Source: a phage
Direction: 5' to 3' (one strand)
Length of the DNA stretch: 64,000 nt
NCBI GenBank assembly: GCA_024672315.1
Contig: GCA_024672315.1_4714.1
In this document: one piece after another, positions 1 to 64,000 of the stretch
How positions within the stretch are numbered: the first letter of the stretch is position 1
How the letters are laid out: the number at the start of each line of letters is the position of its first letter
The notes under the pieces: model-generated
Seen by the model: only the letters and a program-made list of their open reading frames with translations
Database searches by the model: none
What the model was told of the DNA's origin: nothing
Translations under genes and position numbers: made by a program

Positions 1-191
1 CGCATCGATAGTCACACCGGTAGAACGACTGGTCTCGTGGGTAGAATCAAATCCGCTGTTGAACAACATGGCGAACGTGTTATTATCCATACGAGCAAAG
101 GTCTCCGCAATACGATCGGGATGAAAATCGGTGCGGTTGATGGTCGATTTCACAAAAACTCCTATAAACGATTTAATTATTGGTATTAAGA

Positions 192-677
192 TTAAAGCAG
201 GATCTGCGGACAGCAGCATGATTCGTAACCACCTTCATGGGGTAACGTATTGCTGGTGTCAGGCCAAACGAGCTGAATACCTGCAACTTTTTTACCATAT
301 CGAGCGAAAGCCGCTATCGCATACACTTCGTTGAAGGATTCAATATCCTCGATTTCGCGCACGTCAAGACGCAAGGTTTCACCCGTACCTTTCAAAGTCA
401 GATTGCCATCGAACGCGCCTAACGGGATGGTCTTTGCCTTCACCATGAAGTTACCCAGTTTGTTGATTGCTGAACCAAGGGCAGGGCAGTAACCGGATAC
501 GAAGATTTCCGGCATTCCGTGTTCGGTTAGACCAACAGTATACATATAGCCAGGCTCGTCGCTTCCCTCATCAGGAGCGACACTGATAATAGCCCATTGC
601 TTTTTCTCGATATATTCTTCGATAAAATCGTCCATTTTTGAAAAATTGTTTTCATTAAGTTTAACTGTGTTACTCAT
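192..677 (-). CDS. hypothetical protein
   Basis: 161-aa ORF in the minus-strand gene tiling; no recognisable motif. Confidence 0.4.
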   Translation of the reverse strand: MSNTVKLNENNFSKMDDFIEEYIEKKQWAIISVAPDEGSDEPGYMYTVGLTEHGMPEIFVSGYCPALGSAINKLGNFMVKAKTIPLGAFDGNLTLKGTGETLRLDVREIEDIESFNEVYAIAAFARYGKKVAGIQLVWPDTSNTLPHEGGYESCCCPQILL

Positions 678-963
678 GTTCTTTATCCTTTAAAGCGTTT
701 TCTAACCAGCGGACATAACTTTCACGATAAAGGTGAATATGTCTTTTACCGTCGCGAAAGTTAGGGTCAATAAGATGAATCGCAGCATGGGTTGAAGTCA
801 TCGCATGCTGTAAATGTTTTCGTGTTAATCGTCCAAGTTTTACCCAGCGTTGAATATACCGCGCGTCTGCCGCTAAACAGGTACGTTCGTCGATGAAAGG
901 TACCAATACCTGAACGATACTACCGTAATACACCATCGAGCTGTTGAACATCTGCGTCTCCAT
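670..963 (-). CDS. hypothetical protein
   Basis: 97-aa ORF, 8-nt overlap with downstream gene. Confidence 0.35.
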   Translation of the reverse strand: METQMFNSSMVYYGSIVQVLVPFIDERTCLAADARYIQRWVKLGRLTRKHLQHAMTSTHAAIHLIDPNFRDGKRHIHLYRESYVRWLENALKDKEHE

Positions 964-981
964 GCAAATGGATGGGGCGGA

Positions 982-1290
982 TTAGTGAAGAATTACCGTT
1001 TGCGACCCTTTCTCATACTCGGTAAGTAACTCGTCATATCGACGATCGACCGCCTTGATTGCATTATCGATCTCTGTCGTGTCTGATACAACAGATCGTT
1101 TCGCTTCCAGTCGATATACTAACGCATCACGCATACCCTCGGCAGCAGCGAGTTCACAGGTTGCTTGATGTTTATTATCCGAAAAGACGAAGAATGGTTT
1201 GTTCTCTTCATCAGCCAAGAAGTAGTCACGAATCGCAACCAACCTTTCTTCTGGAACCAGTTCACAATTGTTTTCGTTCATTCTCATCAT
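982..1290 (-). CDS. hypothetical protein
   Basis: 102-aa ORF, acidic. Confidence 0.4.
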   Translation of the reverse strand: MMRMNENNCELVPEERLVAIRDYFLADEENKPFFVFSDNKHQATCELAAAEGMRDALVYRLEAKRSVVSDTTEIDNAIKAVDRRYDELLTEYEKGSQTVILH

Positions 1291-1295
1291 CTCTC

Positions 1296-1628
1296 TTAAA
1301 GTTTTAACGTATTGACGCCGCTTATAAAGGCGTTGATTTCATTGTCGATGTTACCGGTTTGCTCGATAATCTTCTCCACCATCAATCTTGGTTTGTTATA
1401 AGCAATGCTTACAGCATCGGGACCATTTCCATACATGCTCGCGACGTAAATTCGAAGTTCTTTTAAACGATCAAGTAACAACTGCGCGATTTCCAGAACT
1501 TCTTCTGTGGCGGTCTGTGTGTTGCATTCGCGTAACTTGTGCTCTAACAGCGAAGTCGCAGCATCGAGCATGGATGTGTATTTACGATAGTTATAAATAT
1601 CAATTATAGCTGTCTGATTCATATACAC
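1296..1628 (-). CDS. hypothetical protein
   Basis: 110-aa ORF. Confidence 0.4.
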   Translation of the reverse strand: MYMNQTAIIDIYNYRKYTSMLDAATSLLEHKLRECNTQTATEEVLEIAQLLLDRLKELRIYVASMYGNGPDAVSIAYNKPRLMVEKIIEQTGNIDNEINAFISGVNTLKL

Positions 1629-1633
1629 GTTGT

Positions 1634-2002
1634 TTATTTATCGGGGTCTGGAAAATAGTAAAATCGCCAATGTAACATAGAAATCGCATTTCTTATTCGA
1701 TTCGCACGAACACAGCGTCCGAGAAAGGACTTGTAGCAAGAATCGCGATCCATAAACAACTCGTGGCTCGATTTCATCAGAACCACGATGTCTCTTATAT
1801 ACGAATTGCAGTACTCGATAAACGGATCTGTATCGTACGTATATTTCCTCGCACTACCTATCCCCAACTCCCTATTTAACTCACGACAATTTATCATGAG
1901 CTTCACATAACGGATAAGCCGAACGAAGTCACGTAAATTACGATTAAACCAATATCGATACCAAAATGACTGTATACCCCAACCAGTTCTATTTAACTTC
2001 AT
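1634..2002 (-). CDS. hypothetical protein
   Basis: 122-aa ORF. Confidence 0.3.
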   Translation of the reverse strand: MKLNRTGWGIQSFWYRYWFNRNLRDFVRLIRYVKLMINCRELNRELGIGSARKYTYDTDPFIEYCNSYIRDIVVLMKSSHELFMDRDSCYKSFLGRCVRANRIRNAISMLHWRFYYFPDPDK

Positions 2003-2633
2003 TGATACCTTCTATTAGTTGTACAGCAACTTCTTTTTCGGTGCTATAAAAGAACTTGCGGTGGAACTGAACAAGAAGCTTTTCGAATTTACATTGAACG
2101 ATCTTTTTGCGTTCAATATGGCCTAGGGAGAGCAAAGCACCCATACAGCGTACCGCTTGTTCGAGAACCTGTTTCGCGGTATCGTGATCGTCCGGTAACG
2201 GTAAATCTTCCTCATCATCTTTAGCGATAAGACGTCTAATGATGTTATCGATACGTATCTCATCACCGTTAATAAAAGCCCCCTTCTCCCATTCATCAAA
2301 TCGTTGATGGATTCGACGTTGTAAATTGGCCCTGTCTTCCATTAACTCTTTTAACTGGCTTTCTAAGTGGGATATGGTACGGCGGTCGGTATCAGTAAAG
2401 TTTTCCGATTCTTTGTACCACCAATCATTACGCGCTTGTAAGTCATTGATGCGAGAAATCGTCCGACGACACTCGTTAACAAACACATCACCGTTCGATA
2501 GCTCTGTACCGAAATAGCATTTGTATTTATAACGCATGACACGGATTAAACGTTTCGCTAGAAAACCTTGTTTCTCTAGTTTCTTCTTCAGTTGGGTGTA
2601 TTTCTCTTCTTTTGTTTCCGCGATATCTTTCAT
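1989..2633 (-). CDS. hypothetical protein
   Basis: 214-aa ORF. Confidence 0.45.
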   Translation of the reverse strand: MKDIAETKEEKYTQLKKKLEKQGFLAKRLIRVMRYKYKCYFGTELSNGDVFVNECRRTISRINDLQARNDWWYKESENFTDTDRRTISHLESQLKELMEDRANLQRRIHQRFDEWEKGAFINGDEIRIDNIIRRLIAKDDEEDLPLPDDHDTAKQVLEQAVRCMGALLSLGHIERKKIVQCKFEKLLVQFHRKFFYSTEKEVAVQLIEGINEVK

Positions 2634-3563
2634 GCCATATTCTCCGTTATATGCTTTAAACTGTTACGTACACTTTTCAATCGATGGTTAAATCCGGAAC
2701 GATAACATTTCCGTACAACCCATGGCGCTCGCGCTTTATTCGCCTGATGAAGCTGTTCATTGACCTGCGACGCTATACGTAAACGCTCTAATAAAGACCT
2801 CAACCGAACGACAACCAACGGCTGTTCTTTCACCTTCTCTAGTTTGAGTAAAGAGTCAATATGAAACTTTATTTCGATAATCTGATTCCTGTTTTTGCGG
2901 TACTGATGAATATACCAGCATCGACGAAAATAAGTGATGCTAAGCATAGGGTAGATCCTCTTCAACGCTATCTCCAACAATACATCGGATTAGGTGCTTT
3001 ATGGCATTTATAAATACCTACTTTCTTCTGTCTGCCTTTACCTGGGCCTCGTTTAATACGTTTGTTATAAACACGATCCAAATATCGAGTGGCGATAAAT
3101 CGGGATGAATACATCGGGTCGATATATTCTAGCGTACCTGCTTCTGTCACTTCGAGACATTGCATGCGTAACCTCTCTTTCCTCTAAAAGTCAGTCCAAC
3201 ATAAGCCACGGCATCGCTTTCGCGATAGAATCCACCGCAGCATTTGCGATCCTTCGTTCAGTCGTTGGTACCACATGCGCCACGAACCGTTTTCCTTTAT
3301 TGCAACCTTTCTTGTGTTTTCCTTTGACCAAACGAACGCCAATCATGTCGTTGATAACATGATTTAGTATATGGCGCTGTAGAGAATTAATCATCACTTT
3401 TACTCCAGGCAGAGAAGATTCTCGGTTTTAGTTCTATCTGTCCGTATATCCAGGTGTATCTCCATTTACCTTTACGAGGACCTTTCTTATTTTTAACACC
3501 TATCAGAATACGATAGGGGTATGACCAGGCCATTCTAAACTCCTAAAATAAATCTCGATATTC

Positions 3564-3890
3564 TTAATGCAATTGCTTCTTAAAACCTAATTTAAGAAGC
3601 GTCATTCTCTTGTCGATGGTATCTAATGCTTCCAGCAAGGATTTACGCTGCTCCTTTGTAAGCATATCGACGCGTAGACGTTCGTTAATTTCCGCTTTAA
3701 GCTGTATAGGAAGGGTTTGTGTAAGTATGCTATCAGCCTCCATCTCGTAACTATTTTTCGGTGTGGGTAATGCTTCAGTAACACCAGTGAGATAAAAACC
3801 GATAGTGGTTACTCGTTCATCCATTGCTTCTAGCAGTTCAGAACTTACCTCATCCACGATAGTTCTCCGTATTAGGGTGGGCGTACCCAC
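3564..3890 (-). CDS. hypothetical protein
   Basis: 108-aa ORF immediately downstream of the ThyA-like gene. Confidence 0.4.
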   Translation of the reverse strand: MGTPTLIRRTIVDEVSSELLEAMDERVTTIGFYLTGVTEALPTPKNSYEMEADSILTQTLPIQLKAEINERLRVDMLTKEQRKSLLEALDTIDKRMTLLKLGFKKQLH

Positions 3891-3904
3891 CCTCAGTTGT
3901 TAAT

Positions 3905-4924
3905 TTACACCGCCACCTTAGCCTTGATAGCCGGATGTGATTGATATCCAACAAACACAAAGTCTTCGTAACGGTAATCCGTAATACTTTCCGGTTTACG
4001 TACGATTGTTAGCTTCGGTAATGGATACGGCTCACGACTGAGCTGCTCTTTAACCTGTTCGAAGTGGTTGTGATAGATGTGGCAATCTCCACCCGTCCAC
4101 ACGAACTCACCAACGTCCATATTCAGCTGTTGGGCAAGCATATGTGTTAACAACGAATATGATGCGATGTTGAACGGTGTTCCAAGCAGCGCGTCCTGCG
4201 ATCTCGCGATCAGCATACACGACAAGGCACGTGTTGGTACGTTATGCGCATTCAACCAAAGTTCCGTTTCACTGTGTCGTACGTCATCCGTAACCCACTG
4301 GGTTCTTAATACGTCATTGTGCTGGACATAATCAACACGTTCATCGATCGTGAGTTCGTGGGTATAGAACTGATAAAATGAATGGCACGCGGGAAGCGCC
4401 ATATCGTCTAAATCACCTACGTTCCACGCGCTAACGATGATCCGTCGAGAATCAGGATCTTCTTTAAGCTGACGCATCACGTTTGCAATCTGATCGTGAG
4501 GTTTAACATACACGAGGTGTTTTAGCATACCGCCATCAAGAATGCCGCAATATTCATAGCCGCGTTGCATCAACTCACGAGTACGTTCTGTATCGTGCGG
4601 AACAACCACTTTGTAGTCGATCCATTCCCGCCATTGTTTGCCGTAAATCGGTCCTAGATTCCCTTCTTCGTCAGCCCATTCATTCCAAATACGAACACCG
4701 TTATCTTGAAGATAAGCAACGTTTGTGTCGCCGTTAAGAAACCAGAGCAGTTCGTGGATAACGCTCTTAAGGTGAATCTTCTTGGTGGTTACCAGCGGAA
4801 ATCCTTTCTTCAAGTCAAAACGCATTTGACGCCCGAATACAGAACGGGTCCCGGTGCCCGTGCGGTCGGCCTTATCGCGACCGTTATCCATGATGTCTTG
4901 CAAAAGGTCCAAATACTGTTTCAT
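3905..4924 (-). CDS. thyA: thymidylate synthase family protein (ThyA-like, with two insertions)
   Basis: 339 aa; N-terminus MKQYLDLLQ...DRTGTGT...[21 protein letters not shown], catalytic [25 protein letters not shown] and WTGGDCHIY closely match E. coli ThyA as recalled; GAGGA Shine-Dalgarno; ATGA overlap with upstream ORF. Confidence 0.85.
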
Positions 4925-5124
4925 TTTAATCCTCTAAGTGTTTCGAATAGTTCCTGAAATTTATAACGATATTTAGGATCGCTTAACGTGTAACAGCAAC
5001 CATGTAACACGTTATACGCGTAATCAACTTGTAAACCACGAACCTTCGGATCCAATGATAGATTCAACGGCGCATCATCAAAAATCCACGCTTCAATGTT
5101 CTTCTTGGATTCCTTCGTTAACAT
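4921..5124 (-). CDS. hypothetical protein
   Basis: 67-aa ORF whose stop overlaps the thyA start (ATGA). Confidence 0.4.
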
Positions 5125-5289
5125 CGTTTTTCACCTCGTCGTAAAAGTAAATAGAGTTTTGTCGAGACGCCCTAATTACTTACAACGTCGGTTCTCCCGG
5201 CTTCAGAGAATTCTTAAAATCCGTTAGTTTTGATAGATAGGGTAAGACGGCATAAAAGCCTCCCATTACGGGAGGCTCTATTAATCAGC

Positions 5290-5838
5290 TTATTTCACAA
5301 GAACAGCGAATTCGAGAACATGAATAGCTTCATCGTCCATCGGATTTGTCGTGGTATAACCGACGAAGCAATAGCCCATATCCACGATAAACTCTCTAAG
5401 TTTATCGATGACTGATGCCCCGATACGATCGTCAACAGACAGGCGACATTTACGGGTTATGTTTTGCCCGCGAGGAACGCCAGCTAACACGGATAGGAAA
5501 TGTACGATCTGGTTATTGGTTGCGAACTGCACGTAATCATCGTAGTGCTTAAGGTCTTTCATCGCAGACTCTACCGTCATACGACGACCAGGTGACACAT
5601 ACTCAGAATAAGAATAAGCTGCAATCGTGCGGCGGTCTTCAGTGAGGTAAGTATTCCCATCAGGATGATAACTCTCGATTGTTCCGTCTTCATAAGCGAC
5701 GGTCACAACAGGTGCGCCGTACTCGTCGCGACCAAAATCAATTTTACATTTATCCGAAAGCGGTAGAACCGTGCAAGGCTTTGCGTTGTTCTCATCTGGA
5801 AGATCGTAACCGCTCATCATTTTCAAAAACATAGACAT
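5290..5838 (-). CDS. hypothetical protein (tandem paralog A)
   Basis: 182 aa; N-terminus MSMFLKMMSGYDLPDENNAKPCT resembles the neighbouring ORF 5925..6458. Confidence 0.5.
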   Translation of the reverse strand: MSMFLKMMSGYDLPDENNAKPCTVLPLSDKCKIDFGRDEYGAPVVTVAYEDGTIESYHPDGNTYLTEDRRTIAAYSYSEYVSPGRRMTVESAMKDLKHYDDYVQFATNNQIVHFLSVLAGVPRGQNITRKCRLSVDDRIGASVIDKLREFIVDMGYCFVGYTTTNPMDDEAIHVLEFAVLVK

Positions 5839-5924
5839 AATAGAACCTCATGATAATAGATAATAGAAATGATAGATAGTACAACAAATTGAGGGGGTAT
5901 TATCCCACCCCCTCGTAGGGATTA

Positions 5925-6458
5925 TTATCTGACGACTGCGGTGATTTTGCCATCCATGCCGTCGTAATATGCTGTTAACTTACCAGTAAACAACTCTTCT
6001 AAAAGATGATTTACATCACTAACAAAGTTAGGATTGCCCGCTTTTACAAACTCGATATGACGCGTTTGTTTTACATCACGATCGATTAAACGGATTTCCA
6101 ACAACGCACAAATAAGGCTATCGTTAAGTTTGCCATTCAAATCCAACGCTTTCCCATACGTCGTAGCACGGACGTCTGCATACATACGGTCAACATCATC
6201 CTTCCCAAAACCACAGGAATAGGCGTACGTTGCGATGGTATTACCATTGTCCATTACATAAACGTTACCGCCTGGGTAATCGATGAATCGTTGATCCTTA
6301 TCGCCATGAGCGACGAACTCCAGTGTCGGTCTACCTAGTGAATCACGATTGAATTCGATTGTGGTCAAGCGATCTGGTACCACATGTAACGTAAACGGTT
6401 TTGCGTTGTTACGATCGCTAGTATCGCAGTTAGCCATTACTTTTACAATAACACTCAT
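5925..6458 (-). CDS. hypothetical protein (tandem paralog B)
   Basis: 177 aa; N-terminus MSVIVKVMANCDTSDRNNAKPFT resembles ORF 5290..5838. Confidence 0.5.
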   Translation of the reverse strand: MSVIVKVMANCDTSDRNNAKPFTLHVVPDRLTTIEFNRDSLGRPTLEFVAHGDKDQRFIDYPGGNVYVMDNGNTIATYAYSCGFGKDDVDRMYADVRATTYGKALDLNGKLNDSLICALLEIRLIDRDVKQTRHIEFVKAGNPNFVSDVNHLLEELFTGKLTAYYDGMDGKITAVVR

Positions 6459-6532
6459 GTTTTATTCCTTAGTAGTCCTAGTAGTAGTATTGAGGAATTT
6501 CACCTCATTAGATAGTCTAATTTAGTAATGTT

Positions 6533-6865
6533 TTACTGAAACAAGACATTAAATTCGACGAGATATCCATCGGCTCTATCACCGCGATATCTGTTGCAGA
6601 AAACACCGAATTTCATCAAGAACGCACATAACTCTTCGGCTTTGTATAACGGAATACGATTTTCGTCGAGCAGAGGACACTTATGGCTAACCCGCTCCGA
6701 CGAATCAACGCAACACAAATAAAGAAGGAATCGAACAATAGCTTGGTTCTTAGTGAAGCTCTCGAATTGACCCGCGGTTCTGAACTCATCGAGGAGCTTT
6801 GTCGTTTTCTTCAATCGTTCACGATCAAGCATGTTAACCTCAATACGAACATAACCCTCCTCCAA
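6533..6865 (-). CDS. hypothetical protein
   Basis: 110-aa ORF. Confidence 0.35.
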   Translation of the reverse strand: MEEGYVRIEVNMLDRERLKKTTKLLDEFRTAGQFESFTKNQAIVRFLLYLCCVDSSERVSHKCPLLDENRIPLYKAEELCAFLMKFGVFCNRYRGDRADGYLVEFNVLFQ

Positions 6866-6895
6866 CCCAACAGGGAAGGAGGAGGGAATATGCTG

Positions 6896-7210
6896 TTATT
6901 CTGTTTTCGGTGTTGAACCGTTCTTCTTGAAGTCGGATTCGTATTTCACGTTAGAATCGAGAACCTCACGAACGGTTTTATCTGTACAACCACGAGCGAT
7001 GTACGCATTAAGATCGTCGCGTAATTTACGCATCGTTGTTTTATCAGCATCAGAAATATCTGACTTGGTAAGACGGAATGCAATTGCATCACGAACTTTA
7101 TTCAGCGTTGCTGGGTTATTACGCTGTTCTGCAAATACTGCTTTGATGAATGTACCGCTATCTTTCGAAGCGACGGCTGCATCAAGAATCTCAATATGCT
7201 TTTCAGACAT
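6896..7210 (-). CDS. hypothetical protein
   Basis: 104-aa ORF. Confidence 0.4.
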   Translation of the reverse strand: MSEKHIEILDAAVASKDSGTFIKAVFAEQRNNPATLNKVRDAIAFRLTKSDISDADKTTMRKLRDDLNAYIARGCTDKTVREVLDSNVKYESDFKKNGSTPKTE

Positions 7211-7243
7211 CTTCTTTCCTTTAATAAACGATCATCGTCATAT

Positions 7244-8488
7244 TCATTTAGACACCGCCATGCTTCGCGCCATCGCAACGTCATACGCATCCATGATTGC
7301 ATCACCGATAGCGGTATGACGGATCAACGGAATACCCATATCTGGGTACTCTTTGGTGCCTAAGATGGATACCGGTTTGTCTTGATACGCGGCAATCATC
7401 GAACGAATATCCTGAACCTGGTTATAACGGCAGATTGGTTTGAAGCCCGCCTTACGGAACCAATGCTCCAATTGAGGCCAATCTGTTTCGCCACGAGCAA
7501 GATAATAGAAGGTATCTTTACCGTAGTAATCAGTAAACACTTCACGAATTGTATTAATAAACTCGTTTACTTCGGCGACGGCTTCTTTATAATCCATCAC
7601 TTTACTATGTTGAAAACAATAGTCACGCGCTTCCTTCGGTGCTTTGGTTTGCCACCATTCTACCGTTGATTCACTGATACGACCACCGTCAACGATTTGA
7701 CCGTGAACGTCAGGGAAGATATCTATACGTGGGCCGTTAGCAACGGATTCCGGATTAGCTAGATCAAAGAACACAATACCGATTTCCAGCAGTACCCCGT
7801 TCTTTTCCAGACTGAGATTCTCAACATCCAGACAAAAAGCGGGTTTCTCTACCGCCGATAAATCAAAACGTCCTTCATATCGTGGAGCTAGCTCAGCACC
7901 GAGGAACGTCTCTCGGATGAACTGGGAGAATGTTATATTCTCTGCTACTAAATCAATACCTAATTTACTTAGCAGAGGTATAAGTTCACGGTCGTTCTGC
8001 TTAATTAGCAACATCACTTGGTCGTTGACACAACAACTAATTGAGTAAAAGAGATGAACGATATCTAACGGTTTGTACGGAGCCTCAAAAATATGAGTCT
8101 GGAACGATTGGGCTAGCGCCTTATGCGTTTCTTCACGATGATTCATCAGTTGGAAAATAGCACAGCGCAGATAATGTCGAAGTGTTATCCCGTGAAGATG
8201 CGACGTATCTTCTTGAAATAACGTCATGAAACCGTGATACGTATAATACTCTCCTCTTTTAATTTCTTCGTGGAGTTCTTTGTTCCCCTTTATTTCCTCT
8301 GGTGTTATCGGTTCGATTTGATCGAGGATAATGTTGAGCAGGTCACTGCCGTGTACCTTAAACAGTTTTTCAACGGCAAGATTAGGTAATGTCGCAATCG
8401 CTGCGTACATTAATGTTTCTGCGGGATTAAGTTCTTTATTGTCAATTGTGATGGTTAAAGCCATTTTATTATACCTCATCGAAATCAA
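7244..8488 (-). CDS. hypothetical protein with C-terminal DEDDh-like 3'-5' exonuclease motifs
   Basis: 414 aa; C-terminal half has FCLDVEN (D-x-E) and HTAIGDAIMDAYDVAM (H-x-A-x-x-D) resembling DnaQ-type Exo I and Exo III motifs. Confidence 0.4.
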   Translation of the reverse strand: MISMRYNKMALTITIDNKELNPAETLMYAAIATLPNLAVEKLFKVHGSDLLNIILDQIEPITPEEIKGNKELHEEIKRGEYYTYHGFMTLFQEDTSHLHGITLRHYLRCAIFQLMNHREETHKALAQSFQTHIFEAPYKPLDIVHLFYSISCCVNDQVMLLIKQNDRELIPLLSKLGIDLVAENITFSQFIRETFLGAELAPRYEGRFDLSAVEKPAFCLDVENLSLEKNGVLLEIGIVFFDLANPESVANGPRIDIFPDVHGQIVDGGRISESTVEWWQTKAPKEARDYCFQHSKVMDYKEAVAEVNEFINTIREVFTDYYGKDTFYYLARGETDWPQLEHWFRKAGFKPICRYNQVQDIRSMIAAYQDKPVSILGTKEYPDMGIPLIRHTAIGDAIMDAYDVAMARSMAVSK

Positions 8489-8489
8489 A

Positions 8490-8831
8490 TTAGTTCAGTT
8501 CTGGTTTATCAGCAGCCAGACCAAGTCCAGCTAATATCACGTAGTCGTACCAAGCTTTTACTTTTGCTTTCGCTTCATCTAAACTATCAGCGTTGATGTG
8601 CGGAAACTCCTCGTTGACTGGGAAAGGTAAATCGCAGTCGTAGCTGGTATAATCCTTCCAACCTTTCCATTCGATAGTTAAAGAACCAAAAACGGTCTCA
8701 GCGACAATATGGTTATAGCGGCATTCTTCACATGGCGCGCGCTCTCCCGACCAAACAAGCTCATGCTGCGCTAAAAGTTGTTGTACGACCGATAACGGCT
8801 GCTCTTCATTAAGTTCGATACTGTCTATCAT
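8490..8831 (-). CDS. hypothetical protein
   Basis: 113-aa ORF. Confidence 0.4.
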   Translation of the reverse strand: MIDSIELNEEQPLSVVQQLLAQHELVWSGERAPCEECRYNHIVAETVFGSLTIEWKGWKDYTSYDCDLPFPVNEEFPHINADSLDEAKAKVKAWYDYVILAGLGLAADKPELN

Positions 8832-9424
8832 CGCATACCCTCCTTTTCCTTATCGTAATCGCTGCAAATATTGACAAACGCCGTATTATCAGACAGCCTG
8901 CTGACCATCTGACGGATTGCGACCAATGGTTCAAGTTTAGGATTGATTGATTCACCAGTCAACGCGCTTATTGCTCGTGTGATCTCAACCAAATCAACGT
9001 TCGGGTCTTTGTCATCGATAATAAGCAGACTCTTCGTTGGTTTCTGACGACGTTTGATGATCAACAAATACGTGATGAGGTTCTCACGCCAAGCGTCAGA
9101 ATCCAGATTACGTATTACGGTTAACGCGCGACGTTCTTCCGCCCATGATGGTTTCTCACGGATAACGGGCATGTAAGATAATTGCTCAGCAAGCCCTTTC
9201 AAACTGACCCGGTTGGTGCCACCGGGGTGCTCACTAATCCGCAACATCTCGGCTAACAGACGGACATAGGCGGTCGTTGTCGAAACGCCTCGTAACGGCA
9301 AGAACACATTATGTCCCGGAACCCCATCGTGACTCAGCGGTGCGATATATGCCATGAATCGCCGAATATCATCGTCGGTCTGTTCTCCAGCAACGAACTT
9401 AAACGCTTCCCGTAGAACGCTCAC
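8828..9424 (-). CDS. hypothetical protein
   Basis: 198-aa ORF, 4-nt overlap with downstream gene. Confidence 0.4.
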   Translation of the reverse strand: MSVLREAFKFVAGEQTDDDIRRFMAYIAPLSHDGVPGHNVFLPLRGVSTTTAYVRLLAEMLRISEHPGGTNRVSLKGLAEQLSYMPVIREKPSWAEERRALTVIRNLDSDAWRENLITYLLIIKRRQKPTKSLLIIDDKDPNVDLVEITRAISALTGESINPKLEPLVAIRQMVSRLSDNTAFVNICSDYDKEKEGMR

Positions 9425-9710
9425 TATGAAGTCTCCTTAATGTTTCTTGTATACGCAGTCTCTCCGGCAGGTACAGACGTTTGTATAGATCAACTAACAG
9501 ATAACGCATAACGGAAGCAACCACCAGGTATTCGCCTTCGGCTTCCGAGTAGCGTATCATGTTAATCGGGTAGTTCAAATAAGAATAAGAAAAGAGATCA
9601 TCGTTGGTGAGGTGATGATCTTCAAGATACTGACGAAACAATTTTGCTAAGGCATCGTACTCCATTCCGTAATAACACAACGACACCTGTCTTGCAGATA
9701 GTCGTTTCAT
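9399..9710 (-). CDS. hypothetical protein
   Basis: 103-aa ORF. Confidence 0.35.
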   Translation of the reverse strand: MKRLSARQVSLCYYGMEYDALAKLFRQYLEDHHLTNDDLFSYSYLNYPINMIRYSEAEGEYLVVASVMRYLLVDLYKRLYLPERLRIQETLRRLHSERSTGSV

Positions 9711-10549
9711 GCTGGGTTACCTTTTAGTTTTCCGCGTATCATGTCGACAACGCGTGAGGGATCAGAAATAACATTGGCGATAAGATGATCGATAGGTAGG
9801 TCGAGAACGATTTTCTTCAGCTGGAAAATCGTATCTTTACGACGTACGCCATAGAACACGCCATCTTTAAACACAACCTCGTACGAAATGGGGAGCTGGC
9901 TGATAATCGTGTTAGCGTAATCACCCAACCACATCGACCCCGCCATCAGATGCGCACAAACCGCATGACTAATACGCACATCTTTGTTCTTCTGGCTAAC
10001 GTCTTTGATTTTCGACATGGTGACCAGAAGCTCACCGATCTTACAGAGCATATCGTCATATACCCCAAAGAACTTAATCAGTTGTCGGGCACCTAACGAT
10101 ATATATGTTTCTCGCGGTAAGACACAACACACTTGCGGTAACGTTCCAACCCCATAGACACAACTGTGTGGTGACAATGGGAGCAATTCAGCAACCGCGT
10201 TTTTGATGTTGTTATACTCAACGATATCATTGAACGGTGAAAGGCCTTTCGTAATCGGTTTATCAAGCGTTACATCAAACTCTGCGAATGTCCATGCTGC
10301 TTTACGGGGTTCCCCCTTCTGGTACGGTGGAGCCAATACCGCAACAACGCGAAGCCGATATTCATGGGTATCACGTAGCTTAAGTTGGACCCCCTCATCG
10401 TCTCCTTCACGCACCAGTATGTAGCGGCTTGCGCAGTCATCACATACCACCGTTGGTTCGTGTTGGCCGTATGCTGCAAGCATCGGTTTACTAAGATCTT
10501 TATCACAGTGTTTACAGCGATGATCCTGTTCCTGATAACTGATTTTCAC
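9707..10549 (-). CDS. hypothetical zinc-ribbon protein
   Basis: 280 aa; N-terminal CKHCDK...CDDC cysteine pairs. Confidence 0.4.
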   Translation of the reverse strand: MKISYQEQDHRCKHCDKDLSKPMLAAYGQHEPTVVCDDCASRYILVREGDDEGVQLKLRDTHEYRLRVVAVLAPPYQKGEPRKAAWTFAEFDVTLDKPITKGLSPFNDIVEYNNIKNAVAELLPLSPHSCVYGVGTLPQVCCVLPRETYISLGARQLIKFFGVYDDMLCKIGELLVTMSKIKDVSQKNKDVRISHAVCAHLMAGSMWLGDYANTIISQLPISYEVVFKDGVFYGVRRKDTIFQLKKIVLDLPIDHLIANVISDPSRVVDMIRGKLKGNPA

Positions 10550-10564
10550 ACCGAGACCCCTTTG

Positions 10565-11521
10565 TTAATGCAAGACACGATCTGCTGGAATTATCGAGGC
10601 ATTGCTGTCGGACAGATTCGTCGCTTTACGATCGGGACTGAATCGACGAGCGTTCTCTTCATGGTAGTTGACGGGGTTATCCTGTTTTAACAGTTCCATT
10701 GCCTCATCAAACGTTAGTTCCCGAAATCCTCTTGGATAGAGGAACAGGGGTTCATCAACATCCAACCCTTTAACAAACCCGTGCGACAACCAGACGCTAC
10801 CATCAGCACTGTAAAGAACCGGCTCAACGTCATAATCCAAGACGTATTGATACCAATAATTAAACAGTTGAGCAATCCACCGATTACGTAATAAGTAATC
10901 GATCGTAACCGCACTACGCACGCTGTGGCACCAGCCGATCTTACCATCAACTTTCTGCAACAACGTACCCTCATTTGCTTGATGAATAACCGCATTAAAT
11001 AACCACGCAAGATCGGTTGCGAAAAGTGCGGCTTCTTGAATATCGCTAATGTAACGCATGGGTATCGTCAGATGCGTGCGGTAATGCGACATCGCCTCTT
11101 CGTAGTTGTCTCCTTCGATGCAGAGAGTCCCGTTTGGTGACAGATGCCCCTGATTCAACGACTGACCAATATAAAGATCAGCGATCGCATTAATATGTTC
11201 GACGGTACCCAAGGTTAACTCGGACATAAAACAATCGACATCAACAGCCATCGATGTACTGGAAACAAACGGATTGGCTGGGCGAGTTGTATTAGAGAAA
11301 ATAATCGACCAAATCGCTTCGTGTTTTTCATCCGATGGCAAAAACGAAATATGGCGTTCTGCGCTGTTATCGACAACAAATACCTTTACGGTTTTCAAAC
11401 AGCTAGTACAAACATAGCACGTGTTCGGCAACGGCATATCCGAAAACATATCGTAACGAATCGATGCCAACGAAATATCATGTCCGCAATGAGGGCATGT
11501 CGTATCAATAAGCGTTTTCAT
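10565..11521 (-). CDS. hypothetical zinc-ribbon protein
   Basis: 318 aa; N-terminal CPHCGH...CYVCTSC cysteine pairs. Confidence 0.4.
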   Translation of the reverse strand: MKTLIDTTCPHCGHDISLASIRYDMFSDMPLPNTCYVCTSCLKTVKVFVVDNSAERHISFLPSDEKHEAIWSIIFSNTTRPANPFVSSTSMAVDVDCFMSELTLGTVEHINAIADLYIGQSLNQGHLSPNGTLCIEGDNYEEAMSHYRTHLTIPMRYISDIQEAALFATDLAWLFNAVIHQANEGTLLQKVDGKIGWCHSVRSAVTIDYLLRNRWIAQLFNYWYQYVLDYDVEPVLYSADGSVWLSHGFVKGLDVDEPLFLYPRGFRELTFDEAMELLKQDNPVNYHEENARRFSPDRKATNLSDSNASIIPADRVLH

Positions 11522-11784
11522 TATTGAATTCCTTTTGATAAGAATAACTGAATATCGGTAAACTGTTCTTCAGGAACATCGTCAGCAGCCGTTAGAACCT
11601 TAGAGCCATGTTCATTGAGGTAAGCTTCCCGTAGACAACGATGACGTCGATTGGCTTCCTGGAACTCAGTGTCCGTCATGTAAACCAGCGTAAACTTCGA
11701 ACGTTTATTCGGATTATATCTCTTATTACGTTTCTTTGGTTTCTTCGCCATAATAGCCTCGTGAAGGTGGATGGGTGTACCCAT
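11521..11784 (-). CDS. hypothetical basic protein
   Basis: 87-aa ORF, lysine/arginine rich. Confidence 0.35.
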   Translation of the reverse strand: MGTPIHLHEAIMAKKPKKRNKRYNPNKRSKFTLVYMTDTEFQEANRRHRCLREAYLNEHGSKVLTAADDVPEEQFTDIQLFLSKGIQ

Positions 11785-11799
11785 CCACCTTCCTCCATG

Positions 11800-12321
11800 T
11801 TAAAGTGCGTTCATTTCTTCAGGTGTACGTACGGTACGCGTGTTGGGATCAACCATTGCTGGCACACCCGCTGGGCATTTACGGACATCGATTCGCATCT
11901 CTGGTTCTATCGGACGAACGCGATACGTTTTTCCATCATCGGTTAACACCGAAATGGTCAACGCTTGATTCAACTCACTAACGAAGTTCACTAAACGCTG
12001 TTGTCCGCCCTTCGACCAGAAGTTAAGATCGGTTTCTCCATTGAAATAACTGATTCCATCAGCGGTTCCAATCGTGATTTTAACGATACCTGGATAGTCA
12101 CGAAGAAGAGGTGCCTGATAACCTTCATCTTCCGTATCCAGTTTTACCCACGCGCCTCCCGTAGACAAGCAGTTAACTTCCAAGGCGGTTGGTGCGCTGA
12201 CTTCTGCTGATGACCAGGTATACATCGTGCCTAGTTTGGCGTGTCCAGTTTCCAGTTCGCTATAATCCCAAGCATGTGCTGAAGCTGTAATAAATAAAGC
12301 CGCAAGAAACAACTTTTTCAT
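11800..12321 (-). CDS. secreted protein (signal peptide)
   Basis: Internal start MKKLFLAALFITASAHA looks like a cleavable signal peptide; the track ORF extends upstream to 12441, but the ATG at 12321 is the likelier start. Confidence 0.45.
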   Translation of the reverse strand: MKKLFLAALFITASAHAWDYSELETGHAKLGTMYTWSSAEVSAPTALEVNCLSTGGAWVKLDTEDEGYQAPLLRDYPGIVKITIGTADGISYFNGETDLNFWSKGGQQRLVNFVSELNQALTISVLTDDGKTYRVRPIEPEMRIDVRKCPAGVPAMVDPNTRTVRTPEEMNAL

Positions 12322-12376
12322 TCTTTCGATTCCTATTAAAAAGTGACCGATTTCTGTGGTCGAGATTGCTAATAAA

Positions 12377-12838
12377 TTAATTCCGGTTTTGTTTCCGTAT
12401 TGCACGGTTACGTTTACGTTCTTGGTCCTTGATGGTACCAAGAAACTTCTTTAATTCTGACGGTTCGAGCGTACCCTCACGTACCACACCGTTTTGTTCG
12501 ATATGGTACGACCAATAACCAACTTCAGCCGTTAAGGATAACGTTGTCGGTTGTTCGTCAGGTAACGATCGGGGCGAGAAAATAAAGAGTAATTCAAAGG
12601 GCGTTTCTCGGCTGATGGTGGGACGGATACTCACATCAAGCCCCTCCCATCGCTGAGGTTTAAATATTCCTCCGGCGGCGATGATTGTCTCCGAGCGCTG
12701 GTCTACAAGCTCAGCTAATTCACGATCATCATTGAAATAAATATCGTGAAGGATATCCGTATCGATAAAAAACCCGCGATCCGAATCGTGACGAACAATG
12801 GAATTCTTCATTCTAACGCCTTTGTTGTTTGTTTTCAT
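12377..12838 (-). CDS. hypothetical protein
   Basis: 153-aa ORF. Confidence 0.4.
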   Translation of the reverse strand: MKTNNKGVRMKNSIVRHDSDRGFFIDTDILHDIYFNDDRELAELVDQRSETIIAAGGIFKPQRWEGLDVSIRPTISRETPFELLFIFSPRSLPDEQPTTLSLTAEVGYWSYHIEQNGVVREGTLEPSELKKFLGTIKDQERKRNRAIRKQNRN

Positions 12839-12885
12839 GTCCTATACGAACATGAAAAACCGTTAATTTTTACCGTAGTCGTGTG

Positions 12886-13161
12886 TTAAAAATCCACACC
12901 GCGACCCGTCATCGACGAAGGAACCGCGTGATAATAGAAGTAGATGTAATGGTCACGATGGCTAAAACAGTTTTTGCAAGCATAGAACTCTCCAGATCCA
13001 ATGAATGATTTAATACGTGTAACTTGAGGGTGTCGTGCGATTAACGCCTGTAAAACGATTTCCATTTGGTGTGCGCTCAGGCCCGGTCGAGCTGCGACAT
13101 GATAATGAAGCTCCTTAAGAAATCGCTTCCAGGGGTCAGGTTGTGTCGATGATCGAGGCAT
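12886..13161 (-). CDS. hypothetical protein
   Basis: 91-aa ORF; AAGGAG Shine-Dalgarno about 8 nt upstream of ATG. Confidence 0.4.
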   Translation of the reverse strand: MPRSSTQPDPWKRFLKELHYHVAARPGLSAHQMEIVLQALIARHPQVTRIKSFIGSGEFYACKNCFSHRDHYIYFYYHAVPSSMTGRGVDF

Positions 13162-13227
13162 CTTTATCTCCTTAACGGGTGCTGGTAACGCAGCATAAAC
13201 CCTCCCCGAAGGGAGGGCGGTTAACGA

Positions 13228-13785
13228 TCACTCCATCCATACTTCTTCGTCGTAATGATTTTCTATCGCATTACGCCAAAAACGCACGGTGTCCAAACTA
13301 ATCGGCGCATAGAAATGCTGATCAACGCCGACATTAAGTCCGTTAGCTTTCGCTAACATACAGCGATGAATATGACCGAATAAATTAAAGTAGCCTGGGT
13401 TTCTTTCGCTGGGCTTATGGCATAGCCAGTAGGATTCGTCATTGCTAATCGGCAACACCAACGGATGTTCATAAACCGCAGCAAACCCCATACCGAGCAA
13501 TTTATCACGCCACGCTTCAAAGCTTAATCCTGTCGCTTTGTATGCGTCTTCGTCCCAATTCCCCATCACCAATTGAACCTGGATATCAGAACGAATGGCT
13601 TCCACGAACTCGAACTTACCCCAATCACCTAAATGCCATAACACACTGTTCTTTGGAAGATTGTTGATGGCTTTCAGCATATGCTGGTTCATATCGGCGA
13701 CGCTTGCGAACGGACGGCGTGAATACGTCCAGGTACGCTCGCTATCAAAATGGGTATCCGACGTAAAGAAGATGGCCGGGGTCAT
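13228..13785 (-). CDS. calcineurin-like metallophosphoesterase
   Basis: 185 aa; motifs SDTHF, GDWG, GNWD, GHIH in canonical order. Confidence 0.6.
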   Translation of the reverse strand: MTPAIFFTSDTHFDSERTWTYSRRPFASVADMNQHMLKAINNLPKNSVLWHLGDWGKFEFVEAIRSDIQVQLVMGNWDEDAYKATGLSFEAWRDKLLGMGFAAVYEHPLVLPISNDESYWLCHKPSERNPGYFNLFGHIHRCMLAKANGLNVGVDQHFYAPISLDTVRFWRNAIENHYDEEVWME

Positions 13786-14264
13786 TGATTTAATTGCTCC
13801 AGAAACGCACGTCCCGATTTACTTGCTTTTAAATGCTGTTCTGCGGAAGTAAGCAGAAGATCGGTTGGCGTGTATGCAGCGCCACCTTTCCATGCTGTTT
13901 TCAGTTTACCCTTTTCGATACTGAACTGAATCAGTTGTTGGGTACCGAAGTTAAGCGTGTTCGTCGCAGCACTAAATACACCACCCATCATGCTGTAACC
14001 AAAGACTTTCACGTTTTCCGTGTAGAAGTCATTGTCGATCAATTTGTTCTGAAGCTCGAGTTGGTCGGACGGTAGCAATCCCCCATCAAAGACGCTTAAA
14101 ATACCAGCCAGGCGATACATACTCACCTTTCCTGAAACGCCCACCACGTAATTGCCATACAGGGTTTCTTCCAGTTTAGCAACAACGGTGCGATCGTCGG
14201 AGGTTTTCATCGAAACCTCAATACCATCACCAACTTCTGTTAACGTTAAATCAACGATACTCAT
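13782..14264 (-). CDS. hypothetical protein
   Basis: 160-aa ORF, 4-nt overlap with the phosphoesterase gene. Confidence 0.4.
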   Translation of the reverse strand: MSIVDLTLTEVGDGIEVSMKTSDDRTVVAKLEETLYGNYVVGVSGKVSMYRLAGILSVFDGGLLPSDQLELQNKLIDNDFYTENVKVFGYSMMGGVFSAATNTLNFGTQQLIQFSIEKGKLKTAWKGGAAYTPTDLLLTSAEQHLKASKSGRAFLEQLNQ

Positions 14265-14286
14265 TCATTATTCTCCGCTTTCATGT

Positions 14287-14973
14287 TTAACACATGATTT
14301 CACCATGTTTCTTTTCAACATACGTATAAACGTCATCCAAATAAGCAATGAGTTTATCACGATCCCCACACAGCGATTTAATCACCGCAATCTCTTTCAT
14401 ATAAAGCTGCTGACCTAACGCTGGATACGTAATCCAAGCGTAGCCGTCAGGCGCAAATTTAGAAATAAGATAATCGGCGGTTTCCTGTAATGCGAACTCT
14501 TTGCTCATCTGGCCGTAACGATGTTCGATTGCACGGATACCAAAACGTTCGCTATCGAGACGACCCATATCCGCCAGACGAAGCACCTGAGAAGCAACCG
14601 AACTACGTGGACCAGAGTACGATGCACGATGTTCAGCAATAAGTACGCGTATCTCCTCGATGTCTTCCGGTGTGAAAATATGCTGCTCGTTACGAAGCAG
14701 GATAACCGACGCACGAATACCCCCGATAAGGTGGTGGTATGTTCTGTTTTCGTGGCAAGCGATATCATGCATAAAAGCAGCGGTTAATAGACGACGACGT
14801 TCCGTGGGTCTGATGATCCCAACCACATCAGCAAGTTCATTTGCCAGTTCAACAACGGCAAGCACATGTTCTTCTTGATGTGCAAGATCGTTCTTCCGAA
14901 TATTTTCAATTACTTCAGCGCGTGTTTCCTGAGATAAAAAATTTAAACAATCCAACGAATATAAAGATTTCAT
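14287..14973 (-). CDS. HD-domain phosphohydrolase-like protein
   Basis: 228 aa; H...HD signature (AAFMHDIACHE); sits directly downstream of early-promoter-like motif 1. Confidence 0.5.
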   Translation of the reverse strand: MKSLYSLDCLNFLSQETRAEVIENIRKNDLAHQEEHVLAVVELANELADVVGIIRPTERRRLLTAAFMHDIACHENRTYHHLIGGIRASVILLRNEQHIFTPEDIEEIRVLIAEHRASYSGPRSSVASQVLRLADMGRLDSERFGIRAIEHRYGQMSKEFALQETADYLISKFAPDGYAWITYPALGQQLYMKEIAVIKSLCGDRDKLIAYLDDVYTYVEKKHGEIMC

Positions 14974-15013
14974 CGCACGTACCTCTTTGAATCTATTAAT
15001 AAATTTTCTTTAC

Positions 15014-15038
15014 TCACGTAAGTAATATAGCCGTGAAA
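15014..15038 (-). promoter_or_regulatory. conserved 25-nt promoter-like motif, copy 1 (TATATTAC core on the minus strand)
   Basis: Plus strand TCACGTAAGTAATATAGCCGTGAAA; near-identical copies at 39347 and 45204; lies about 50 nt upstream of minus-strand start codon 14973. Confidence 0.5.
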
Positions 15039-15133
15039 GGATTTGTGTTGGTCCGTCTCGATGCCCATCGTATTTTATGGATTGTCGAATGACGTCATTT
15101 TAAGGGACATCCCCGGCCTCCTCCCCAGGAAAG

Positions 15134-17263
15134 GTGTGGGGAGGAGTTTTTATCATACATTCTATTAAATCGAGCGCGATTATGTTGGATAGAATCAATC
15201 GTTTAATGAACCGAATAGCGGTTAAAAATCAGAGTAACAACACCGTGCATATCGGGGGTATCGATGCCTGGCGTCTTTCAGATGACATTCAGCGAATATG
15301 GGGTACCTCCCGATTTATGAAACATATGTTTCGTAATTTCTCTTCTAGTGGACTCAGTCTCCACAACTTTTACCTTCCCGATTTCGTTTATATTCTCGAA
15401 ACGATCATCGAAGCAAAGAATACCCGCAGTAATAAACGCATGCTGAAACACCTTATTGAGGTACTGCTGCAGGAAACCTGGTTGCAAAATACCACAATCG
15501 AGCAACCTGCAATCCTCGATAAAGCACGCATGAACAAAATGCTAACGCTCTCTTTGTTCGATTATCAAGATGAGTTTATCGACATCTATAACCGTAACGT
15601 ACCTAAATACCGACTGAAAGGATACGTGTGCGCAATGGGTGCCGGTGCGGGTAAAACAATCACCGCATTGGCTTTAAGCGCTGCAATGAACGTCGACGTA
15701 TTTGTGGTCTGCTGTCCTAAGAACACCATGCGTTCAGCATGGCAATCCGATGTAAACAAAGCCATCGTTGACCCTGCAACAGAAACCGCGTTCTGGTCAG
15801 ATACAATGCCCCCATCACAGCTGCAGAAAAGCGATAAGTATTATTTTCTGCATTACGAGTCGATGGGTTTATTAAACGATGTGATGATCAAGCATAAACG
15901 CACAGCGAAGCGCGTGTTGATCGTGGTTGACGAAAGCCATAACTTCAACGACAAGAACAGCCAACGTTCCCAACGACTGGTTGATCTCGTACAGACGATG
16001 CGTCAGACCATGAATGCGGATGTGCATGTCTTGTTTATGTCGGGTACGCCCGTTAAACAGATGGGTTCTGAGATGATCCCCTGTTTAGGTTGTATCGACC
16101 CGATGTTCCAAGGACAGGTGGTCGATAGCTTCAAAGCAATTTACGGTTTAACCAGCAGTCGCGCTAACGATATCCTCAGACATCGTCTTGGGTTCATGAT
16201 GCATGTCGTACCTAAAGAGGCTTACCGTAAAACCCGTCCGGAAGTTCAGGATGTTTACGTGAAGCTCCCTAACGGTAGCGATTATACCATCTCAAGTATC
16301 CGTGACGACATGGCGATATTTGTACGCGATCGGGCGAAGTATTACAAGGATAACTGGGGGCATTACAGAAAGATTTTTGATGATGCCTTGGACTACTATC
16401 GTAAGACTATTCGTACCGACGGAGAACGTAAAGAGCTATCTCGATACGAATCGATTGTTGCTCGTTTCCAGAAGGGTTACGACCCTGTCAGAGACAAAGA
16501 AGATGCGATGTTCTGCAACGCGTTTGAAAAACGTTCCATCATGCCGGTTCTTCCTTCTGATTTAAGGGTTGCTTTCAAAGACGCCAAGAGCGTCATCAAG
16601 TACGTTGGGTTGAAAATTCAGGGTGAAGCGTTGGCGCGTGTTCTAGGTGCAGCCCGCATTCGGTGTCATGTCGACATGGTGGAGTACATCGACTTCGAAG
16701 GGTACATCAACAACGCTGAAGCCAAAGTGTTGATCTTCACGTCGTACGTTCAGGTGGTTGAGCGCGTCGACAACATGCTTCGTGATGCGGGTTTCTTACC
16801 GGAACCCATTTACGGGAAGACCAACAAGAACATCAACCAGATACTTGCTCGTCTACGCGATGATCCTGACAGCGGTCCCGCTATCGCAACATTTGATAGC
16901 TTAGCTGAAGGGGTTCCAATGCTGATGTGTAATGTGGGTCTTTTCCTGAACAACCCATGGCGTTCATCCGATGAAATCCAAGCCATCAGTCGTCTCGATC
17001 GTGTAGGGCAAACGCAACCTGTTCGGATCTATCGTTTCATGTTGGATACAGGAAGCGAGGGTAACGTTTCTACACGTAGCCACGAAATCATGGAGTTAAG
17101 TCGACAGCTTGTTGAAGAAATCACGGGTGTCAAATACGTGGTGAACAAGCAAGACGATGTTAACTTGCAGGAAACGTTGGCGATGGAAGGATACGATCAA
17201 TACGTTACCGTAAACACCACGGAATACGATATTAAACCACGACCTGCGTTCTTGGAATGGTGA
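15134..17263 (+). CDS. SNF2/SF2-family helicase
   Basis: Walker A GAGAGKT, DExH-like VVDESHNF, helicase C-terminal motifs; track ORF starts at GTG 15134 inside a hairpin, first ATG is at 15182, so the start is uncertain. Confidence 0.65.
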   Translation: MWGGVFIIHSIKSSAIMLDRINRLMNRIAVKNQSNNTVHIGGIDAWRLSDDIQRIWGTSRFMKHMFRNFSSSGLSLHNFYLPDFVYILETIIEAKNTRSNKRMLKHLIEVLLQETWLQNTTIEQPAILDKARMNKMLTLSLFDYQDEFIDIYNRNVPKYRLKGYVCAMGAGAGKTITALALSAAMNVDVFVVCCPKNTMRSAWQSDVNKAIVDPATETAFWSDTMPPSQLQKSDKYYFLHYESMGLLNDVMIKHKRTAKRVLIVVDESHNFNDKNSQRSQRLVDLVQTMRQTMNADVHVLFMSGTPVKQMGSEMIPCLGCIDPMFQGQVVDSFKAIYGLTSSRANDILRHRLGFMMHVVPKEAYRKTRPEVQDVYVKLPNGSDYTISSIRDDMAIFVRDRAKYYKDNWGHYRKIFDDALDYYRKTIRTDGERKELSRYESIVARFQKGYDPVRDKEDAMFCNAFEKRSIMPVLPSDLRVAFKDAKSVIKYVGLKIQGEALARVLGAARIRCHVDMVEYIDFEGYINNAEAKVLIFTSYVQVVERVDNMLRDAGFLPEPIYGKTNKNINQILARLRDDPDSGPAIATFDSLAEGVPMLMCNVGLFLNNPWRSSDEIQAISRLDRVGQTQPVRIYRFMLDTGSEGNVSTRSHEIMELSRQLVEEITGVKYVVNKQDDVNLQETLAMEGYDQYVTVNTTEYDIKPRPAFLEW

Positions 17264-17268
17264 TTAAG

Positions 17269-17296
17269 AAGCTCTGTCTGACATCAGACAGAGCTT
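17269..17296 (+). terminator. intrinsic terminator-like hairpin followed by TTATG
   Basis: Perfect 12-bp stem AAGCTCTGTCTG/CAGACAGAGCTT with ACAT loop, then T-rich TTATGTTGTATTTG; directly after the helicase stop. Confidence 0.6.
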
Positions 17297-17363
17297 TATG
17301 TTGTATTTGTTGCAACAATCGTATGACGTATACGCGTTGTACTTATTTAATAAGGCAGAATAA

Positions 17364-18815
17364 ATGAAACTTAAACAAAGCTGGAAAGACGAACTTCTCG
17401 CGTTAGTAAACAGCAAAAACAGCTTACAGCTGACATTAGACGACGTAAAATTTGAACTAACTGAACCGGTAAGCGAAGTGCCCGGAACGGTTGTCGTTAC
17501 GATCAAACCGAACGATGATAGCCGTTACTTTAACGAGCAGTCTCTGACCTACATCCGTCGAGACATCGCTAAAAACTTCACCGGGATCCCGTTACGCGTT
17601 ATCGTTAAAAATGATACCGCTGTAAGGGATATCATCAACACGATCGCTGAACGTTACGGATTGGTATTTGACACAACCGTCGACTTCCTCGAATCCGAGC
17701 TGAATAAACAAATTACGTTCGAAGACACCGGTATTAAAGACATTACGGTTCCGGTTGCAAACACGTCTTATGTTTGGGCTGGTAATCTTCAGTTCAATAT
17801 CGCTAACGATACGTTGAGCTTGATTACGATCATCAAGCAAACCAATCTTACGAATCTGGTTTATCTGGATGGCGTTGAAGCTGACACATCGGGTTCGTTA
17901 CTGTTAGCAACGACCTCGGTTATCGGCGAAAACGGAAATGCCGAAACAACTGAAGGTGTCCTTGCCGCCACGTACTTCCAGAATATCCTGAACGTCATGG
18001 TTCGTTATGGTGATATTACCAGCGAACAAATGCAACAAGCAATGCAGACAATTAACGAAAGCGAAGACGCTCGTAGAGTAGAGGTGCGGTCATACGGTGA
18101 CGCCGAGTTACTGGTAACCACCAAGAAAGATTGGGTTATCGGTAGCCTTAAGGGTGCTATGGTTGTTGGTCACGCTTCACCTAAACCAATCCAATACATT
18201 CTTAAAACAAAAGGCGGCAGCATTATATTGTCATTAGATGGTTGGACAAATGTCAATATCGATTGGGGTGATGGGAATAAGACGACGGAGACCTCAGGCG
18301 ATAATGAATATCGACACAATTATGCGGACACTACAGAACGTACGATCGTCGCTACGGGTACCCCTACCAACGTTGAAGATACAGAGGTACAGCAAAGCTT
18401 CACCGGTGGTAACATCACTGAAATCGTTGACTGGAACAACGGATTACCTAAGGCCCCATCATTCCTTGCGGCGAACAGTTTAACTAAGGTTCCTGATTAT
18501 ATCCCGGCATACTGGACATCGTTAGAAGGTATGTTTACGCGATGCAGCGCTATTAACAACGTGAACATCACCAAATGGAACACCCGCAACATTACTTCAA
18601 TGAAGGACCTCTTCTACGGTTGCGCTACATTCAACCAACCGATCGGTTCGTGGGATGTTTCGTCTGTTAAGAATGCAGACAATATGTTGTCTGGGTGCTT
18701 CGCGTTCAATCAGGATCTGAGCGGTTGGACGTTCCCGGCAGGCACTTCACACGTCAACTACGACGCCATGACCGCCGCATGGCAGGCTGGTTATAAACCA
18801 CACTTCGCCGAGTAA
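17364..18815 (+). CDS. DUF285 / BspA-like repeat protein
   Basis: 483 aa; C-terminal repeats MFTRCSAINNVNITKWNTRNITSMKDLFYGCATFNQPIGSWDVSSVKNADNMLSGCFAFNQDLSGW match the DUF285 pattern. Confidence 0.6.
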   Translation: MKLKQSWKDELLALVNSKNSLQLTLDDVKFELTEPVSEVPGTVVVTIKPNDDSRYFNEQSLTYIRRDIAKNFTGIPLRVIVKNDTAVRDIINTIAERYGLVFDTTVDFLESELNKQITFEDTGIKDITVPVANTSYVWAGNLQFNIANDTLSLITIIKQTNLTNLVYLDGVEADTSGSLLLATTSVIGENGNAETTEGVLAATYFQNILNVMVRYGDITSEQMQQAMQTINESEDARRVEVRSYGDAELLVTTKKDWVIGSLKGAMVVGHASPKPIQYILKTKGGSIILSLDGWTNVNIDWGDGNKTTETSGDNEYRHNYADTTERTIVATGTPTNVEDTEVQQSFTGGNITEIVDWNNGLPKAPSFLAANSLTKVPDYIPAYWTSLEGMFTRCSAINNVNITKWNTRNITSMKDLFYGCATFNQPIGSWDVSSVKNADNMLSGCFAFNQDLSGWTFPAGTSHVNYDAMTAAWQAGYKPHFAE

Positions 18816-18835
18816 AAAAAAAATAGATAGTATAT

Positions 18836-18868
18836 CTTCCTCCCTACCCATAACGGGCGGGGAGGAAG
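18836..18868. terminator. bidirectional terminator-like GC hairpin
   Basis: CTTCCTCCC...GGGAGGAAG stem; A9 run on one side (T9 on the minus strand), TTTATG on the other; between convergent genes. Confidence 0.5.
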
Positions 18869-18885
18869 GTTTATGTGGTTATGAC

Positions 18886-19224
18886 TTAGAACCAGAGTTC
18901 TTTCATGAAGTAGGCTTCCATATCGTAGATAAGCCACTCGTCAGGGATTTCTAAAGGATCGTCTTCGGTTAAGGTCAGCATGTGTAGGGCGAACGCACGC
19001 TTAATATCGTTCAGCAGTTTCTCGTCGTCGTAACCTTCAGGTAACTTACGGTCAACCAGCTGGGTTTGTTTATAGACATCGCGGAACGCTTCAGGGCTGT
19101 GTTTGTCCATCGGAAATTGTTCAGCGGCCTGAACCATCGAAAGCGTCCAGCTTACAACATTGTAACGCTCACCGTTAATTTCACTGAACTGATCATCGAT
19201 TAAACAGATTTGTTGTACGTTCAT
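18886..19224 (-). CDS. hypothetical protein
   Basis: 112-aa ORF. Confidence 0.4.
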   Translation of the reverse strand: MNVQQICLIDDQFSEINGERYNVVSWTLSMVQAAEQFPMDKHSPEAFRDVYKQTQLVDRKLPEGYDDEKLLNDIKRAFALHMLTLTEDDPLEIPDEWLIYDMEAYFMKELWF

Positions 19225-20114
19225 TCATTTTCTCCATTCTTATCTTGATCGCAATCACACTCTTCGTTGTTCTTCTTACTTAAACGTAAGACACTGAGTG
19301 CAGCATGCTTAAGTTCTTGCAACGCGCTTTTCAGCTGACCTTCTTCATCGAAATCAAAATACTTCTCGTTGTAGCTTAACGCTGGAATCATATTTACGAG
19401 AGGTTCGATGGCAGGCATTAGCATTTCAATGACGACCTTAGGATCAACAAAGCGTTCAAACCCTTCAGGAAGTTTGCTCGCTACAACCTTATCGTTCTTG
19501 ATGTAGAATTTGTTCTTGAACAGATCGTCAAGAATAGCGTTCTCTTCATCCGTACGTTTTGCGTGAGGACGATCGATCATCTGCACAAACACGCCGCTCA
19601 ACGCTTCAGGCACGGTCGGATTTTCACGAAGATAAGTTCCAGCTGGAATTTCAATATCGATCTTCGTCCACTCAACAACCTGGTGGTCTCGCGTATAGAT
19701 GACGTCAACTTCCCATGCTAGACCATCAGCGCTTTCTACGGTGTAACGTGTTTTCGCCTGGCCTTCAGGAGCCATACGTTCGATCGCGTCAAACATCTCG
19801 ACTGGGATTTCGACTTCGCTTTCCGTTGCGTCACCTGGACCACGATACACCTTCGTGGTCATGATGTATTTCGGCTCTTCGTTATCGATCTGTATCGCAC
19901 GTGCGCGCACCTGACCTTTCACACCACCAACGGCCGTGTTATCAAACAACCATTGATGTTGCACCATATGTTCAATTTTTGATGCAACCTGACGAAGACG
20001 TTCAACACCGTCTTCAGCCAGTTTACCAAAGAAGACCAGCTCACGTTCCTGCTGTGTCTCACCACTTAACATCATTAAATTGGCGATTTGTTTCACGCCT
20101 CTTACTTGTGACAT
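19221..20114 (-). CDS. hypothetical protein
   Basis: 297-aa ORF. Confidence 0.45.
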   Translation of the reverse strand: MSQVRGVKQIANLMMLSGETQQERELVFFGKLAEDGVERLRQVASKIEHMVQHQWLFDNTAVGGVKGQVRARAIQIDNEEPKYIMTTKVYRGPGDATESEVEIPVEMFDAIERMAPEGQAKTRYTVESADGLAWEVDVIYTRDHQVVEWTKIDIEIPAGTYLRENPTVPEALSGVFVQMIDRPHAKRTDEENAILDDLFKNKFYIKNDKVVASKLPEGFERFVDPKVVIEMLMPAIEPLVNMIPALSYNEKYFDFDEEGQLKSALQELKHAALSVLRLSKKNNEECDCDQDKNGENE

Positions 20115-20182
20115 ACATGCTCCGGTTATAAGGGCCTACATCGAGGCCCCTCATTGATTTTTGATTCCACCAAACGCTATCG

Positions 20183-22813
20183 TTACAATTCAAAATCTTC
20201 ATCGATAACACGCTGGGTAAGCACTTTGTCGCTGAAGAACTCCACCTTGCGCTGATGGTATTTACGGTGCGCTTCGATAGAAGTACATACCAGATACCAG
20301 AACGTTGGCGTCATTCCTTCAAACTTCCCTTTCAGCTGACGCAGTCGTCCCAACACCTGAATGTTACCGGTTCGTGACCCCATCGCTAGCGTCATGAACG
20401 TCATCACCAAGTCAGGAAGGTCGATACCTGTACCTGCTGATTTCACGGTTGTAACGCTAATATCGTTATCCAGCAAGACCATGAAATCTTCTTCAGCAGT
20501 ATAAGGACCGATCTCTAACTCAGGAATACGCTCACTGAGATAGTGCGACAACGACTTACACATATCAACGGTTGCACAATACACCAGCATCTTCATGCCT
20601 TCCTGATACTGGTTCATGAAACCCTTGATAATAACGGTATAGATGAAGTTAAAGTACGCGAGTTTGAGTTGCTTGTTCTTCATGATAGACTGTTCGAATA
20701 TCGTGTGTGAATAAGCTCCGCCAAACCCTTTGTATCTGACTTTATCTGTACTGCGTAGTCGATATGTTACCGCATTTACCGCAATGTATTTCTTGTATTC
20801 GCCTTTCGCATAACGGGCTTCTTTCGGATACATCAAATACAACATCTGTTCGATAAACGGATCATCGGATACCGCTGTTGCCGACAGATAAATGATTTCC
20901 GGAATATTGGCGTAACACTTGACCTTAAACAAGAAATGCAATGCTTCGTGACACTCGTCATGAATCAGCAAACCTATGCCGGTCTTTTCCCAAAACTCAG
21001 CGGGATGGAAGGCATATGGTGCAACGCAATTATTCTTCTCGTAGTCCGCAATGTAACGTTGGAACATGTTCAAGGAGAACAATGCGATTTTGAAGTCGAG
21101 CTCACCTTGTTCAACCAAGGTTTGAAACTCCAACATACTGTAACGAGGAATGTCGGGATGCGGTGGATCCTCCTTAGCGTTCCCGCGTATCTCGATAACG
21201 TCCCCTGGTTCCATCCCGAAGAAGTTCAGCAGTGAGCTTCGCCAACCTGGCATGTATCTCGGCGACAGAATGATACCCGTCCGTACACCACGTCTAAACA
21301 CGATTTCCTGTGACATCGCGGTGTTATGCGTGACGATAAAGTCTTTCACCACAAACAACGCTGAAGGATCATCGATCGTAATGCAACGTGCATCCGCAAC
21401 ACGGGAAGGTTTAATTGACAGTACACGTAGCATACTTTCGAAGTATTGTCCGTCAACAGGACAGCGTTCCAGCTTCTTCGGAAGCGTAACGATTTCATGC
21501 GGACGTTTATACCGTATCGTAACCATGTACGCTAGCCGTCCCTTATGTCTCTCCCCCTTGTAGGTGTAATACGGTTGTTTAATACGTAGACGAGCATACC
21601 CACCAATCGAACGAACCAAGTAGATAACGTCATCTGAAAGCTGTTTGCTCGAAGTACAGAAAACAATAGATCCTCCCTTCTCCACCGTTCCGTCGGTATC
21701 GATAAGACCTGCGAGTATTTCGCAACGTTGTCTGTGTGACGCCATCATGTACTGTTTCGGAACAAACTTCTCCCAGGATCGTTTACCCATCAACCCCAAC
21801 TGATCAAGCGCTAATGCCGTCTCTGACCGCCCACCGTAATTGATTAACGTTGCGGCAGGCGTCTTCGTTACCGCATAGTCGTATTTCTCGCGGTACTGTA
21901 TTTCACAGTCATCCGGAAGACGACTTAACACCTTATTCAAGATGAAATCGTCAGGAGTTGTGATTATCGGGGATGTTGATAAATGACCATCCCCTAACAG
22001 AACACCAAGCACGTACGGATCAAGCGGTAGATCTGCATCAGGAGTATGCTCAGACTCACAGTACGGAATGTAAAGTCGTTTATTGGACAGCTCCAGGATA
22101 CGAATCATCTCAAGTGTATTGATAACCCGCATGGGATAAGGATTGTTTTTGTCCCATCCCCAGTTAGGTCTCATACATGCCCAGAGATGCTCGCCGCAGG
22201 CTTCAACACGGCGACCGTCAGCAAAGACAATCTCATAGAGCTGTTTTGCTTTATGGTCGAAGATATTGGTTACCTTCGTTGGTCGGCCATTAGCAGCCGT
22301 GATGGTATCACCTATCTTCAAATCGCCTAATTGACGCCATCCGCCAGGGACTTTTACGAGCGTGGTAAGCGGATTTGCTTTACCCGACCCCGTTTGAGCG
22401 GTGTTTAGGCTCATTCTGAAGGGGGTATCCTTACCCCCGTCCATGTACTCCAACCATTCTTGCTGATCTTCACGCCATGGAAACTTCCATTTCTTTACGA
22501 ACTCCACTTCTTTACCTGGCACCGGATCGTGATAAACGATTTCCAACCACTCTTTTCGTATCCCTCGGGAAAAGATAAAATCCAAAAACGATTTCAATTG
22601 TTCACGGAGTAAGTATACCTCGCTATAATCGCTTCTCGCTGCGGCATACGTGTTTATGGTATCGGTAACCATTCTCCGTGTACGAGGGTCACGCCGTTTC
22701 CTCAGATGCAAACAACGGTCTCGAAGGTAATGGCCGATAAGATGGGCAAATCGAAGTCCGTATCCGCTCAGCCTCATGCCATGCGAGAAGACGTCGATAC
22801 GAGCTAACTTCAT
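20183..22813 (-). CDS. SF2 helicase containing an intein (host protein plus intein)
   Basis: 876 aa; Walker A TGSGK is interrupted, followed after about 352 aa by T and later DExH motif LIHDECHEA and helicase C-domain motifs; ATGA overlap with the upstream beta-prime C gene. Confidence 0.75.
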   Translation of the reverse strand: MKLARIDVFSHGMRLSGYGLRFAHLIGHYLRDRCLHLRKRRDPRTRRMVTDTINTYAAARSDYSEVYLLREQLKSFLDFIFSRGIRKEWLEIVYHDPVPGKEVEFVKKWKFPWREDQQEWLEYMDGGKDTPFRMSLNTAQTGSGKANPLTTLVKVPGGWRQLGDLKIGDTITAANGRPTKVTNIFDHKAKQLYEIVFADGRRVEACGEHLWACMRPNWGWDKNNPYPMRVINTLEMIRILELSNKRLYIPYCESEHTPDADLPLDPYVLGVLLGDGHLSTSPIITTPDDFILNKVLSRLPDDCEIQYREKYDYAVTKTPAATLINYGGRSETALALDQLGLMGKRSWEKFVPKQYMMASHRQRCEILAGLIDTDGTVEKGGSIVFCTSSKQLSDDVIYLVRSIGGYARLRIKQPYYTYKGERHKGRLAYMVTIRYKRPHEIVTLPKKLERCPVDGQYFESMLRVLSIKPSRVADARCITIDDPSALFVVKDFIVTHNTAMSQEIVFRRGVRTGIILSPRYMPGWRSSLLNFFGMEPGDVIEIRGNAKEDPPHPDIPRYSMLEFQTLVEQGELDFKIALFSLNMFQRYIADYEKNNCVAPYAFHPAEFWEKTGIGLLIHDECHEALHFLFKVKCYANIPEIIYLSATAVSDDPFIEQMLYLMYPKEARYAKGEYKKYIAVNAVTYRLRSTDKVRYKGFGGAYSHTIFEQSIMKNKQLKLAYFNFIYTVIIKGFMNQYQEGMKMLVYCATVDMCKSLSHYLSERIPELEIGPYTAEEDFMVLLDNDISVTTVKSAGTGIDLPDLVMTFMTLAMGSRTGNIQVLGRLRQLKGKFEGMTPTFWYLVCTSIEAHRKYHQRKVEFFSDKVLTQRVIDEDFEL
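21323..22378 (-). mobile_element. intein with LAGLIDADG homing endonuclease domain
   Basis: About 352 codons between GSGK and T; Hint-like N-terminal block, two LAGLIDADG motifs (LLGDGHL, AGLIDTDGT), C-terminal VTHN followed by +1 Thr; first intein residue appears to be Ala. Confidence 0.7.
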
Positions 22814-24816
22814 AACGTGATTACATCCTCCGGTTTAGGTTCTTTACGCGGTAACAGCATGTAGTCGATCGGATGATCCGGCTTCATGGTTGGGATATAA
22901 CTGTTCGGGTTTTGGAACGCATCCAGCTGCTCTTGGTGAGCGAACTTCATACTCAAGGAGCGCATGTTCATGTTCTTCTTGAAGGTGCTGAAGTATCGTG
23001 TTGTTCCCTGTTTCGGCATGCGATAATCTTTCGTGTGTGGCGAACGAATCATGCTGGCGTAGAGAATAACATCGAGATGCGAAAGGTTCATTCGCAGACG
23101 CTGGGCACACAGACGATGCCAATAGTACAGCACGTTTGCAACTTCCTCCGGTGTTGCTTCGTCTTCCGAGAGGAATCCGGCACTGAAAGAACCTTTCCCG
23201 AATTTGAACTCACGTTCGATTTCTTTTGCGTACTCCATCATGTTTTTGTGGATTAACGGCATCTGGAATAACGTACGTGAATTGTCCCAATGTTTCAAGT
23301 CGAAAATCACAATCCCGTCAGACGTCACTTCCCAGCTATGGCGTTTGAGATAACGGATAAACGCTTTACTCGGTACAACAGGACGGCCGCAGAAATCGAA
23401 ATTGACTTTGAGTTTACGATAGCTTTCATCTTTCCTGTCGTAAATCTCCATATCGCAAAGCGTCATGTTAAACAGACGTTGCGGTATCAACGAACTGATT
23501 TCTTCCGCTTCCGCTACGTCGTACAACATGTTCGCAAGACCTAACTTCATCTTAATCAGCACATGTTTACCTTTCAGCTCACGTGCGAGTTTGATGTCGT
23601 TCATGTTCTGGCTGTAGCGAAGGATATGTTGATATTCCGGTGGGATTGGTGCTGTGGATACCGTTGACGAACCATCGTGGTGTTTGGTAGAAAGAATGTT
23701 CTGCGTTACCTGTTGCGAACAGGTACGCGCTGCACCGTCGCCGACATTATCAGTCAATGCGAAGTTATGACTTAATTCACCGTAACACGTCGTACATACC
23801 CCAGCAGGATCGGGATGATGACAATAGTTAACGGAGCGCATACGCACTGTGGTGCCGATCAATTCTTTCATGTGTGGCTGTATCGCTACCAACGAACCGT
23901 CATCACGAATAATGAATCGACCGTGGAAGCCACGCAGGTCAGTCTCATCACGGATTGGCATCGGGATGGTCTCTTTACTACCACAATCACCAGGATGGAG
24001 TCGTTGTACAACCGCTGTCGCTATCTGAAGTTCACGACCGAAATATTCAGACTTTTTAATCTGCTCTTTGTTGAACAGCAACGATTTCGCCGCAGAACGA
24101 CTTTCTTTCAAGCTGTCAGGAAGAGAGATCAAACCGGCTGCATACGACCGCATTACCGGATCGCGGAATATCTCGGAGTTAATATCGGTCAAGAATCCAC
24201 GCATCCCAATACACTGTAGCACCTGCCCAATCGAAACGTGTTCGGTTCTTACCGCACGTGCGATAGGGTTTGCATGTAACGTTTTATCGGTGCTCAGTAC
24301 CTTTGTCAGTTTCTTGTATGCGCTTTCGATACCTTCGCGGGTGGGTTCCGCTTCAGCGATGATTTTCTTAACTTCGGGGTGTACGGTAATCTGATAAAAA
24401 TCGTCCGCGCAAATCGTTGTTACGTATTCCTCCAACGCATACGTAAAGAAGTTATACACATTGTTAAACATATCGAACAGTGCTTTCCAGAGAACCTCAC
24501 GATTCTCTTGTGGATAAGCATACATGCATTGACGATACGCGGCGCTTTGCAACGCAACCGATGAACCCGCTGTGAACTTGCGTTTATCAACCAGGTTCTC
24601 TTTTGTCAATGGTGTCTCAGGATACATGCGATGCACAGACCAGTGCATGTAACTAAAGAAAATGCGTCGTGCACGCAATTCATGAACGCCATCGTCCATC
24701 TCGATATACACACGGTCATTAGGTTGTGCCCACTCGAACACCTCATCAACCGGCCAATGCATAAGCTCGCGTGCCCTCACACGACGTTTCGTGGTGGTTG
24801 TCTGTGTTGTAATCAT
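22810..24816 (-). CDS. multisubunit RNA polymerase beta-prime-like subunit, C-terminal fragment
   Basis: 668 aa; VRMRSVNYCHHPDPAGVCTTCYGE...VGDGAARTCSQQVTQNILSTKHHDG aligns with E. coli beta-prime [21 protein letters not shown]...[25 protein letters not shown] (trigger-loop region) as recalled. Confidence 0.7.
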   Translation of the reverse strand: MITTQTTTTKRRVRARELMHWPVDEVFEWAQPNDRVYIEMDDGVHELRARRIFFSYMHWSVHRMYPETPLTKENLVDKRKFTAGSSVALQSAAYRQCMYAYPQENREVLWKALFDMFNNVYNFFTYALEEYVTTICADDFYQITVHPEVKKIIAEAEPTREGIESAYKKLTKVLSTDKTLHANPIARAVRTEHVSIGQVLQCIGMRGFLTDINSEIFRDPVMRSYAAGLISLPDSLKESRSAAKSLLFNKEQIKKSEYFGRELQIATAVVQRLHPGDCGSKETIPMPIRDETDLRGFHGRFIIRDDGSLVAIQPHMKELIGTTVRMRSVNYCHHPDPAGVCTTCYGELSHNFALTDNVGDGAARTCSQQVTQNILSTKHHDGSSTVSTAPIPPEYQHILRYSQNMNDIKLARELKGKHVLIKMKLGLANMLYDVAEAEEISSLIPQRLFNMTLCDMEIYDRKDESYRKLKVNFDFCGRPVVPSKAFIRYLKRHSWEVTSDGIVIFDLKHWDNSRTLFQMPLIHKNMMEYAKEIEREFKFGKGSFSAGFLSEDEATPEEVANVLYYWHRLCAQRLRMNLSHLDVILYASMIRSPHTKDYRMPKQGTTRYFSTFKKNMNMRSLSMKFAHQEQLDAFQNPNSYIPTMKPDHPIDYMLLPRKEPKPEDVITL

Positions 24817-24961
24817 TATTACTTTCCGATTTAAATGGTTTTATCATACGGTTTACCAATTCCGTTGGAATTTACTATCGCCATGATAGCATCGGGAATC
24901 CCTTCTCTTAGGTTATGTAGGTGTTAATATATCTCCACTGCCGGAGTAAAAGTCGGCAACA

Positions 24962-25447
24962 TTACCCGGCTTTCTGTCGTAGAGCGTACGGATCCATAGC
25001 GTCTGACATATCCGAAACAACCGTGAGAATGAAGCCCTTTATCTGTCTCACTTCGGTCACACGCAATCCTTTATCGTTACGATATACGTTTTCTTCACCA
25101 ACCAACTTTGGTCGGATAACATAAACGCCATCAACAAACGGGAATGTCGAATACGGATAAACACCAATAGAAATGATGTTTGGATGATCGCCTCGAAGGT
25201 CACGTCCGAACTTATCGACTCGACCATAAATCGTTCCATCCGCACCCTCCACTTCAATGAGGTCGTTACGAATATCCTGAAATAGCTGTTCTAAGGTGTT
25301 GGCAGGGTACGTATATGCGACGCCTAACGCTGGATCCTCGATCGTTTTGACATTGAATCCGTTAAGCCAAACAATCCGTTCATTCGCCCATGTTTCTTCA
25401 TATACCGTTAATCCATCGCCGTATATGTTGGCGTGTGCTATCTCCAT
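24962..25447 (-). CDS. hypothetical protein
   Basis: 161-aa ORF. Confidence 0.4.
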   Translation of the reverse strand: MEIAHANIYGDGLTVYEETWANERIVWLNGFNVKTIEDPALGVAYTYPANTLEQLFQDIRNDLIEVEGADGTIYGRVDKFGRDLRGDHPNIISIGVYPYSTFPFVDGVYVIRPKLVGEENVYRNDKGLRVTEVRQIKGFILTVVSDMSDAMDPYALRQKAG

Positions 25448-25604
25448 AATCTCATTTCCTCTTCTACGTAGAAATAGATGACATGTTGGATATACGTTGC
25501 CTTTGCATATATTGCTTTATTTCCGTCAGAAATAACGGAAAATAAAAACAACAACATAGTTCCCTCCCACCTCCACATGGGAGAGGGAGGGCTATACGTG
25601 TTTA

Positions 25605-25967
25605 TTACTCGATGCTGTCTTCTTCCGTATCTTCCTCTTCAGAACCATCGAATGTTTTCATTGTGGCGGTGGTATCCCAGTTAGCTGCGTAATCAGCCAT
25701 CGCTTCGCGCAGTGCTTCTTCACCAGCATCACCAGCCAGGTCAAGTACAACCAAACCCTGTGCGACGTTTTGAGCGACGGTATCAATAACGGTTGCATCT
25801 TCTTCAAAACTACGTACGGGTTCAATGGTACCTACATCAACAGCGTAGTTCGTGGTTGCTGTAAACACGGCGACTTGTAGCGCATTGCTATCTTCATCAT
25901 GCAGTGCTGCCTCAATACCGATTGGACGAGCCAGTTCTTGCAGTGTTAATTTGCGAATTAAGTTCAT
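25605..25967 (-). CDS. hypothetical acidic protein
   Basis: 120-aa ORF with strongly acidic C-terminus. Confidence 0.4.
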   Translation of the reverse strand: MNLIRKLTLQELARPIGIEAALHDEDSNALQVAVFTATTNYAVDVGTIEPVRSFEEDATVIDTVAQNVAQGLVVLDLAGDAGEEALREAMADYAANWDTTATMKTFDGSEEEDTEEDSIE

Positions 25968-26000
25968 TATGTTTTTCCTCAGGTGAATGTTAGCAATCGT

Positions 26001-26348
26001 TTAAAACTTTAAAACTTTTTCGATACGATGGTTGACGAATTCATTGAACGACTCTTCGGCTTGTTCGATAATTTCATCAACATCGATATCTAATTGTTGG
26101 GGTTGGATAACATGCTCTTTCATGGTTTCCAGCCAGTATTCGGCTTTAACCATAACGTTAGCGACGTGTTCGACCTGGCTGCGTATGTCGACGATCTGGC
26201 AATCAGGATTGTTAATATCGATGATGTGTCCGTGGTGTTTGATAAACCCTAACTTATTCGACGCCCTTACCGCATCGCGGGCAAGGTCTTGCAAGATTAA
26301 ATTATTGACGTAGTTCACTGCTATGGAACGATTTTCTTTATCACTCAT
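26001..26348 (-). CDS. hypothetical protein
   Basis: 115-aa ORF. Confidence 0.4.
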   Translation of the reverse strand: MSDKENRSIAVNYVNNLILQDLARDAVRASNKLGFIKHHGHIIDINNPDCQIVDIRSQVEHVANVMVKAEYWLETMKEHVIQPQQLDIDVDEIIEQAEESFNEFVNHRIEKVLKF

Positions 26349-26467
26349 ACCAGGGATCCTCTTTTAAGTGTTCACATTCTAGTGTTAAGCAGTTAAAATA
26401 AACCGTCCCTTTAATCAGCATAAACATCCTCCTCCCACCACATGGGCAGGAGGAGGCGTAATATGCA

Positions 26468-26878
26468 TCAGAAAGGAGGACGATCTTTAAATTCTAGCAA
26501 TGTATCTTCGAAGCAAGCGATAAGTTCAGACTGCAATTCGGTACGGCCTTGTTCACCGAAGAGTTCCAGCAACATTAACCCCCGAGCGGTCTTCGTAGCA
26601 ACCTCTTCGCAGATGCGGAGATCGCGAACTTCATCATCGCCGACATCTTTACGTAACTGCGCTGCAATGGGCTTAAGATTGCCGTTTTCATCGTGTTCGT
26701 CACGAAATGCATCATAAGCCGCATCGATGTTCGCGATCCGTGTCAATCCTTCAGAATCCCGCCAGTCTCGATATAATCCAAGCAGACGGTTATGATTCTT
26801 CGTTTTGACGTTCGGTGCTGGAAGGTTGCGCAACAGATGTGGTGTAATCATTGCTATCACGCTATCCGAATGATCCAT
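26468..26878 (-). CDS. hypothetical protein
   Basis: 136-aa ORF. Confidence 0.4.
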   Translation of the reverse strand: MDHSDSVIAMITPHLLRNLPAPNVKTKNHNRLLGLYRDWRDSEGLTRIANIDAAYDAFRDEHDENGNLKPIAAQLRKDVGDDEVRDLRICEEVATKTARGLMLLELFGEQGRTELQSELIACFEDTLLEFKDRPPF

Positions 26879-26889
26879 CGTATACCTCG

Positions 26890-29058
26890 TTAGCTTTCGC
26901 AGTCATCTGCGTCGATGATTTGTCCGCCAGCAACGTTCAGCTGATGATACAGGATCCTCAACGCACGGTTGCCGCCAATGGGATACTTCTCGAAGTTGGT
27001 CGCAATAGGAATCGCTGACGGCTTATCGGTCGCATAGATGCTTTCAGTGATGCTATCCACCTGTTTTGGATTGTTCGCATAGTCCATAAAGACGCTTGCG
27101 AACCATCCGCCAGCAAAGGCGGTAACTTCGCGATGTTCAGATTCACCACAGTAACGAGTCGGTTGCTCTTTACCAGGGGAACTGTATTTATCGCTATTAC
27201 TGAGTTTCGACGGTAATCCGTGCGCTTGCAGTTTAGGAATACCCACAGCTGACCAGTCGTTCGCCGTCTTCTCCAACATCATGATGTACGTGTCACCGAT
27301 CGCAATATCGTTCTTGGTTGTCCGCCATTGCCCGGAACGCCCACGATACCGTACAGGACCTTTCTTCAACGGGAACTCACGAATCAGATTCTCCATACGT
27401 TCTGAACCTGCTGCGATACTGTCCGTCGGGATATAAACTTCCGTACCGTGGCGTTGTACGTACCGTAAATGATCCCATTTATCCTCATCCGTGATACAGT
27501 ATTTTTCAACAACCTGTTCCACGAACTCAGGACTGACGATATAGTAGTAGCGCATCAGTGTGTTCCAAGCGGTCTCCAGATCGCCTGCATCCATCACCGG
27601 TTTCAGTTCACGCATGATCTGATCACCAACACCGTTGATGTATGGCGCATTAACACGACTCAAACTCATCCTTTTGATTACCGTGCTATCGTCGAACATA
27701 AAGTCCGCAACATTACCCCATTGGTCAACCGGCATTTCATCGTCTTCCATGATGTCGGTTACGACGAATTTATCACCCGCCATACCGGTGAATTTAAACC
27801 CGATACCTGGAACAACGTCGTACGTGTAGGTGATGGTCACACGCCAATCATCGAGATTCTCTTTGCGGTAATCGCGGGTTGGTAACACATGACGTAGCTG
27901 TCCGTTCGGATTGCGGATATCGATACCGTGTTCAGCATCAGCCAGGTTCAACCACCACATCACCGTTTGATGATGACGTATCGGCGTACCAACGCGTTCA
28001 CGTTCGTACTTACGAACAGCATCCTGAATTCGGGTGTAAAGCAAACCGATTGCGTTTTCATATTTCAGGAATTGACGATACGGAGGACGCATCTTCTCTT
28101 CCATCATAATCGCACGCTCGCGGGCTTGACGTCCAGAACGACGATGTCGATCGCTGACAACATCGATATCCGTTACACGCGCATTCGGTTCAGCGTAAGT
28201 GAGATCATCGTAAACATAATCCACACGCTGAAGGTTACATGTCATCATGTCAACAACGCTAAGAATAGGATCGATTTCGCGTGTTGCTGCAAGTAACCCA
28301 TCTTTACGAATACGCTCACCGTTCTCGGGTATTGCTTGATATACCTCGTCATCACCGTAGAGATTGATTGGGTATCGTGATTTACCTGACGTGATTGTTC
28401 GCTTCTCAATACCTGTGCTGGTGAAATGCTTCAATACACCACGACGGGCAACACCACCATCCTCGATACACTGATAGAAGCTACCGAAACACACTTTGCA
28501 ATCGCGACCGTAACCCCACTCGCGTGTTTCTTGATTGATCGCTGGGCTTTCCATCAAACGAGAATATCGCGGTACGATCTGGCCTCGACGGAGGGAATGG
28601 AACAAGTTGGTTGGTCGAAAACGGAAACCGTACTGCTGATGCATGATGTGATGCTCAGGCACTTCAAGCAAGCGTAGCTCGTGACGGTTACCATCCTCTT
28701 GGTTTTCATACAGCACGTAATGCATCGTGTTTGTTTTGATGCTGTTTGCTGTATGCCCCGGTTGGAAACGTGGGATGATATCTATGATGCGAGATTCGAC
28801 TGGAAACTCTACTGACCACGTGTTCTGTCCGTACTGGTATTCGATCCCCGTCGTCAGTCGGGACGGTTTCGCATCTTTGATAACCAACGCTTGGCTAAGA
28901 TGTCCACCAAACATCGCAGCGCGCTGTGCTGAGTTATAATGCAGTAGCCCGTTAAGTCCAGTCCCTACGCCAGTATACTCCTGTTTAATGGGAATGATTT
29001 TACCTTCAGCGATTGCCTGCTTCACAGATTCATAAAGAGGTTTTTCTTTATAATGCAT
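26890..29058 (-). CDS. multisubunit RNA polymerase beta-like subunit, C-terminal fragment
   Basis: YNSAQRAAMFGG resembles GANMQRQAVP; GDKFVVTDIMEDDEMPVD...SRVN resembles GNKGVVSKI..EDMPY..SRMN; GDTYIMMLEK resembles GYMYMLKL; CGESEHREVTAFAG resembles GGQRFGEMEVWALEAYG; start placed at ATG 29058 (SD AGGAAG) rather than track start 29223. Confidence 0.65.
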   Translation of the reverse strand: MHYKEKPLYESVKQAIAEGKIIPIKQEYTGVGTGLNGLLHYNSAQRAAMFGGHLSQALVIKDAKPSRLTTGIEYQYGQNTWSVEFPVESRIIDIIPRFQPGHTANSIKTNTMHYVLYENQEDGNRHELRLLEVPEHHIMHQQYGFRFRPTNLFHSLRRGQIVPRYSRLMESPAINQETREWGYGRDCKVCFGSFYQCIEDGGVARRGVLKHFTSTGIEKRTITSGKSRYPINLYGDDEVYQAIPENGERIRKDGLLAATREIDPILSVVDMMTCNLQRVDYVYDDLTYAEPNARVTDIDVVSDRHRRSGRQARERAIMMEEKMRPPYRQFLKYENAIGLLYTRIQDAVRKYERERVGTPIRHHQTVMWWLNLADAEHGIDIRNPNGQLRHVLPTRDYRKENLDDWRVTITYTYDVVPGIGFKFTGMAGDKFVVTDIMEDDEMPVDQWGNVADFMFDDSTVIKRMSLSRVNAPYINGVGDQIMRELKPVMDAGDLETAWNTLMRYYYIVSPEFVEQVVEKYCITDEDKWDHLRYVQRHGTEVYIPTDSIAAGSERMENLIREFPLKKGPVRYRGRSGQWRTTKNDIAIGDTYIMMLEKTANDWSAVGIPKLQAHGLPSKLSNSDKYSSPGKEQPTRYCGESEHREVTAFAGGWFASVFMDYANNPKQVDSITESIYATDKPSAIPIATNFEKYPIGGNRALRILYHQLNVAGGQIIDADDCES

Positions 29059-29077
29059 AGGACTTCCTATTATCGAA

Positions 29078-29443
29078 TTGAGGTACGTCATGTCTAACAC
29101 GCCCCTGAACGACTTTCTTAAGACAAACCCCGATGACCTCATCCACGATCTTGATTTCAGGAACGTTGTTGAGATGCATCTGGAATATTTCAAAAATGCC
29201 GGACTGGTCTCTACGATAGACATACCACCCGAACGCGCCTACGAATTCGATGGTAACTTTTATGGATTGTGTCGTGTTCTGCTCGGTGAGGGCAGTGAAC
29301 CAATGCACTGGATAACCATGAGACTCAATGGTTATCGTGACCCTACGGAATACACCGCCGATGTTCTAACCATGAAGATTGTCGATACAAGCGCAATCAA
29401 CACATTAAAACAACAGTACCGCACAATCCACTACAGCGCTTAA
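29078..29443 (+). CDS. hypothetical protein
   Basis: 121-aa plus-strand ORF with GAGGT Shine-Dalgarno, divergent from the beta-like gene. Confidence 0.45.
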   Translation: MRYVMSNTPLNDFLKTNPDDLIHDLDFRNVVEMHLEYFKNAGLVSTIDIPPERAYEFDGNFYGLCRVLLGEGSEPMHWITMRLNGYRDPTEYTADVLTMKIVDTSAINTLKQQYRTIHYSA

Positions 29444-29448
29444 GATAA

Positions 29449-29477
29449 CCCTCCCACAGCGTAAAGCGTAGGGAGGG
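29449..29477 (+). terminator. GC hairpin followed by TTTATGCCG (plus orientation)
   Basis: CCCTCCC...GGGAGGG stem, then CATTTATGCCGTC; immediately after the stop of 29078..29443. Confidence 0.5.
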
Positions 29478-29508
29478 CATTTATGCCGTCGTTCGATGAC
29501 TTAATACA

Positions 29509-30789
29509 TCAGAAACGATTTACAGTACGTCCTGTCCACGCGCTCAGGATGTTGTTACGTTCCATCTCAGCACGACGACGTAAACCGTTTGGCGACTGCG
29601 GTGCTTGCGGCATCCCCCATCCAGCAGGTTGCATGCCCATGCCCGGCCAAGCAGCGTTATTGAACATCGTACCGTTACGTTCAGCAACACGGTTCATCAA
29701 CGCATCAAACGTGCTATTACCTGCCGGTTGGTTACCACCACTTTCCCACTGATTAGGTTGGACAGGTGCGGTTTTACCTAACAGGTTATCGATCACACTG
29801 CCTGTTGAAGCAGGACGCGGTTGCATACCTTCATGTGCAGCTGCTGATGGATTCGGCTTAACCGTCGGCTGTGGACGACTGTTCAGCGTTACACCCATGT
29901 TGTATTTCGCTGGCGGAATTTGACCACGATGTTGATTAATCGGTTCAAAATCCTCGACCCAGGTAACATCACAATAACCGTTCTCTTTACCGTCGTACTT
30001 ATCACCAAACAGTTTGATGAGATGGTTCAGCGGTTCCATCAGCTTAGCGAAGCTGTGGATAAGACAATCGAAATACGGGGCATGAGGGTCGCTTGACCCA
30101 GCGTTGTACGTTTCACTTACCTCACCCGCGTGCGGGATAACGTACTCAACCAGGTTTCTCAGCATGTTAAGATCTTTCTTGGAAATCTCAACACCGCACC
30201 AGTACGTTTTCTTATCTTTCGTGCTGATATGTTCTTCTTCCATGAACGGGAAAGTAACGACCGCAACACGGGTCATCTTCTTACCCATGTAGGTTGCACC
30301 AGTACGACGAAGATAGATTTTGGACAGCGTATACGGCGTGTCACGTTTCAGCCAAACGGTGACCAGTTTGCCCAGGGTCGTTAATGTTTTATCGCTGGCG
30401 TCCGCAAGGATGTTGAAGAACTCTTTTTGCTTCGGTCCGAAACGTTTTGCTTCTTTAGGATTGATTGCGGTTTCAACCATCCAAATCAGCATGGAGCATA
30501 GCGTGGCGTTAAAACGAACAACCATCGCACGACGCAGGAACTGAAGTACTTCCGATTCGCCGTTCATCACGTCTTCACTTAGCGGATGGAACAGCACGCG
30601 TTCAGCCAGCTGATTTCCGGTACGAACTTCGGAAACCGGCATCAGCAACGGCATGCTTTCCACGGTAGCGGCAACCGCAACAACTTTACCATCCCCATCC
30701 GTAAAACGATATTCTAATTCGTGGGCGTCATTCTCAAAATAGTTAACGCTCTGTAGTGCTTTGCGATAAGCTTCGATAAGCTTCGACAT
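29509..30789 (-). CDS. hypothetical protein
   Basis: 426-aa ORF with low-complexity G/Q/P-rich C-terminus. Confidence 0.45.
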   Translation of the reverse strand: MSKLIEAYRKALQSVNYFENDAHELEYRFTDGDGKVVAVAATVESMPLLMPVSEVRTGNQLAERVLFHPLSEDVMNGESEVLQFLRRAMVVRFNATLCSMLIWMVETAINPKEAKRFGPKQKEFFNILADASDKTLTTLGKLVTVWLKRDTPYTLSKIYLRRTGATYMGKKMTRVAVVTFPFMEEEHISTKDKKTYWCGVEISKKDLNMLRNLVEYVIPHAGEVSETYNAGSSDPHAPYFDCLIHSFAKLMEPLNHLIKLFGDKYDGKENGYCDVTWVEDFEPINQHRGQIPPAKYNMGVTLNSRPQPTVKPNPSAAAHEGMQPRPASTGSVIDNLLGKTAPVQPNQWESGGNQPAGNSTFDALMNRVAERNGTMFNNAAWPGMGMQPAGWGMPQAPQSPNGLRRRAEMERNNILSAWTGRTVNRF

Positions 30790-30844
30790 ATTGTATTTCC
30801 TTTTCTTTACGTCAACGGTCCCCCTACAACAGGGGACCTATGGA

Positions 30845-32431
30845 TTAGAAGTTGCCTTTGGTAGTTACCGCATCCACCAGGTTAAACAAATCAACGCTCA
30901 GCTTATACACCTCCTGCTGACTACGGTTGAGCAGCGGGCTGTATGCAGATGGGTTGATGTTCGGCATGGTGTACGGAATCGGTGCAGAACCGTCAACGCT
31001 GATCTTGAACTGGCTATCCAGGAACAGGTTAATCGCGCCGCTCACCATAACCGCGTTCGGGTTGTTGCCCAACATGGAGGGTAGGATATTGGTAATCATG
31101 TCAGAACGCATTTGTTCAGCAGCACGGTTACAATCGTATCCTTTAATGAACGGTACAGCGTCGGTAACCGCAACAGCCCACTGACCAGGCATGATACCGA
31201 GTTCTGGGTGACCGTGGTTGTCAGCAATGAAACGGAACGACTCCAACATGCGATAGGTCATCGCAGCAGGCATCATTGCAGCAAGCGATGAACAATACAG
31301 CGTTGGATAATCGATCACGTCCCAGCTCTGGCTATCGGTCGGCATCCAACCAAACTCGGTGGTTGCTGACGTACCGCGACGAGCTTCCACATACGGGAAT
31401 AACGTTAAGACATCACGGATATGTTCACCGAACATCCGTTTCATGTCTGCCCAACTCAGGCTACCGCTGAAAGCGAATCCTTCATCACGCATAATCGCAC
31501 CGAATACCGGATGCGCAACCAACGGTTCTTCACGAACAGCTTGAGCGGCTTCCACGTAAATATCCTCGTTCTCCGCGCTACCTGGATGAGACCCGCTTTC
31601 GTACGTCTGACGAATAGCCCCAACATTATCGAAGGCTTTTCTTAGATAGATGGTTGGGATGTTCGTATCAGCACTAGCGGGTTTGATTTTCTCTGTTGCG
31701 AAACACATTGCTGCTTCCACACCACGGAAAACCGGTTCCGGCTGTGGTGGATAGGATGTACGATGAACCACGTCAGCGTAGGCGGGATCGAACTGCTGCA
31801 TCACGTTCTGCATCGCTGGGTCCATGAACTGGTTATCAAAACCGCCATTGCCTACCCAACGTGCTGTTGATGCATAAGTCAGCGTATCCTGAACACGAGT
31901 ACTGAACTGAACATCGCGATTAACAGGGTCGTATGCACCAGTCAGCAGGTTCGTTGCATCCATCGGGGTTGCACGAACGATTTGCTTACCGAACATATCC
32001 GTCGTGGTTGTTTCGGTTACCTGGATTACGTTCGTGAAGAAGAACACCAGTTCATTCGGCAGATCGATAGCACGCGTTGTAAACGCATCAAGGCTTACAG
32101 AATGGTCAGTGTATCCAGAAATGTAATGAACACGCTTGGTTCCTGGTGCAAGGGCCAAGGATTCTTCTACAGCCATCATGAAATGGAAACGGCGTGTGCC
32201 CCAACCATTCGCAATCTCCGAAACCCCCTCAGGTTCTGCAGACTGTTGCAACAAACCGGTTGCAAGCTTATTGATTGCTGATGGTGTTGTTGCCGTACCG
32301 AATCGCGTCGTGTTAATGAAGTCTTCGATGCTACGCATGCTATCTGCGTGGAATCGTAGTGGACGACGTTGTACATTGTTGTACGGTGCGGTTTCAACCA
32401 TCAGTATTTCACGAACATTCATCGGGATCAT
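30845..32431 (-). CDS. hypothetical protein
   Basis: 528-aa ORF. Confidence 0.45.
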   Translation of the reverse strand: MIPMNVREILMVETAPYNNVQRRPLRFHADSMRSIEDFINTTRFGTATTPSAINKLATGLLQQSAEPEGVSEIANGWGTRRFHFMMAVEESLALAPGTKRVHYISGYTDHSVSLDAFTTRAIDLPNELVFFFTNVIQVTETTTTDMFGKQIVRATPMDATNLLTGAYDPVNRDVQFSTRVQDTLTYASTARWVGNGGFDNQFMDPAMQNVMQQFDPAYADVVHRTSYPPQPEPVFRGVEAAMCFATEKIKPASADTNIPTIYLRKAFDNVGAIRQTYESGSHPGSAENEDIYVEAAQAVREEPLVAHPVFGAIMRDEGFAFSGSLSWADMKRMFGEHIRDVLTLFPYVEARRGTSATTEFGWMPTDSQSWDVIDYPTLYCSSLAAMMPAAMTYRMLESFRFIADNHGHPELGIMPGQWAVAVTDAVPFIKGYDCNRAAEQMRSDMITNILPSMLGNNPNAVMVSGAINLFLDSQFKISVDGSAPIPYTMPNINPSAYSPLLNRSQQEVYKLSVDLFNLVDAVTTKGNF

Positions 32432-32432
32432 T

Positions 32433-34019
32433 TTATTTTTTTCCTCTTAAATTTACTACGTGTTCATTTAATCGAACAACTAATTGCACAAGCTGCTGAC
32501 GGATATCTGCTGGACAAAGCATCAATCCTTTACGGTCAGCTGGGACTTTCTCAAGGATTTCCGGGCCTGCTGCTGAAACATCCCAGTCCCATTCACAAAA
32601 CGCATCGGCCACCATGTTAATACCGACAACCGGTAAAGTTGTACGTTCATCTTCATACATGGCGTGTGGATACAATTTATTGACAGTAATGATCTCCTGT
32701 GGTTTTAATTGGTGGATAATCTGATAAACATCGTCGCGTTTAACCTGGATACCTACGGTCAGCGCTGCCAGTTGAGGAAAACCCCAATGGTCTAATAAGC
32801 AAGCTGCAATCGCTAACGCTTTTGCTTGATGCACGGCTTCAATCGGTGCCAGACTTCTCGCCGGAAGATGGCTATCAAGCAACCATTGTGCCAGTGCTCG
32901 GCATCCACGGTTGATTGGTTTTAACTCAACGGTGTCATCATGTTTAGCGTACGTGTATCCGTCGTAACGTTTTGCGATACGCGCATACATGTCTTCAACT
33001 TTACCGTAAGGTGCTGTTTCGTCGACGTCGTGCAACACACGTTCCATCTGGGTGAGATACGCAATATCAAGAATGAGTACACGCGGTGAACGTTTATCTT
33101 TCACCATCAACGCATCAATCACGCCTTGACTGTCTTCATCTTGCGCGTTCCCTCGTGGGGTTTTCTCACGAATAGGTCCGCTGAAACGTCGTTCCGTACA
33201 AAGGTTATTCACATAGCTAAAGATCAGTGTTACCAGATGCGTACAACTCACCAACACCCCATCTTTAACGACAGGCTGTACGGCTTGGTCCAAGTCGCGT
33301 ACGGCTAGACGACGGACGATAGCTTGTGAACGCAACCAGCCTGGCACTTTCTCCGTCGACATGTAATCCACGGTCATCGACAGCGTGATCTTTTTATCAC
33401 CCGTCTGTGCGCGGATATAGTCTTCCAGTCGGTCGTAAGCAGCGATATCATGAATGCGTGTTTTATACATCAGTGACATAGCCACTTCTTCTTTACGGAC
33501 TGTCCCGTACGTTTTCCCTGCGTCAATCAGAAACTCTGCCCAAATCGGCACCATCAGACGGACGTAGATCGCTAACGCCGTTAACTCAACGTAATCATTT
33601 CGTAAATAGGTTTTCTCGGGTATATCATCCTCACCTAATGTTGTTTTCATGTCCGGCGGTAATTTTACCCAACCTGGGGTATTACACAATGCCAGAATCT
33701 CTTCATACACAACCGGTTTGTAAATTTCACCAACGGCGCGACTCAACTCCTCCATTTGTTGCTGTGGAGCAATGTAGTTATCCATCGCTTCACGTGCTTT
33801 AACGAACCCTTCGAAGATGTCGTCGATTCGACGTGGGTTCTTTTGTTCTATCCAGGCGAGATACTTGTTAATCTCCCGCATCTGATTGCTAGCCATATCC
33901 CCATCGATCTTGATGTAACCCTGACCTGAAAATTCCACGGTACGTCCATCACGGTGTTTGATGAGGTAGTGATCCAGCTTTTCTTTTCCTTGCGTCGTAA
34001 TGACGGGCACTATGTGCAT
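32433..34019 (-). CDS. hypothetical protein
   Basis: Track ORF runs to 34154 (573 aa); internal ATG at 34019 (MHIVPV...) with AAGAGG Shine-Dalgarno is the likelier start. Confidence 0.45.
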   Translation of the reverse strand: MHIVPVITTQGKEKLDHYLIKHRDGRTVEFSGQGYIKIDGDMASNQMREINKYLAWIEQKNPRRIDDIFEGFVKAREAMDNYIAPQQQMEELSRAVGEIYKPVVYEEILALCNTPGWVKLPPDMKTTLGEDDIPEKTYLRNDYVELTALAIYVRLMVPIWAEFLIDAGKTYGTVRKEEVAMSLMYKTRIHDIAAYDRLEDYIRAQTGDKKITLSMTVDYMSTEKVPGWLRSQAIVRRLAVRDLDQAVQPVVKDGVLVSCTHLVTLIFSYVNNLCTERRFSGPIREKTPRGNAQDEDSQGVIDALMVKDKRSPRVLILDIAYLTQMERVLHDVDETAPYGKVEDMYARIAKRYDGYTYAKHDDTVELKPINRGCRALAQWLLDSHLPARSLAPIEAVHQAKALAIAACLLDHWGFPQLAALTVGIQVKRDDVYQIIHQLKPQEIITVNKLYPHAMYEDERTTLPVVGINMVADAFCEWDWDVSAAGPEILEKVPADRKGLMLCPADIRQQLVQLVVRLNEHVVNLRGKK

Positions 34020-34223
34020 AACAACCTCTTTTCGCGGTTCCCTGTTAAAACGTCTTCTGTGACGTCTACCACAAAGGTAATATAAGCGTGAATAATTTTG
34101 GATTCCGGCTGAGTTATCGCTCAGCATGCAAGGCATCCCGCCGAAGCGAGACACCTTGCACTAACGGAAAATATTCGCGTTACCTTCTGAATCGAAGACT
34201 CAGAATGCGATGCTAAAGCATGA

Positions 34224-35012
34224 TTAGAACGCTAAGCCATCAAAGGCTACGGACGGATCATCGTCGTCATTTGCGCTTGGCGCATCCCAACGGGTATCAG
34301 GGGCCGCTGAAGCCGAACTTGATGCGTTAGAGTTACCGTTGTACTGGCCGTTACCAGCATTACGGTTACCGCCGCCGTTGTTGTTACGGTTATAGCTATT
34401 GTTGCCACCATTACTTACGCTACGGCTTTCACCGTCGAAGTTGGTTGCGAGGATGCTTGGCAACACCGCGCGATGAATACGTACAAATTCCAACGCACAA
34501 AGCGGAGAAACAACCCCGATCTGTAAAGGTTGCCCAGACTCATCAACCAGAGCGTGGAAGCGCGGTGGCTTGAATACGAATTGGATGTTCGGTTTTTGGT
34601 ACGCTGTTACAGCGATATATACCGAACCATCATCGTTCTTACCAACCCATGTTGTACTTTCGGTAATCTGTTTCTTCTTACCTGGGTTATTGCGATCGTC
34701 GATAACCTTTTCGTTCTTCATCGCAAAGCGTTGGCCTGGTTTACCCTTAGCAACCTGCTCGAGGATCGCAAGCAGGTTATAGAACGCGTATGAGCTCATG
34801 CGTGCCCAAATGCTTTCAGCGCGACCCTGCTGGTCTTTACGACCGGTGTAAACCGTGATACGCGGTTGATTCTTAGCAACGCTAATTTTCAATGAGGGGA
34901 TTGAATTACCGCCCTCAACCTTTTCGTCCGCCCACAGTTTCCAGTTGTTGTCGTCATACGCTGTAGGAATAATGTTTCCTTGTGGTTTACTGCCCGAATT
35001 CCAATTGCTCAT
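34224..35012 (-). CDS. putative single-stranded DNA-binding protein (SSB-like)
   Basis: 262 aa; Gly/Asn-rich disordered region followed by acidic tip DDDDPSVAFDGLAF, the architecture typical of SSB C-terminal tails; the core fold was not verified. Confidence 0.4.
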   Translation of the reverse strand: MSNWNSGSKPQGNIIPTAYDDNNWKLWADEKVEGGNSIPSLKISVAKNQPRITVYTGRKDQQGRAESIWARMSSYAFYNLLAILEQVAKGKPGQRFAMKNEKVIDDRNNPGKKKQITESTTWVGKNDDGSVYIAVTAYQKPNIQFVFKPPRFHALVDESGQPLQIGVVSPLCALEFVRIHRAVLPSILATNFDGESRSVSNGGNNSYNRNNNGGGNRNAGNGQYNGNSNASSSASAAPDTRWDAPSANDDDDPSVAFDGLAF

Positions 35013-35085
35013 TTTCAGCCTCGTTACGTAGTGTGAATCAATTTCTGGTTCAGATGATAGTCAATATTAGTTAAAAATTACAGCC

Positions 35086-35919
35086 TCAGCGGAACATGTC
35101 CAACAGAAAACGTTTTGCGAAGGGGTCACGTAACTGGTTGACGCCAAAGCGTGTACGGTCTTCCGTTGTTAATGGATTCCACTGACTCTGTTTCGCAAGA
35201 TCTAACAGCATCCTTTTTATTTTCACCGGCCCGCTGTTGAACTGTACGGCTTGGTCACCGAACGTTCCCAACGTCATCTTTGTAAATGGAAGGTTCGCAA
35301 CCTCTGGACGATCCCCACCAGTAAGTTTGGTTGACCACTGATGTTTTCGTTTCAAGGTTCCGGTATGGCTTTCTACCAAAATAAGTTCACCAAAACCGGT
35401 TCTTGCCAACAAGTCAGAAACATAGTGCGTGGTGATATACGATGTCTTGGTTATCGCGGGTAATTTACAATCCATCGATTCGATATTAGGGAGTCGATCT
35501 ACAGACGCCATCAACCCACGATAAAGTGTAGCGAGTCCTTTTTGTTTTTCGGTGTGTGGCTCCTTATGTGTAGCGTGCGGATAAACACGCTTTATTGACG
35601 CATAGGTTGGCGCATATATCCGCAAGCGAATATGGGGAACGAGTTCATTCACCAGCTGCCTTAGCTGTAGTAACTCGTTTTGAAAATCCCCTGTTATCAT
35701 CGATAATGGTAATTTATGTTGTTCAACGTCTTCAAAGCTTTCAACGAAATTGCGTGCTAAAGTACGCAGGTTGAACAACCAATCCATCGGTGTTTCTGGC
35801 TGTTGCTGTACGGCTGATAATGTTGCAGACGTACCTACCGATAAAGGATAATCACCTAACGTGCGGGCGTACATATTGCTCATACCCCACAACTCCTTCT
35901 TATCATGGCAACGTATCAA
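35086..35919 (-). CDS. hypothetical protein
   Basis: 277-aa ORF. Confidence 0.4.
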   Translation of the reverse strand: MIRCHDKKELWGMSNMYARTLGDYPLSVGTSATLSAVQQQPETPMDWLFNLRTLARNFVESFEDVEQHKLPLSMITGDFQNELLQLRQLVNELVPHIRLRIYAPTYASIKRVYPHATHKEPHTEKQKGLATLYRGLMASVDRLPNIESMDCKLPAITKTSYITTHYVSDLLARTGFGELILVESHTGTLKRKHQWSTKLTGGDRPEVANLPFTKMTLGTFGDQAVQFNSGPVKIKRMLLDLAKQSQWNPLTTEDRTRFGVNQLRDPFAKRFLLDMFR

Positions 35920-37045
35920 GCCAAGCAGAAACCTTTAAGGCATCAACGTTCGGGTATTTATTACGAATGCGTTCGACCAACAAACGCTTAACGTTGTCCT
36001 TTGTCAAGTCCCCACCTTTCTCGATAACGTTATTGACGAAACTGTTCTTTAATAGCGACTGGTTGTTCTTAGCGTCCGTTTTAATTGACCAAACGAAGCC
36101 TGGATACAAAGAAGGAATGGAACGAAACGTTTTCGCCGCATCGTCTTCCTTATCACAGCGTATTCGGATATGATCACCCTTCTTCAATGGAGCCAATTCC
36201 CGTTCCAACACACGAATGATTTCATCTCCAACAAGACCGTGCAGTTTTATCGTCTTGTAGACATCTGCTTTCTTGTTCTCAACAAACTCCCACTGGTCGT
36301 TAAACGTTTCCGTTAACATATAACGGAGGTATCCCTTCGGACCTTCTTCACCGTGCGCCAAGCGACCAAATGAACCGCCAACCATGATACGTCCTTTCTG
36401 GGATTGTAAGTGGATATGTCCGCTCACGACCCACCCTTGGGTCTTCTCCACCATTGCGTTATACGCATCGCTGCTATGAACACATGTTGCTTTTAACGCT
36501 TCTGGTGGAAGTTGATATTCAAACGCACCGTGCATCAGAATAAAGTCCGGCGATCCCTTCTCATCAATAAGTCGGTTCACGGCCGACAACGTCACATCCG
36601 GGTCGTGGCTGTAGTTATCTGGAAGATAAAGTACTTTTAAACCAAAGTCTTCATCAACCATGCAGAGGTCATCGTAATAACGAACTTTCGCTCCTATCTC
36701 CATGACCTCGTTCTGTTCAACGAACCACTGACTTTGCTTCTGGTCGTGTAAATTGGTACCCTCAAGAAAGATCAATGTAATATCGTGTTTTCTCGCATAC
36801 CGTAACAACCAGGTACCCCAGGCACGAACAGCAACCACGTCACTCGTCACAAATGTCGTAATACGATCGAAGACATCGCCGCTGAACGTAATCACATCAA
36901 GCAGCGCAGGATCTTCTTTTGTAATGTAATAACGTAGTTGGCTAATCAGGTTTACTGTCGGTGTTTGACGGTGGATAAAGTGAATATCCGACAAGTTGAT
37001 TCCACGTAATACCCCAGGCGTTTTATTTCGACTGAAGTCTCGCAT
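35903..37045 (-). CDS. Mre11/SbcD-like metallophosphoesterase nuclease
   Basis: 380 aa; motifs LSDIHF, GDVFD, GTNLHD, MHGAFE, SGHIH in Mre11/SbcD order. Confidence 0.65.
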   Translation of the reverse strand: MRDFSRNKTPGVLRGINLSDIHFIHRQTPTVNLISQLRYYITKEDPALLDVITFSGDVFDRITTFVTSDVVAVRAWGTWLLRYARKHDITLIFLEGTNLHDQKQSQWFVEQNEVMEIGAKVRYYDDLCMVDEDFGLKVLYLPDNYSHDPDVTLSAVNRLIDEKGSPDFILMHGAFEYQLPPEALKATCVHSSDAYNAMVEKTQGWVVSGHIHLQSQKGRIMVGGSFGRLAHGEEGPKGYLRYMLTETFNDQWEFVENKKADVYKTIKLHGLVGDEIIRVLERELAPLKKGDHIRIRCDKEDDAAKTFRSIPSLYPGFVWSIKTDAKNNQSLLKNSFVNNVIEKGGDLTKDNVKRLLVERIRNKYPNVDALKVSAWLDTLP

Positions 37046-37827
37046 CAGAATTCCTCTAAATTGCTGCTGCTAATAGTCCCCGTCGTAGACGGCATGTTTC
37101 TACTACCCACCGACGCTGTTGTTGAAGAGGTTCTGGCTAGATTCAATCCGTTTAATAAACCACGCTCTTTTACCGTACGACGTGAACCATCACGAACGTC
37201 GTAAAGGGGTACGTTATAATGGTCAAAAATCCGAAGCCATTGCACGTAATCAGCAACAACATGGTCTTTGCTTTCATTCGGGGCAAAGCGATCAAGCTGA
37301 TGGTCGACGTAAGCTTTAGCGCTTTCAGGATTGAAGTTATACTGTCGGCGTGCTTTGTCCACCATCGCGAGGAAACATGTATTGGGGTCACGATTGATAT
37401 ATGAACGCGTCCGGATAAAGATAGCCGGTACCGTAAACAGAACCTTGTTGTTATTCCCGTCAGCAACGATGTTAACCGCACGATGTGGTTGGCCTGCTAT
37501 CTTGCACCAATCGTGAACAATGGTGCTATTACTCAACATCTCCGCGTATTCAGGATCCTGCGAAAACATTCCTGCGAACGGGTACAAGAAATGTTTAACG
37601 AACAGCGATTCGGGCAGGATGTTGGGACGCGTCATCTCCTGTAAACCTTTTCGTAGAAGCTCGCTGTTGTCTACCAGCTCCTGCCACATATCCGGTCGTG
37701 TTTTCGGGATGGACGGGTCCTGAGCACGACGAATGCGTTCTTCTTCATTTACAACCACTACCCCAGCCGGATACCCCAATAAATCCGTTCCTTCGCTAAC
37801 GTTGCTGTTAGTTTGGCGCGCCTTCAT
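37045..37827 (-). CDS. hypothetical protein
   Basis: 260-aa ORF. Confidence 0.4.
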   Translation of the reverse strand: MKARQTNSNVSEGTDLLGYPAGVVVVNEEERIRRAQDPSIPKTRPDMWQELVDNSELLRKGLQEMTRPNILPESLFVKHFLYPFAGMFSQDPEYAEMLSNSTIVHDWCKIAGQPHRAVNIVADGNNNKVLFTVPAIFIRTRSYINRDPNTCFLAMVDKARRQYNFNPESAKAYVDHQLDRFAPNESKDHVVADYVQWLRIFDHYNVPLYDVRDGSRRTVKERGLLNGLNLARTSSTTASVGSRNMPSTTGTISSSNLEEF

Positions 37828-38215
37828 TTACTTCCTCCTGCCACTTGATAAAATTACCACGCTCGGATCGCAGAACACCACCCAGATCGTACGATATACC
37901 TTTCTCTGTGACAATCCCTCCAATCTGGAGATCGACACGTTCCGTCGTCGGATCGATATACTTGACACGGACTTTCAATTCCACGCGATCGTAATAACGC
38001 ATTAAATAATCATACAACATCCGGTATGTCGCATCTTCCAATTTGGGTGCGCTATACTGCGATGTTGCAATGAGGTACGGTAGTGAAACGATGGAACCTT
38101 GATAGCAATACGACTGGGAATAATTCGATATTGCGAAATTGGTCATTAACCCATCCAACTTTTTACCCGATGCGGTTAAAAAGCTCGACAGTCCCGGTAA
38201 CGGATTCGATGCCAT
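37808..38215 (-). CDS. hypothetical protein
   Basis: 135-aa ORF. Confidence 0.4.
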   Translation of the reverse strand: MASNPLPGLSSFLTASGKKLDGLMTNFAISNYSQSYCYQGSIVSLPYLIATSQYSAPKLEDATYRMLYDYLMRYYDRVELKVRVKYIDPTTERVDLQIGGIVTEKGISYDLGGVLRSERGNFIKWQEEVNEGAPN

Positions 38216-38228
38216 GAGGAACTCCTCT

Positions 38229-38702
38229 TTAAGCGTAATTCATTCCAACCAATCTATCGTAGTTAGGCATATGCCCTAACTCCAGTTCGACAGGCATGGA
38301 TACATTGGTGCGTGGTGCGTAAAATGTTCGCGTATGCATATCGATATACCCACAGTCCAAATAAACAATATCGGACAACTCCGACGGATGTTTAGGCGCG
38401 GGAATCTTTAATCGATTATAACACTCAAGCTGCCACCAAGCATGAAAAAAGTTATTGTAGGCGTACGATTTACTGTTGGCAACTTTAAGTCCGTAGATCA
38501 CCCATAACGCCGCCATGAAGTTGGTTGCGTTAATTCGCATCGGTTGTTCATTATTGAGCATGTACGTGTAGGTAAACAACGGTGTGTTACCGTCACCAAA
38601 ACGTCCGACTAAGGTATTGTTCGTGTGTTCGACCTCAAAGGAAAAATGCTGGCTGCTATTGCCATCAAAATGGATCATTCCGTTCTCCTCAAGCTTTTTC
38701 AT
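38229..38702 (-). CDS. hypothetical protein
   Basis: Track ORF starts with GTG inside a hairpin at 38768; first in-frame ATG at 38702 (MKKLEEN...) preferred. Confidence 0.4.
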   Translation of the reverse strand: MKKLEENGMIHFDGNSSQHFSFEVEHTNNTLVGRFGDGNTPLFTYTYMLNNEQPMRINATNFMAALWVIYGLKVANSKSYAYNNFFHAWWQLECYNRLKIPAPKHPSELSDIVYLDCGYIDMHTRTFYAPRTNVSMPVELELGHMPNYDRLVGMNYA

Positions 38703-38797
38703 TTCATAGAGTGGTGGAAATTCGTAGAAAGTTACAAAAATAAAAAAGAATGGGTAGCCCCTCCCCACCCGAAGGTAGGGAGAGACCGCAAATATAT

Positions 38798-39283
38798 TTA
38801 AACCAAAGCTGCGATAACGTCGTTAACATTGCGGCCTCGCAACTCTGCCGCTAAACGAATAACTTCATCCAGGGAACGGTTTGTACGAATCTTGGCCACT
38901 TTCCAATTTTCAGGATACTGTTCGAAGTTAAGCAACCAAGTCATTACCTTTGCTTGTTCCATACCGTTGAGTTTAATTGTCGTGCGCGGATTGGCTTTGA
39001 ACCACTTCTTGCTCAGCTGCGCCATACGGCGAACAGGGTAAGCGTAAGCGCGAGTCCAGTCTTTGGACAGATTGTCGAGTAATTCACAGTAGCTGTTGTC
39101 GTAGTCTTTGTTGATACGACGTAATAACCAGTTGGCGGTCATCTGATAAAGTTTATCATCTTCACGTAACCGCATACCTGCTACTGCTAAATAAATGATA
39201 AGACCTGCGCCCAGGATGAGAGACAGGATGAACAGAATTTGGGTTTCTTGTGCTAAAGTCATTTTACTATCCTCGGATTTCAT
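38798..39283 (-). CDS. hypothetical membrane protein
   Basis: 161 aa; N-terminal hydrophobic helix LFILSLILGAGLIIYLAVAG; GAGGAT Shine-Dalgarno; directly downstream of promoter-like motif copy 2. Confidence 0.45.
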   Translation of the reverse strand: MKSEDSKMTLAQETQILFILSLILGAGLIIYLAVAGMRLREDDKLYQMTANWLLRRINKDYDNSYCELLDNLSKDWTRAYAYPVRRMAQLSKKWFKANPRTTIKLNGMEQAKVMTWLLNFEQYPENWKVAKIRTNRSLDEVIRLAAELRGRNVNDVIAALV

Positions 39284-39346
39284 TAGGATTTAATTTCCAA
39301 TATAAGGACAATGTGATATGCCTTATACAGTCGATTGATGTTGTAC

Positions 39347-39371
39347 ATCACCTAAGTAATATAGCCGTGAA
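39347..39371 (-). promoter_or_regulatory. conserved 25-nt promoter-like motif, copy 2
   Basis: Plus strand TCACCTAAGTAATATAGCCGTGAAA; about 70 nt upstream of minus-strand start 39283. Confidence 0.5.
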
Positions 39372-39381
39372 AAATAATGGA

Positions 39382-40179
39382 TTAACGTGTTCTCCTGTCA
39401 CGATGTGTATACGACTGAAGACCGATGTCCATATGCGGTAACGTCAGCGTCTGCCAGATCTGTCGTGCGTAGCGATCAAGCGTATAATCGTCAGTAACAC
39501 AATCGACGGGTTCGATGAGGTGAGTCGTATACTGGCTTTTCACAGAGAAAGGTTCGTTGTTAGCTGTATCTCCTAATCCGCTTTTCACCGTGAAGACAAG
39601 ACGTGTGACTATCATCGCCTTATGTTGCTGTTCATTGTAACGAAGGCTGCGGTATACGGCATAGCTTCCTCCTTTTAGGCTTCGGGTATAACGAAGGTCG
39701 GAGGTCGTCTCGGAAATCTGATACAGCATCCAGTCTAACGTATCTCGCCAGTACACATCATCCACATCAGGAACCGTGATACCGTACCGCGTAGGCAGCA
39801 ATTCTAAAAGCAATTTATAAAGACCGCGACGTAAGCCATGCTCTTCGGTTTCCGATAAACCGTTTCCAACGTAACGTGAAATACGTGTACGTAAATACGT
39901 ACGGATGAACATATTCGCCATCAGTGTTTTCACTCTGCTACTGGTATCCTCAAAGCGATCAACGCTGAAACTCGTTTCAATCAACCGTCCATTAAAATAC
40001 AATGCAGCAACATACATCGCATTATTGCTATCTCGTTCAATGTTTAAACGACCGCAGATATTGGCTGCGTCGTTCATGGTAAATTCTAATTTATCGTGTT
40101 CGATACGATAGATAATATCCTCCTGGGTTGCTAGGCTCGCAATGCGACGATAGCCCGGAGAAGTACGTTTTACACTCAT
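39382..40179 (-). CDS. hypothetical protein
   Basis: Track start 40218 coincides with the TATG of a TTTATGCCG element; ATG at 40179 with ACGAGGA Shine-Dalgarno preferred. Confidence 0.45.
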   Translation of the reverse strand: MSVKRTSPGYRRIASLATQEDIIYRIEHDKLEFTMNDAANICGRLNIERDSNNAMYVAALYFNGRLIETSFSVDRFEDTSSRVKTLMANMFIRTYLRTRISRYVGNGLSETEEHGLRRGLYKLLLELLPTRYGITVPDVDDVYWRDTLDWMLYQISETTSDLRYTRSLKGGSYAVYRSLRYNEQQHKAMIVTRLVFTVKSGLGDTANNEPFSVKSQYTTHLIEPVDCVTDDYTLDRYARQIWQTLTLPHMDIGLQSYTHRDRRTR

Positions 40180-40221
40180 GATTGTCCTCGTTTTCAATTT
40201 TAAGATTGCGTGCGGCATAAA

Positions 40222-40246
40222 CCCTCCCCGCCTTATGCAGGGAGGG
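40222..40246 (-). terminator. GC hairpin followed on the minus strand by TTTATGCCG
   Basis: CCCTCCC...GGGAGGG stem; minus-strand TTTATGCCG at 40213..40221. Confidence 0.5.
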
Positions 40247-40261
40247 TAGCCATTAAATGGA

Positions 40262-40900
40262 TTAACCTAATTTACCACCGGCGATATTGGTGAAATCTTC
40301 GCCATCAGGAACTTGCAGTAGGATACGTGCCATGTCCCAGTTGGTTAATGTGATTGCTTTATCATCGATACTCAGTTCTGGTAGGTCGAGTTCATGATCA
40401 TCAAACTCGTAGGAAATACTCCACGTTTCATCTGTTTTAGGATCGGTCATCAATACACCGTCTGTTACACGCATGTAGTCCGGATGCAGTTCATTACTGA
40501 ACGTACTGAACGGATCGGTGTAACATTCAGCATACCCCTCGATCTGCTGACGCTGTGCCTTCGTACGTAATTCAGGGCACGCCATGATCAGTTGTCGAGA
40601 TATACCGTTTGCCGCACGGAAGTCTTCCACGGTGATACATGGCATAACCACATCGTCATGGAAGATGTTCTCCGATTGTCTCAACAGCGTCTTACGGAGT
40701 TCAGCATAGTTTATCTGATTAAATGCGTCGAACGTTGCTAACGATTCAGCGTAAAAATGCTTTACGTGTTCGCTTGCGCCGCCGAGGCTATTCATCAGCT
40801 TGTGGCCGTACTCCATAAAGCTTTTATCGAGACCGGAGGACATTTCTCCGAACCTCAGTGCACGATAACTGTCTCGTCCACCTGTAAATATTTGCGCCAT
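40262..40900 (-). CDS. hypothetical protein
   Basis: 212-aa ORF. Confidence 0.45.
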   Translation of the reverse strand: MAQIFTGGRDSYRALRFGEMSSGLDKSFMEYGHKLMNSLGGASEHVKHFYAESLATFDAFNQINYAELRKTLLRQSENIFHDDVVMPCITVEDFRAANGISRQLIMACPELRTKAQRQQIEGYAECYTDPFSTFSNELHPDYMRVTDGVLMTDPKTDETWSISYEFDDHELDLPELSIDDKAITLTNWDMARILLQVPDGEDFTNIAGGKLG

Positions 40901-40915
40901 TACAGGCGTCCTCCT

Positions 40916-43151
40916 TTAGCAATGGTTGTTAGTTGCTTCTATTTCGTCAAGATACGGTTCTACGTCATCGCCCTCCACGAATTCGTTGAACCAACAGTCA
41001 ATGGTAGAAATAACCGGTGACTGGTGTTCACATTTCTTAGATACCTTAAAAGGTACGTTATTATCCATCATACCGAGTTCGGGTCGAAAACGCCCGAAAT
41101 GTTTCGCAGTCCAAATGTCTGGGACGATATGGTTGTTCATAGCGTCTCCGTCGCTGTTTATCGACTATATCTTCATCCTCATTGCGAGGAGTCTCCCGTT
41201 TGGGTCTGTGTTTAACAGAGCCTACTCTACTCGACGTCGCGTCTTTCGATAGTCTGTGAGCACACATCTTAACAAACATTCGTGGATTCCTAAACAGGTG
41301 AATGTTCTTGTTGAGATGCTTCGCTGCGGATTATTCCCGTCCTACCTCTTTTACCGTACCCAGTTCATTACGCTGGCCCTCATCTATGTCACCACGATGA
41401 GTTGGTGTGTAGTCCGATTACAGAAACTTCCCGTCAATTAGAGAGTTTTAACTACGTTCCTGTTACCAGAAACCAGATCCCGACGGTATCAATAAATCAA
41501 CGTAAGTTATTGATTTAATTGAAAAAACTGAAATCTGCATTATCTAAATCTTCAGTATGGTTCGCTACGCCATACCCGCACATACGTGCAACTTACGTCT
41601 TTCACGTAAGAAGAGACTATATCTTTCACCCTCAGCATTATCTGGTCGGGGCTCCCATTTCGGCGGTCATCTGACCGGTGGTTTCCCACGCCGCTTGGCC
41701 CTAACGCCCGTAAGCGATAGTCGTTGAGCGCATCTCCGTTCTGGAGACTTCGCTGCGGATTCCCCAATCCTTGCCGCTTTTACCATACCCGAATGATTAG
41801 TTCAGCCCCACGCGCTGTTCCCAGGCGTGGTTGGTGGACAAGGCTCTAAGTAGGTTCCCGCATTAGAGAGTTCCTCGTAACAACATTTCTGCGTTACTGG
41901 GCCTAACGACCCTTTCAAGATCATCACGCTTAACCCGATGGTGTTATCCTGCGGATCGCGTTTAACCTTGGTGATTTCAAGACATTGGTTACTGCTTCGG
42001 TCAAGTGATGGGTTTCGAACAAAGCCACACACAATCCCATCGAACGGTGTATCAGCAATAAGCTCATCATGCAGCTCGCTCATCATCGGATGATAATTAC
42101 GGACATGTTCCGCAACGAACGCACGTGCTGCTCTTGGTGAATAACCACGATGGAATAACTTGGATTGGATATGTTCTTTATTGGTTAAAGTAAATGGTGC
42201 GTATGGGAAATGCAGATGATAATAACGATGGTTCGCTGTTATCGAACTGATTACGGTACGCGTGGTAAATGGATGTAATGTACCTAATATGTTTTTACGT
42301 GTGATACCTTTCTTCTTACCGATGAACTCATCGAAAATCGCCGCATGGTATTGCAGCAGCTTCAATTGCACTTTCGCCATCCAGTTTTCTTTCTTTCTGG
42401 CGCTCAAAGGTGTTGTTGGATGATAGATACTGTTCAACGTACCGATAGCATCGATCGCACCTTCCATTTTGCTATCCGCATAACGACCGGTTGGCGTATT
42501 CTCGATAACGAACATCATGGCCGCAGGAAAGCTGATATACTGACTGAAGAACTTATCACGATGAATACGGATGAATTCTCGTAGCGTGTCAACTTTCTCC
42601 GTGTTCTTCGGTCCACGTAACGTCGGTCCTTTATACAAGATCTCCATGATGCGATCGAAGTTCTGTATAAAACTATTTACGCCACGTCGTATCCCGAATA
42701 CATCGAATTGCTGCTCCAGATAGTTCTTGAGTTCGATGGGTCGTTTTACATTTGGACGGTAACTGGCATCAATGAGCCACGTCATCGTTTCAAAGCTTTT
42801 GATATTCAACTCGCTTGCCAGCACGAGATGGACCAACGGGTTAATGAACGCATCGATTCCTTCAGGAACGCGCGCCCACACCGTCGAACGAATCTCCTGT
42901 TCTGCTGGGTAGGTTACAACCGTTTTACAGTTTGGACACACCGTGCCGAGCAGCTCACCACGATTGTAGAAACCACAACCACATTGTGGCGTGATATCCA
43001 ACGTATCGCTGGAGTAAACACGGGTGATAAAACTGTTTAATTTCTTCTTCTCTTCGACGACTTTTGTATCGTAATCGTTCAACAAAATCGGCGTAAAAGG
43101 AAGTTCTGCGAGCTGTCTATCGAAACTCACGATATCGAGCATGATGGCCAT
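40916..43151 (-). CDS. multisubunit RNA polymerase beta-prime-like subunit, N-terminal fragment, interrupted by two putative group I introns
   Basis: Exon 1 (43151..41879) has zinc-ribbon CGCGFY...CPNC and RNPSLDR resembling NRAPTLHR; proposed micro-exon 41543..41531; exon 3 (41153..40916) encodes DGDAMNNHIVP...LGMMDNN resembling DFDGDQMAVHVP...LMMSTNN; spliced length 1524 nt, in frame. Confidence 0.65.
41154..41530 (-). ncRNA. putative group I intron B (377 nt, no ORF)
   Basis: Minus-strand Q-like AATCCGCAGC (41332..41323), R-like GCTCACAGACTATCG (41261..41247), S-like GAAGATATAGTC (41174..41163); AAATC (41516..41512) complementary to exon end GATTT; ends in G; 5' region homologous to intron A. 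Confidence 0.6.
41544..41878 (-). ncRNA. putative group I intron A (335 nt, no ORF)
   Basis: Minus-strand Q-like AATCCGCAGC (41761..41752), R-like GCTCAACGACTATCG (41729..41715), S-like AAAGATATAGTC (41626..41615), GAAA-loop hairpin (41610..41592); starts after an exon U, ends in G. Confidence 0.6.
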
Positions 43152-43193
43152 GGGGTATCTCCTACAAATGAAAAAGAACGTTAGGACGTATAA

Positions 43194-43217
43194 GGGAGGG
43201 AGGTTGCCCTCCCTCCC
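43194..43217 (-). terminator. GC hairpin between the 631-aa gene and the beta-prime N gene
   Basis: GGGAGGGAGG / CCTCCCTCCC perfect 10-bp stem with short loop. Confidence 0.5.
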
Positions 43218-43243
43218 GTCAGATTACATCGAACGTTCTTCCA

Positions 43244-45139
43244 TTAGAACAGGTTGAATGCCCCACCCATGTTGTTACCGCCAACATTCGGACGATCGCT
43301 ACGTGCGTAGATGTTGCCGGAGATGTTACCCAGACCACGAGCACGTGCTGCCATGTTACCACGAACAGCGGTACCTGCCAGGTGCTGGATGTTCTCAGGA
43401 CGGATGGTGAAGCCAGCATCAGCCGCAGCTTCGATCAGCGCCTGCAGTGCTAACGGATCGAAGTCGTAACGCATTGCCCAGCCGGTTTGTTCCCAGCTAC
43501 CAGACAGAACACGATCAATGATTTCGTGACGAGCGACAACACGCTGAGACATCGTCATATCGGTACGGTCGAAGCTGTCTTCCCAAGCTTCTACGGTATC
43601 CGGGTTAGTGATGTTCATCATGTACAGATCGTCCATATCACGAATATCGTGACGGTGACCATCCTGGTGGTTGTAGTAACCCAGCGGGATACGGTTACCG
43701 GTAGCGTAGACCAGCGGTTGGCCGTATTGATATTTCTTGCTGAAGCAACCCAGGGTAGTATCATCGAAGGCACGGTAGAGTGCTTTGTAACCTTCGGAGA
43801 TTTCTTGAACTTTACCGTCAACGTTGCCCGTAAAGATCTTCTCAGCCGCCGGGATCATACGCAGCAGCCAGCTATACTCGCCTTCTTCCGGTACGTCGAT
43901 AGAAATCAGCAGAGACGGATACAGAACCTGTTGCAGGAACTTGTAAATCTGCTCGTTGGTTTGCGTAGACAGATCCAGCGGTGCAGTCACTTCAGGATCC
44001 AGCACCATCGCCAGAGCACCTGGGTTATGCGGACCAATACCACGAGCCGCGTTGCTGATTAAAGACTGTGCCCATGCCATGCCGCTGTTCAGCGTAGCGA
44101 TGGTACCAATCAGACCCAGCACGAAGCTGTTCGGTGTGAACGCATCCAGCTCCAGCGGGTAAACGCTGGTCATCACGTAACGCGGCTGGTACTGTACAGT
44201 CGGCGGTACCGGATAGCCGTTAACCAGAACAGGGCCTTGGTTGAAGGTCGGGTTCTGCGGGCTGTAGGTCAGGTCAATGTAACCGGTGGTGGCGACCAGA
44301 CGCTGTTGACTATCGTAATCGCTCATCGCTTGACGGATGCGGTTAGAGATAGTTACAGTGATGTCAGAACGCACAGGGTTACCAACAATATCGCTGTCCT
44401 GCATACCGCTGGTGTTGTACTGAACGCTGCTGATTGGCTGATCGCTTGCCATCATGCCCAGGTTGAACTGCGGCAGACCCAGTTTATCACCGAGACGGAT
44501 TTCGATCGCGGTTTGGATTGCGTTATCTGCAGCAGACAGCAGGGTGGTTGCCAGATGCGCAGATTCAGCGGTGATTTCATTGGTCACCACAGCCAGACCA
44601 GCGATACGAACAGTACCGTTAGACTTACCGCCAATAGCTGAATACATTGCCGCCATGACTTCGTTGATGAACGTACCGTTCAGGTTATCAACCCAGGTAC
44701 GCGGTACCAGAATGTTACCATGCGGACCTTGTTCTTCACGACGCGGCAGCGGAGCCAGACCAGCAACCAGCGGCAGGACGTAACCGAAGAAGTGGTTATG
44801 ATCACCAACTTTTGCACCGCTCATAACAACCAGGGTCGGATACGGTACGCTGTACTGGTTCGGGTCAACCGCAACAAAGATGAAGTCGTCTTTGAACTGG
44901 GTATCTTCCAGATATTTCTCCATCAGACGACGGAGATTCAGTACCTGCTCGGAGCCGGTATTACGGCTGATACGACGGCTCAGTGTACGGTTGATCGTAC
45001 GCATCGTATGAGTTACTTTAGGACGGTCGGCAAAATCTGCAGCGGTTTCCAGCGCCTCATCAGCACGTTGTGCGGTGCGGGTTTCAGCTGCACGAATTTC
45101 TACATTATCGTTACCGTTATTACGTACGTCTAAGCCCAT
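43244..45139 (-). CDS. hypothetical protein (candidate nuclear-shell/chimallin-like protein, speculative)
   Basis: 631 aa; AAGAGGAA Shine-Dalgarno; directly downstream of promoter-like motif copy 3; chimallin assignment rests only on size, likely early expression and genomic context. Confidence 0.5.
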   Translation of the reverse strand: MGLDVRNNGNDNVEIRAAETRTAQRADEALETAADFADRPKVTHTMRTINRTLSRRISRNTGSEQVLNLRRLMEKYLEDTQFKDDFIFVAVDPNQYSVPYPTLVVMSGAKVGDHNHFFGYVLPLVAGLAPLPRREEQGPHGNILVPRTWVDNLNGTFINEVMAAMYSAIGGKSNGTVRIAGLAVVTNEITAESAHLATTLLSAADNAIQTAIEIRLGDKLGLPQFNLGMMASDQPISSVQYNTSGMQDSDIVGNPVRSDITVTISNRIRQAMSDYDSQQRLVATTGYIDLTYSPQNPTFNQGPVLVNGYPVPPTVQYQPRYVMTSVYPLELDAFTPNSFVLGLIGTIATLNSGMAWAQSLISNAARGIGPHNPGALAMVLDPEVTAPLDLSTQTNEQIYKFLQQVLYPSLLISIDVPEEGEYSWLLRMIPAAEKIFTGNVDGKVQEISEGYKALYRAFDDTTLGCFSKKYQYGQPLVYATGNRIPLGYYNHQDGHRHDIRDMDDLYMMNITNPDTVEAWEDSFDRTDMTMSQRVVARHEIIDRVLSGSWEQTGWAMRYDFDPLALQALIEAAADAGFTIRPENIQHLAGTAVRGNMAARARGLGNISGNIYARSDRPNVGGNNMGGAFNLF

Positions 45140-45203
45140 TTGGGATTCCTCTTTTCTTAAACTTTATTAAATGACGTCATTGAATCAGCTTCTACTCGCT
45201 CAT

Positions 45204-45228
45204 TCACCTAGGTAATATAACCCTGAAA
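45204..45228 (-). promoter_or_regulatory. conserved 25-nt promoter-like motif, copy 3
   Basis: Plus strand TCACCTAGGTAATATAACCCTGAAA; about 75 nt upstream of minus-strand start 45139. Confidence 0.5.
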
Positions 45229-45393
45229 TTTTTTTCAATATTGGTGTAACCGCATTGAACGATATAAACCCCTAGGCGAACGCTGCCGAGAAGCAACATT
45301 CTTTCTACATATAATCAGGATATGTCTGTAAACTTTTACTTCTCTTATTGAGAGTAATGTCATATCCGTTTACCATCTTCTTACGGAGTTCGT

Positions 45394-46488
45394 ATGTTTC
45401 GTGTTTTAAATAACCTCCCGCGAACATCATCGGGTGTGCAACCCGTCCCTCAGAAAGACTATCTAATACGCGAAGTTCAAAGAAACCTACAGACAATCCA
45501 GAACCACTATCAAGGTTTTACCTTCGCGGTTCAGAGCGATCACATCCTTGCGTTGCTGCTCGCACAGCTCCCTATGAGATACGACATCTCAGTACAAACT
45601 TACTACGACATGATTCTCGATCTTACCCCAGAATTGGGTAATCGTGTCAAGTTGACAACATCAAGATACGCGGGTAAGTTATTCGACGGTGCTTTCTATC
45701 CGGGATTGCACGAAGCTATTATTGCAACCGGTGAAAGTCGTCTTATTTCACGTGACGTTCTTGATAACTGGCGTAATTGGTCACCAGTTAGAATCGTGAC
45801 GCATCCATACGCAAATCTTCGTTACATTCCTCTTCACCGAAAGCAGATTGAAGAAGGACGAGGTTTTGCGGTTATTATGGTTGATGTGCCTTTATTAGCG
45901 CTACAGTATCGAATGTGGTCTTTGGTCATGGGTCATAACGACGACGGTAAATGGGTGGTTAAAGAACCGGTTACAAGCTTCCTTGCGAGTTTTCCGTTGG
46001 TTAACGCATTATACTCACACAACGATGTTGTTATACGCAATCGTTGTTTATGGATATCTCCGGCTAAGAATCCACTCAAATCACCAATTTACGTTAACGA
46101 CCTTGATAACGTATTCAGCCAAGTCGTTCTGTCCGTACAGCATCATTTATTACGAAGAAGACGAAGCTACACCGACATGCTTAAACAGATACCGAGTTTA
46201 TACGGAGATCAGTACCAAGCAACCCGAATGGGCTACACCGTCGATCTTCGACAAACACGATGGGCAAGGGATCTGGGTTGTCTGTCATTATGGCAACAAC
46301 TCGTCACATTGCAAAACGTATCTGAAAGCGTCGGGTTCAGCAGTCAAATCGATAATGACCTGTATCGTGCTGCCGACCGAAGTCTAAAAGAAGGTAACTG
46401 GGAGTCCTCTCCGTTACCTGGCGATTTAAGACGTGAAGTTATTGCACAGGTTGCCGACCTCTTAAAAATTCTTCCTGCTGGTGCATAA
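45394..46488 (+). CDS. hypothetical protein
   Basis: 364-aa plus-strand ORF with ACGGAG Shine-Dalgarno. Confidence 0.5.
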   Translation: MFRVLNNLPRTSSGVQPVPQKDYLIREVQRNLQTIQNHYQGFTFAVQSDHILALLLAQLPMRYDISVQTYYDMILDLTPELGNRVKLTTSRYAGKLFDGAFYPGLHEAIIATGESRLISRDVLDNWRNWSPVRIVTHPYANLRYIPLHRKQIEEGRGFAVIMVDVPLLALQYRMWSLVMGHNDDGKWVVKEPVTSFLASFPLVNALYSHNDVVIRNRCLWISPAKNPLKSPIYVNDLDNVFSQVVLSVQHHLLRRRRSYTDMLKQIPSLYGDQYQATRMGYTVDLRQTRWARDLGCLSLWQQLVTLQNVSESVGFSSQIDNDLYRAADRSLKEGNWESSPLPGDLRREVIAQVADLLKILPAGA

Positions 46489-46554
46489 TCACCTCCCTCT
46501 TCCCTTGCATCCTCCCAACCCGTAAGGGAAGGGAGGATGGGGTGGTGGATTATG

Positions 46555-48708
46555 TTACTCTGTGGTTTCTCGCTTCGGTAAATAACTTGCTGCAATGTCT
46601 TGGGCTAACAATGTATTGTTTTTATTCGAGATGAAAATACCGTAACTTTCCATTAACGCGTAATACGAACGCACGAGCGTAGAGATCAATCGACGAATAT
46701 CCATACCTTGAATAAAGATATCGGGAAGCCCGGAGGCTTCGATCACCGGTAATGGTATCGTTAAGTTGCTTATCGTTTTCTTATCGTTACGTACAATCCA
46801 ATCACGGAAACGTTGTTGTAACCCTTTATCCTCCCAGGAATCAATCCAATCGTTAAGAAGCGTTTTGTTCTTCGTCGCCAACGGCACACGAACCCCAACA
46901 TAGGGTGGTTCCTGGCAATGGCCGTACGATTGAGCAAACACCTCTTCCCACATATCGTAAGACTGTTTCGTTACTGCAACATGCGGTTTCACTTTAACAC
47001 GTGTTAAGAAATCAGGATCACCACGTTTCATGGACTCAACGATTTCGTTTTCTAACGAGATAATATCGTCAAGAACCAATCGAATGCTGATCTTCTCATT
47101 ACGTAACAGCTTATCCATGATACCGCACATCATGCGTTCAACACGTTTGACGATCATTTTTGGTGCTGACGCATCGCGCATAACCGGACCTTTCAATTCC
47201 AGCTTCGGTGGATTGATAGGAACCCCTTCACGCATGGTCATGTAACCGTAATAGTTTTTACCCATCGAGGTTAACGACAGAATCAAGAACATATATTCGT
47301 TCTTCATTTCCATCACGTACATATGCTCTTTCGCCACACCGATATTACCAGAACACATCGCCATCAGATGGACTGTAATCTGCGTAACCAGATAGATAAG
47401 CGTGTTTGCTAAGCGCGTCGAAACTGGATTGATCTCCATATTTCCAAATCGCCACTGAACCCACTCCTGGCAGGTAAACACTGTCGAGTCGGTATCAGAC
47501 AACACACCCACTTCACGGATTGCTGATGGGAAAGCATAAACGCCAGCCGGTTGATTCTCGGTACGCCAGAACGCCATAATCAAATCAGCGTAGCTTTGGA
47601 TACGCTGTAGCATTAATTTTGTCGTTGCTGCGGTAAGACGATAACCAAGTTCATTTCCTTTTTCTAGCGCTACGTAAATCGCCTCCCCATTCAAGAACTC
47701 CGTGCATTGTGCTGTAATCCAAGCAACCGTGTTGTTATCCATGGAAGCAATAATGGCTTTAGCCTCTTCCATCGTTTCAACAGGTTCGGATGCCAGTTCA
47801 CATAACGAGTCAAGAAAATCTCGAACAAATTCAGGATTAAGCTCACGTAACGAGTACAGGTTATTGCTGTACATGTAGCAGGCGCGTTCTAATGGCGTTA
47901 AACCGGTAATTAGCTCCCGGATGGTCAGCTCTTTCTCTGGGTCGAAAGTATATCGATGCAAGCATTTCGATACGTTAGCCCAAACCTCTTCCGGCGTAGG
48001 GTAATGCAGTTTGTATTTTACCATTACCTGCTCAATGGCTTTACGATCGCTATTACGAACAATGCTCACGATGTTTTCAATTGCGATATCACAATCGTAA
48101 TAATGGAAATTGCCCGCAAGGAAGCGTTCGTTGTTCGCATTGGCTGAACCTGAAGCACAGCGACATGTTGTCGTTAAGCTTGGATGCGCAATCGGATTAT
48201 AAAAAGGGTTGAACTTGGACGCCTGGGTTCCTGACAAACTGTTGTTATCTAACTTGGTGTTGGTTTGTCGCTTATCGTGTAACTCAGCTTCATCTTTACG
48301 TCCGTGTGCTTGTGCTATCGACATTTGTTTCTTTTGTTTCTTACGCAACTTACCGTTTTCAACCGCAAAGTCGCTTAGCACACTGGAGCGTGTCTCACGT
48401 GGATAACAGTTAGCCCACACCGGCGTGATAATTAAATTATTTTCTTTAATATCGTTGAAGTATTGGCTGAACTTGATGACTTCTTTTTCACGATTTCCTT
48501 CGGTACGCTGTGTTAATACCAGGCAGTCGGGATCAACCATCCCGTATTTTCCACCAGGACGAACCGTTTCAAGAACAAACTGCAACGCTTCCTGCTGAGA
48601 TATCCCACGCATGCGCATTAAGAATAGGGTATAATCCTGTACCGCTTCTTTGGTCATATCCAACGTACGACCATATCCGTTTTCATCGTAAAAGAACGGA
48701 TTTTCCAT
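46555..48708 (-). CDS. hypothetical large protein
   Basis: 717 aa; GGAGGA Shine-Dalgarno; contains SDTDS, but motif order does not fit a canonical family-B polymerase. Confidence 0.5.
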   Translation of the reverse strand: MENPFFYDENGYGRTLDMTKEAVQDYTLFLMRMRGISQQEALQFVLETVRPGGKYGMVDPDCLVLTQRTEGNREKEVIKFSQYFNDIKENNLIITPVWANCYPRETRSSVLSDFAVENGKLRKKQKKQMSIAQAHGRKDEAELHDKRQTNTKLDNNSLSGTQASKFNPFYNPIAHPSLTTTCRCASGSANANNERFLAGNFHYYDCDIAIENIVSIVRNSDRKAIEQVMVKYKLHYPTPEEVWANVSKCLHRYTFDPEKELTIRELITGLTPLERACYMYSNNLYSLRELNPEFVRDFLDSLCELASEPVETMEEAKAIIASMDNNTVAWITAQCTEFLNGEAIYVALEKGNELGYRLTAATTKLMLQRIQSYADLIMAFWRTENQPAGVYAFPSAIREVGVLSDTDSTVFTCQEWVQWRFGNMEINPVSTRLANTLIYLVTQITVHLMAMCSGNIGVAKEHMYVMEMKNEYMFLILSLTSMGKNYYGYMTMREGVPINPPKLELKGPVMRDASAPKMIVKRVERMMCGIMDKLLRNEKISIRLVLDDIISLENEIVESMKRGDPDFLTRVKVKPHVAVTKQSYDMWEEVFAQSYGHCQEPPYVGVRVPLATKNKTLLNDWIDSWEDKGLQQRFRDWIVRNDKKTISNLTIPLPVIEASGLPDIFIQGMDIRRLISTLVRSYYALMESYGIFISNKNNTLLAQDIAASYLPKRETTE

Positions 48709-48783
48709 AAATCCTCCAAAAGTTATTTAGTCTGTCTACATCATCTCGTATATCTGTTAAAAAAGAAGGACGGCATAAAAAAG

Positions 48784-48812
48784 AACCGATCCAGCCGAAG
48801 CCAGATCGGTTA
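48784..48812 (-). terminator. hairpin followed on the minus strand by TTTATGCCG
   Basis: AACCGATC...GATCGGTT stem; minus-strand TTTATGCCG at 48771..48779, then GGAGGA and the start of the 717-aa gene. Confidence 0.45.
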
Positions 48813-49007
48813 AAAAGGATAATAACTGACAGAAAGATATCGATGATGTTCGTGAAACAAGATCTTCTCTCGTGCACAATGATGCTAGATCAGAGGGAGG
48901 TTGTAACACGAGAGGCGATTCGCCAAAGAAGGAATAAAAAACACGAATCTATCTTATTTCACTGATGGCACTAACCACTCAAAATATATAGTACTGTATG
49001 TAAAAGT

Positions 49008-49421
49008 TTACTGATTAATCAAGTCGTTAGCAACAATCTTAGTGTAACCTGCCTGATTAAGAATCTGATTAATTTTCGTCACGTCGGTCGCATCCTCAAT
49101 AACGATGCTGGGTTTATAGATCAGCGTCTTGGTAACGACGATTGTACTCTCCTTAATCCAAGGAATCCCTAGAATCACATACTCGCCATCGGCTGTAATG
49201 ACCTCGACGTAATTGTATCTCGTCGGATCGTTCGGTACACTAGACGGGAGCCGGGAATAAATCTGTTGGTGAATGGCGTCTACATCACGGCCGTTGCGCA
49301 CAGCCGTACGATAATTGTACACGGCGCTAATTTCTACTCCGTTGAAGTTAACCCCAAGTTCTGGGGCGTATACATCAAAACTCACAACAGAGCCAATCTT
49401 TTCTAAATCAGAAGCTGGCAT
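49008..49421 (-). CDS. hypothetical protein
   Basis: 137-aa ORF. Confidence 0.4.
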   Translation of the reverse strand: MPASDLEKIGSVVSFDVYAPELGVNFNGVEISAVYNYRTAVRNGRDVDAIHQQIYSRLPSSVPNDPTRYNYVEVITADGEYVILGIPWIKESTIVVTKTLIYKPSIVIEDATDVTKINQILNQAGYTKIVANDLINQ

Positions 49422-49432
49422 AATAGCATCCT

Positions 49433-49954
49433 TTATTTAAAAATGTATTCGTATCCGAAGGTCGTCGCCGACCAGACCCGGATAGATGATAGTGTTCCGC
49501 CACGATAAAACGTTTTTGTGAATTCCATATCCTGGGCAACACGATAATAAACACGTCCGATAATACGCACGATAAGGTTTCGTGATAACGATCTCTCCTC
49601 GCAGTACTCATCGATAAAGTCATCGTCGATATCCGATAAGACAACATCTGCAATTTCTTGCAGTAGATTCCTCATCAGCATCTGCCTTCCTTCGGTACCC
49701 CACCCAGACAAACAGTAATCGTCTTCTGCCTGACTATAGATGTCGTTAACCGCCTGTTCGAGCAGTTGCTCAAGATAGTAGTCATCGCGTTTTATAACGT
49801 GGCGACGGCGCTCAGTGGCGTATTTTTCCATCCTGTGTTTCTCTTGTTCGGCGTATGTATTAACGACGCCACAGTCTTTTCTGGATCGTCCCACAATGCA
49901 CGACGAAAACTGGATACTACCATAACGGTAGGATAGATTTGTACAACCTCCCAT
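49433..49954 (-). CDS. hypothetical protein
   Basis: 173-aa ORF; start uncertain because it overlaps the next ORF. Confidence 0.35.
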   Translation of the reverse strand: MGGCTNLSYRYGSIQFSSCIVGRSRKDCGVVNTYAEQEKHRMEKYATERRRHVIKRDDYYLEQLLEQAVNDIYSQAEDDYCLSGWGTEGRQMLMRNLLQEIADVVLSDIDDDFIDEYCEERSLSRNLIVRIIGRVYYRVAQDMEFTKTFYRGGTLSSIRVWSATTFGYEYIFK

Positions 49955-50280
49955 CCGTAACGATGTGCGTTAGTCGTACGTCCGACATTGAACAGACATA
50001 GCTGATTTAAGAAACAGAGCTGCATCTTCGTAAACAACACCATGTCTTCACGTTTAACGTATCCGAGGATATACGCATTCTCGAACGCCTCGCGTGACAA
50101 GACGGGACGATTAAGATACCGCAACGCCAGTACCAACAACGTTGTTATGCGCAACGGATCTTCTGGGTCATTCATGGTGCTCAGCTCTGCTTGTAACCAG
50201 TCAGGGATAGTAACCGTCAGACGATAGGTATCTGTTCCACGATCAACCACATTCAATGTTGAAAAAGGCAACATATCCAT
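49792..50280 (-). CDS. hypothetical protein
   Basis: 162-aa ORF. Confidence 0.35.
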   Translation of the reverse strand: MDMLPFSTLNVVDRGTDTYRLTVTIPDWLQAELSTMNDPEDPLRITTLLVLALRYLNRPVLSREAFENAYILGYVKREDMVLFTKMQLCFLNQLCLFNVGRTTNAHRYGWEVVQIYPTVMVVSSFRRALWDDPEKTVASLIHTPNKRNTGWKNTPLSAVATL

Positions 50281-50818
50281 GAATTCCTTCTAGCTCGAGG
50301 TTGTTCTCGCCGGTCTTCGGTAATAACCCACTGGCCGTTAACATCTGTGTCATCGAGTAGTCAAAGCACGGAAATATCAGGTTAACGGTTTCCTGGATCG
50401 CGTCAACATAACTATAAATGGCTTCATAATACTCACCATCATGATCTACGCTAACCAGTTCCTGACACAGTTCTTCGCTTATCATTTCATATACCGGTGG
50501 ATACCACGATTGAAATGGTCGCTGCATACGTAACGACCAATACTCGTACGTCGTATACTGAAGCACGTCATATGCCGATACGTTAATGCGGTCGAAGAAA
50601 GTATACTTGTCCATATGCTGATACAACATCGCCAGCACGGTTTCCAAGCACACCGATATCCGCACGCCGTCATCTTTCCCGTTAAGAAAATTAGGTTTCT
50701 GCCGATAACGCACAAATGCCGACGGCTTCGATTGCATTATTCCACCACCAACCATAACGTCATACTCGTATCTAACGTAAAATTGAAATGCCACCAATCT
50801 TCTACACGTGGAATCCAC
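50243..50818 (-). CDS. hypothetical protein
   Basis: 191-aa ORF. Confidence 0.35.
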   Translation of the reverse strand: MDSTCRRLVAFQFYVRYEYDVMVGGGIMQSKPSAFVRYRQKPNFLNGKDDGVRISVCLETVLAMLYQHMDKYTFFDRINVSAYDVLQYTTYEYWSLRMQRPFQSWYPPVYEMISEELCQELVSVDHDGEYYEAIYSYVDAIQETVNLIFPCFDYSMTQMLTASGLLPKTGENNLELEGIHGYVAFFNIECG

Positions 50819-51420
50819 GTACGAAGGATTTGGTTAACTTCGCTTCGCATCACCGATAAACGACAACGAAAATCGAACTTCTCATCATGGCCGTAGTCTT
50901 CATGCATGAAAACTTCATCCAGAACGAACTCAAGTTGCATGTCGACATCACGGCCAGAGATATTCCGTTTGTACAAATACAACTCAATCGTGTCGTAAAG
51001 CAACGTATGAATATCATAATTTCCGTTCGGTGAGAAATAAGGTAACCGCTCATCGAGCATCGAAAACAGATATTCGCTGTAGTTTAATAACGGGATGATG
51101 TACCGACGCCCTGTCTGTGGTGTGCGAATATGTATCGAAACCTGACTTGGGCGCGGAATAACCGACGGCTTAGAATCGTCTCTCTGAAATTGCTCTAAAG
51201 ATCGCAACAAAGGTGGCCGCATTGTAACTCTCCAACGCCCAATTGTAAGGCCCTTCCAACATGTGTTCCCATACGTGAATAAACTCACTACCGAAGACAG
51301 GCTCCAGCGCCATGGTGAGATTCGTAAGTTCTGACGCGGCCGCATGGTAAGCATCAACATGTCTTTCCATTGACGGATCGTCTTCATTGAAAATACGTTC
51401 TGTATCGCCAGCCCGCTCAA
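50737..51420 (-). CDS. hypothetical protein
   Basis: 227-aa ORF, ATGA overlap with upstream gene. Confidence 0.4.
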   Translation of the reverse strand: MSGLAIQNVFSMKTIRQWKDMLMLTMRPRQNLRISPWRWSLSSVVSLFTYGNTCWKGLTIGRWRVTMRPPLLRSLEQFQRDDSKPSVIPRPSQVSIHIRTPQTGRRYIIPLLNYSEYLFSMLDERLPYFSPNGNYDIHTLLYDTIELYLYKRNISGRDVDMQLEFVLDEVFMHEDYGHDEKFDFRCRLSVMRSEVNQILRTWIPRVEDWWHFNFTLDTSMTLWLVVE

Positions 51421-52394
51421 TAAGTTCGGTAATGAGATCTGTCCATGTCTCGTGACACGTCATCATTTCCTGCTCTCGACTTAGTATGCCGATGTCTGCG
51501 TGGACGCTGGACTCGAACCGGTCTAAAAGGACCCGAAGAACGTGCACCTTGTCGATGTATTTCACCGTTATCCAAGAAAGCGGTTGCCATCGACTCAACA
51601 TCCATCCGGTACTCGGGAACCCCAAACTCATATAGTACGGGTTGCACCGGACCGAAGACGGAGCGACGTTGTTTAAATCGTTCCTTAAGGGCAAGGCCTT
51701 GTTTAATATAAACGGGTTCATTGGCGAGCTGTTCCGCTTTTCGTTTTGCGTGAGCCAATCGAAGTTCTTCCAATTGCCCAAGCCATTCAAATTGTTCATC
51801 TGTTAGCTCCTGGGGACGTTCAACAATCGCGCCAGACGGGCAGATATTGATCGTAATGTTAATTGACGGCATCGCCATCACTCGAGGATTACTATTACGT
51901 ACGCGGACAACGTGTTCGGTTGCTGATTTACGATCGACGCAATACTCTGTTTCTTGGAACTCAAATGCTTTTAACGGCGTTGGTTTTGTTTGACGTTTAG
52001 GAACGCGGCCAAGATCAACAATATAGGCATAATCGCACACACGTTCTATTCCGTAAATACGGTTATCCGACCAGTTCTTACCAAACAGCTTATTGTGATG
52101 ATAAGACAGATATTCGGTTACCATACCCTGGACAACATCGAAGTCTTCTCGAAATTCAGGTTGGTACCAAATCGGGCCGAGAATATCTGCGAACGATTCA
52201 TGACGATATCGAGGATCATGTCGAGTCCAGGTCATTCTCTGGTTAAGATCGAAATCCACCAACAACTCGGTTAATTGCAATTTTTCCTTCGGAGAAAGCT
52301 GGCGTTGATGATGCAAACTCAGGCAATCGATAAGCGGTAATGAAACCCACGATGCTAATGTGTACAAATCGATCCTGGCTAATCTCTTGGTCAT
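51417..52394 (-). CDS. hypothetical protein
   Basis: 325-aa ORF. Confidence 0.45.
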   Translation of the reverse strand: MTKRLARIDLYTLASWVSLPLIDCLSLHHQRQLSPKEKLQLTELLVDFDLNQRMTWTRHDPRYRHESFADILGPIWYQPEFREDFDVVQGMVTEYLSYHHNKLFGKNWSDNRIYGIERVCDYAYIVDLGRVPKRQTKPTPLKAFEFQETEYCVDRKSATEHVVRVRNSNPRVMAMPSINITINICPSGAIVERPQELTDEQFEWLGQLEELRLAHAKRKAEQLANEPVYIKQGLALKERFKQRRSVFGPVQPVLYEFGVPEYRMDVESMATAFLDNGEIHRQGARSSGPFRPVRVQRPRRHRHTKSRAGNDDVSRDMDRSHYRTY

Positions 52395-52485
52395 ACTCTT
52401 TTCCTAAGTCCCCATTGTTTATACACACGATATCTGGGAATAGTTAAAATATACGGCGTAAAACGAAGCAGGAGAGTTTCTGACG

Positions 52486-52806
52486 TCATTTTCTCCCTCT
52501 TCGAATACCACCGATACCTCTTTCGTCTAAGACGTCCCAGGCACGCTTTATTTCATCCTCCGTTGCTCTGGTATCTGGAGGGACAACCATAACACAGTCG
52601 TGGAATGGCCAATGTGTAGGTCTGGGATTAGCGAACAAATCATCCCATTCAAATGTCCATTCTTTCTTTGAGCGATTGTAATAGAGCGTAAGGTACGTGT
52701 TGGTATACGCCGGATAACCACGCATAACCTCAATATCCTTGCGATCTTGCCGTTCCTGATTCCAATCGTTAAACCGCTTTCTTATTTTCTCCCACCACTT
52801 TCCCAT
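52486..52806 (-). CDS. hypothetical protein
   Basis: 106-aa ORF; AGGAGA Shine-Dalgarno; TTTATGCCG about 20 nt upstream. Confidence 0.4.
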   Translation of the reverse strand: MGKWWEKIRKRFNDWNQERQDRKDIEVMRGYPAYTNTYLTLYYNRSKKEWTFEWDDLFANPRPTHWPFHDCVMVVPPDTRATEDEIKRAWDVLDERGIGGIRRGRK

Positions 52807-52828
52807 GCTTTCTCCTACGCGGCATAAA

Positions 52829-52850
52829 AGCCTGCCCCGAAGGACAGGCT
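52829..52850 (-). terminator. hairpin followed on the minus strand by TTTATGCCG
   Basis: AGCCTG...CAGGCT stem; minus-strand TTTATGCCG at 52820..52828. Confidence 0.45.
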
Positions 52851-52859
52851 CGATAGAAC

Positions 52860-53060
52860 TTAATAACCATCCAATTTCAATGAAGGATGGTTGACGATAT
52901 GTGCGTGTTTTGCTGGGTCATATAGCTGATATGGAAAATAGCCATGCCATTGACGGCCTTGGCATTTCGTACACAGGAACTGACCAGCACTTTGTCGATT
53001 CTCGTAAGCGAGTTCGGTACTATCAACATGACCGCAACGTTCGCAGATAAACAGCGACAT
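52860..53060 (-). CDS. small zinc-ribbon protein
   Basis: 66 aa; CERCGH...CTKCQG cysteine pairs. Confidence 0.35.
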   Translation of the reverse strand: MSLFICERCGHVDSTELAYENRQSAGQFLCTKCQGRQWHGYFPYQLYDPAKHAHIVNHPSLKLDGY

Positions 53061-53097
53061 AGCGCATCCCCATTCACTTGAACTTTTTGGTTCGGTG

Positions 53098-54078
53098 TTA
53101 GAAAAGCAAGAAACCGCTATTCTTCGCTTCCGCTACAGTTTCGTCACCAACTTTCGGTGCCTGTTGACGTGCGTTACGATGTTCGATGTAACGTTTCGCT
53201 TCGTCCGCGATCTGTTTGATAATACCCCCTAAACGATCGGTACTTAAAACAAACGACGTCGCTTCACGAATCGGGCTGCTTTCAGGCACAAAACCATCAC
53301 AGCTGTAAATAGCGCTAACGCCCATGACTTTGGTCGCGTCTTTCGGATAAAGCGTACAGAAAGCAATCGGGCTATCGTTCTCTTTCGTCCAATCGTATCC
53401 CATGAACGTATTCAGTTCGGTGATCGTTGGTTCCAAACCGGTAACACGCGGATGGTTTAAGAAGTTTTCCAGGTCGGCGCTGTCAAGACGACGGTTCTCG
53501 CCAGAAAACAGAACACAAAGCTGGCTAATAACAACCTGCACGTCCAGGTTGACATCCTGCTCCGATTTCCCATTTTCGCCATTCATGTGATAGCTAACAA
53601 TCACTGGACGTTTCAACCCTTCTGCGGCTGCCATCAGTCCTTTGAAGGTGCGATCGGCGTTGATCGTCTGACGCTCATCATCGAACGAGGCAACGATACA
53701 ACACACCACACGTTCACCGCGTTCCAGCAGATTAGCAACCAACGCAGGACCGGCAACAGAACCTGAACCACCGCTCAAACTAAAGACCACGATATTAAAT
53801 TTACCTGGCGTATGCTTATTGAGAATACCTGGGATTTGTGAACAGATCAGCTCAGCGTTCTCATCACGCTTCTTACCGGAACCGTCTAGCTCACGACCAG
53901 CTGCATCTTTAAAGATGTAAATATGATCGTCGCCCAGTGTGCTATCGCGTAGGTTAGCGCGGCTGGTATCAACATACGTCATGCTGTGTAATCCTTTCGC
54001 GACTTCGCCTTCAAATGCTGAGCCGATTTCGCCACCACAACCACCGACAGCCCAAATATGTACTTGGTTCTCTTGCAT
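53098..54078 (-). CDS. phuZ: tubulin/FtsZ-like GTPase (PhuZ-like)
   Basis: 326 aa; N-terminal glycine loop IWAVGGCGGEIG and tubulin signature FSLSGGSGSVAGP (GGGTGSG-type); AGGAG Shine-Dalgarno; size matches phage PhuZ. Confidence 0.7.
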   Translation of the reverse strand: MQENQVHIWAVGGCGGEIGSAFEGEVAKGLHSMTYVDTSRANLRDSTLGDDHIYIFKDAAGRELDGSGKKRDENAELICSQIPGILNKHTPGKFNIVVFSLSGGSGSVAGPALVANLLERGERVVCCIVASFDDERQTINADRTFKGLMAAAEGLKRPVIVSYHMNGENGKSEQDVNLDVQVVISQLCVLFSGENRRLDSADLENFLNHPRVTGLEPTITELNTFMGYDWTKENDSPIAFCTLYPKDATKVMGVSAIYSCDGFVPESSPIREATSFVLSTDRLGGIIKQIADEAKRYIEHRNARQQAPKVGDETVAEAKNSGFLLF

Positions 54079-54142
54079 GTGAACTCCTAACTTAATATGT
54101 ATTTAACGCACAATGAATCTTACTTTGCTAAAGGGGTGACCC

Positions 54143-54985
54143 ATGGGTGCTATTGACTACAGTGTAGATCGTATCTGTCGTACAATACCGGCAGATATCC
54201 TACAGTATTGCTATATCGATCGTTACGACTGGCGTAATCGCTATCCTCGTTCCGTAGAAGACATCATTACCGATTGGGTAATCCGTAAACGGGTTATCGG
54301 CGACATCGATATCTACGGGGGACTACAAACCGTTATTCCCCTTGATGATGCCGGTGTCACTATCGAAGAAGTCACCATTAACTGTTATGTTTTCCACATC
54401 CCGTTGGAAGCCACGCAGGGACGTTATATCACGTCTGCATTATCCATTATTTCAGGGAGCGTGAACAACTACGGAATAAACTATAACGGTCAATGGGGCG
54501 CTTTCAACCAAACCCAATTTCAACGTCAGCTTTGCGGATGGAACCCCGCAAGCAACACATTACAGCAAGGGATGAACGCGTTCGGTCCCATGAACGTTCT
54601 TAGTACAGCCAACGTTGATATCATCGCCCCTAACACCATCATGGTGAACAACGTCACGCCTGTACAATTTCCCCTGAGTCTACGTTGTTTCCTTGCCCAC
54701 GATCCGGAACTTACTAACCTCAGCATGGAGGTTTGGAACGACTTCTACAAACTCTGTTTATACGCCACACAAAGTGACATCTACAACAGAACCGTTATCC
54801 GTCTTGATAGAGGTGTTACAGCACAAGGACAAGAAGTCGGTGCATTCAAGGAATACATCGATCGCTTTGCTGATGCTGAAAACACATATCAGGAATTCCT
54901 GAACGAAACGTGGGCTGGCGTTGCTGCCTGGAACGATCCACAAACTAAACGTCGCGCCATTCGTTTGCAAACCGGTTACTTCTGA
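54143..54985 (+). CDS. hypothetical protein
   Basis: 280-aa plus-strand ORF. Confidence 0.45.
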   Translation: MGAIDYSVDRICRTIPADILQYCYIDRYDWRNRYPRSVEDIITDWVIRKRVIGDIDIYGGLQTVIPLDDAGVTIEEVTINCYVFHIPLEATQGRYITSALSIISGSVNNYGINYNGQWGAFNQTQFQRQLCGWNPASNTLQQGMNAFGPMNVLSTANVDIIAPNTIMVNNVTPVQFPLSLRCFLAHDPELTNLSMEVWNDFYKLCLYATQSDIYNRTVIRLDRGVTAQGQEVGAFKEYIDRFADAENTYQEFLNETWAGVAAWNDPQTKRRAIRLQTGYF

Positions 54986-55593
54986 TTAACGATAGCTTCC
55001 TCCCTCGGTGTTTTCGAGGGAGGTATTTGCCGTTTAAACACTTTCAGCACGTTCGTAAATTCAGCAGCAATAATACAGGCCGAGGTTGATAGCTTATTGC
55101 TGAAAATGAGATCGTCCGGTAAACAATCGAACTGAATACCGTATTGCGTCTTTGTCTCATCAACGATCAATGACGGTGTCGATCTTGTCTTCGCAATGTC
55201 GGTGATATACAAACGTAAAAATAATTCACCGTCTTCGCTATCCATAAAACGATAGGCGTTACCAGAAAACGCAACACATGGTGTAACGATAAATTGAACA
55301 CGATCGTCGATCGGATGGATATTTAACCAACGTTCGATATCATTACTACTCACATTTTGCATATTTACTACGGTAAAAGCAAATAGCGTATCGTGATGCT
55401 TGGAATAATGCAGCACATACGCCGCACCTTTCTTTTTGTGAATCCCTTCAATGTATTCTATTGTCGTATAGCCGGATTTATATAGCTTTACTTGCGGTTT
55501 CTCACTCATCATAACAGCCCTTCCCGTTTCATCGCAGCGCGCATACTTGCGTAAAGCGCATTCTTCATCGCACCTGGACGCAACGGATAACAA
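54976..55593 (-). CDS. hypothetical protein
   Basis: 205-aa ORF. Confidence 0.4.
   Translation of the reverse strand: MLSVASRCDEECALRKYARCDETGRAVMMSEKPQVKLYKSGYTTIEYIEGIHKKKGAAYVLHYSKHHDTLFAFTVVNMQNVSSNDIERWLNIHPIDDRVQFIVTPCVAFSGNAYRFMDSEDGELFLRLYITDIAKTRSTPSLIVDETKTQYGIQFDCLPDDLIFSNKLSTSACIIAAEFTNVLKVFKRQIPPSKTPREEAIVNQK
54999..55023 (+). terminator. GC hairpin after plus-strand gene 54143..54985
   Basis: CCTCCCTCG / CGAGGGAGG stem with GTGTTTT loop, followed by TATTTGCCG. Confidence 0.45.
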
Positions 55594-55808
55594 ATCTCAT
55601 ATCGACGTCCTTGTTTTACAGCAATTTTCCTTCCGTTCAGAAACAACGTGCCATTATCCAACAACAACTCACCTTGTAGTATCATGAGTCCTGCTTTAAC
55701 ATGACGTCCTTCTTCTTTCGTTAAGACCTTATAGCCGTGTTTATCCAATAACCACAATTCGTAGATACCATGCGCAGCCTTCGGCATTACTTTCTTCTTC
55801 GTCGTCAT
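55509..55808 (-). CDS. hypothetical protein
   Basis: 99-aa ORF. Confidence 0.35.
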   Translation of the reverse strand: MTTKKKVMPKAAHGIYELWLLDKHGYKVLTKEEGRHVKAGLMILQGELLLDNGTLFLNGRKIAVKQGRRYEICYPLRPGAMKNALYASMRAAMKREGLL

Positions 55809-55820
55809 GGAAGATCCTCC

Positions 55821-56195
55821 TTAAACTCCTTGTCGGATCATCACCAACCGGAGCATGTTGTATTCCAATGTAGCGCTTTCTAATTCGAATTCATATCGAT
55901 ACCAGAAATTCGGCTCTAATTGACCTACAACACATTTACGAACATCTGTCTGCACCTTCCTCGACAGCACCTGTAACAGTTGTGTTATCTCCGGCTTGAA
56001 GTAATGCGCCAAACCTAACTGATCAGAATAAAACAGGCCACAATCAAAGATGGCCTGTAAAATAACATATTCAACCATCAGGTGACGCGCATCGGGGTCA
56101 GGGAATGGCGAACGTAAAGCGAGGTCTAACACATCGACGATTGGGCCGACATAAATGGCGGCGCGGTACTCACGAATAACACTGATGTTATCCAT
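55821..56195 (-). CDS. hypothetical protein
   Basis: 124-aa ORF. Confidence 0.4.
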   Translation of the reverse strand: MDNISVIREYRAAIYVGPIVDVLDLALRSPFPDPDARHLMVEYVILQAIFDCGLFYSDQLGLAHYFKPEITQLLQVLSRKVQTDVRKCVVGQLEPNFWYRYEFELESATLEYNMLRLVMIRQGV

Positions 56196-56208
56196 GGTAG
56201 CCTATTCA

Positions 56209-57033
56209 TTAACTATCGCTTTCTGATGTATCGACGTAGTTGAAAATACGATCCCGTAAACACTCGTAACGAGGCAACGCGCTAAGAATGATCATCTTCA
56301 ACTGCATCGCGATCGATACGCGTTCTTCATCCGATGCATCATCTCCCCATTTACCCGGCTTAACCTGAATAGGTTCATGCGGATCCTGCGGGAATATAAA
56401 ACTTAACAACAGATAATCCGTACGGAACTCCCACACTTCTCGACCGTCGTTATCGGTTTCTTTACGTAACGTGAAGAGTTGACGTTCGGTGGTTGGATCC
56501 AGCATCAGCGGTCGACCACGAACAATCTCCAGTTTACGTGGGCTGACGAACGTCGTACGTTCGGGAAGGTATTTTTCAACATCATCCGTATCCAACAAGA
56601 ACAAAATGATGTCGTCGAAATACTTCGGTGCGTACGTGTGTATCGGTTCACCGTCGCTATACGAAGAGATCTCTTGGAGTATTGGTGTCTTACACGAAAA
56701 GTTCTGGCATGAACCACGGGTGATCGGTAAGGTGGTCCATTGATGTTCTGTAGACAATTCAACAGGCACCAACGGATAGTCATCAATGAATACCACACAC
56801 GTTGTGCTAATGGGTATTCTTCCGTCATTACCCGGTTCAAAAACCAAACGTATCTTACCAGTAATCAGCGCCATCTCATCTGGCATTAAATGGCTTGCTG
56901 ACCGGGCAAGTCTGAAACCGCTCGCCTGTTTATAAGGTTCGGGTTTATAGCCACGGACAATAAGAGAGACATCCGCAAGTTCAACGCTCACGAATGCATC
57001 TTTGGTGTCTTCATTGTTCGTCGTTAACGTCAT
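56209..57033 (-). CDS. hypothetical protein
   Basis: 274-aa ORF. Confidence 0.45.
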   Translation of the reverse strand: MTLTTNNEDTKDAFVSVELADVSLIVRGYKPEPYKQASGFRLARSASHLMPDEMALITGKIRLVFEPGNDGRIPISTTCVVFIDDYPLVPVELSTEHQWTTLPITRGSCQNFSCKTPILQEISSYSDGEPIHTYAPKYFDDIILFLLDTDDVEKYLPERTTFVSPRKLEIVRGRPLMLDPTTERQLFTLRKETDNDGREVWEFRTDYLLLSFIFPQDPHEPIQVKPGKWGDDASDEERVSIAMQLKMIILSALPRYECLRDRIFNYVDTSESDS

Positions 57034-58048
57034 TGTTCATTTTCTCCATTGCAACGAATCGTTCAAGCTCGCGTAATAAACGCTCTTTTAACGCAGGATC
57101 AACTTCCGGAGCATGTTTATCACGATACCATTCGGTCCCGTTGTATTGCAGGCTAACATGCCACGTTCCTAACGGGCTTTCCTCTGCAGCAGCGATGAAA
57201 TTCTTAACGCCGGTTTTGGTAGGATACTCCATGATAGGAACAGCCTGCTTCAGATCCATTACGGTAAGATCCTGGAAGTTATAATCCAGAAGCGTTAACG
57301 CACGTTTGTCGCGTAACAGTAACCCGCAATCCAAGATGGTGAAATCAATACCCCAGAAACGTAACTTACCTCCAACCCCAACAGGAGTGTGACCACGATA
57401 AACCGCGAGATAAATCTCACCTTTATCGGTTTCTTTGTTGTATCCAGCAATAAAAGCGGCTGTGATTAATGGTTGGTGTCCTTTCGCTAAGAAGACAGGG
57501 TGGTTATGATACAACCAGTCACTACGAATCAGATCGGTAACCTGACCTAAACGTGCTGTTGGTACCATCACCGATCCCAGAGTCTCATCAACAGGAACCT
57601 GGTAATATTCAAACAGAACACCATCGATTTCTTCGGTAGCGTAAGGCGTACGTGTAGGATCGTTAAGGAGTTTACGGAGTTTTGTGTCGATTTCGTTAAC
57701 ACGGCTACCCTGCTCTTTCTCACGACTGCCGATAACAAAAGCAACAAGATTGCGCACGCTAACAAAAACATCATCTTTCTCAGTGTCGCTGAGATCAGCT
57801 TCATCCGGCATTGTTGTCCAATGTAACGGACCTTCAACAACCTTAAGCCATTTATCTTCACGTTCAGGATAAACAAAAGGCTTATGCACAGGAACACTGG
57901 TGTGCTGAACTCGCAATAACAGGCTACATAACGGCGGTAATGTTTTCTCTAGAGGAGGAACAATACCTGAGGTAACGGAAATAACGTAACGATTAAGAAC
58001 AAGAGAAGCTGAATAAGTGATGTTATCTAATCCTGGTAATTGATCCAT
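57011..58048 (-). CDS. hypothetical protein
   Basis: 345-aa ORF. Confidence 0.45.
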   Translation of the reverse strand: MDQLPGLDNITYSASLVLNRYVISVTSGIVPPLEKTLPPLCSLLLRVQHTSVPVHKPFVYPEREDKWLKVVEGPLHWTTMPDEADLSDTEKDDVFVSVRNLVAFVIGSREKEQGSRVNEIDTKLRKLLNDPTRTPYATEEIDGVLFEYYQVPVDETLGSVMVPTARLGQVTDLIRSDWLYHNHPVFLAKGHQPLITAAFIAGYNKETDKGEIYLAVYRGHTPVGVGGKLRFWGIDFTILDCGLLLRDKRALTLLDYNFQDLTVMDLKQAVPIMEYPTKTGVKNFIAAAEESPLGTWHVSLQYNGTEWYRDKHAPEVDPALKERLLRELERFVAMEKMNNDVNDEQ

Positions 58049-58303
58049 GATAGAAATCCTTAGTATATTTGATATGTTGTTTAATTGACATATTAAGTTT
58101 AAAAGAGGTTATGTTTTACGTATTGTTAATAACGTATTCTTATCTCTATTAAGTTATGTTCTATCTAAAGATAGTAAACAGATATAATGCTCCCCACCTC
58201 CCCATTCTCCCAAGTAATACTGGCCTACCGGCCCTCTCCTTTTTAAGGGAGAGAGTAAGCATTCAGTATTGCTCAAATGAATAAGCAAAACAGTATAAAC
58301 TTA

Positions 58304-58327
58304 CCGTCTCGAGATAACTCGAGACGG
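58304..58327 (-). terminator. palindromic terminator-like hairpin
   Basis: CCGTCTCGAG ATAA CTCGAGACGG perfect 10-bp stem; T-rich sequence follows on the minus strand after gene 58354..58707. Confidence 0.5.
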
Positions 58328-58353
58328 CGTAGTATCTGTTTATCTCTTTTATG

Positions 58354-58707
58354 TTAACAGCCTATTTCTGCATGAACCTTTAACGATTCGAATACATCTT
58401 CCTTCTTTATCATCGTCTTGTATAAACGTGATTGAGCAATGATCTTTATCCATTGTTGCGGATCGCGTAAATTCACATTTTCAAAACGGGGTGGGGTATT
58501 ATCTCCGTCGAGTCGGATATACCCTAAGAGCAATCCTTCATGGTGTCCTCGACGGATTTCGATATGCGGTTTGAGGAAGATGCGGTTATCTGGTGGATAC
58601 CAGCTTACGGTGTAATAATGGTTTCCTGAAACAACGAACTCATGAACGGTTTTTGTTTCATCATCAATGACCGCGTTTACGCTGGGAATCATTAATTTTT
58701 GAAGCAC
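58354..58707 (-). CDS. hypothetical protein
   Basis: 117-aa ORF. Confidence 0.4.
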   Translation of the reverse strand: MLQKLMIPSVNAVIDDETKTVHEFVVSGNHYYTVSWYPPDNRIFLKPHIEIRRGHHEGLLLGYIRLDGDNTPPRFENVNLRDPQQWIKIIAQSRLYKTMIKKEDVFESLKVHAEIGC

Positions 58708-59291
58708 GGGACATAAACCTCCATCAACATCGCATAAAGCGCACCAAGCCCATGCAGGACTTGGTTAGGTGCAAAGGTCGGTGTGTAACATACTTGTTCG
58801 GTTGGTGCTTGTTGACGTAAGTCTAGCGGATCCCCGTTAATAAGCATCTGCAGGAGATCGGCGTCATCTTGCAATGTGTCTTCATCGATGTATGCGTCAA
58901 CACAAAGCAGTCGGTGTAACTGTTCTGGTTTAATTGAAATACCGACAACCATGCAGTTGTTGTAAGTGGCGTTGTCCAGAAAGAAGTGAATGACACCCGC
59001 CTGAGGATCGCCACCGTAGTGGAGCCAACGCGTAAAGCCAGCCGACATCATCCATAGCGGGTTGTGTTGTAACGCACTGACGACGCGGGTCTCGAATTCC
59101 AAACCAAACTTCTGGAAGATCGCACCCATCTGGAAACGATCTTCATCGAGACGGTAGCGGAATATACAAGCATCCGATCCCGTTGAGTTGTCGTACACCG
59201 AAAGATACCCACGATGGATTTCCACGGTAACATTGTTGTCGTCAAGCGTAGCGCTCGCAACGCCGTTAGAAAAGGTTGGAACAAAGCTCAT
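58692..59291 (-). CDS. hypothetical protein
   Basis: 199-aa ORF. Confidence 0.4.
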   Translation of the reverse strand: MSFVPTFSNGVASATLDDNNVTVEIHRGYLSVYDNSTGSDACIFRYRLDEDRFQMGAIFQKFGLEFETRVVSALQHNPLWMMSAGFTRWLHYGGDPQAGVIHFFLDNATYNNCMVVGISIKPEQLHRLLCVDAYIDEDTLQDDADLLQMLINGDPLDLRQQAPTEQVCYTPTFAPNQVLHGLGALYAMLMEVYVPCFKN

Positions 59292-59839
59292 CTTGTAATC
59301 CTTAATTTACCTGAATGAATTATTGTTGACGGGTCCACGACGCGACCGTATTTCGCATTACGTAATACACGATGTCCAAAGAAGTCGGCGGTTTCCAAAA
59401 CAACCGTGTAACAACCCAGCTGATGTTGATGTCCCCAAAACCGTTCAATGGGAATCCAGCAGGGCGACATGCCTTTGTGTCGCCAATCCGTAACACAACC
59501 GAATTCAGCAAACTGTTCAGTAAACCACTCGTCAATGTCGGTATCCGTAAAGAGAAATACGTGGTTTTTAACCAGATAAGCGAACCCAGGATAAAAAAGC
59601 TGAGGGTCATCCGGGTCACGTAGATAAACACGAAGTTTGTCTAGCGTACCCTCGACAACGATTGTATCGGGTAATCCTGGCGGCGTGAACCGAAGTTGGA
59701 AGTTATCCTCGTTTGCCGAGGCGTTAACCAAATACCCCAGTTGAAGGGGTCGATGCAGTTCGAAAAGGTTAAACGTTAATGCATATTCGATATACTCTAA
59801 TCCTATATTCATGTCTGACCTATGTGGTATGGACGGCAT
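59288..59839 (-). CDS. hypothetical protein
   Basis: 183-aa ORF; degenerate TACATTAC element about 30 nt upstream on the minus strand. Confidence 0.4.
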   Translation of the reverse strand: MPSIPHRSDMNIGLEYIEYALTFNLFELHRPLQLGYLVNASANEDNFQLRFTPPGLPDTIVVEGTLDKLRVYLRDPDDPQLFYPGFAYLVKNHVFLFTDTDIDEWFTEQFAEFGCVTDWRHKGMSPCWIPIERFWGHQHQLGCYTVVLETADFFGHRVLRNAKYGRVVDPSTIIHSGKLRITR

Positions 59840-59944
59840 TGCATTGCCTTCCGCGAGTGTAATCAGGAAGGTAATGTAGGTTTATTTTAATCTCCATTTC
59901 GCGATGATATGACAGTCTTTATTACGTTTACCATCTGAGGGAGC

Positions 59945-61189
59945 ATGCTCATGTCTTCTATTTTACAGGTGTTTAATGCGCATGCGGAAGGCATTGACAT
60001 CGACGAGTATTTTGTTAATCAGGTTATCCGTTACGCGACACGCTTCCGTACGCAAGACCAAGAACATATGCGTTTTTTCGGTGGGGTTCTGTTAGGTGTA
60101 CAGAAAATCCGATTCACAACAAGACATAACGATATGTGGTTTTCCGACGTCTTGATGATGGATGAAGAAAGCTTACGGCGCGATTTGAGTAAACTGCCCT
60201 TTTACAATACACAGACCAACCGTGTCGCCTCGAACGCCTTTAATCTAAGTTGCTGTTGGTTGCTTTATGCGATCTTCCACAGCAAACAAATCAAAAAAGA
60301 AAAGGTTCGTGAAGCCGGGATGCTTGCAGCAATGCAAGTCCTCCATTATAAATTCATTTGCGGTCTGGTAGCACGACGTTATCCTTATAACGCTGATCCG
60401 GCTATCGCTATTAAGGCGTACGATGAGTTAACACTCAAATCAGGCATCAAGCGCATGAATAGCTGGAATGAGTACATCGACGAACGCTGTAATGCCATCA
60501 TTGCGCGCAATAGTACACATTTCAGTCGCTGGTCAACCCTGGAACCTGATAGTGTCGCCGAACGTTTTGTACGTGATGTGAATACTGGAATCCGTAAGGT
60601 TATCAACCGTATCACCGATACGTACTACGCGATGTACGAAGAAGGTAAGAAGATAGGCACGTCTTCTCAAACTGTAGAATTAGACGATGGTCTCGCTGTT
60701 CGCGATATTAAACGCAACGAAACCACTTATCGTCAATATCTGTTCGAGATCGCTTATGACCGAACAAGTTTCGTTAAACGTGAACTCATGGTCGTCATCC
60801 TCGACGTGCATCATACGACCAATCTTTTATCCCTTGAGCGAGCGTTAAGCTATATCAGCGCTAACGTAGAACGACCGACAAGAGACGGAAAACAGGTCTC
60901 TCAGATGTTGCGGCTTGTAATGGAACATGCTATCGAGTATATCATCTTGAATAAGGTCGATATGCGCGATCTCACGTTCTTATTCTACATGCGTAACGTG
61001 TACACGTCTAACCGTACCAGCAACCCGAAACTGTTAGAGCTGCGTAAACTCGGCTCTGAAGTCATTAAGAAAGCAACCAACGCGAGAAACGACGCTGAAG
61101 CCGCAGCGACACGTACCGGTGTCTTTCTGTATATCCTGCTTCGGGTGTTTAGCCGTAACTATTACGTTCGACGTGCGATGTCACGTTAA
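59945..61189 (+). CDS. hypothetical protein
   Basis: 414-aa plus-strand ORF. Confidence 0.45.
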   Translation: MLMSSILQVFNAHAEGIDIDEYFVNQVIRYATRFRTQDQEHMRFFGGVLLGVQKIRFTTRHNDMWFSDVLMMDEESLRRDLSKLPFYNTQTNRVASNAFNLSCCWLLYAIFHSKQIKKEKVREAGMLAAMQVLHYKFICGLVARRYPYNADPAIAIKAYDELTLKSGIKRMNSWNEYIDERCNAIIARNSTHFSRWSTLEPDSVAERFVRDVNTGIRKVINRITDTYYAMYEEGKKIGTSSQTVELDDGLAVRDIKRNETTYRQYLFEIAYDRTSFVKRELMVVILDVHHTTNLLSLERALSYISANVERPTRDGKQVSQMLRLVMEHAIEYIILNKVDMRDLTFLFYMRNVYTSNRTSNPKLLELRKLGSEVIKKATNARNDAEAAATRTGVFLYILLRVFSRNYYVRRAMSR

Positions 61190-61382
61190 CAATGTAACGG
61201 TAAAACTTTACTGACGTTGGTTATTATTTGAAGCATAGGGCTTCACCCAGGAGTACCATCCCTTTAAGTCGTTTGTCCTCTCCTGGTTAACTGTCGTTCT
61301 CTCACAGTGCTCGACAGACCAAAAATGCTCAGGCCTCATAGCCTCCTCTGGGAATGGAACCCAGAGGAGGACTATGTTTGCC

Positions 61383-61691
61383 TTAAAATTCAATGCGACC
61401 TTTTGTCGTAAACAATACACCTCTTTGCCAACAGAAAAGATCCTCCGATTGAGCACAAACACGAATACCCGCATCGAATAGATGTTTTGTTCTGGCGCTT
61501 AAACAATCTGGATCTTCTACATACAACAGAAGACGTTGGCATTTATTTTGAATGCGTTCGACAAGGATATTCTTATCGCTTAAAATAAAATGCGCGTTAT
61601 CTGTTAAGTTATCGTCGGTTTCCAGCTGCTTGACAAGTTTGATTAAAATACGTAATTGCTCAAGTGTGTCATGATCAAGTGAATCACCCAT
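61383..61691 (-). CDS. hypothetical protein
   Basis: Track ORF starts at TTG 61703; ATG at 61691 with GAGGT Shine-Dalgarno preferred. Confidence 0.4.
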   Translation of the reverse strand: MGDSLDHDTLEQLRILIKLVKQLETDDNLTDNAHFILSDKNILVERIQNKCQRLLLYVEDPDCLSARTKHLFDAGIRVCAQSEDLFCWQRGVLFTTKGRIEF

Positions 61692-61776
61692 GGCGTACCT
61701 CAACGTTATACGTCGTTTGTATTATAATACGCTATAGTCTCCCCGCCTATATTAACGGGGAGTCTGCAGACTACTC

Positions 61777-63894
61777 TTAGAAAAAACCGCCCGGACGGTA
61801 TTGACCCATCGTCATCCACGCATTACGAGAAATATTCCGTTCATTCGAAGAGCGGCTTATTTGACGATAAGTATTCGCTCGTTCCTCCCTTGCTTTCGTG
61901 ATCATCGCATCAATAGAAACAGCCGCTGAATCCTCCCCACGTATTTTTCCTTTATACGTAAGAAGCTCTGCCTCCAATCGATCCAAGATAAGGCCGTTGG
62001 TTTCGGTCTTAAGCAACTCATAAATTTCAGCAACGCGCTGACGTAGCTTCGCTTGCTGTTGGTTAAGATACGCTTCATACGGATCGATTTCACCCGTCAC
62101 AGATGCCGGTAAACGACTCATGACTTTAAGCGGATCGATACCGTAATGAATCTGTTTCTTAGCACGCTTGATGAACCACATCGCTAACATCCAGGCGAAC
62201 GTCATGTCATCATGCATTCCATCCTGGTGATCGACACGCCCATCTTTGATAACCAATCCAAGGATCTCGGAACACAACATCTTGTCGCGTAATTGCCCGC
62301 GAGTTTCTACAATACCTTCCATCAAGATGTCGGAATACAACTCCATACGTTTGCGTGCATCCGTTGTGAAGCCCAAATGCCGTTTACGTTGAGCGTACCA
62401 ACTTTCATCACGCATGCTCAATGGCAGTTTCAGGTCTTCGAACATCGCTGGGTTATCAGCATGTCTGTCCACAATCGTGTTGTATACACGTTTGAACACG
62501 TCGATGCCCGCTTGTCTCAGGAACTCTTCAATTGCGTCTAACAACATGATTGCACTGCTTTTACGTTCAGGAATCAACGTAACGTTCTTAAAACGCATCA
62601 TGAAGTTGGCCATCCAACGAGCAAAAGAAAGCAGGCTCAGTTTATTAAAACGTCCTGTCGCAACAACTTCTGCTGTTTCCACATCCACCATCACCAAACC
62701 GATAGCGTCACGACCTATCGCATCACTGGTATCTAAACCAGCAACCACCTTATTGTTCTGCATGTATGTCTCGATTTGACCTCGAGGTATATACCAGTTA
62801 ATGCAGTAGCCTTCAGGTGAGATCTCGATATGGTCGATTTCACGTTGTCCCGCCATGATCATCTCAACCATCTCAGCGGTTAACGGACTTTCTGCTGAAC
62901 CGTTGGTCCAAATGTTCATGTAGTCGCGGTCTTTCTGAAGTTTATCACCTTCCGTTTCGTTCATGGTTTTTGCTAACCATTCGTCACTGAAGCCCAGCTG
63001 AGCATGGTTCCATTGTGCCCCGATCCTGACGGTCGCTTTGCTGAGCTCGCACGGTACGTTGTTCAATACCGTCTGATGCAGATGCTTTTCGTTACGGCAG
63101 TCAAAGAAACTTTCAGAGAACGGCGCTGAACGCATGAAAACTTCATAAGCCCATTTACCTTCACGTTTATCCAATTCACCTGCCGTTGTCGTATAGATGA
63201 TACTTGTCAGGTCGCCGTTGCTTAATGCTTCGTCACGTGCTGCACCCATCGCACCGATACCAGCAGGAACAATGATTTCGATGTATTTCGTAAACGCGGT
63301 TTCGTCGCTGTGGAATAGCGGGGTTGTTAGACCACGACCGATGTTTGTTGCTTGTTTCTTATCCGAACGCGGAATCTTTACCGATAACTTGTTCTTAAAC
63401 CGCGTGTAGGTTACGTTCTCTTTGTTCGATGAATCGCGACTATCCAGCGTCCAGAGATATGCAGGCAACAGATCGCGTATACTACGCACGTCTTCTACCG
63501 TTTTCGTACGGGCATCACCGTCTTTTGTTAACTGAATAACCTCGGTGTTTCGACTACGAACATAGGTTAGATAACAGAACAATCCTAACATGGTCATGGA
63601 TTTACCGGTCTGACGTATCTGTATCTGATACCAGTTCGTTCGGGTAAATATCCCCCAAAGCATCGGAATGTTACCACGGTTAGCACGGAATGAAATTTTG
63701 TTATCGCCCGCTTTAGCCGGAACACGCATCACTTCACGGAAGAAGTACCACGGATTAAGATAGCATTCCGCACTGATCATCTGAATCTGTTCTGACGTCA
63801 AATTCGGTGCGTGGGGATCAACGCCAATCAATCTTGGGTTTAATAACGCCATGAAAAACGCAGAGTTCCGGACACCGAATTCACGACGATACAA
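61777..63894 (-). CDS. terL: terminase large subunit-like protein
   Basis: 705 aa; Walker A IRQTGKS, Walker B TPLFHSDE, TTTAG coupling-like motif, nuclease-domain acidic motifs GLDTSDAIG and DHQDGMHDD. Confidence 0.65.
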   Translation of the reverse strand: MYRREFGVRNSAFFMALLNPRLIGVDPHAPNLTSEQIQMISAECYLNPWYFFREVMRVPAKAGDNKISFRANRGNIPMLWGIFTRTNWYQIQIRQTGKSMTMLGLFCYLTYVRSRNTEVIQLTKDGDARTKTVEDVRSIRDLLPAYLWTLDSRDSSNKENVTYTRFKNKLSVKIPRSDKKQATNIGRGLTTPLFHSDETAFTKYIEIIVPAGIGAMGAARDEALSNGDLTSIIYTTTAGELDKREGKWAYEVFMRSAPFSESFFDCRNEKHLHQTVLNNVPCELSKATVRIGAQWNHAQLGFSDEWLAKTMNETEGDKLQKDRDYMNIWTNGSAESPLTAEMVEMIMAGQREIDHIEISPEGYCINWYIPRGQIETYMQNNKVVAGLDTSDAIGRDAIGLVMVDVETAEVVATGRFNKLSLLSFARWMANFMMRFKNVTLIPERKSSAIMLLDAIEEFLRQAGIDVFKRVYNTIVDRHADNPAMFEDLKLPLSMRDESWYAQRKRHLGFTTDARKRMELYSDILMEGIVETRGQLRDKMLCSEILGLVIKDGRVDHQDGMHDDMTFAWMLAMWFIKRAKKQIHYGIDPLKVMSRLPASVTGEIDPYEAYLNQQQAKLRQRVAEIYELLKTETNGLILDRLEAELLTYKGKIRGEDSAAVSIDAMITKAREERANTYRQISRSSNERNISRNAWMTMGQYRPGGFF

Positions 63895-64000
63895 GATCGC
63901 TAAATCACGCCAACTTGTGTTTGTTGTTTCCCAGTGTGGAACAGCCTGAGGAAAATAATCCCAATCTTCCTCAAACAGGATGATTTTCTTCGGATCAACA

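Follow-up and report, generated by a model that had tools for sequence, protein, structure and literature searches.

Terminators and late promoters of phiKZ-like phages

In phage phiKZ, 61 intrinsic terminators with the consensus 5'-BCCYCCCCHWWDGGGRRGGBYTTATKYYGT-3' were described by Putzeys et al. 2024, and others have shown for phiKZ and 201phi2-1 that RNA 3' ends map to the motif and that the terminators are active in vivo. Eight strong terminators of 201phi2-1, picked to span its motifs, lowered downstream expression in uninfected P. chlororaphis. TATG is at the same time the core of the late promoters of the phiKZ non-virion RNA polymerase (nvRNAP), as the original prediction correctly stated, and every TATG position is required for initiation.

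The stretch of DNA analysed here (the window, 64,000 nt) comes from a relative of the Chimalliviridae member Escherichia phage Goslar, with ~95–97% identity, and its recurring module of a hairpin plus TTTATGCYG agrees with the terminator consensus published for phiKZ, BCCYCCCC-loop-GGGRRGG-BYTTATKYYGT (Putzeys 2024). Of this consensus, the 3' half was found at 9 sites in the window compared with 2.2 expected, and 8 of the 9 are modules described below. The modules are interpreted as hairpin-dependent (factor-independent) terminators conserved among the Chimalliviridae, the phiKZ-like jumbo phages that form a nucleus, a reading to which we assign a probability of about 0.85; for the Goslar-like phage of the window, this function is predicted from motif homology.

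The TTTATGCYG motif and its hairpins in the window

TTTATGCYG occurs exactly seven times in the window, compared with 1.12 copies expected from dinucleotide shuffles, none of 100 shuffles containing at least seven, and all seven predicted sites were recovered with their coordinates and strands. A stable GC-rich stem-loop lies 5' of each of the seven copies, as had been predicted (-16.6 to -23.5 kcal/mol; z -2.5 to -4.2). All seven fall in the ~8% of the window outside the ORF-based gene calls and none inside its credible coding sequences. Two copies overlap doubtful ORFs only: the longest-ORF start of 39382..40218 is the ATG of the copy at 40213..40221 itself, with an in-frame ATG preceded by a GAGGA Shine-Dalgarno 42 nt downstream, and ORF 29483..29752, over the copy at 29480..29488, is antisense to a 426-aa gene. 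The CCCTCCC/GGGAGGG-type stem, originally ascribed to the whole series, is present in five modules (5279, 13219, 26456, 29447 and 40247), whereas other GC-rich stems are carried by those at 48811 (AACCGATCTGGC) and 52851 (GAGCCTGTCC). In six of the seven modules, the hairpin starts 3–25 nt past the stop codon of a co-oriented gene.

All hairpins of the window were scanned without bias, so the association with TATG is not cherry-picked. TATG was observed 0–6 nt from the stem end in 9 of 38 intergenic hairpin-strands versus 5 of 141 coding ones, and in 11 of 23 hairpins co-oriented with the upstream gene versus 1 of 19 oriented against it.

Anatomy and position of individual modules

Six of the seven modules are on the minus strand. 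The module at 5247..5279 is composed of the stem-loop AGAGCCTCCCG-TAA-TGGGAGGCTTT followed by TATGCCGT (-17.6 kcal/mol, z -4.1); it starts 10 nt past the stop codon of 5290..5838, the gp143 homologue, and lies 126 nt ahead of the gp142 homologue, shows 2 mismatches to the full 30-nt phiKZ consensus, and has a 100% identical counterpart in Goslar with the annotation 'putative transcriptional terminator' at 132985..133005. The module at 13190..13219 (GCCCTCCC-UUCG-GGGAGGGT, then TTATGCTGC; differing from the published 3' half-consensus at 1 position) starts 8 nt past the stop of the gp157 homologue, and in a 237.5-kb IMG/VR contig the orthologous module shows A-U for a stem G.U pair and TGCCG for TGCTG. 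At 26416..26456, CCTCCTCCTGCC-CATGT-GGTGGGAGGAGG is followed by ATG and then TTTATGCTG (-23.5 kcal/mol, z -4.0), 11 nt past the gp170 homologue stop and 100% identical in Goslar. Two further modules have stems other than CCCTCCC: at 48771..48811, AACCGATCTGGC-UUCG-GCTGGATCGGTT is followed by CTTT and TTTATGCCG (z -4.2), 196 nt past the gp243 homologue and 100% identical in Goslar (annotated terminator at 176545..176568); and at 52819..52851, GAGCCTGTCC-UUCG-GGGCAGGCTT is followed by TTATGCCGC, 25 nt past the stop of the gp235 homologue (Goslar annotated terminator at 180588..180607). Putative terminators are thereby annotated in the Goslar record for three of the seven modules. The distance from the motif G to the start codon of the next gene, predicted as 20 to 45 nt, is 33 nt for 12886..13161, 17 nt for 52486..52806 and 66 nt for the DNA polymerase gene (start at 48708), and is therefore not uniformly within that range.

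The single plus-strand module, at 29447..29489 (AACCCTCCCA...TAGGGAGGG, then CA, then TTTATGCCGT), starts 3 nt past the stop of 29078..29443, the only plus-strand gene here; the next gene (29509..30789, minus strand) is convergent, so that no co-directional gene follows. Compared with Goslar, its outer stem and tail are unchanged, whereas the loop and inner stem differ.

The remaining module, at 40212..40247 (ACCCTCCCTGC-ATAAG-GCGGGGAGGGT, then TTATGCCGC; -22.5 kcal/mol, z -3.9), starts 14 nt past the stop of the gp184 homologue, and its orthologue in a 183-kb IMG/VR contig carries a G.U to A-U change. The start of Goslar gp183 is annotated on the ATG of the equivalent module, and those of gp047, gp111 and gp167 likewise on module ATGs; together with the Shine-Dalgarno-like spacing in GGGAGGG-TTT-ATG, this would fit a translation-initiation region, in which GGAGG of the 3' arm and an ATG 4–5 nt on mimic a Shine-Dalgarno and start, giving small peptides or true downstream starts. 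Such a role is hardly credible, as module ATGs open only short ORFs (median 17 codons) that are mutually unrelated, the motif is also found at convergent junctions, the GGAGG is base-paired within a stem (-16 to -24 kcal/mol), and the frame-continuing cases have an in-frame downstream ATG with its own Shine-Dalgarno; the gp183 start is probably a mis-annotation.

TATG-tailed, bidirectional and variant hairpins

The predicted additional TATG sites behind hairpins were upheld at 17297, 18872, 25555 and 61373 (gaps of 0–4 nt), and the one at 46545 is weak. The plus-strand module at 17269..17304 (12-bp stem, tail TATGTTGT, z -5.3) starts 5 nt past the stop of a helicase gene; compared with Goslar, which has a terminator annotation at 145042..145065 and CATG in place of TATG, its stem differs by a compensatory change, T-A to C-G. 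The minus-strand module at 25551..25591 (CCCTCCCTCTCCC...GGGAGGG, then AAC, then TATGTTGT; z -3.2) follows the gp168 homologue. Bidirectional hairpins were observed between convergent genes: at 18831..18879, between 17364..18815 (+) and 18886..19224 (-), with the plus-strand tail GGTTTATGTGGTTATG and, in Goslar, TATG on both strands; at 61337..61376 (CCTCCTCTGGG...CCCAGAGGAGG, z -6.3), where TATG past the stem is carried on both strands (61342–61370); and at 46510..46543, of the repeated type described below, between 45394..46488 (+) and the DNA polymerase gene (-), where TATG on the plus strand lies as far as 9–12 nt from the stem.

In three minus-strand variants TTATG is replaced by TTATA: 43184..43217 (GGGAGGGAGG-GCAA-CCTCCCTCCC, then TTATACGTCC), after the nuclear-shell gene (ChmA homologue) and 100% identical in Goslar; 20122..20150 (GGGGCCT-CGATGT-AGGCCC, then TTATAACCGG), after a helicase gene; and 58291..58327 (CCGTCTCGAG-TTAT-CTCGAGACGG, then TAAG, then TTTATACTG). 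The plus-strand hairpin at 15117..15160 (CCTCCTCCCCA...TGGGGAGGAG, then TTTTTATCATAC), located between divergent genes and upstream of the helicase gene, may be a leader or attenuator-type terminator; Goslar 142891..142915 is annotated as a terminator.

A long hairpin at 6847..6896, CCCTCCTCC-AACCC-loop-GGG-AAGGAGGAGGG, which carries TATG on both strands and has the plus-strand tail AATATGCTGT, belongs to a type repeated in Goslar, where ~13 similar, several identical, ~32-nt hairpins (CCCTCCTCC-AACCC-GTAA-GGG-AAGGAGGAGGG) are spread over different loci, mostly convergent junctions. These copies could suggest that the modules are copies of a small DNA element, repeated or mobile (REP- or MITE-like), that spread through the genome and is devoid of a specific transcriptional role. 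We regard this as extremely improbable: copies are found only at gene ends and oriented as the upstream gene, the same tail occurs on stems of unrelated sequence (48811, 52851 and 17269), and the same architecture occurs in genomes lacking nucleotide similarity; recombinational spread is moreover compatible with terminator function and hence no alternative to it.

Conservation across jumbo phages

The hairpin-plus-TTATG module is found throughout Goslar and also in phiKZ, as well as in unrelated jumbo-phage contigs (56–57% GC) whose nucleotide sequences resemble those of Goslar and phiKZ little or not at all; Goslar and phiKZ show equal position frequencies over GGGRRGG-N-TTATG-Y-Y-G-T. In Goslar, TATG is present at the stem end in 34 of 76 intergenic hairpins that point the same way as the upstream gene versus 3 of 59 that point the other way, and in 36 of 134 intergenic hairpin-strands versus 10 of 629 coding ones; in the T4 control it was found in 2 of 20, both resembling ordinary start codons. 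The YYG extension is frequent in Goslar tandem modules (20/31) and rare at hairpin-less intergenic TATG (14/149) and coding TATG (103/882), which links YYG to the hairpin.

RNA-level signatures and phiKZ transcript ends

UUCG loops in tandem-gene contexts were exclusively in sense orientation (sense:antisense 7:0, 12:0 and 3:0 in Goslar, phiKZ and the window, respectively), and stems compared between orthologues showed one compensatory change and two G.U to A-U changes. The purine fraction of the 3' arm is 0.77 in TATG-tailed hairpins versus 0.49 in other hairpins. When published phiKZ transcript ends were intersected with the hairpin+TATG modules, a mapped 3' end was found within 6 nt of the G in 21 modules, at -3 (1), -1 (8), +1 (6) and +2 (6), and never at 0; the final RNA base is a pyrimidine in 21 of 21 ends and the following base is G in 13 of 21, at a resolution of ~2 nt, and the ends could partly reflect 3' exonuclease trimming to the hairpin.

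Such trimming belongs to a post-transcriptional reading, in which the module would serve as an RNA processing site, an mRNA-stabilising stop for 3' exonucleases, or a site for a phage RNA-binding or export factor, the polymerase not being released. As a rule, 3' exonucleases are halted by a stable 3' hairpin a few nt downstream of the stem, release and trimming are indistinguishable from published 3' ends alone, and the purine bias indicates conservation of stem sequence beyond pairing. This reading is nevertheless very unlikely, since the 201phi2-1 terminators of the same published set reduced the downstream reporter in uninfected cells, a transcriptional read-out; the conserved bases at or past the mapped 3' ends (YYGT) would be missing from trimmed RNA; and eCLIP of ChmC, a nucleus-associated RNA-binding protein, gave no defined motif, its binding clustering near start codons. 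The RNA processing site of the original prediction gained no positive support. Its first proposal, a terminator with a conserved U-tract, is supported by the anatomy, position and orientation of the modules, their RNA-level signatures, their family-wide conservation, the match to the phiKZ consensus, and the phiKZ 3' ends on the TATG(YY) tail; the T-run is short (2–6 T, then A), so that most modules fail the canonical hairpin-plus-U-tract definition.

The TATG tail and late promoters

The terminator model does not by itself explain why the tail TATG coincides with the phiKZ nvRNAP late-promoter requirement. A dual element might, with the hairpin ending the upstream transcript and the adjoining TATG acting as an nvRNAP late promoter with G as +1, so that each module ends one transcript and starts the next, possibly by re-initiation of the same polymerase. 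A gp123 homologue is encoded by Goslar (6 of 12 pocket residues identical, 2 more with aromatic swaps, 24% overall identity); some intergenic regions of only 43–70 nt are filled by hairpin, TATG and Shine-Dalgarno (e.g., 52807–52876); one Goslar divergent region has a hairpin-less TATGCCGT 24 nt upstream of a virion gene; and the phiKZ late starts P049 (94330) and P075 (145659) lie 8–11 nt past a terminator hairpin. In Goslar, TATG-YYG is also more frequent in tandem than in convergent contexts (20/31 versus 6/29), an excess that hints at an extra downstream-directed constraint, although the difference is absent in phiKZ (12/31 versus 6/20).

As the general role of the module, this arrangement is unlikely. 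A mapped phiKZ start lies within 3 nt of the G at only 2 of 61 hairpin+TATG sites, both of which use a second TATG 8–11 nt past the stem and not the stem-abutting one, and a separate early, middle or late start lies 4–80 nt downstream at 11 sites. TATG is equally frequent in convergent and tandem contexts (12/25 versus 22/51 in Goslar; 16/25 versus 22/51 in phiKZ) and is found on both strands of bidirectional hairpins; the module at 29447–29489 retains the full TTTATGCCGT where the co-directional downstream gene is absent. The G is replaceable, as in the TTATA variants and by K in the phiKZ consensus, whereas initiation needs every TATG position, and the validated promoter P119L has neither hairpin nor YYG. 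Fused terminator-promoter arrangements do exist, as a minority.

Proposed mechanism of termination

For the preferred terminator reading, the nascent RNA would fold into a GC-rich stem-loop with a pyrimidine-rich 5' arm, a purine-rich 3' arm and often a UUCG tetraloop, and the polymerase would release the transcript inside the short UUAU-G-YY-G tail, 5–9 nt past the stem, where a pyrimidine precedes G (UAU|G and GYY|G). By analogy with cellular multisubunit RNAPs and their Y(-1)G(+1) elemental pause, the conserved G and YYG may be positions of pausing or release. TTTATGC(C/T)G would accordingly act as a release zone in which a weak, short U/A hybrid precedes two Y|G steps, and not primarily as a start site. 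On this reading, the TTTATGC(C/T)G module is not a new kind of signal but a new example of a known element mapped in phiKZ.

Phage Lineage and Gene Content of the Window

The only match to a 12-kb stretch of the window was Escherichia phage vB_EcoM_Goslar (Goslar, NC_048170), with 95.4% identity, and alignment of the whole window was collinear with Goslar positions 127729–191761 at 95.3–96.8% identity. Goslar, a relative of phiKZ (Chimalliviridae), is one of the jumbo phages that form a nucleus and serves as the E. coli model in phage-nucleus biology. The genes of the window include homologues of the nuclear-shell protein, PhuZ tubulin, DNA polymerase, terminase and three RNA-polymerase subunits. 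Several differences from Goslar were also observed. The SF2 helicase gene (ORF 20183..22813, minus strand) carries an in-frame insertion of ~1.05 kb at 21327–22375 that is absent in Goslar and looks like an intein, since it matches LAGLIDADG homing-endonuclease domains (PF14528, E = 3e-6). A 1.4-kb Goslar segment with the HNH endonuclease gp186 (167847–169281) is absent from the window (41141–41157), the adjoining 386 bp annotated in Goslar as a group I intron are retained at 41158–41543 with 96% identity (no match in Rfam at the gathering threshold), and a 367-bp segment with no Goslar counterpart lies at 41544–41910, beside the RNAP beta' subunit gene.

Anatomy and Non-Randomness of the Hairpin–TATG Modules

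Exactly seven copies of TTTATGCYG were found in the window, at the places and on the strands originally predicted, and each is adjoined by a stem-loop, giving modules at 5247–5279, 13190–13219, 26416–26456, 40212–40247, 48771–48811 and 52819–52851 on the minus strand and 29447–29489 on the plus strand. Shuffled sequences gave an expectation of 1.12 copies, and none of 100 shuffles reached seven. Gene calls leave ~8% of the window uncovered, and all seven copies fall there, in agreement with their predicted intergenic location. The hairpins have energies of −16.6 to −23.5 kcal/mol (z of −2.5 to −4.2 against shuffled controls), and in 7/7 sites the tail reads T-TTAT-G-C-C/T-G straight after the stem, with the tetranucleotide TATG in every module. 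The CCCTCCC/GGGAGGG stem that had been proposed as the common element holds for five of the seven modules, whereas those ending at 48811 and 52851 have other GC-rich stems; the additional sites at which TATG had been said to follow a hairpin were borne out except for 46545, where the gap is 9–12 nt.

An unbiased scan for stable hairpins placed TATG 0–6 nt from the stem in 9/38 intergenic hairpin-strands of the window versus 5/141 coding ones, and in 36/134 versus 10/629 in Goslar. The sequence of the module stems is not arbitrary, because TATG-tailed hairpins have purine-rich 3' arms that other intergenic hairpins lack (purine fraction of 0.77 versus 0.49 in Goslar). In phage T4, used as a control, TATG followed 2/20 intergenic hairpins, both resembling ordinary start codons, and an Rfam search of the window returned no family match for the module. 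The hairpin–TATG pattern is thus real and strongly non-random.

Position, Orientation and RNA-Level Signatures

The upstream gene is co-oriented with the module in all seven cases, and in six of them the hairpin begins 3–25 nt past the stop codon of that gene. TATG was carried by 11/23 window hairpins co-oriented with the upstream gene versus 1/19 anti-oriented ones, and by 34/76 versus 3/59 intergenic hairpins in Goslar; such placement and orientation are what is expected of terminators. For three of the seven modules the orthologue is already annotated as a putative terminator in the Goslar record, and the same holds for 17269–17304, 15117–15160 and the tail-less hairpin 5891–5914.

UUCG tetraloops closed by C-G in tandem contexts, where a gene on the same strand follows, were found exclusively on the transcribed strand, which held all 3 such loops of the window, all 7 of Goslar and all 12 of phiKZ. 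Comparison of the window with Goslar revealed a compensatory replacement of T-A by C-G in the stem at 17269–17296 (the TATG there is CATG in Goslar), and G.U to A-U stem changes were observed in two orthologous modules from metagenomic Goslar-like contigs. The module structure therefore acts as RNA on the transcribed strand. Counts of sense versus antisense stability and of G.U versus A.C pairs were dropped as evidence because the stem finder allows G.U and penalises A.C, which biases both, and the RNA-level argument rests on the orientation of the UUCG loops instead.

Correspondence with the phiKZ-Type Terminator

Transcript ends of the Pseudomonas jumbo phage phiKZ have been mapped by ONT-cappable-seq (Putzeys et al. 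2024, microLife; PMC10914365), and most of its predicted intrinsic terminators, with 61 sites, have the consensus 5'-BCCYCCCCHWWDGGGRRGGBYTTATKYYGT-3' in common, in which TTAT comes after a stem-loop (PMC10914365). The 3' half of this consensus matched nine window sites versus 2.2 expected, eight of them modules; the full 30-nt consensus matched a single window site, 5247–5276, with two mismatches, because stem and loop lengths vary. When phiKZ positions 1–150 kb were taken through the same hairpin scans as the window and Goslar, the same modules appeared, and the position frequencies flanking TATG were near-identical in Goslar and phiKZ (GGGRRGG-N-TTATG-Y-Y-G-T). The modules and the phiKZ terminators are alike in stem polarity, with a CCYCCC 5' arm and a GGGRRGG 3' arm, in the YTTAT-K-YY-G-T tail, and in being intergenic and co-oriented with the upstream gene, with bidirectional forms at convergent genes. 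They differ in that the window phage infects E. coli and has a genome of 45% GC, compared with 37% for phiKZ; positions +2/+3 after TATG are mostly C-C/T in the window (TATGCCG/TATGCTG) and mostly T/C-T/C in phiKZ (TATGTTGT); and the fourth tail base is G/A in the window and G/T in phiKZ. In a study of the Pseudomonas phage 201phi2-1 (PMC11512511), the authors describe a terminator 'motif A' (n = 59) as strongly resembling the phiKZ motif. Longer terminator stems are formed there by motif combination, and eight strong terminators spanning the motif classes worked with the host RNAP when assayed by terminator trap in P. chlororaphis cells that were not infected.

Like canonical bacterial intrinsic terminators, the modules combine a GC-rich hairpin with a U-rich stretch and a proposed release a few nucleotides past the stem. 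They differ in a U-run of only 2–6 nt that is interrupted by A, in the conserved G-YY-G-T after it and in the strong pyrimidine/purine polarity of the stem arms. The canonical uninterrupted U-tract of ~6–8 nt is lacking, the tails being (T)TTAT-G-C-Y-G, and a longer T-run was observed only in module 48771–48811 (CTTTTTTAT); of the modules, a standard hairpin-plus-T-run scan of positions 1–20000 picked up just 13213-13200 and 17268-17297.

A scan of IMG/VR for GGGAGGGTTTATGCCG returned 42 stretches, of which eight were true hairpin-bearing modules. Seven of these sat on contigs of 183–269 kb, Goslar included, and the eighth on a contig of 31 kb. Two of the large contigs have a GC content of 56–57% and resemble Goslar or phiKZ little or not at all in nucleotide sequence. 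Most of the matches were a single conserved stretch (…AAGCCTATAACCAAGTTTGGGAGGGTTTATGCCGCCAA…) in unrelated small contigs with no preceding hairpin. This hairpin-less GGGAGGGTTTATGCCG/AAGCCTATAACCAAGTTTGGGAGGGTTTATGCCGCCAA stretch (within IMG/VR stretches L010–L051, e.g. L011, L015 and L017) looks like coding sequence and is unrelated to the terminator modules.

Transcript Ends and Starts at the Module TATG

The original prediction had also offered a fused terminator and TATG-type late promoter as one possible reading. Late promoters of phiKZ, used by its non-virion RNA polymerase (nvRNAP), have TATG with G as +1 as their necessary core (Yakunina 2015, PMC4666361; gp123 pocket, PMC12809450), and every base of it is needed for initiation. 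The module shares with them this TATG and its G as a conserved position. Validated late promoters such as P119L, by contrast, have neither the upstream hairpin nor the YYG(T) extension. That extension is linked to hairpins, as YYG follows TATG in 20/31 tandem modules of Goslar versus 14/149 hairpin-less intergenic and 103/882 coding TATGs. A promoter is expected to precede a gene of the same direction and to drive it, and the modules did not follow this arrangement: module 29447–29489 has the full TTTATGCCGT yet no co-directional gene downstream, and TATG is equally frequent after terminators at convergent junctions, where neighbouring genes face each other, and at tandem ones (12/25 versus 22/51 in Goslar; 16/25 versus 22/51 in phiKZ), with both strands of one bidirectional hairpin often carrying it. 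The G is moreover replaceable, as in the TTATA variants at 43184, 20122 and 58291 and the K of the phiKZ consensus.

The phiKZ transcription start sites P001–P079 and termination sites T001–T066 (bioRxiv version, Putzeys et al.) were crossed with a list of 61 intergenic hairpin–TATG occurrences in phiKZ positions 1–150 kb. A mapped start lay within 3 nt of the G in 2/61 sites (94329 and 145658), both of which are a second TATG located 8–11 nt beyond the stem, and 11 sites had a separate early, middle or late start 4–80 nt downstream. At 21 sites the published tables place a 3' end no more than 6 nt from the G, with offsets of −3 (one site), −1 (eight), +1 (six) and +2 (six) and never 0; the last RNA base was a pyrimidine in 21/21 and the next base was G in 13/21. 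This cross-check identifies the TATG(YY)G tail as a site where transcripts end, so that in phiKZ the module G marks ends and not starts. Table coordinates and not printed sequences were used, and we noted that the sequence column of the start-site table seems shifted by one row at P040/P041, since the 50 nt given there as lying upstream of P041 (81776, minus strand) are the plus strand just upstream of 77926 (P040). The convergent sites, the replaceable G and the phiKZ ends leave the fused terminator–promoter unsupported as a general role; such arrangements are real, in a minority of cases that use an extra TATG.

A first count, in which TATG-YYG never occurred at Goslar convergent junctions (0/12), proved an artefact because the stem finder overlooked hairpins with internal loops. 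With hairpins redefined by RNAfold, TATG-YYG occurred in 20/31 tandem versus 6/29 convergent Goslar cases, a contrast that is absent in phiKZ and is regarded as a lead only. The divergent, promoter-only intergenic regions of Goslar had no consistent TATGYYG, and several had no TATG at all, so that they provided no definition of a Goslar late promoter.

The terminator reading is the one supported, by placement and orientation, RNA-level signatures, the match to the phiKZ consensus and the phiKZ 3' ends. The module found in this Goslar-like E. coli phage is the conserved terminator known from phiKZ-like jumbo phages, and the element itself is not new, earlier accounts of it existing for phiKZ and 201phi2-1. 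By analogy, what these two phages show of transcript 3' ends and of activity in vivo would carry over to the window phage.

Probable Start-Codon Mimicry in the Goslar Annotation

Four Goslar genes are annotated as starting on the ATG of a module tail, namely gp047 (49772), gp111 (117666), gp167 (152272) and gp183 (166924), and in the window the start of ORF 39382..40218 is likewise the ATG inside a terminator TATG. These annotated starts directly follow a GGAGG-containing stem. GGGAGGG-TTT-ATG was considered as a true Shine-Dalgarno sequence and start codon and was rejected as a mimic, ORFs from module ATGs having a median of 17 codons. Downstream in-frame ATGs with a Shine-Dalgarno of their own are present in gp111 and gp183, indicating that the starts on module ATGs are probably mis-annotated. 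Shine-Dalgarno mimicry thus probably accounts for the four Goslar start codons.

Repeated Hairpins and an Early-Promoter-Like Motif

Goslar, unlike phiKZ, has an extra family of long, similar bidirectional hairpins, of ~32 nt and several of them identical (CCCTCCTCC-AACCC-GTAA-GGG-AAGGAGGAGGG). The 13 Goslar copies of this CCCTCCTCC family lie at 4150, 15778, 27746, 36846, 48106, 49776, 61009, 63715, 71990, 93445, 134585, 224382 and 237250, and the window copies at 6847–6896 and 46510–46543. They contain an inner mini-hairpin with a GNRA loop on one strand and are found mostly at convergent gene junctions, often with TATG on both sides. The Goslar record has one copy at its very right-hand end and, at its very left-hand end, a partial copy that shares the TATGCCGTCAAGC tail. 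Origin of these ~13 long hairpins as a repeated element is compatible, and does not compete, with terminator function.

Three perfect copies of TATATTACYTANGTGA were observed on the minus strand at 15014–15029, 39348–39363 and 45204–45219, all intergenic and preceded by TTTCA(C/G)GG(C/T), and the nuclear-shell gene has one of the three upstream of it; with up to two mismatches the window has eight matches versus 0.9 expected. Their core TATATTAC is identical to that of the intergenic TTTAAACAG-TATATTAC sites of phiKZ, which are early (virion RNAP) promoters in the published table (Putzeys et al. 2024) and often lie 30–60 nt downstream of terminator modules.

Proposed Mechanism and the Shared TATG Word

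A nascent RNA hairpin would form while the polymerase stands on a short and weak U/A hybrid, and release would occur at U|G or Y|G steps, 5–9 nt beyond the stem. In TATG-YY-G, both conserved G's coincide with the base that comes next after the mapped phiKZ ends. Elemental pauses of cellular multisubunit RNAPs prefer Y(−1)G(+1), and the conserved G's resemble this preference, suggesting by analogy that the tail may act as a pause site. The reported activity of 201phi2-1 terminators with the host RNAP is consistent with intrinsic termination.

Why the tail should spell the exact nvRNAP promoter word is not accounted for by the terminator model. One explanation, which we consider unlikely, is that a single core-subunit pocket reads TATG in both the late-promoter core and the terminator tail, and so sets both the starts and the stops of this sigma-embedded polymerase. 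Such a pocket would also capture the TATG met during elongation once it is single-stranded in the bubble, and through this capture the enzyme would come to a pause at the U|G step as the hairpin forms, permitting termination despite the unusually short U-tract and perhaps occasionally handing the enzyme over to re-initiation. In Goslar gp039, the homologue of gp123, 6/12 pocket residues are identical and two are aromatic swaps, at 24% overall identity, a comparison that is tentative as it comes from a low-identity pairwise alignment; this conservation makes pausing and termination through a shared pocket conceivable.

Significance

Taken as a terminator, the module reliably marks, and makes recognisable from sequence, where transcription units end in Goslar-like jumbo phages of E. 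coli, and it accounts for several probably misplaced Goslar start codons at the ATG inside TATG. Two observations seemingly go beyond the published phiKZ accounts examined, namely that transcripts ending at modules do so on a pyrimidine directly ahead of a G (UAU|G, GYY|G) and that the module TATG is essentially unused as a start. Together they sharpen the question of how the 4-nt TATG specifies late promoters despite identical TATGs at dozens of terminators.

What the first reader, a model, noticed from the sequence alone, without database searches (positions are those of the whole stretch)
15014..45228. Three copies of a 25-nt conserved motif with a TATATTAC core, each oriented toward a minus-strand gene: candidate phage-RNAP early promoters
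Plus-strand copies TCACGTAAGTAATATAGCCGTGAAA (15014..15038), TCACCTAAGTAATATAGCCGTGAAA (39347..39371) and TCACCTAGGTAATATAACCCTGAAA (45204..45228) are far too similar for chance. Read on the minus strand each is TTTCA(C/G)GG(C/T)TATATTAC(T/C)TA(C/G)GTGA and lies 50 to 75 nt upstream of a minus-strand start with a good Shine-Dalgarno: the HD-domain gene (14973), a membrane protein (39283) and the 631-aa protein (45139). TATATTAC is, as I recall, the early-promoter consensus reported for phiKZ virion RNA polymerase. A degenerate TACATTAC copy sits upstream of 59839.
Basis: partly seen in the sequence, partly recalled or inferred. Interest (0 to 1): 0.7.

Follow-up and report, generated by a model that had tools for sequence, protein, structure and literature searches.

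The report
Goslar-like jumbo phage early promoters
These repeats are copies of the promoter that a giant E. coli phage's particle-borne RNA polymerase most likely uses to switch on its first genes; this kind of promoter is already known from phiKZ-type phages, so the finding is correct but ordinary.

Summary
The window is about 96-97% identical to Escherichia phage Goslar, a nucleus-forming jumbo phage of the Chimalliviridae.

The element is really about 40 nt long: TAAYNC, an A-rich spacer, TTTCACGGC, TATATTAC, YTASGTGA. Its blocks and spacings match the published early-promoter consensus of phiKZ, 201phi2-1, OBP and N1M2.

In the complete Goslar genome a matrix built from the sites finds 12 strong sites. 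All lie on the gene-sense strand and 11 of 12 are intergenic (7% of the genome is non-coding; P = 2e-12).

The copies lie upstream of four genes:
- chimallin
- the sigma-like non-virion polymerase subunit (phiKZ gp68 ortholog)
- the first gene of the run that ends with chmC
- an HD-hydrolase gene

The same motif stands upstream of chimallin and gp68 orthologs in phiKZ, 201phi2-1, RAY, PCH45, Eowyn and PhiPA3, although the proteins are only about 24% identical.

The degenerate TACATTAC copy is only weakly supported. This is a new member of a known kind; no transcription start was mapped here.

The parts
15009..15050 (-). P1: strong early-promoter copy (core TATATTAC 15022-15029; GTGA 15014-15017, predicted start region). 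It lies in the divergent spacer between the HD-hydrolase gene and the plus-strand SNF2-type helicase.
   Evidence: 46.2 bits. Identical in Goslar at 142780-142821.
14287..14973 (-). HD-domain phosphohydrolase gene, the first gene downstream of P1. The leader is about 42 nt, with SD AAGAGG.
   Evidence: Pfam HD, E = 5.7e-8. Goslar_00159.
34064..34105 (-).
   Evidence: 44.2 bits. Identical to Goslar 160771-160812.
34128..34159 (-). GC-rich hairpin GCAAGGTGTCTCGCTTCGGCGGGATGCCTTGC between chmC and P4. It is a likely terminator that insulates the upstream transcription unit.
   Evidence: Sequence. The same hairpin-then-promoter layout occurs upstream of gp68 orthologs in phiKZ, 201phi2-1, RAY and PCH45.
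32433..34019 (-). Ortholog of phiKZ gp68, the sigma-like promoter-specificity subunit of the non-virion RNA polymerase. It is the first gene downstream of P4, with a leader of about 51 nt.
   Evidence: PDB 7ogp_B / 9rjs_B PHIKZ068, E = 5e-28.
39343..39384 (-). P2: strong copy (core 39356-39363; GTGA 39348-39351).
   Evidence: 50.5 bits. The Goslar copy at 166049-166090 differs only at low-information positions.
38798..39262 (-). 154-aa protein with an N-terminal transmembrane helix, the first gene downstream of P2. The minus-strand gene run continues to chmC (34224-35012).
   Evidence: Translation. Goslar_00182 start. chmC = Goslar gp176 / phiKZ gp67, supported by synteny with gp68.
45199..45240 (-). 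P3: strong copy (core 45212-45219; GTGA 45204-45207) in the divergent spacer upstream of chmA.
   Evidence: 47.5 bits. The core lies 80 nt from the ATG, exactly as in phiKZ gp54.
43244..45139 (-). chmA (chimallin, the phage-nucleus shell protein), the first gene downstream of P3. The leader is about 66 nt.
   Evidence: PDB 7sqt Goslar chimallin, E = 0. Pfam Chimallin_Phikzvirus.
41802..43151 (-). 5' exon of the non-virion RNA polymerase beta'-N subunit (phiKZ gp55 ortholog), next gene after chmA. A hairpin at 43194-43217 separates the two genes.
   Evidence: PDB 7ogp_A, E = 1.5e-59. Hairpin sequence. A Goslar preprint reports a separate start site for this gene.
59858..59899 (-). Its status is uncertain.
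   Evidence: 16.5 bits against a shuffle maximum of 14.2. Sequence. It lacks the TTT(C)A block.
24899..24940 (-). Second weak variant, CAGTGGAGATATATTAACACCTACATAACCTAAGAGAAGGGA, upstream of the phiKZ gp74 ortholog (non-virion polymerase beta'-C, 22810-24816). Its status is uncertain.
   Evidence: 17.4 bits. Sequence. gp74 identity. With 59858-59899 it forms the only pair in the genome that shares GGAGAT...CCTACATWAC.

Best explanation
The repeats are early promoters of a Goslar-like nucleus-forming jumbo phage (Chimalliviridae). [quoted passage not shown]

Each promoter is an asymmetric element of about 40 bp:
- an upstream TAAYNC block (about -35 to -30)
- an A-rich spacer
- TTTCAC(G) (about -22)
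- the core TATATTAC or TACATTAC (about -14 to -7)
- a conserved start region, YTASGTGA

By analogy with mapped phiKZ and 201phi2-1 promoters, transcription should begin within about 2 nt of the GTGA and run leftward on the minus strand. In the window, four such promoters head the transcription units for:
(i) chimallin
(ii) the sigma-like gp68-type subunit of the second, non-virion polymerase
(iii) a membrane protein through to ChmC
(iv) an HD-hydrolase and nucleotide-metabolism gene run

The injected polymerase would therefore directly launch construction of the phage nucleus and of the polymerase that takes over middle and late transcription.

Shown here: the motif, its statistics, its location and orientation, the identities of the downstream genes, and cross-genus positional conservation. 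Inferred: the start position, which polymerase reads the sites, and their timing.
For: 1. Statistics. There are 3 exact and 4 relaxed matches against 0.00 and 0.36 expected.

2. Host genome. The window is 96.6% identical to phage Goslar. All five vRNAP subunits are detected in Goslar virions.

3. Genome-wide test in Goslar. A 42-nt matrix gives 12 sites of 40-53 bits, then a gap down to 17.7 bits, with a shuffle maximum of 14.2. All 12 are on the minus strand and are followed by a minus-strand start codon 32-212 nt downstream. Of the 12, 11 are intergenic although only 7.06% of the genome is non-coding (binomial P = 2.4e-12).

4. Architecture. The same blocks and spacings appear in the published early-promoter consensus of phiKZ, 201phi2-1, OBP and N1M2. 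They are also visible in my anchored stack of 20 sites from 7 phages. The literature places the AT-rich core about 10 nt upstream of the start, with conserved -20 and -30 regions.

5. Positional orthology. The motif lies upstream of chmA in phiKZ (core 80 nt from the ATG, as in the window), RAY, Eowyn and PhiPA3. It lies upstream of gp68 orthologs in phiKZ, 201phi2-1, RAY and PCH45, each time after a terminator hairpin. PHIKZ054 has an early-motif primary start site by dRNA-seq. [quoted passage not shown]

6. Cross-prediction. In phiKZ 1-50 kb the Goslar-derived matrix ranks the gp54 promoter first (23 bits, shuffle maximum 15). Its six reported hits (threshold 6 bits) are all on the plus strand; five lie in spacers just upstream of plus-strand genes. 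Three of those six (12.6 and 7.9 bits, and 15.8 only marginally) do not clearly exceed the shuffle maximum of 15.

7. Gene identities fit an early programme: chimallin and the non-virion polymerase subunits gp68 and gp55.

8. Experiments in Goslar. chmA and chmC are transcribed at 5 min and at normal levels when infection is arrested at the vesicle stage, the stage the authors attribute to vRNAP transcription.
Against: No 5'-end data exist for this phage, and none could be read for Goslar.

The Goslar preprint's figure legend says the 'TSS sequences' of chmA and the next gene begin 91 nt upstream of their start codons. Taken literally as the start site, position -91 (window 45230) would put the motif inside the transcript. 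The identical number for both genes, and the use of non-5'-specific RNA-seq, suggest it is only the window displayed. This point remains unresolved.

Goslar expresses 175 of 249 genes at 5 min, yet only 12-14 motif copies exist. Either the early transcripts are very long or other early promoters lack the motif.

No motif lies in the 92-nt spacer before the gp55 ortholog, which is reported to have its own start site.

One strong Goslar site lies inside an annotated 62-aa ORF.

Comparison with close relatives gives no information, because the flanks are as conserved as the motif.
Confidence: 0.88

Rival explanations
1. The sites are promoters, but for a different polymerase. Candidates are host sigma-70 RNA polymerase, because TATATT resembles a -10 box, or the phage non-virion polymerase as middle-class promoters.
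For: TATATT matches TATAAT at 5 of 6 positions. In phiKZ, gp54 also has a secondary middle-class start site. In 201phi2-1 some non-virion polymerase genes use middle promoters.
Against: None of the four TATATT boxes was called as the -10 hexamer of a sigma-70-type site (-35-like hexamer at 16-18 nt). The scans found 0 such sites in 14500-15500 and 14 in 33500-46000 against 19 expected, and none uses the motif's -10. The conserved TTTCAC block lies only 3 nt upstream of the core. Published middle (A-rich plus TACT at -22) and late (TATG) motifs look different. phiKZ-type transcription is independent of host polymerase.
Confidence: 0.06
2. The motif is an operator. On this view a symmetric binding site (TCACG-N13-CGTGA) for a phage or host regulator sits near promoters, and the motif is not the promoter itself.
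For: Copy 1 contains a perfect 5-bp inverted repeat, TCACG...CGTGA. The centre is AT-rich.
Against: The symmetry is not maintained. Copy 2 keeps 4 bp and copy 3 keeps 3 bp, and the C-to-G change in the left arm is not compensated in the right arm. Across 20 sites the conserved columns are asymmetric. Every site has a strict orientation relative to the downstream gene. The relatives' versions (TTTGAGAT...TAACATG) are not palindromic.
Confidence: 0.03
3. The motif is a structural or repeat element without promoter function. Possibilities are a DNA or RNA hairpin, a processing site, or a relic of duplicated intergenic DNA.
For: It is a repeated sequence in intergenic DNA. Copy 1 folds at -3 kcal/mol (z = -3.8).
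Against: Copies 2 to 4 do not share the fold: energies are -0.8 to -0.1 kcal/mol, and z is about 0 for two of them. Similarity stops at the edges of the roughly 40-nt element, so the copies are not segmental duplications. No Rfam family matches at gathering threshold. Conservation at orthologous positions in genera whose proteins are about 24% identical argues for selection.
Confidence: 0.03

Closest known systems
phiKZ early (virion RNA polymerase) promoters: 28-32 sites mapped by primer extension, dRNA-seq and ONT-cappable-seq (Ceyssens 2014 as cited in PMC7598289; PMC8244752; PMC10914365)
   Same: The core TATATTAC is identical. A T-rich block lies about 9 nt upstream of the core and an A-tract lies before it. 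The sites are intergenic and co-oriented with the genes. The positions upstream of chmA (gp54, core 80 nt from the ATG in both) and of gp68 are the same.
   Different: The -20 block is TTTCACGG here and TTTGAGAT in phiKZ. The start region is (S)GTGA here and less conserved in phiKZ. There are about 12-14 copies per genome against about 30. A TACATTAC sub-class exists in Goslar. Nothing has been mapped experimentally for this phage.
201phi2-1 early promoters (consensus TTAWTAVAA_HYWTTTRARR_BTATATTACDWHDGTG; ONT-cappable-seq, PMC11512511)
   Same: The three-block layout (-30 TTAWTA/TAAT, -20 TTT.A, -10 TATATTAC) is the same, and so is the downstream GTG at the same distance. One site lies upstream of the gp68 ortholog gp124, after a terminator hairpin.
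   Different: Bases inside the -20 block differ. The host is Pseudomonas. Only 6 sites were captured experimentally there.
Predicted early promoters of OBP, N1M2 and EL-type jumbo phages (PMC7058600 Table 2)
   Same: N1M2 and OBP have TTTCARRYAKATATTATYWAAGTGWA, with block order and spacing identical to TTTCASGGYTATATTACYTASGTGA. The EL consensus AAACCTACATTATY resembles the two weak variants here, which read AAACCTACATTACC and ACACCTACATAACC.
   Different: The core ends in T rather than C. Those motifs are bioinformatic predictions only.
AR9 and PBS2-type jumbo phage early promoters, and N4 virion-polymerase hairpin promoters
   Same: In each case a virion-packaged phage polymerase reads phage-specific early promoters.
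   Different: AR9 uses a different consensus on uracil-containing DNA. N4 vRNAP is a single-subunit enzyme that recognises DNA hairpins, and no conserved hairpin exists here. These phages are not members of the same promoter family.

Membership tests
Chimalliviridae (phiKZ-type) vRNAP early promoter | A conserved AT-rich core TATATTAC (or a close variant), with a T-rich block about 9 nt upstream of the core and further conservation near -30 | tested here: met
   Four window sites and 12 Goslar sites carry TA[T/C]ATTAC, with TTTCAC 3 nt (its TTT 9 nt) upstream of the core and TAAYNC about 21 nt upstream. This matches the published consensus strings.
Chimalliviridae (phiKZ-type) vRNAP early promoter | Sites are intergenic, at the head of gene runs, and co-oriented with the downstream genes | tested here: met
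   All four window copies are intergenic and point at minus-strand genes. In Goslar 11 of 12 are intergenic against 7.06% non-coding DNA, P = 2.4e-12, and all 12 are co-oriented.
Chimalliviridae (phiKZ-type) vRNAP early promoter | The phage encodes and packages a multisubunit virion RNA polymerase | tested here: inconclusive
   The window itself holds only non-virion polymerase subunits: gp55, gp68, gp71 and gp74 orthologs. The 96-97%-identical Goslar packages five vRNAP subunits according to virion mass spectrometry. The vRNAP genes of this phage lie outside the window.
Chimalliviridae (phiKZ-type) vRNAP early promoter | The same element occupies orthologous positions in related phages where early starts were mapped | tested here: met
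   It lies upstream of chmA in phiKZ, RAY, Eowyn and PhiPA3 and upstream of gp68 orthologs in phiKZ, 201phi2-1, RAY and PCH45. Mapped early promoters exist at PHIKZ054 and 201phi2-1 gp124.
Chimalliviridae (phiKZ-type) vRNAP early promoter | The transcription start lies about 6-8 nt downstream of the core (core centred near -10) | not testable with these tools
   No 5'-end data could be read. The Goslar preprint's start-site figure is not held, and its legend is ambiguous.
Chimalliviridae (phiKZ-type) vRNAP early promoter | Downstream genes are transcribed immediately after infection, independently of host polymerase and of new protein synthesis | not testable with these tools
   There is indirect support only. 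In Goslar, chmA and chmC transcripts are present at 5 min and at normal levels in infections arrested at the vesicle stage.
Bacterial sigma-70 promoter | A -35-like hexamer lies 16-18 nt upstream of a -10 hexamer | tested here: not met
   No sigma-70-type call uses the motif's TATATT box.
N4-type hairpin promoter / structured DNA element | A conserved stem-loop is shared by all copies | tested here: not met
   Only copy 1 forms the 5-bp stem. The other copies do not, and there are no compensatory changes.

The most novel reading that the evidence does not exclude
The early promoter is conserved far more deeply than the proteins it controls. The roughly 40-nt element, its offset from chmA (core 80 nt from the ATG in both phiKZ and this E. 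coli phage) and the module 'chmC, terminator hairpin, early promoter, gp68' persist across genera whose chimallin and gp68 proteins are only about 24% identical. This would imply one family-wide mode of vRNAP promoter recognition that does not depend on the host. In addition, the two weak GGAGAT-N9-CCTACATWACC sites, one of them upstream of the non-virion polymerase beta'-C gene, could be a second, undescribed promoter sub-class.
Probability: 0.25. Interest if true: 0.45.

Novelty: new member of a known kind. Interest (0 to 1): 0.3.

Why it matters
The sites give a concrete, testable promoter map for an E. coli-infecting nucleus-forming phage, which is the most tractable host for this family. 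The map covers four strong sites in this window and 12 in Goslar. I found no promoter description for Goslar in the searchable literature or in its GenBank record.

The map places chimallin and the sigma-like subunit of the second polymerase directly under early promoters. That wiring explains the cascade from injected polymerase to phage nucleus plus second polymerase.

The sequences are also ready-made parts for reporter constructs, for in-vitro assays of the still uncharacterised virion polymerase, and for phage engineering.

The advance is one of annotation and confirmation, not a new principle.

Tried and rejected
- Sigma-70 reading: the scans gave no call on the motif.
- Hairpin or palindrome reading: the fold is not shared by the copies and there is no covariation.
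- Rfam on the whole window at gathering threshold, and tRNA search: nothing found.
- Footprinting against close relatives (Goslar and two IMG/VR contigs): uninformative, because the whole spacer is nearly identical.
- Exact 25-mer scan of IMG/VR: it hits only three Goslar-like contigs, so the exact variant appears Goslar-lineage-specific within IMG/VR, while the architecture is family-wide.
- Attempts to read Ceyssens 2014 and the supplementary start-site tables of three transcriptome papers failed because they are not held. The exact start offset therefore rests on text statements only.
- PDB search with the putative ChmC gave no hit. Its identity rests on the literature and on synteny.
- Search for further GGAGAT...CCTACAT sites: only the two weak copies exist, so no second motif class could be established.

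Full report
OBSERVATION. The three 25-mers are real. The bare core TATATTAC occurs four times, all on the minus strand. The relaxed pattern gives 4 hits against 0.36 expected.

WHAT THE GENOME IS. The window is 96.6% identical over 6 kb to Escherichia phage vB_EcoM_Goslar (MK327938, 237,307 bp), and 95-97% identical across the whole window apart from three indels. Goslar is a nucleus-forming jumbo phage of the Chimalliviridae. The Goslar record annotates terminators but no promoters. I found no paper in the searchable library that describes Goslar promoters.

ANATOMY OF THE ELEMENT. I assembled the complete Goslar genome from six fetched pieces and built a matrix from the sites. Scanning gave 12 sites of 40-53 bits, then a gap down to 17.7 and 16.5 bits. 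The best score in 30 shuffled genomes was 14.2. Aligning the sites shows that the element is about 40 nt long, not 25:
- TAAYNC
- a roughly 6-nt A-rich spacer
- TTTCAC(G)G(C/A)
- TATATTAC, or TACATTAC in 4 of the 12 Goslar sites
- YTASGTGA

Similarity stops at those edges, so the copies are not segmental duplications.

All 12 sites are on the minus strand. Each is followed by a minus-strand start codon 32-212 nt downstream. Eleven are intergenic although only 7.06% of Goslar is non-coding (binomial P = 2.4e-12). The twelfth sits in an annotated 62-aa ORF with no homologs noted.

DOWNSTREAM GENES. The four strong copies head these genes:
- P3 (45199-45240) precedes the 631-aa protein, which is chimallin (PDB 7sqt Goslar chimallin, E = 0; Pfam Chimallin_Phikzvirus).
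- P4 (34064-34105) precedes a 528-aa ortholog of phiKZ gp68, the sigma-like promoter-specificity subunit of the non-virion RNA polymerase (7ogp_B, E = 6e-28; role).
- P2 (39343-39384) precedes a 154-aa protein with an N-terminal transmembrane helix. The better start codon is 39262, as in the Goslar annotation. The minus-strand run continues to chmC (Goslar gp176 = phiKZ gp67).
- P1 (15009-15050) precedes the HD-domain hydrolase and a long run of minus-strand genes.

The window also holds the gp55, gp71 and gp74 orthologs of the non-virion polymerase.

COMPARISON WITH KNOWN PROMOTERS. PMC7058600 (Table 2) lists predicted or known early promoters:
- phiKZ: TATATTAC
- 201phi2-1: TTAWTAVAA_HYWTTTRARR_BTATATTACDWHDGTG
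- OBP and N1M2: TTTCARRYAKATATTATYWAAGTGWA
- EL: WTTTYAAACCTACATTATY

The window motif has the same blocks at the same spacing. Reviews and transcriptome papers agree on several points. Such motifs mark early operons in every RNA-polymerase-encoding jumbo phage. They were confirmed as early promoters wherever transcripts were profiled. The AT-rich core is centred near -10, with conserved -20 and -30 regions. They are attributed to the virion polymerase.

I tested the relationship directly. Upstream of chmA orthologs I found:
- phiKZ gp54: AAAAAAATTTGAGATTTATATTAC, with the core 80 nt from the ATG, the same offset as in the window
- RAY: AAAAAAATTACAAGTCTATATTAC
- Eowyn: TATATTACTTAGGTGA
- PhiPA3: a TATATCAC variant

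Upstream of gp68 orthologs the motif is present in phiKZ, 201phi2-1 gp124, RAY (TACATTAT) and PCH45 (TATATTAT). Each time it follows a terminator-like hairpin, as in the window (34128-34159).

PHIKZ054 has an early-motif primary start site by dRNA-seq. [quoted passage not shown] These proteins are only about 24% identical between Goslar-like phages and phiKZ, so the promoter and its position are better conserved than the genes.

As a cross-prediction I scanned phiKZ 1-50 kb with the Goslar-derived matrix. It ranks the gp54 promoter first (23 bits against a shuffle maximum of 15). Its six reported hits (threshold 6 bits) are all on the plus strand, and five lie in spacers just upstream of plus-strand genes; only the three best clearly exceed the shuffle maximum. 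All seven TATATTAC occurrences there are intergenic and on the gene-sense strand.

MECHANISM (most likely). The injected five-subunit virion polymerase is detected in Goslar virions and is associated with the injected DNA in the early infection vesicle. It most likely recognises this asymmetric element and initiates within a couple of bases of the GTGA. That gives leaders of about 42 nt (HD gene), 51 nt (gp68 ortholog), 66 nt (chmA) and 87 nt (membrane protein). phiKZ leaders are typically 31-40 nt.

The first products would then include the nuclear shell, ChmC and the specificity subunit of the second polymerase. In Goslar, chmA and chmC transcripts are present at 5 min, and at normal levels when infection is frozen at the vesicle stage, the stage the authors attribute to vRNAP transcription. 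The start position, the identity of the polymerase and the timing are inferred, not shown, for this phage.

RIVALS.
- Sigma-70. None of the four TATATT boxes was called as the -10 hexamer of a sigma-70-type site; the scans found 0 such sites around P1 and 14 against 19 expected around P2-P4, and none of them uses the motif's -10.
- Palindromic operator or hairpin. The TCACG/CGTGA symmetry is perfect only in copy 1 and decays without compensation. Copies 2 to 4 do not share the fold. Conserved columns across 20 sites are asymmetric.
- RNA family. There are no Rfam hits at gathering threshold.
- Middle or late class. Their published motifs are different.

CAVEATS.
- Goslar expresses 175 of 249 genes at 5 min from only 12-14 recognisable sites. 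Early transcripts must therefore be long, or other early promoters exist.
- The gp55 ortholog downstream of chmA is reported to have its own start site, yet I see no motif in that 92-nt spacer. The spacer holds a strong hairpin at 43194-43217.
- The legend says the displayed start-site sequences begin 91 nt upstream of the start codons. If that were the actual chmA start, the motif would be transcribed. I read it as a display window, but I could not check the figure.

THE DEGENERATE COPY. The site upstream of 59839 (59858-59899) scores 16.5 bits, and a sibling at 24899-24940, upstream of the gp74 ortholog, scores 17.4. Both are intergenic and correctly oriented. Both carry CCTACAT(T/A)ACC, which resembles the EL and RAY core. 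They uniquely share an upstream GGAGAT. Both lack the TTT(C)A block. I rate them at about one chance in three of being functional promoters.

VERDICT. This is a new member (Goslar-type) of the known phiKZ-type early promoter family. Interest is modest. Its value lies in annotation, in the clear wiring to chimallin and gp68, and in the conservation of promoter position across genera.

Noticed in passing
window 21327-22375, inside ORF 20183-22813 (-): The SF2-helicase gene (Goslar_00164 ortholog) is 876 aa here and 524 aa in Goslar. A roughly 1049-nt in-frame insertion that Goslar lacks carries LAGLIDADG / homing-endonuclease domains (aa 353-435). It looks like an intein.
   Followed up: partly
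window 40916-43151 (-): exon 1 41911-43151, intron-like 41593-41929 and 41154-41521, 3' exon 40916-41155: The non-virion polymerase beta'-N gene (phiKZ gp55 ortholog) appears to be split by two tandem group I intron-like elements that carry no endonuclease gene. They score 30.8 and 47.8 bits, both below Rfam's cut-off of 50, and flank a micro-exon of about 20 nt at the catalytic NADFDGD motif. The first element (41544-41910) is absent from Goslar. The second is shared with Goslar, but there the stretch next to it holds a NUMOD1/HNH endonuclease ORF, part of about 1.4 kb that is missing here. The 3' exon starts DGDAMN and matches phiKZ gp55 residues 439-495 (E = 4e-4). In Goslar it is annotated as a separate hypothetical gene (00185).
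   Followed up: partly
window 34128-34159 (-) and 43194-43217 (-): Two strong GC-rich hairpins lie in intergenic spacers. One sits between chmC and promoter P4, a terminator-then-promoter layout that is conserved upstream of gp68 orthologs in phiKZ, 201phi2-1, RAY and PCH45. The other is GGGAGGGAGGGcaaCCTCCCTCCC, between chmA and the gp55 ortholog, and has no U-tract.
   Followed up: partly
Goslar MK327938 49712-49753 (L002), inside Goslar_00047 (49584-49772): One of the 12 strong promoter copies lies inside an annotated 62-aa hypothetical ORF. The ORF is probably over-annotated or starts further downstream.
   Followed up: no
window 22810-24816, 26890-29223, 32433-34019, 41802-43151: Four of the five non-virion RNA polymerase subunits cluster in this window: orthologs of phiKZ gp74, gp71, gp68 and gp55 (PDB 7ogp chains D, C, B, A). 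chmA and chmC are in the same cluster. Only gp68 and chmA have a strong early motif directly upstream.
   Followed up: yes
window 15134-17263 (+), 45394-46488 (+), 59945-61189 (+): The plus-strand genes that diverge from the promoter-bearing spacers have no copy of the motif on their own strand. They presumably use another promoter class (middle or late) that was not identified here.
   Followed up: no
L007 (IMGVR_UViG_3300011560_000001, 237,533 bp) and L009 (IMGVR_UViG_3300045988_173921): Two uncultivated Goslar-like contigs in IMG/VR carry the same chmA promoter. L007's chimallin is 99% identical to the window's, but its DNA is only about 97% identical over 7 kb. At least three distinct Goslar-like genomes besides Goslar itself are therefore known.
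   Followed up: partly

Follow-up and report, generated by a model that had tools for sequence, protein, structure and literature searches.

The closest described counterparts of the hairpins reported here are the terminators of two Pseudomonas jumbo phages, phiKZ and 201phi2-1. In phiKZ, 61 3′ ends mapped by ONT-cappable-seq yielded the terminator consensus BCCYCCCCHWWDGGGRRGGBYTTATKYYGT (Putzeys et al. 2024, Microlife, PMC10914365). A position 3′ of a co-directional gene is not obligatory for such elements, since the same study places 42 terminators in 5′ UTRs across six phages (PMC10914365). Premature termination in phiKZ gives 17 candidate 5′ UTR-derived ncRNAs, and one leader terminator, T102 in front of PHIKZ221, aborts more than 90% of transcripts and leaves a 71-nt RNA confirmed by northern blot (PMC10914365). 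In 201phi2-1, 8 such sRNAs were found, terminators T055 and T056 directly follow promoters P033 and P034, and terminators of the family stop the host polymerase too in a reporter assay (PMC11512511). Leader termination is ordinary for this phage family.

Here we analyse a 64,000-nt stretch of phage DNA (the window) that is ~96% identical to the genome of Escherichia phage Goslar, a nucleus-forming jumbo phage, and comes from a close relative of it; homologues of the RNA polymerase beta and beta-prime subunits are annotated in the region of Goslar syntenic with the window. Hairpins of the phiKZ type recur throughout, and one of them, at 15118–15146, stands in the 5′ leader of a helicase gene. 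We put at roughly 0.5 the probability that this hairpin and its T5 run act, much as T102 does in phiKZ, as a premature terminator that limits helicase expression and releases an RNA of ~73 nt.

A family of hairpins across the window

The initial annotation had proposed a genome-wide, mostly intergenic family of hairpins, and the family far exceeds chance. The pattern CCTCC-N3–25-GGAGG occurs 17 times at 13 distinct loci, compared with 0.39 ± 0.62 times in shuffled sequences, and none of 100 shuffles attained 17; 11 of the 13 loci fall in intergenic DNA, which makes up ~9% of the window. All 13 coordinates that had been listed beside the helicase leader hold a hairpin. The list gave 14 members, short of the 'more than 15' claimed for it, and two that it missed (6853–6888 and 46507–46540) bring the count to 16. 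The arms CCTCCC and GGGAGG are shared as described, except that at 5891–5914 and 43194–43217 the G-rich arm comes first, the order C-rich then G-rich holding in 14 of 16 arm-type members. Intergenic siting is likewise the rule, but 54999–55023 lies within the 3′ end of a convergent ORF. Loops measure 4–15 nt, or the stems are two-tiered. Tails read TTATGCYG in 7 members and TTATGTTG or TTATACG in others, and all seven TTATGCYG octamers in the window lie directly 3′ of a hairpin. Family members of the window and of Goslar were compared by pattern searches and small alignments, the pattern scan of Goslar covering ~115 kb of its 237-kb genome.

Most members stand where a simple terminator would. 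Among 25 curated compact hairpins, 22 begin 4–33 nt after a co-directional stop codon, the usual position of the phiKZ motif. On the minus strand these positions include 5247–5277 (AGCCTCCC GTAAT GGGAGGCT TTTATGCCGT, after the stop codon at 5290), 5891–5914 (reversed arms GAGGGGGT and ACCCCCTC, after the stop at 5925; an annotated terminator in Goslar), 6853–6888 (a two-tier hairpin after the stop at 6896 that differs from Goslar in its loop only), 13191–13218 (CCCTCCC TTCG GGGAGGG TTTATGCTG, after the stop codon at 13228), 25562–25591 (after 25605), 26416–26456 (tail ATGTTTATGCTG, after 26468) and 61739–61762 (CTCCCCG..CGGGGAG, after 61777). The minus-strand member at 43194–43217, with reversed arms GGGAGGGAGG and CCTCCCTCCC and the tail TTATACG, lies 3′ of the chimallin gene. 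Another, at 38761–38790, follows the stop at 38798 and carries a U·G pair where Goslar has C–G, a change that keeps pairing in the minus-sense RNA only. At 40213–40247, after the stop at 40262, the tail is TTTATGCCG, and the next gene is annotated as starting at the ATG within it. The plus-strand member at 54999–55032 (tail TATTTGCCGT) begins 13 nt past the stop of the gene at 54143–54985, and a further member, at 61342–61370, is 12 nt past the stop codon at 61383.

Three members, at 18836–18868, 29449–29488 and 46507–46540, lie between convergent genes. The first has a conserved stem and variable flanks and, from its siting, is probably a bidirectional terminator. The second has a plus-strand tail, CATTTATGCCG, with no plus-strand gene after it, so the TTATGCCG tail is part of the terminator and not a promoter of a gene downstream. 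This member also weakens a general scheme that we considered, in which hairpin plus TATG would form a re-initiation module, because the full TTTATGCCG tail occurs at 29481 in a convergent setting with no gene downstream; in addition, the phiKZ reference late promoter P119L has no hairpin upstream. A mobile repeat of REP or MITE type was also rejected, as members have only their arms and tail in common and the conserved 84-nt block around the helicase-leader copy, described below, is single copy in Goslar.

The family tail TTATG includes TATG, and these four bases are what the beta-like subunit of the non-virion polymerase reads at promoters. One may speculate that the tail TATG, read in the non-template strand, brings about a promoter-like pause and that the terminator acts in this way.

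Identity of the family

Judged by its sequence, the family is not new: it is the conserved phiKZ-type intrinsic terminator motif, and the arms are simply the stem conserved in the published chimallivirus motif of phiKZ. The 30-nt phiKZ consensus matches window positions 5247–5276 with 2 mismatches (0.00 matches expected), 40 kb of phiKZ contain 7 CCTCC..GGAGG hairpins against 0.10 expected, and the 16-nt core CCTCCCTTCGGGGAGG at 13201–13216 is identical in two phiKZ hairpins. Since stems are identical in places across phages of different hosts, we argue that it is the transcription machinery of the phage itself that reads the signal and that the host does not shape it.

The G-rich 3′ arm, which reads GGGGAGGAG, had instead been likened to a perfect Shine–Dalgarno sequence. 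Only 1 of 16 family hairpins (40221–40247) has a start codon within Shine–Dalgarno range, which speaks against that role.

A putative terminator hairpin in the helicase leader

The locus is divergent. An HD hydrolase gene (14287–14973) runs on the minus strand, and a gene for a SNF2/DEAD-like helicase (15182–17263; gp160 of Goslar, a homologue of phiKZ gp203) runs on the plus strand. An early-promoter-like motif, CACGGCTATATTACTTACGTGAG, at 15013–15035 on the minus strand would drive the HD hydrolase gene; it shows no variation in the alignment of Goslar-like genomes, and a 17–20-mer of it recurs upstream of chimallin (~45212) and of the gene starting at 39283. The helicase gene has its own 3′ terminator at 17268–17305, a plus-strand 13-bp hairpin with tail TTTATGTTG (TTTATGCYG in most relatives) and two compensatory pairs, whose covariation score was matched by 2 of 500 shuffles.

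As first annotated, the hairpin at 15118–15146 has no co-directional gene upstream (its flanking genes are divergent, and for more than 14 kb upstream there is no plus-strand gene) and falls between the divergent promoter region and the helicase start. This siting in a divergent intergenic region makes it the exception in the family. Its arms, CTCCTCCCCA at 15118–15127 and TGGGGAGGAG at 15137–15146, form 10 perfect pairs, 7 of them G–C, around the 9-nt loop GGAAAGGTG, with a predicted RNA free energy of about −20 kcal/mol. A T5 run (15147–15151) adjoins the stem directly, giving the plus-strand transcript the stable GC-rich hairpin and U5 of a Rho-independent terminator. The run reads TTTTT in 8 of 9 Goslar-like genomes and TGTTT in the ninth. 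On the minus-strand side the stem is followed by GCCGGGG, hence no U-tract is found there. A simple terminator scanner missed the hairpin solely because its loop limit is 8 nt, and the Goslar GenBank record labels the same hairpin a putative transcriptional terminator on the plus strand.

Against the phiKZ motif, the arms agree with CCYCCCC on the 5′ side and GGGRRGG on the 3′ side. The loop of 9 nt exceeds the ~4 nt of HWWD, and the tail TTTTTATCATAC shares TTAT with the consensus YTTATKYYGT and lacks the KYYGT part.

Folding of the leader returned the hairpin as an independent unit in both the minimum free energy (MFE) and the centroid structures; the centroid adds a weak AU-rich helix downstream, and the 74-nt fold contains the hairpin only. 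The stem ends 35 nt, and the T-run 30 nt, before the ATG at 15182. These structures bear on a second proposal of the initial annotation, that the hairpin sequesters the helicase start site, with the GGGAGG arm as Shine–Dalgarno sequence or a GTG at 15134, which is in frame with the helicase ORF, as start codon concealed in the stem. Homologues align from residue 1 of the protein that begins at ATG 15182, and in three Goslar-like genomes, L011, L014 and L015, the frame is broken by 1-nt indels that fall between the GTG and the ATG; together these findings exclude the GTG as start. The ATG and the weak Shine–Dalgarno sequence before it, 25–35 nt past the stem, lie outside the hairpin and do not pair with it. 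Sequence comparison thus contradicts translational control of this kind, to which we assign next to no probability.

A conserved block that ends with the T-run

The hairpin closes a conserved block at 15068–15151, in which 4 of 84 columns vary among 9 Goslar-like genomes. The flanks are more variable (10 of 21 columns at 15047–15067 and 6 of 21 at 15152–15172), so that the block has sharp boundaries with variable spacers on either side, and its 3′ limit coincides exactly with the end of the T-run. The 50 nt upstream of the hairpin (15068–15117) show no variation across the 9 genomes; they contain TATTTTATGG, the palindrome AATGACGTCATT at 15088–15099 and GGGACATCCCC. The hairpin itself is unchanged in these genomes save for one compensatory change, A:T to G:C, at 15127/15137, and this single covariation event has a score equalled in 71 of 500 column shuffles. 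Compared directly with Goslar, the 208-nt intergenic region that holds the hairpin has 0 differences, whereas elsewhere in the same 10.3 kb the intergenic DNA has 25 differences in 351 nt. Conservation within the genus, as expected of a leader that gives rise to a short RNA, is thus seen for the block, which has no homologue outside the Goslar clade.

Within TATTTTATGG, an invariant TATG occupies 15076–15079, 39 nt upstream of the stem. By the phiKZ late-promoter rule, in which TATG spans −3 to +1, this is a candidate start site of the phage's non-virion RNA polymerase. TATG was rejected as a statistically backed promoter mark in the window, with no sense-orientation enrichment in intergenic upstream regions (23 sense versus 22 antisense); a start at 15079 is accordingly argued from conservation and analogy, and the TATG at 15076 is kept as a candidate because it is invariant.

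The conservation of the entire block, reaching beyond stem and T-run, and the invariant loop GGAAAGGTG would also suit a structured 5′ leader that works without termination, stabilising the mRNA against 5′-end-dependent decay or binding a phage protein for nuclear export or translation control. ChmC, an RNA-binding protein of the phage nucleus, associates in PhiPA3 with many mRNAs close to their 5′ ends as well as with unannotated short RNAs, and upstream of Goslar gp23 and gp30 a hairpin comes straight after a TATG. We nonetheless hold this reading quite improbable: 8 of 9 genomes keep a T5 run directly after the 10-bp GC stem, the geometry standard for an intrinsic terminator, the stem is that of the family terminator, and no binding motif is known for ChmC.

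A unit of suitable size with sharp limits and a terminator at its end could equally be a stand-alone sRNA gene, its ~73-nt RNA acting in trans and its proximity to the helicase gene incidental. Short RNAs of such a kind are made by phiKZ and 201phi2-1 (PMC10914365, PMC11512511), and a 13-nt palindrome, AATGACGTCATTT, is common to the block and the chimallin 5′ region. RNAduplex runs of the 39-nt 5′ part against the 5′ regions of 75 window genes gave no standout target, and chimallin was outside the top eight. In Rfam searches, no family reached the gathering threshold anywhere in the window, nor did any match at E ≤ 1 occur in 14950–15210. With neither a second copy in Goslar nor a homologue beyond its clade, such a gene has little probability in our view.

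The conservation of 15068–15151 could alternatively stem from sites at the DNA level. In the strict form of this idea, the hairpin would have no role as RNA and would serve the divergent promoter region as a cruciform or as a site bound by protein; dense protein-binding sites fit conservation of the full region, and the perfect 12-bp palindrome at 15088–15099 recurs in the divergent region of chimallin. A scan of the collection with the palindrome TNNAATGACGTCATTT was too unspecific for use. The strict form is very improbable, since family members follow stop codons and, in phiKZ, coincide with mapped RNA 3′ ends, the strand-specific T-run is conserved, and G·U and U·G substitutions in related members suit one RNA strand only.

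Proposed premature termination ahead of the helicase gene

Attenuation by premature termination is the best-supported reading of the 15118 copy, for which the polarity of the T5 run, the match to the family and the conservation speak, as do its place in the leader, the precedent in phiKZ and 201phi2-1 and the recurrence of such hairpins in Goslar. The initial suggestion of attenuation in place of simple termination holds up for this copy; the other members, 4–33 nt past stop codons, are by position simple terminators.

The proposed sequence of events is as follows. The hairpin and T5 run would be the family's intrinsic terminator, placed in the helicase 5′ leader instead of after a gene. A phage RNA polymerase would initiate upstream of the hairpin, the best candidate position being the G of TATTTTATGG at 15079. 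It would next copy a 39-nt segment, presumably structured, and then the 10-bp hairpin, where most complexes would stop at the U-tract and release the ~73-nt RNA. The fraction that reads through would yield the helicase mRNA, translated from ATG 15182. Were this so, the element would set the amount of helicase, or gate it in time, and the short leader RNA would be a by-product of termination.

This scheme places the promoter upstream of the hairpin, and the sequence downstream is in keeping with that. Within the region, the spacer between T-run and ATG varies most, and the sole TATG in it overlaps the start codon; no promoter-like element fits between hairpin and ATG, and a scan of the plus strand of the intergenic region found no sigma70-like promoter. 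Because the 30-nt variable spacer offers no free TATG and the plus strand no sigma70-like promoter, the hairpin is probably transcribed together with the helicase gene.

These observations also weigh on the idea that the hairpin is an insulator, which blocks plus-strand read-in or antisense RNA from the 14-kb minus-strand block while the helicase promoter overlaps or follows it. All other family members are end-of-transcript signals by position, and in phiKZ antisense transcripts and antisense-oriented terminators (9% of terminators) have been reported (PMC10914365). A plus-strand hairpin elsewhere in the window, at 59840–59878, abuts the start codon of a divergent minus-strand gene and leaves no intergenic room for a plus-strand promoter upstream, with a TATG downstream, 34 nt before the ATG. 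At 15118, however, a promoter downstream would have just 30 nt to the ATG, the least conserved of the region, and a bare insulator would have no need of 50 invariant nucleotides upstream in 9 genomes. We regard insulation as rather unlikely.

Leader hairpins in other divergent regions

Goslar has plus-strand terminator-like hairpins with T-rich tails in the divergent regions upstream of gp13, gp23 and gp211. The gp13 hairpin is annotated there as a terminator; the gp211 hairpin corresponds to window positions 59840–59878, and two G·U pairs in it fit a plus-strand RNA only. It is tempting, but distinctly unlikely in our estimate, that the leader terminators of gp13, gp23, gp160 and gp211 form a regulated gate, opened by antitermination on the phage's part or by a switch between its two polymerases, that times virion-associated genes, with functional RNAs of ~70 nt.

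Outside the Goslar clade the helicase gene retains its divergent arrangement. When the sequences of Eowyn, Ea35-70 and Proteus phage 10 were inspected by eye, the stretch just before the helicase gene held no GC hairpin like this one, which makes the leader-hairpin arrangement lineage-specific. In Noxifer and phiKZ, a family-type hairpin lies in the same divergent region and faces the neighbouring gene.

Comparison with known systems

A terminator signal that had been mapped in two jumbo phages of Pseudomonas is here traced to a jumbo phage of E. coli as well. Leader termination can be tested in Goslar, which serves as the E. coli model of nucleus-forming phages that is amenable to genetics, and the delimited 84-nt unit, which fronts a conserved and probably virion-associated helicase, offers a cheap test case. 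'Terminator' features annotated upstream of genes in such genomes are probably genuine regulatory elements, not errors of prediction, and start codons called within a TTTATGCCG tail merit re-examination.

Like classical Rho-independent terminators and leader attenuators of the trp and pyrBI type, the 15118 element has a GC stem and a U-tract in a leader. Unlike the latter, it shows no evident antiterminator pairing, leader peptide or ligand-binding fold, and translation-coupled attenuation cannot apply because the phage polymerases transcribe in a ribosome-free compartment.

The resemblance to the phiKZ motif and to motif A of 201phi2-1 (PMC11512511) is closer. All share a C-rich 5′ arm, a G-rich 3′ arm, a short loop and a tail with TTAT(G/T)YYG, in dozens of copies per genome that mostly follow genes, some acting in both directions where genes converge. 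E. coli is the host here and Pseudomonas there, many window stems are longer and two-tiered with loops of 5–15 nt, and the 15118 copy departs furthest, with a 9-nt loop, T5-ATC in place of TTATKYYGT and no upstream gene. In the Pseudomonas phages 3′ ends were mapped, and in phiKZ start sites and RNA sizes were also measured and confirmed by northern blot, whereas for the window they are inferred from sequence.

Finally, the leader terminators of phiKZ (T102) and 201phi2-1 are sited between promoter and start codon, as proposed here, and are conserved within their genera, as is the block at 15068–15151. T102 has an AU-rich stem with a long loop, compared with the strong GC stem at 15118, and the gene under control differs, PHIKZ221 in one case and the helicase in the other. 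The overall layout is much the same. As we read the phiKZ sequence, the leader of PHIKZ221 goes from a TATG through ~71 nt to a hairpin and TTAT, then 18 nt to the ATG; here a TATG is followed by 73 nt ending in the hairpin and T5, then 30 nt to the ATG, and the predicted product of ~73 nt compares with the 71 nt of T102.

A chimallivirus terminator family

The initial annotation proposed a genome-wide family of hairpins with CCTCCC..GGGAGG arms, and this proposal is borne out. The window contains 17 matches to CCTCC-N3-25-GGAGG, at 13 loci, where 0.39 are expected, and no shuffle out of 100 approaches that number. Syntenic DNA of the nucleus-forming jumbo Escherichia phage vB_EcoM_Goslar (Goslar; MK327938) is likewise enriched, with 12 and 7 matches, as are its first 50 kb, with 9 matches against 0.24 expected; the family therefore spans at least the ~115 kb examined. 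A hairpin is present at every site originally proposed, although the G-rich arm comes first at 5891 and 43194, and the member at 54999 is not intergenic but falls within the terminal part of a convergent ORF. The first list omitted two members, at 6853–6888 and 46507–46540. In 14 of the 16 hairpins in the window with arms of this type, the pyrimidine-rich arm precedes the purine-rich one. The pattern equals its own reverse complement, so the bias holds for both strands, and stability alone does not account for it.

When every intergenic region of the window was printed in the sense of its flanking genes, 25 compact hairpins were tabulated, several of them between convergent genes; 22 start 4–33 nt past the stop codon of a co-directional gene. 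Many family hairpins then carry an identical tail, TTTATGCCG or TTTATGCTG, and all seven TTATGCYG octamers in the window lie directly 3′ of a hairpin. Identical 26–30-nt two-tier hairpins (CCTCCTCCAACCCGTAAGGGAAGGAGGAGG, CCTCCCAACCCGTAAGGGAAGGGAGG) recur at distant Goslar sites (27747–27776, 48108–48137 and 134586–134615; also 4152–4177 and 174270–174295), which suggests either a preferred sub-type whose inner stem is CCC-GTAA-GGG or copying from one site to another.

Judged by its sequence, the family is the motif published for phiKZ, a CCYCCCC..GGGRRGG stem with a TTATKYYGT tail (PMC10914365). The 30-nt phiKZ consensus matches window positions 5247–5276 (− strand) with 2 mismatches, where 0.00 matches are expected. 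A 40-kb piece of phiKZ contains seven CCTCC..GGAGG hairpins (0.10 expected), two of which have the core CCTCCCTTCGGGGAGG, identical to 13201–13216 on the − strand of the window. The family is therefore the known terminator motif of chimalliviruses, the nucleus-forming jumbo phages, here in a phage of E. coli. In 201phi2-1, this motif is found in 59 of 132 terminators, and several terminate in a reporter assay (PMC11512511). The 3′ arm had been described as a Shine–Dalgarno (SD)-like string; a start codon lies within SD distance at one member only (40221–40247), and the resemblance is a property of the conserved terminator stem.

Two annotated start codons read ATGCCG (40213–40221 and 59834–59839, both − strand), and one of these ATGs belongs to the terminator tail TTTATGCCG that immediately follows hairpin 40221–40247. 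These starts may be mis-called, or the 3′ arm may really be the SD there. An ORF with a good SD (GAGGTTAACATG) lies at 6533–6838 (− strand), 3′ of terminator 6853–6888 on that strand; Goslar annotates only a + strand ORF (gp145) at this place, possibly an annotation difference.

The hairpin before the helicase gene

The window is 96.7% identical to Goslar in the 5 kb around the helicase hairpin and 95.6% identical over 10.3 kb, with window position 14000 corresponding to Goslar position 141771. The hairpin comprises a 5′ arm, CTCCTCCCCA (15118–15127, + strand), a 9-nt loop and a 3′ arm, TGGGGAGGAG (15137–15146), followed by TTTTT, and has a predicted RNA free energy of about −20 kcal/mol. Exactly at this site, the Goslar record places a + strand ‘putative transcriptional terminator, -14.80’, between gp159 (HD-hydrolase, − strand) and gp160 (SNF2/DEAD-like helicase, + strand). 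Given this divergent arrangement, the hairpin is indeed not 3′ of a co-directional gene, and it is the sole arm-type member in the window without one upstream.

Sequence comparison places the true helicase start at ATG 15182. Around ten distant homologues align from residue 1 of the protein beginning there, and 1-nt indels occur between GTG 15134 and ATG 15182 in three Goslar-like genomes, so that this stretch is non-coding and GTG 15134, the other start considered initially, is discarded. In the minimum free energy and centroid structures predicted for the leader RNA alike, the hairpin forms without involving the start region, so start-site sequestration is unsupported. Of the two functions initially offered in place of simple termination, attenuation is the one retained, as the best reading.

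Selection on stems and conservation of the leader

Differences between the window and Goslar within family members indicate that selection acts on the hairpin structures. They consist of loop changes (6856, 29450 and 54999), a C–G to U·G change on the − strand of 38761–38790 that preserves the pair in RNA of one sense but not the other, and a compensatory T:A to C:G change at 17277/17288, in the helicase gene's own 3′ terminator. Across 8 Goslar-like genomes, 98% of cells in that terminator are paired and two pairs have both members changed; most of the eight carry the tail TTTATGCYG. The covariation score of this terminator was matched in 2 of 500 shuffles.

Window and Goslar are identical throughout the 208-nt intergenic region before the helicase, whereas the remaining intergenic DNA of these 10.3 kb shows 25 differences over 351 nt. 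The alignment's longest stretch free of mismatches, 14938–15218, is centred on the 208-nt region. Seven further Goslar-like genomes from metagenomes, with helicases 93–100% identical, were added, and among the resulting nine the variable columns number 10 of 21 at 15047–15067, 4 of 84 at 15068–15151 and 6 of 21 at 15152–15172. Of the four columns in the central block, one reflects an inserted nucleotide, one a G replacing T within a single genome's T-run, and two the partners of stem pair 15127/15137, changed from A:T to G:C in genome L011. This covariation occurred once and carries little statistical weight (71 of 500 shuffles reach its score). Stronger evidence comes from the sharp block boundaries: conservation stops precisely at the T-run and begins ~10 nt 5′ of the invariant TATTTTATGG. 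The block could also be a stand-alone small RNA, or the hairpin a site acting at the DNA level; we consider both less likely.

The palindrome AATGACGTCATT(T), with core TGACGTCA, has exactly two copies in the window, each in a divergent regulatory region: one belongs to the helicase leader block (15088–15100) and is invariant in the 9 genomes, the other to the 5′ region of chimallin (45170–45182).

A proposed leader terminator

Our preferred reading, to which we give a probability of about one half, is that the helicase hairpin is a leader (premature) terminator; the transcription start site, termination in vivo and read-through are all features that we infer. Transcription starting 3′ of the hairpin appears unlikely, because the interval between the T-run and ATG 15182 is just 30 nt long, is poorly conserved and contains no TATG save one overlapping the start codon, and because the + strand of the divergent region has no sigma70-like site. 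Helicase mRNA must therefore traverse the hairpin, which argues for a leader terminator. For the phiKZ non-virion polymerase, the start site is the G in a TATG motif (PMC4666361; PMC12809450). If this rule holds, a transcript initiated at G15079 would comprise a structured 5′ segment of 39 nt followed by the hairpin and a U-tract, and termination at that tract would release an RNA of ~73 nt. TATG shows no sense excess in upstream regions of the window (23 sense versus 22 antisense), and G15079 is therefore a candidate start only. Of the defining features tested, none speaks against a terminator apart from the 9-nt loop, which is long, unlike the phiKZ-type consensus, and the tail, which shares TTAT with that consensus but lacks its KYYGT part. 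A leader structure that does not terminate is less likely.

At 17318–17328 (+ strand), 39 nt 5′ of ATG 17364, ATCGTATGACG is invariant in 8 Goslar-like genomes with variable flanks and is a candidate TATG-type promoter; it opens with ATCGTAT, as does the conserved helicase-leader block. An early-promoter-like extended motif, (C)ACGGCTATATTACTTA(G/C)GTGA, is found at 15013–15035, ~39346–39369 and ~45202–45225 (all − strand) and at Goslar 2550–2575, 50–110 nt 5′ of the genes for the HD-hydrolase and chimallin, the gene starting at 39283 and Goslar gp4, and probably serves as this phage's early promoter, used by the virion polymerase. Just 5′ of the ribosome-binding sites of genes starting at 45394 and 59945, CGTTTACCATCT occurs at ~45364–45375 and ~59916–59927 (both + strand).

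Intein-like and intron-like segments

The SF2/RAD2-like helicase at 20183–22813 (− strand), the homologue of Goslar gp164, has 876 aa versus 524 aa in Goslar. The extra ~352 aa, with LAGLIDADG_3 and Hom_end homing-endonuclease domains (aa 353–435), look like an intein absent from Goslar, and the alignment with Goslar breaks at ~21326, within this gene. Beside the RNA polymerase beta-prime gene, 40901–41801 contains ~400 nt homologous to a Goslar-annotated group I intron and lacks ~1.4 kb that includes the HNH/NUMOD1 endonuclease ORF (Goslar_00186). The motif CTTCGCTGCGGATT...TTTTACC.TACCC is found twice here, and Rfam gives no match at the gathering threshold in this interval.

Comparison with other leaders and phages

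In Goslar, + strand terminator-like hairpins with T-rich tails also lie in divergent regions before three other genes. The gp13 hairpin, an annotated terminator, has the tail GTTATTTTC and a TATG ~73 nt 5′ of it, and the gp23 hairpin (GGAGAA..TTCTCC, then TTTT) has a TATG directly before it. The gp211 hairpin, in a region identical between Goslar and the window (59840–59878, + strand), has a 13-bp stem followed by GTTTATTTTAAT; with two G·U pairs, it is stable only as + strand RNA. It adjoins the start codon of a divergent − strand gene, 66 nt 5′ of the + strand gene at 59945, so that no intergenic space remains upstream of it for a promoter. This is a point in favour of reading hairpins of this kind, including the one before the helicase, as terminators that insulate against + strand read-in. 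We regard such insulation as less likely for the helicase hairpin and retain the leader terminator. Together with the helicase example, these cases suggest that hairpins in leader position form a small class in this phage and are not a one-off.

Outside the Goslar clade, the helicase (homologue of phiKZ gp203) retains its divergent orientation, but inspection by eye of Eowyn, Ea35-70 and Proteus phage 10 showed no GC hairpin immediately in front of the gene. In Noxifer and phiKZ, this divergent region does contain a hairpin of the family type, with the tail TTATGCC, but it is directed towards the neighbouring gene. In phiKZ, the 350-nt divergent region 5′ of gp203 (16769–17118) folds unusually well (z = −2.97) and carries a family-type hairpin with TTTATGCC, directed towards PHIKZ204.

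Premature termination in phiKZ gives rise to 17 candidate 5′UTR-derived RNAs; at T102, in the PHIKZ221 leader, >90% of transcripts are aborted, and a 71-nt RNA is seen on northern blots (PMC10914365). In our reading of the phiKZ sequence, this leader runs from TATG through ~71 nt to a hairpin with TTAT, then 18 nt to the ATG. Eight such RNAs are reported in 201phi2-1, with terminators directly 3′ of two promoters, and its authors suggest antitermination as a possibility (PMC11512511). The main value of the helicase leader is as a sharply bounded test case in the E. coli model for nucleus-forming phages, and its hairpin is most like these 5′UTR premature terminators of phiKZ and 201phi2-1, with RNA ends measured in those phages and predicted here.
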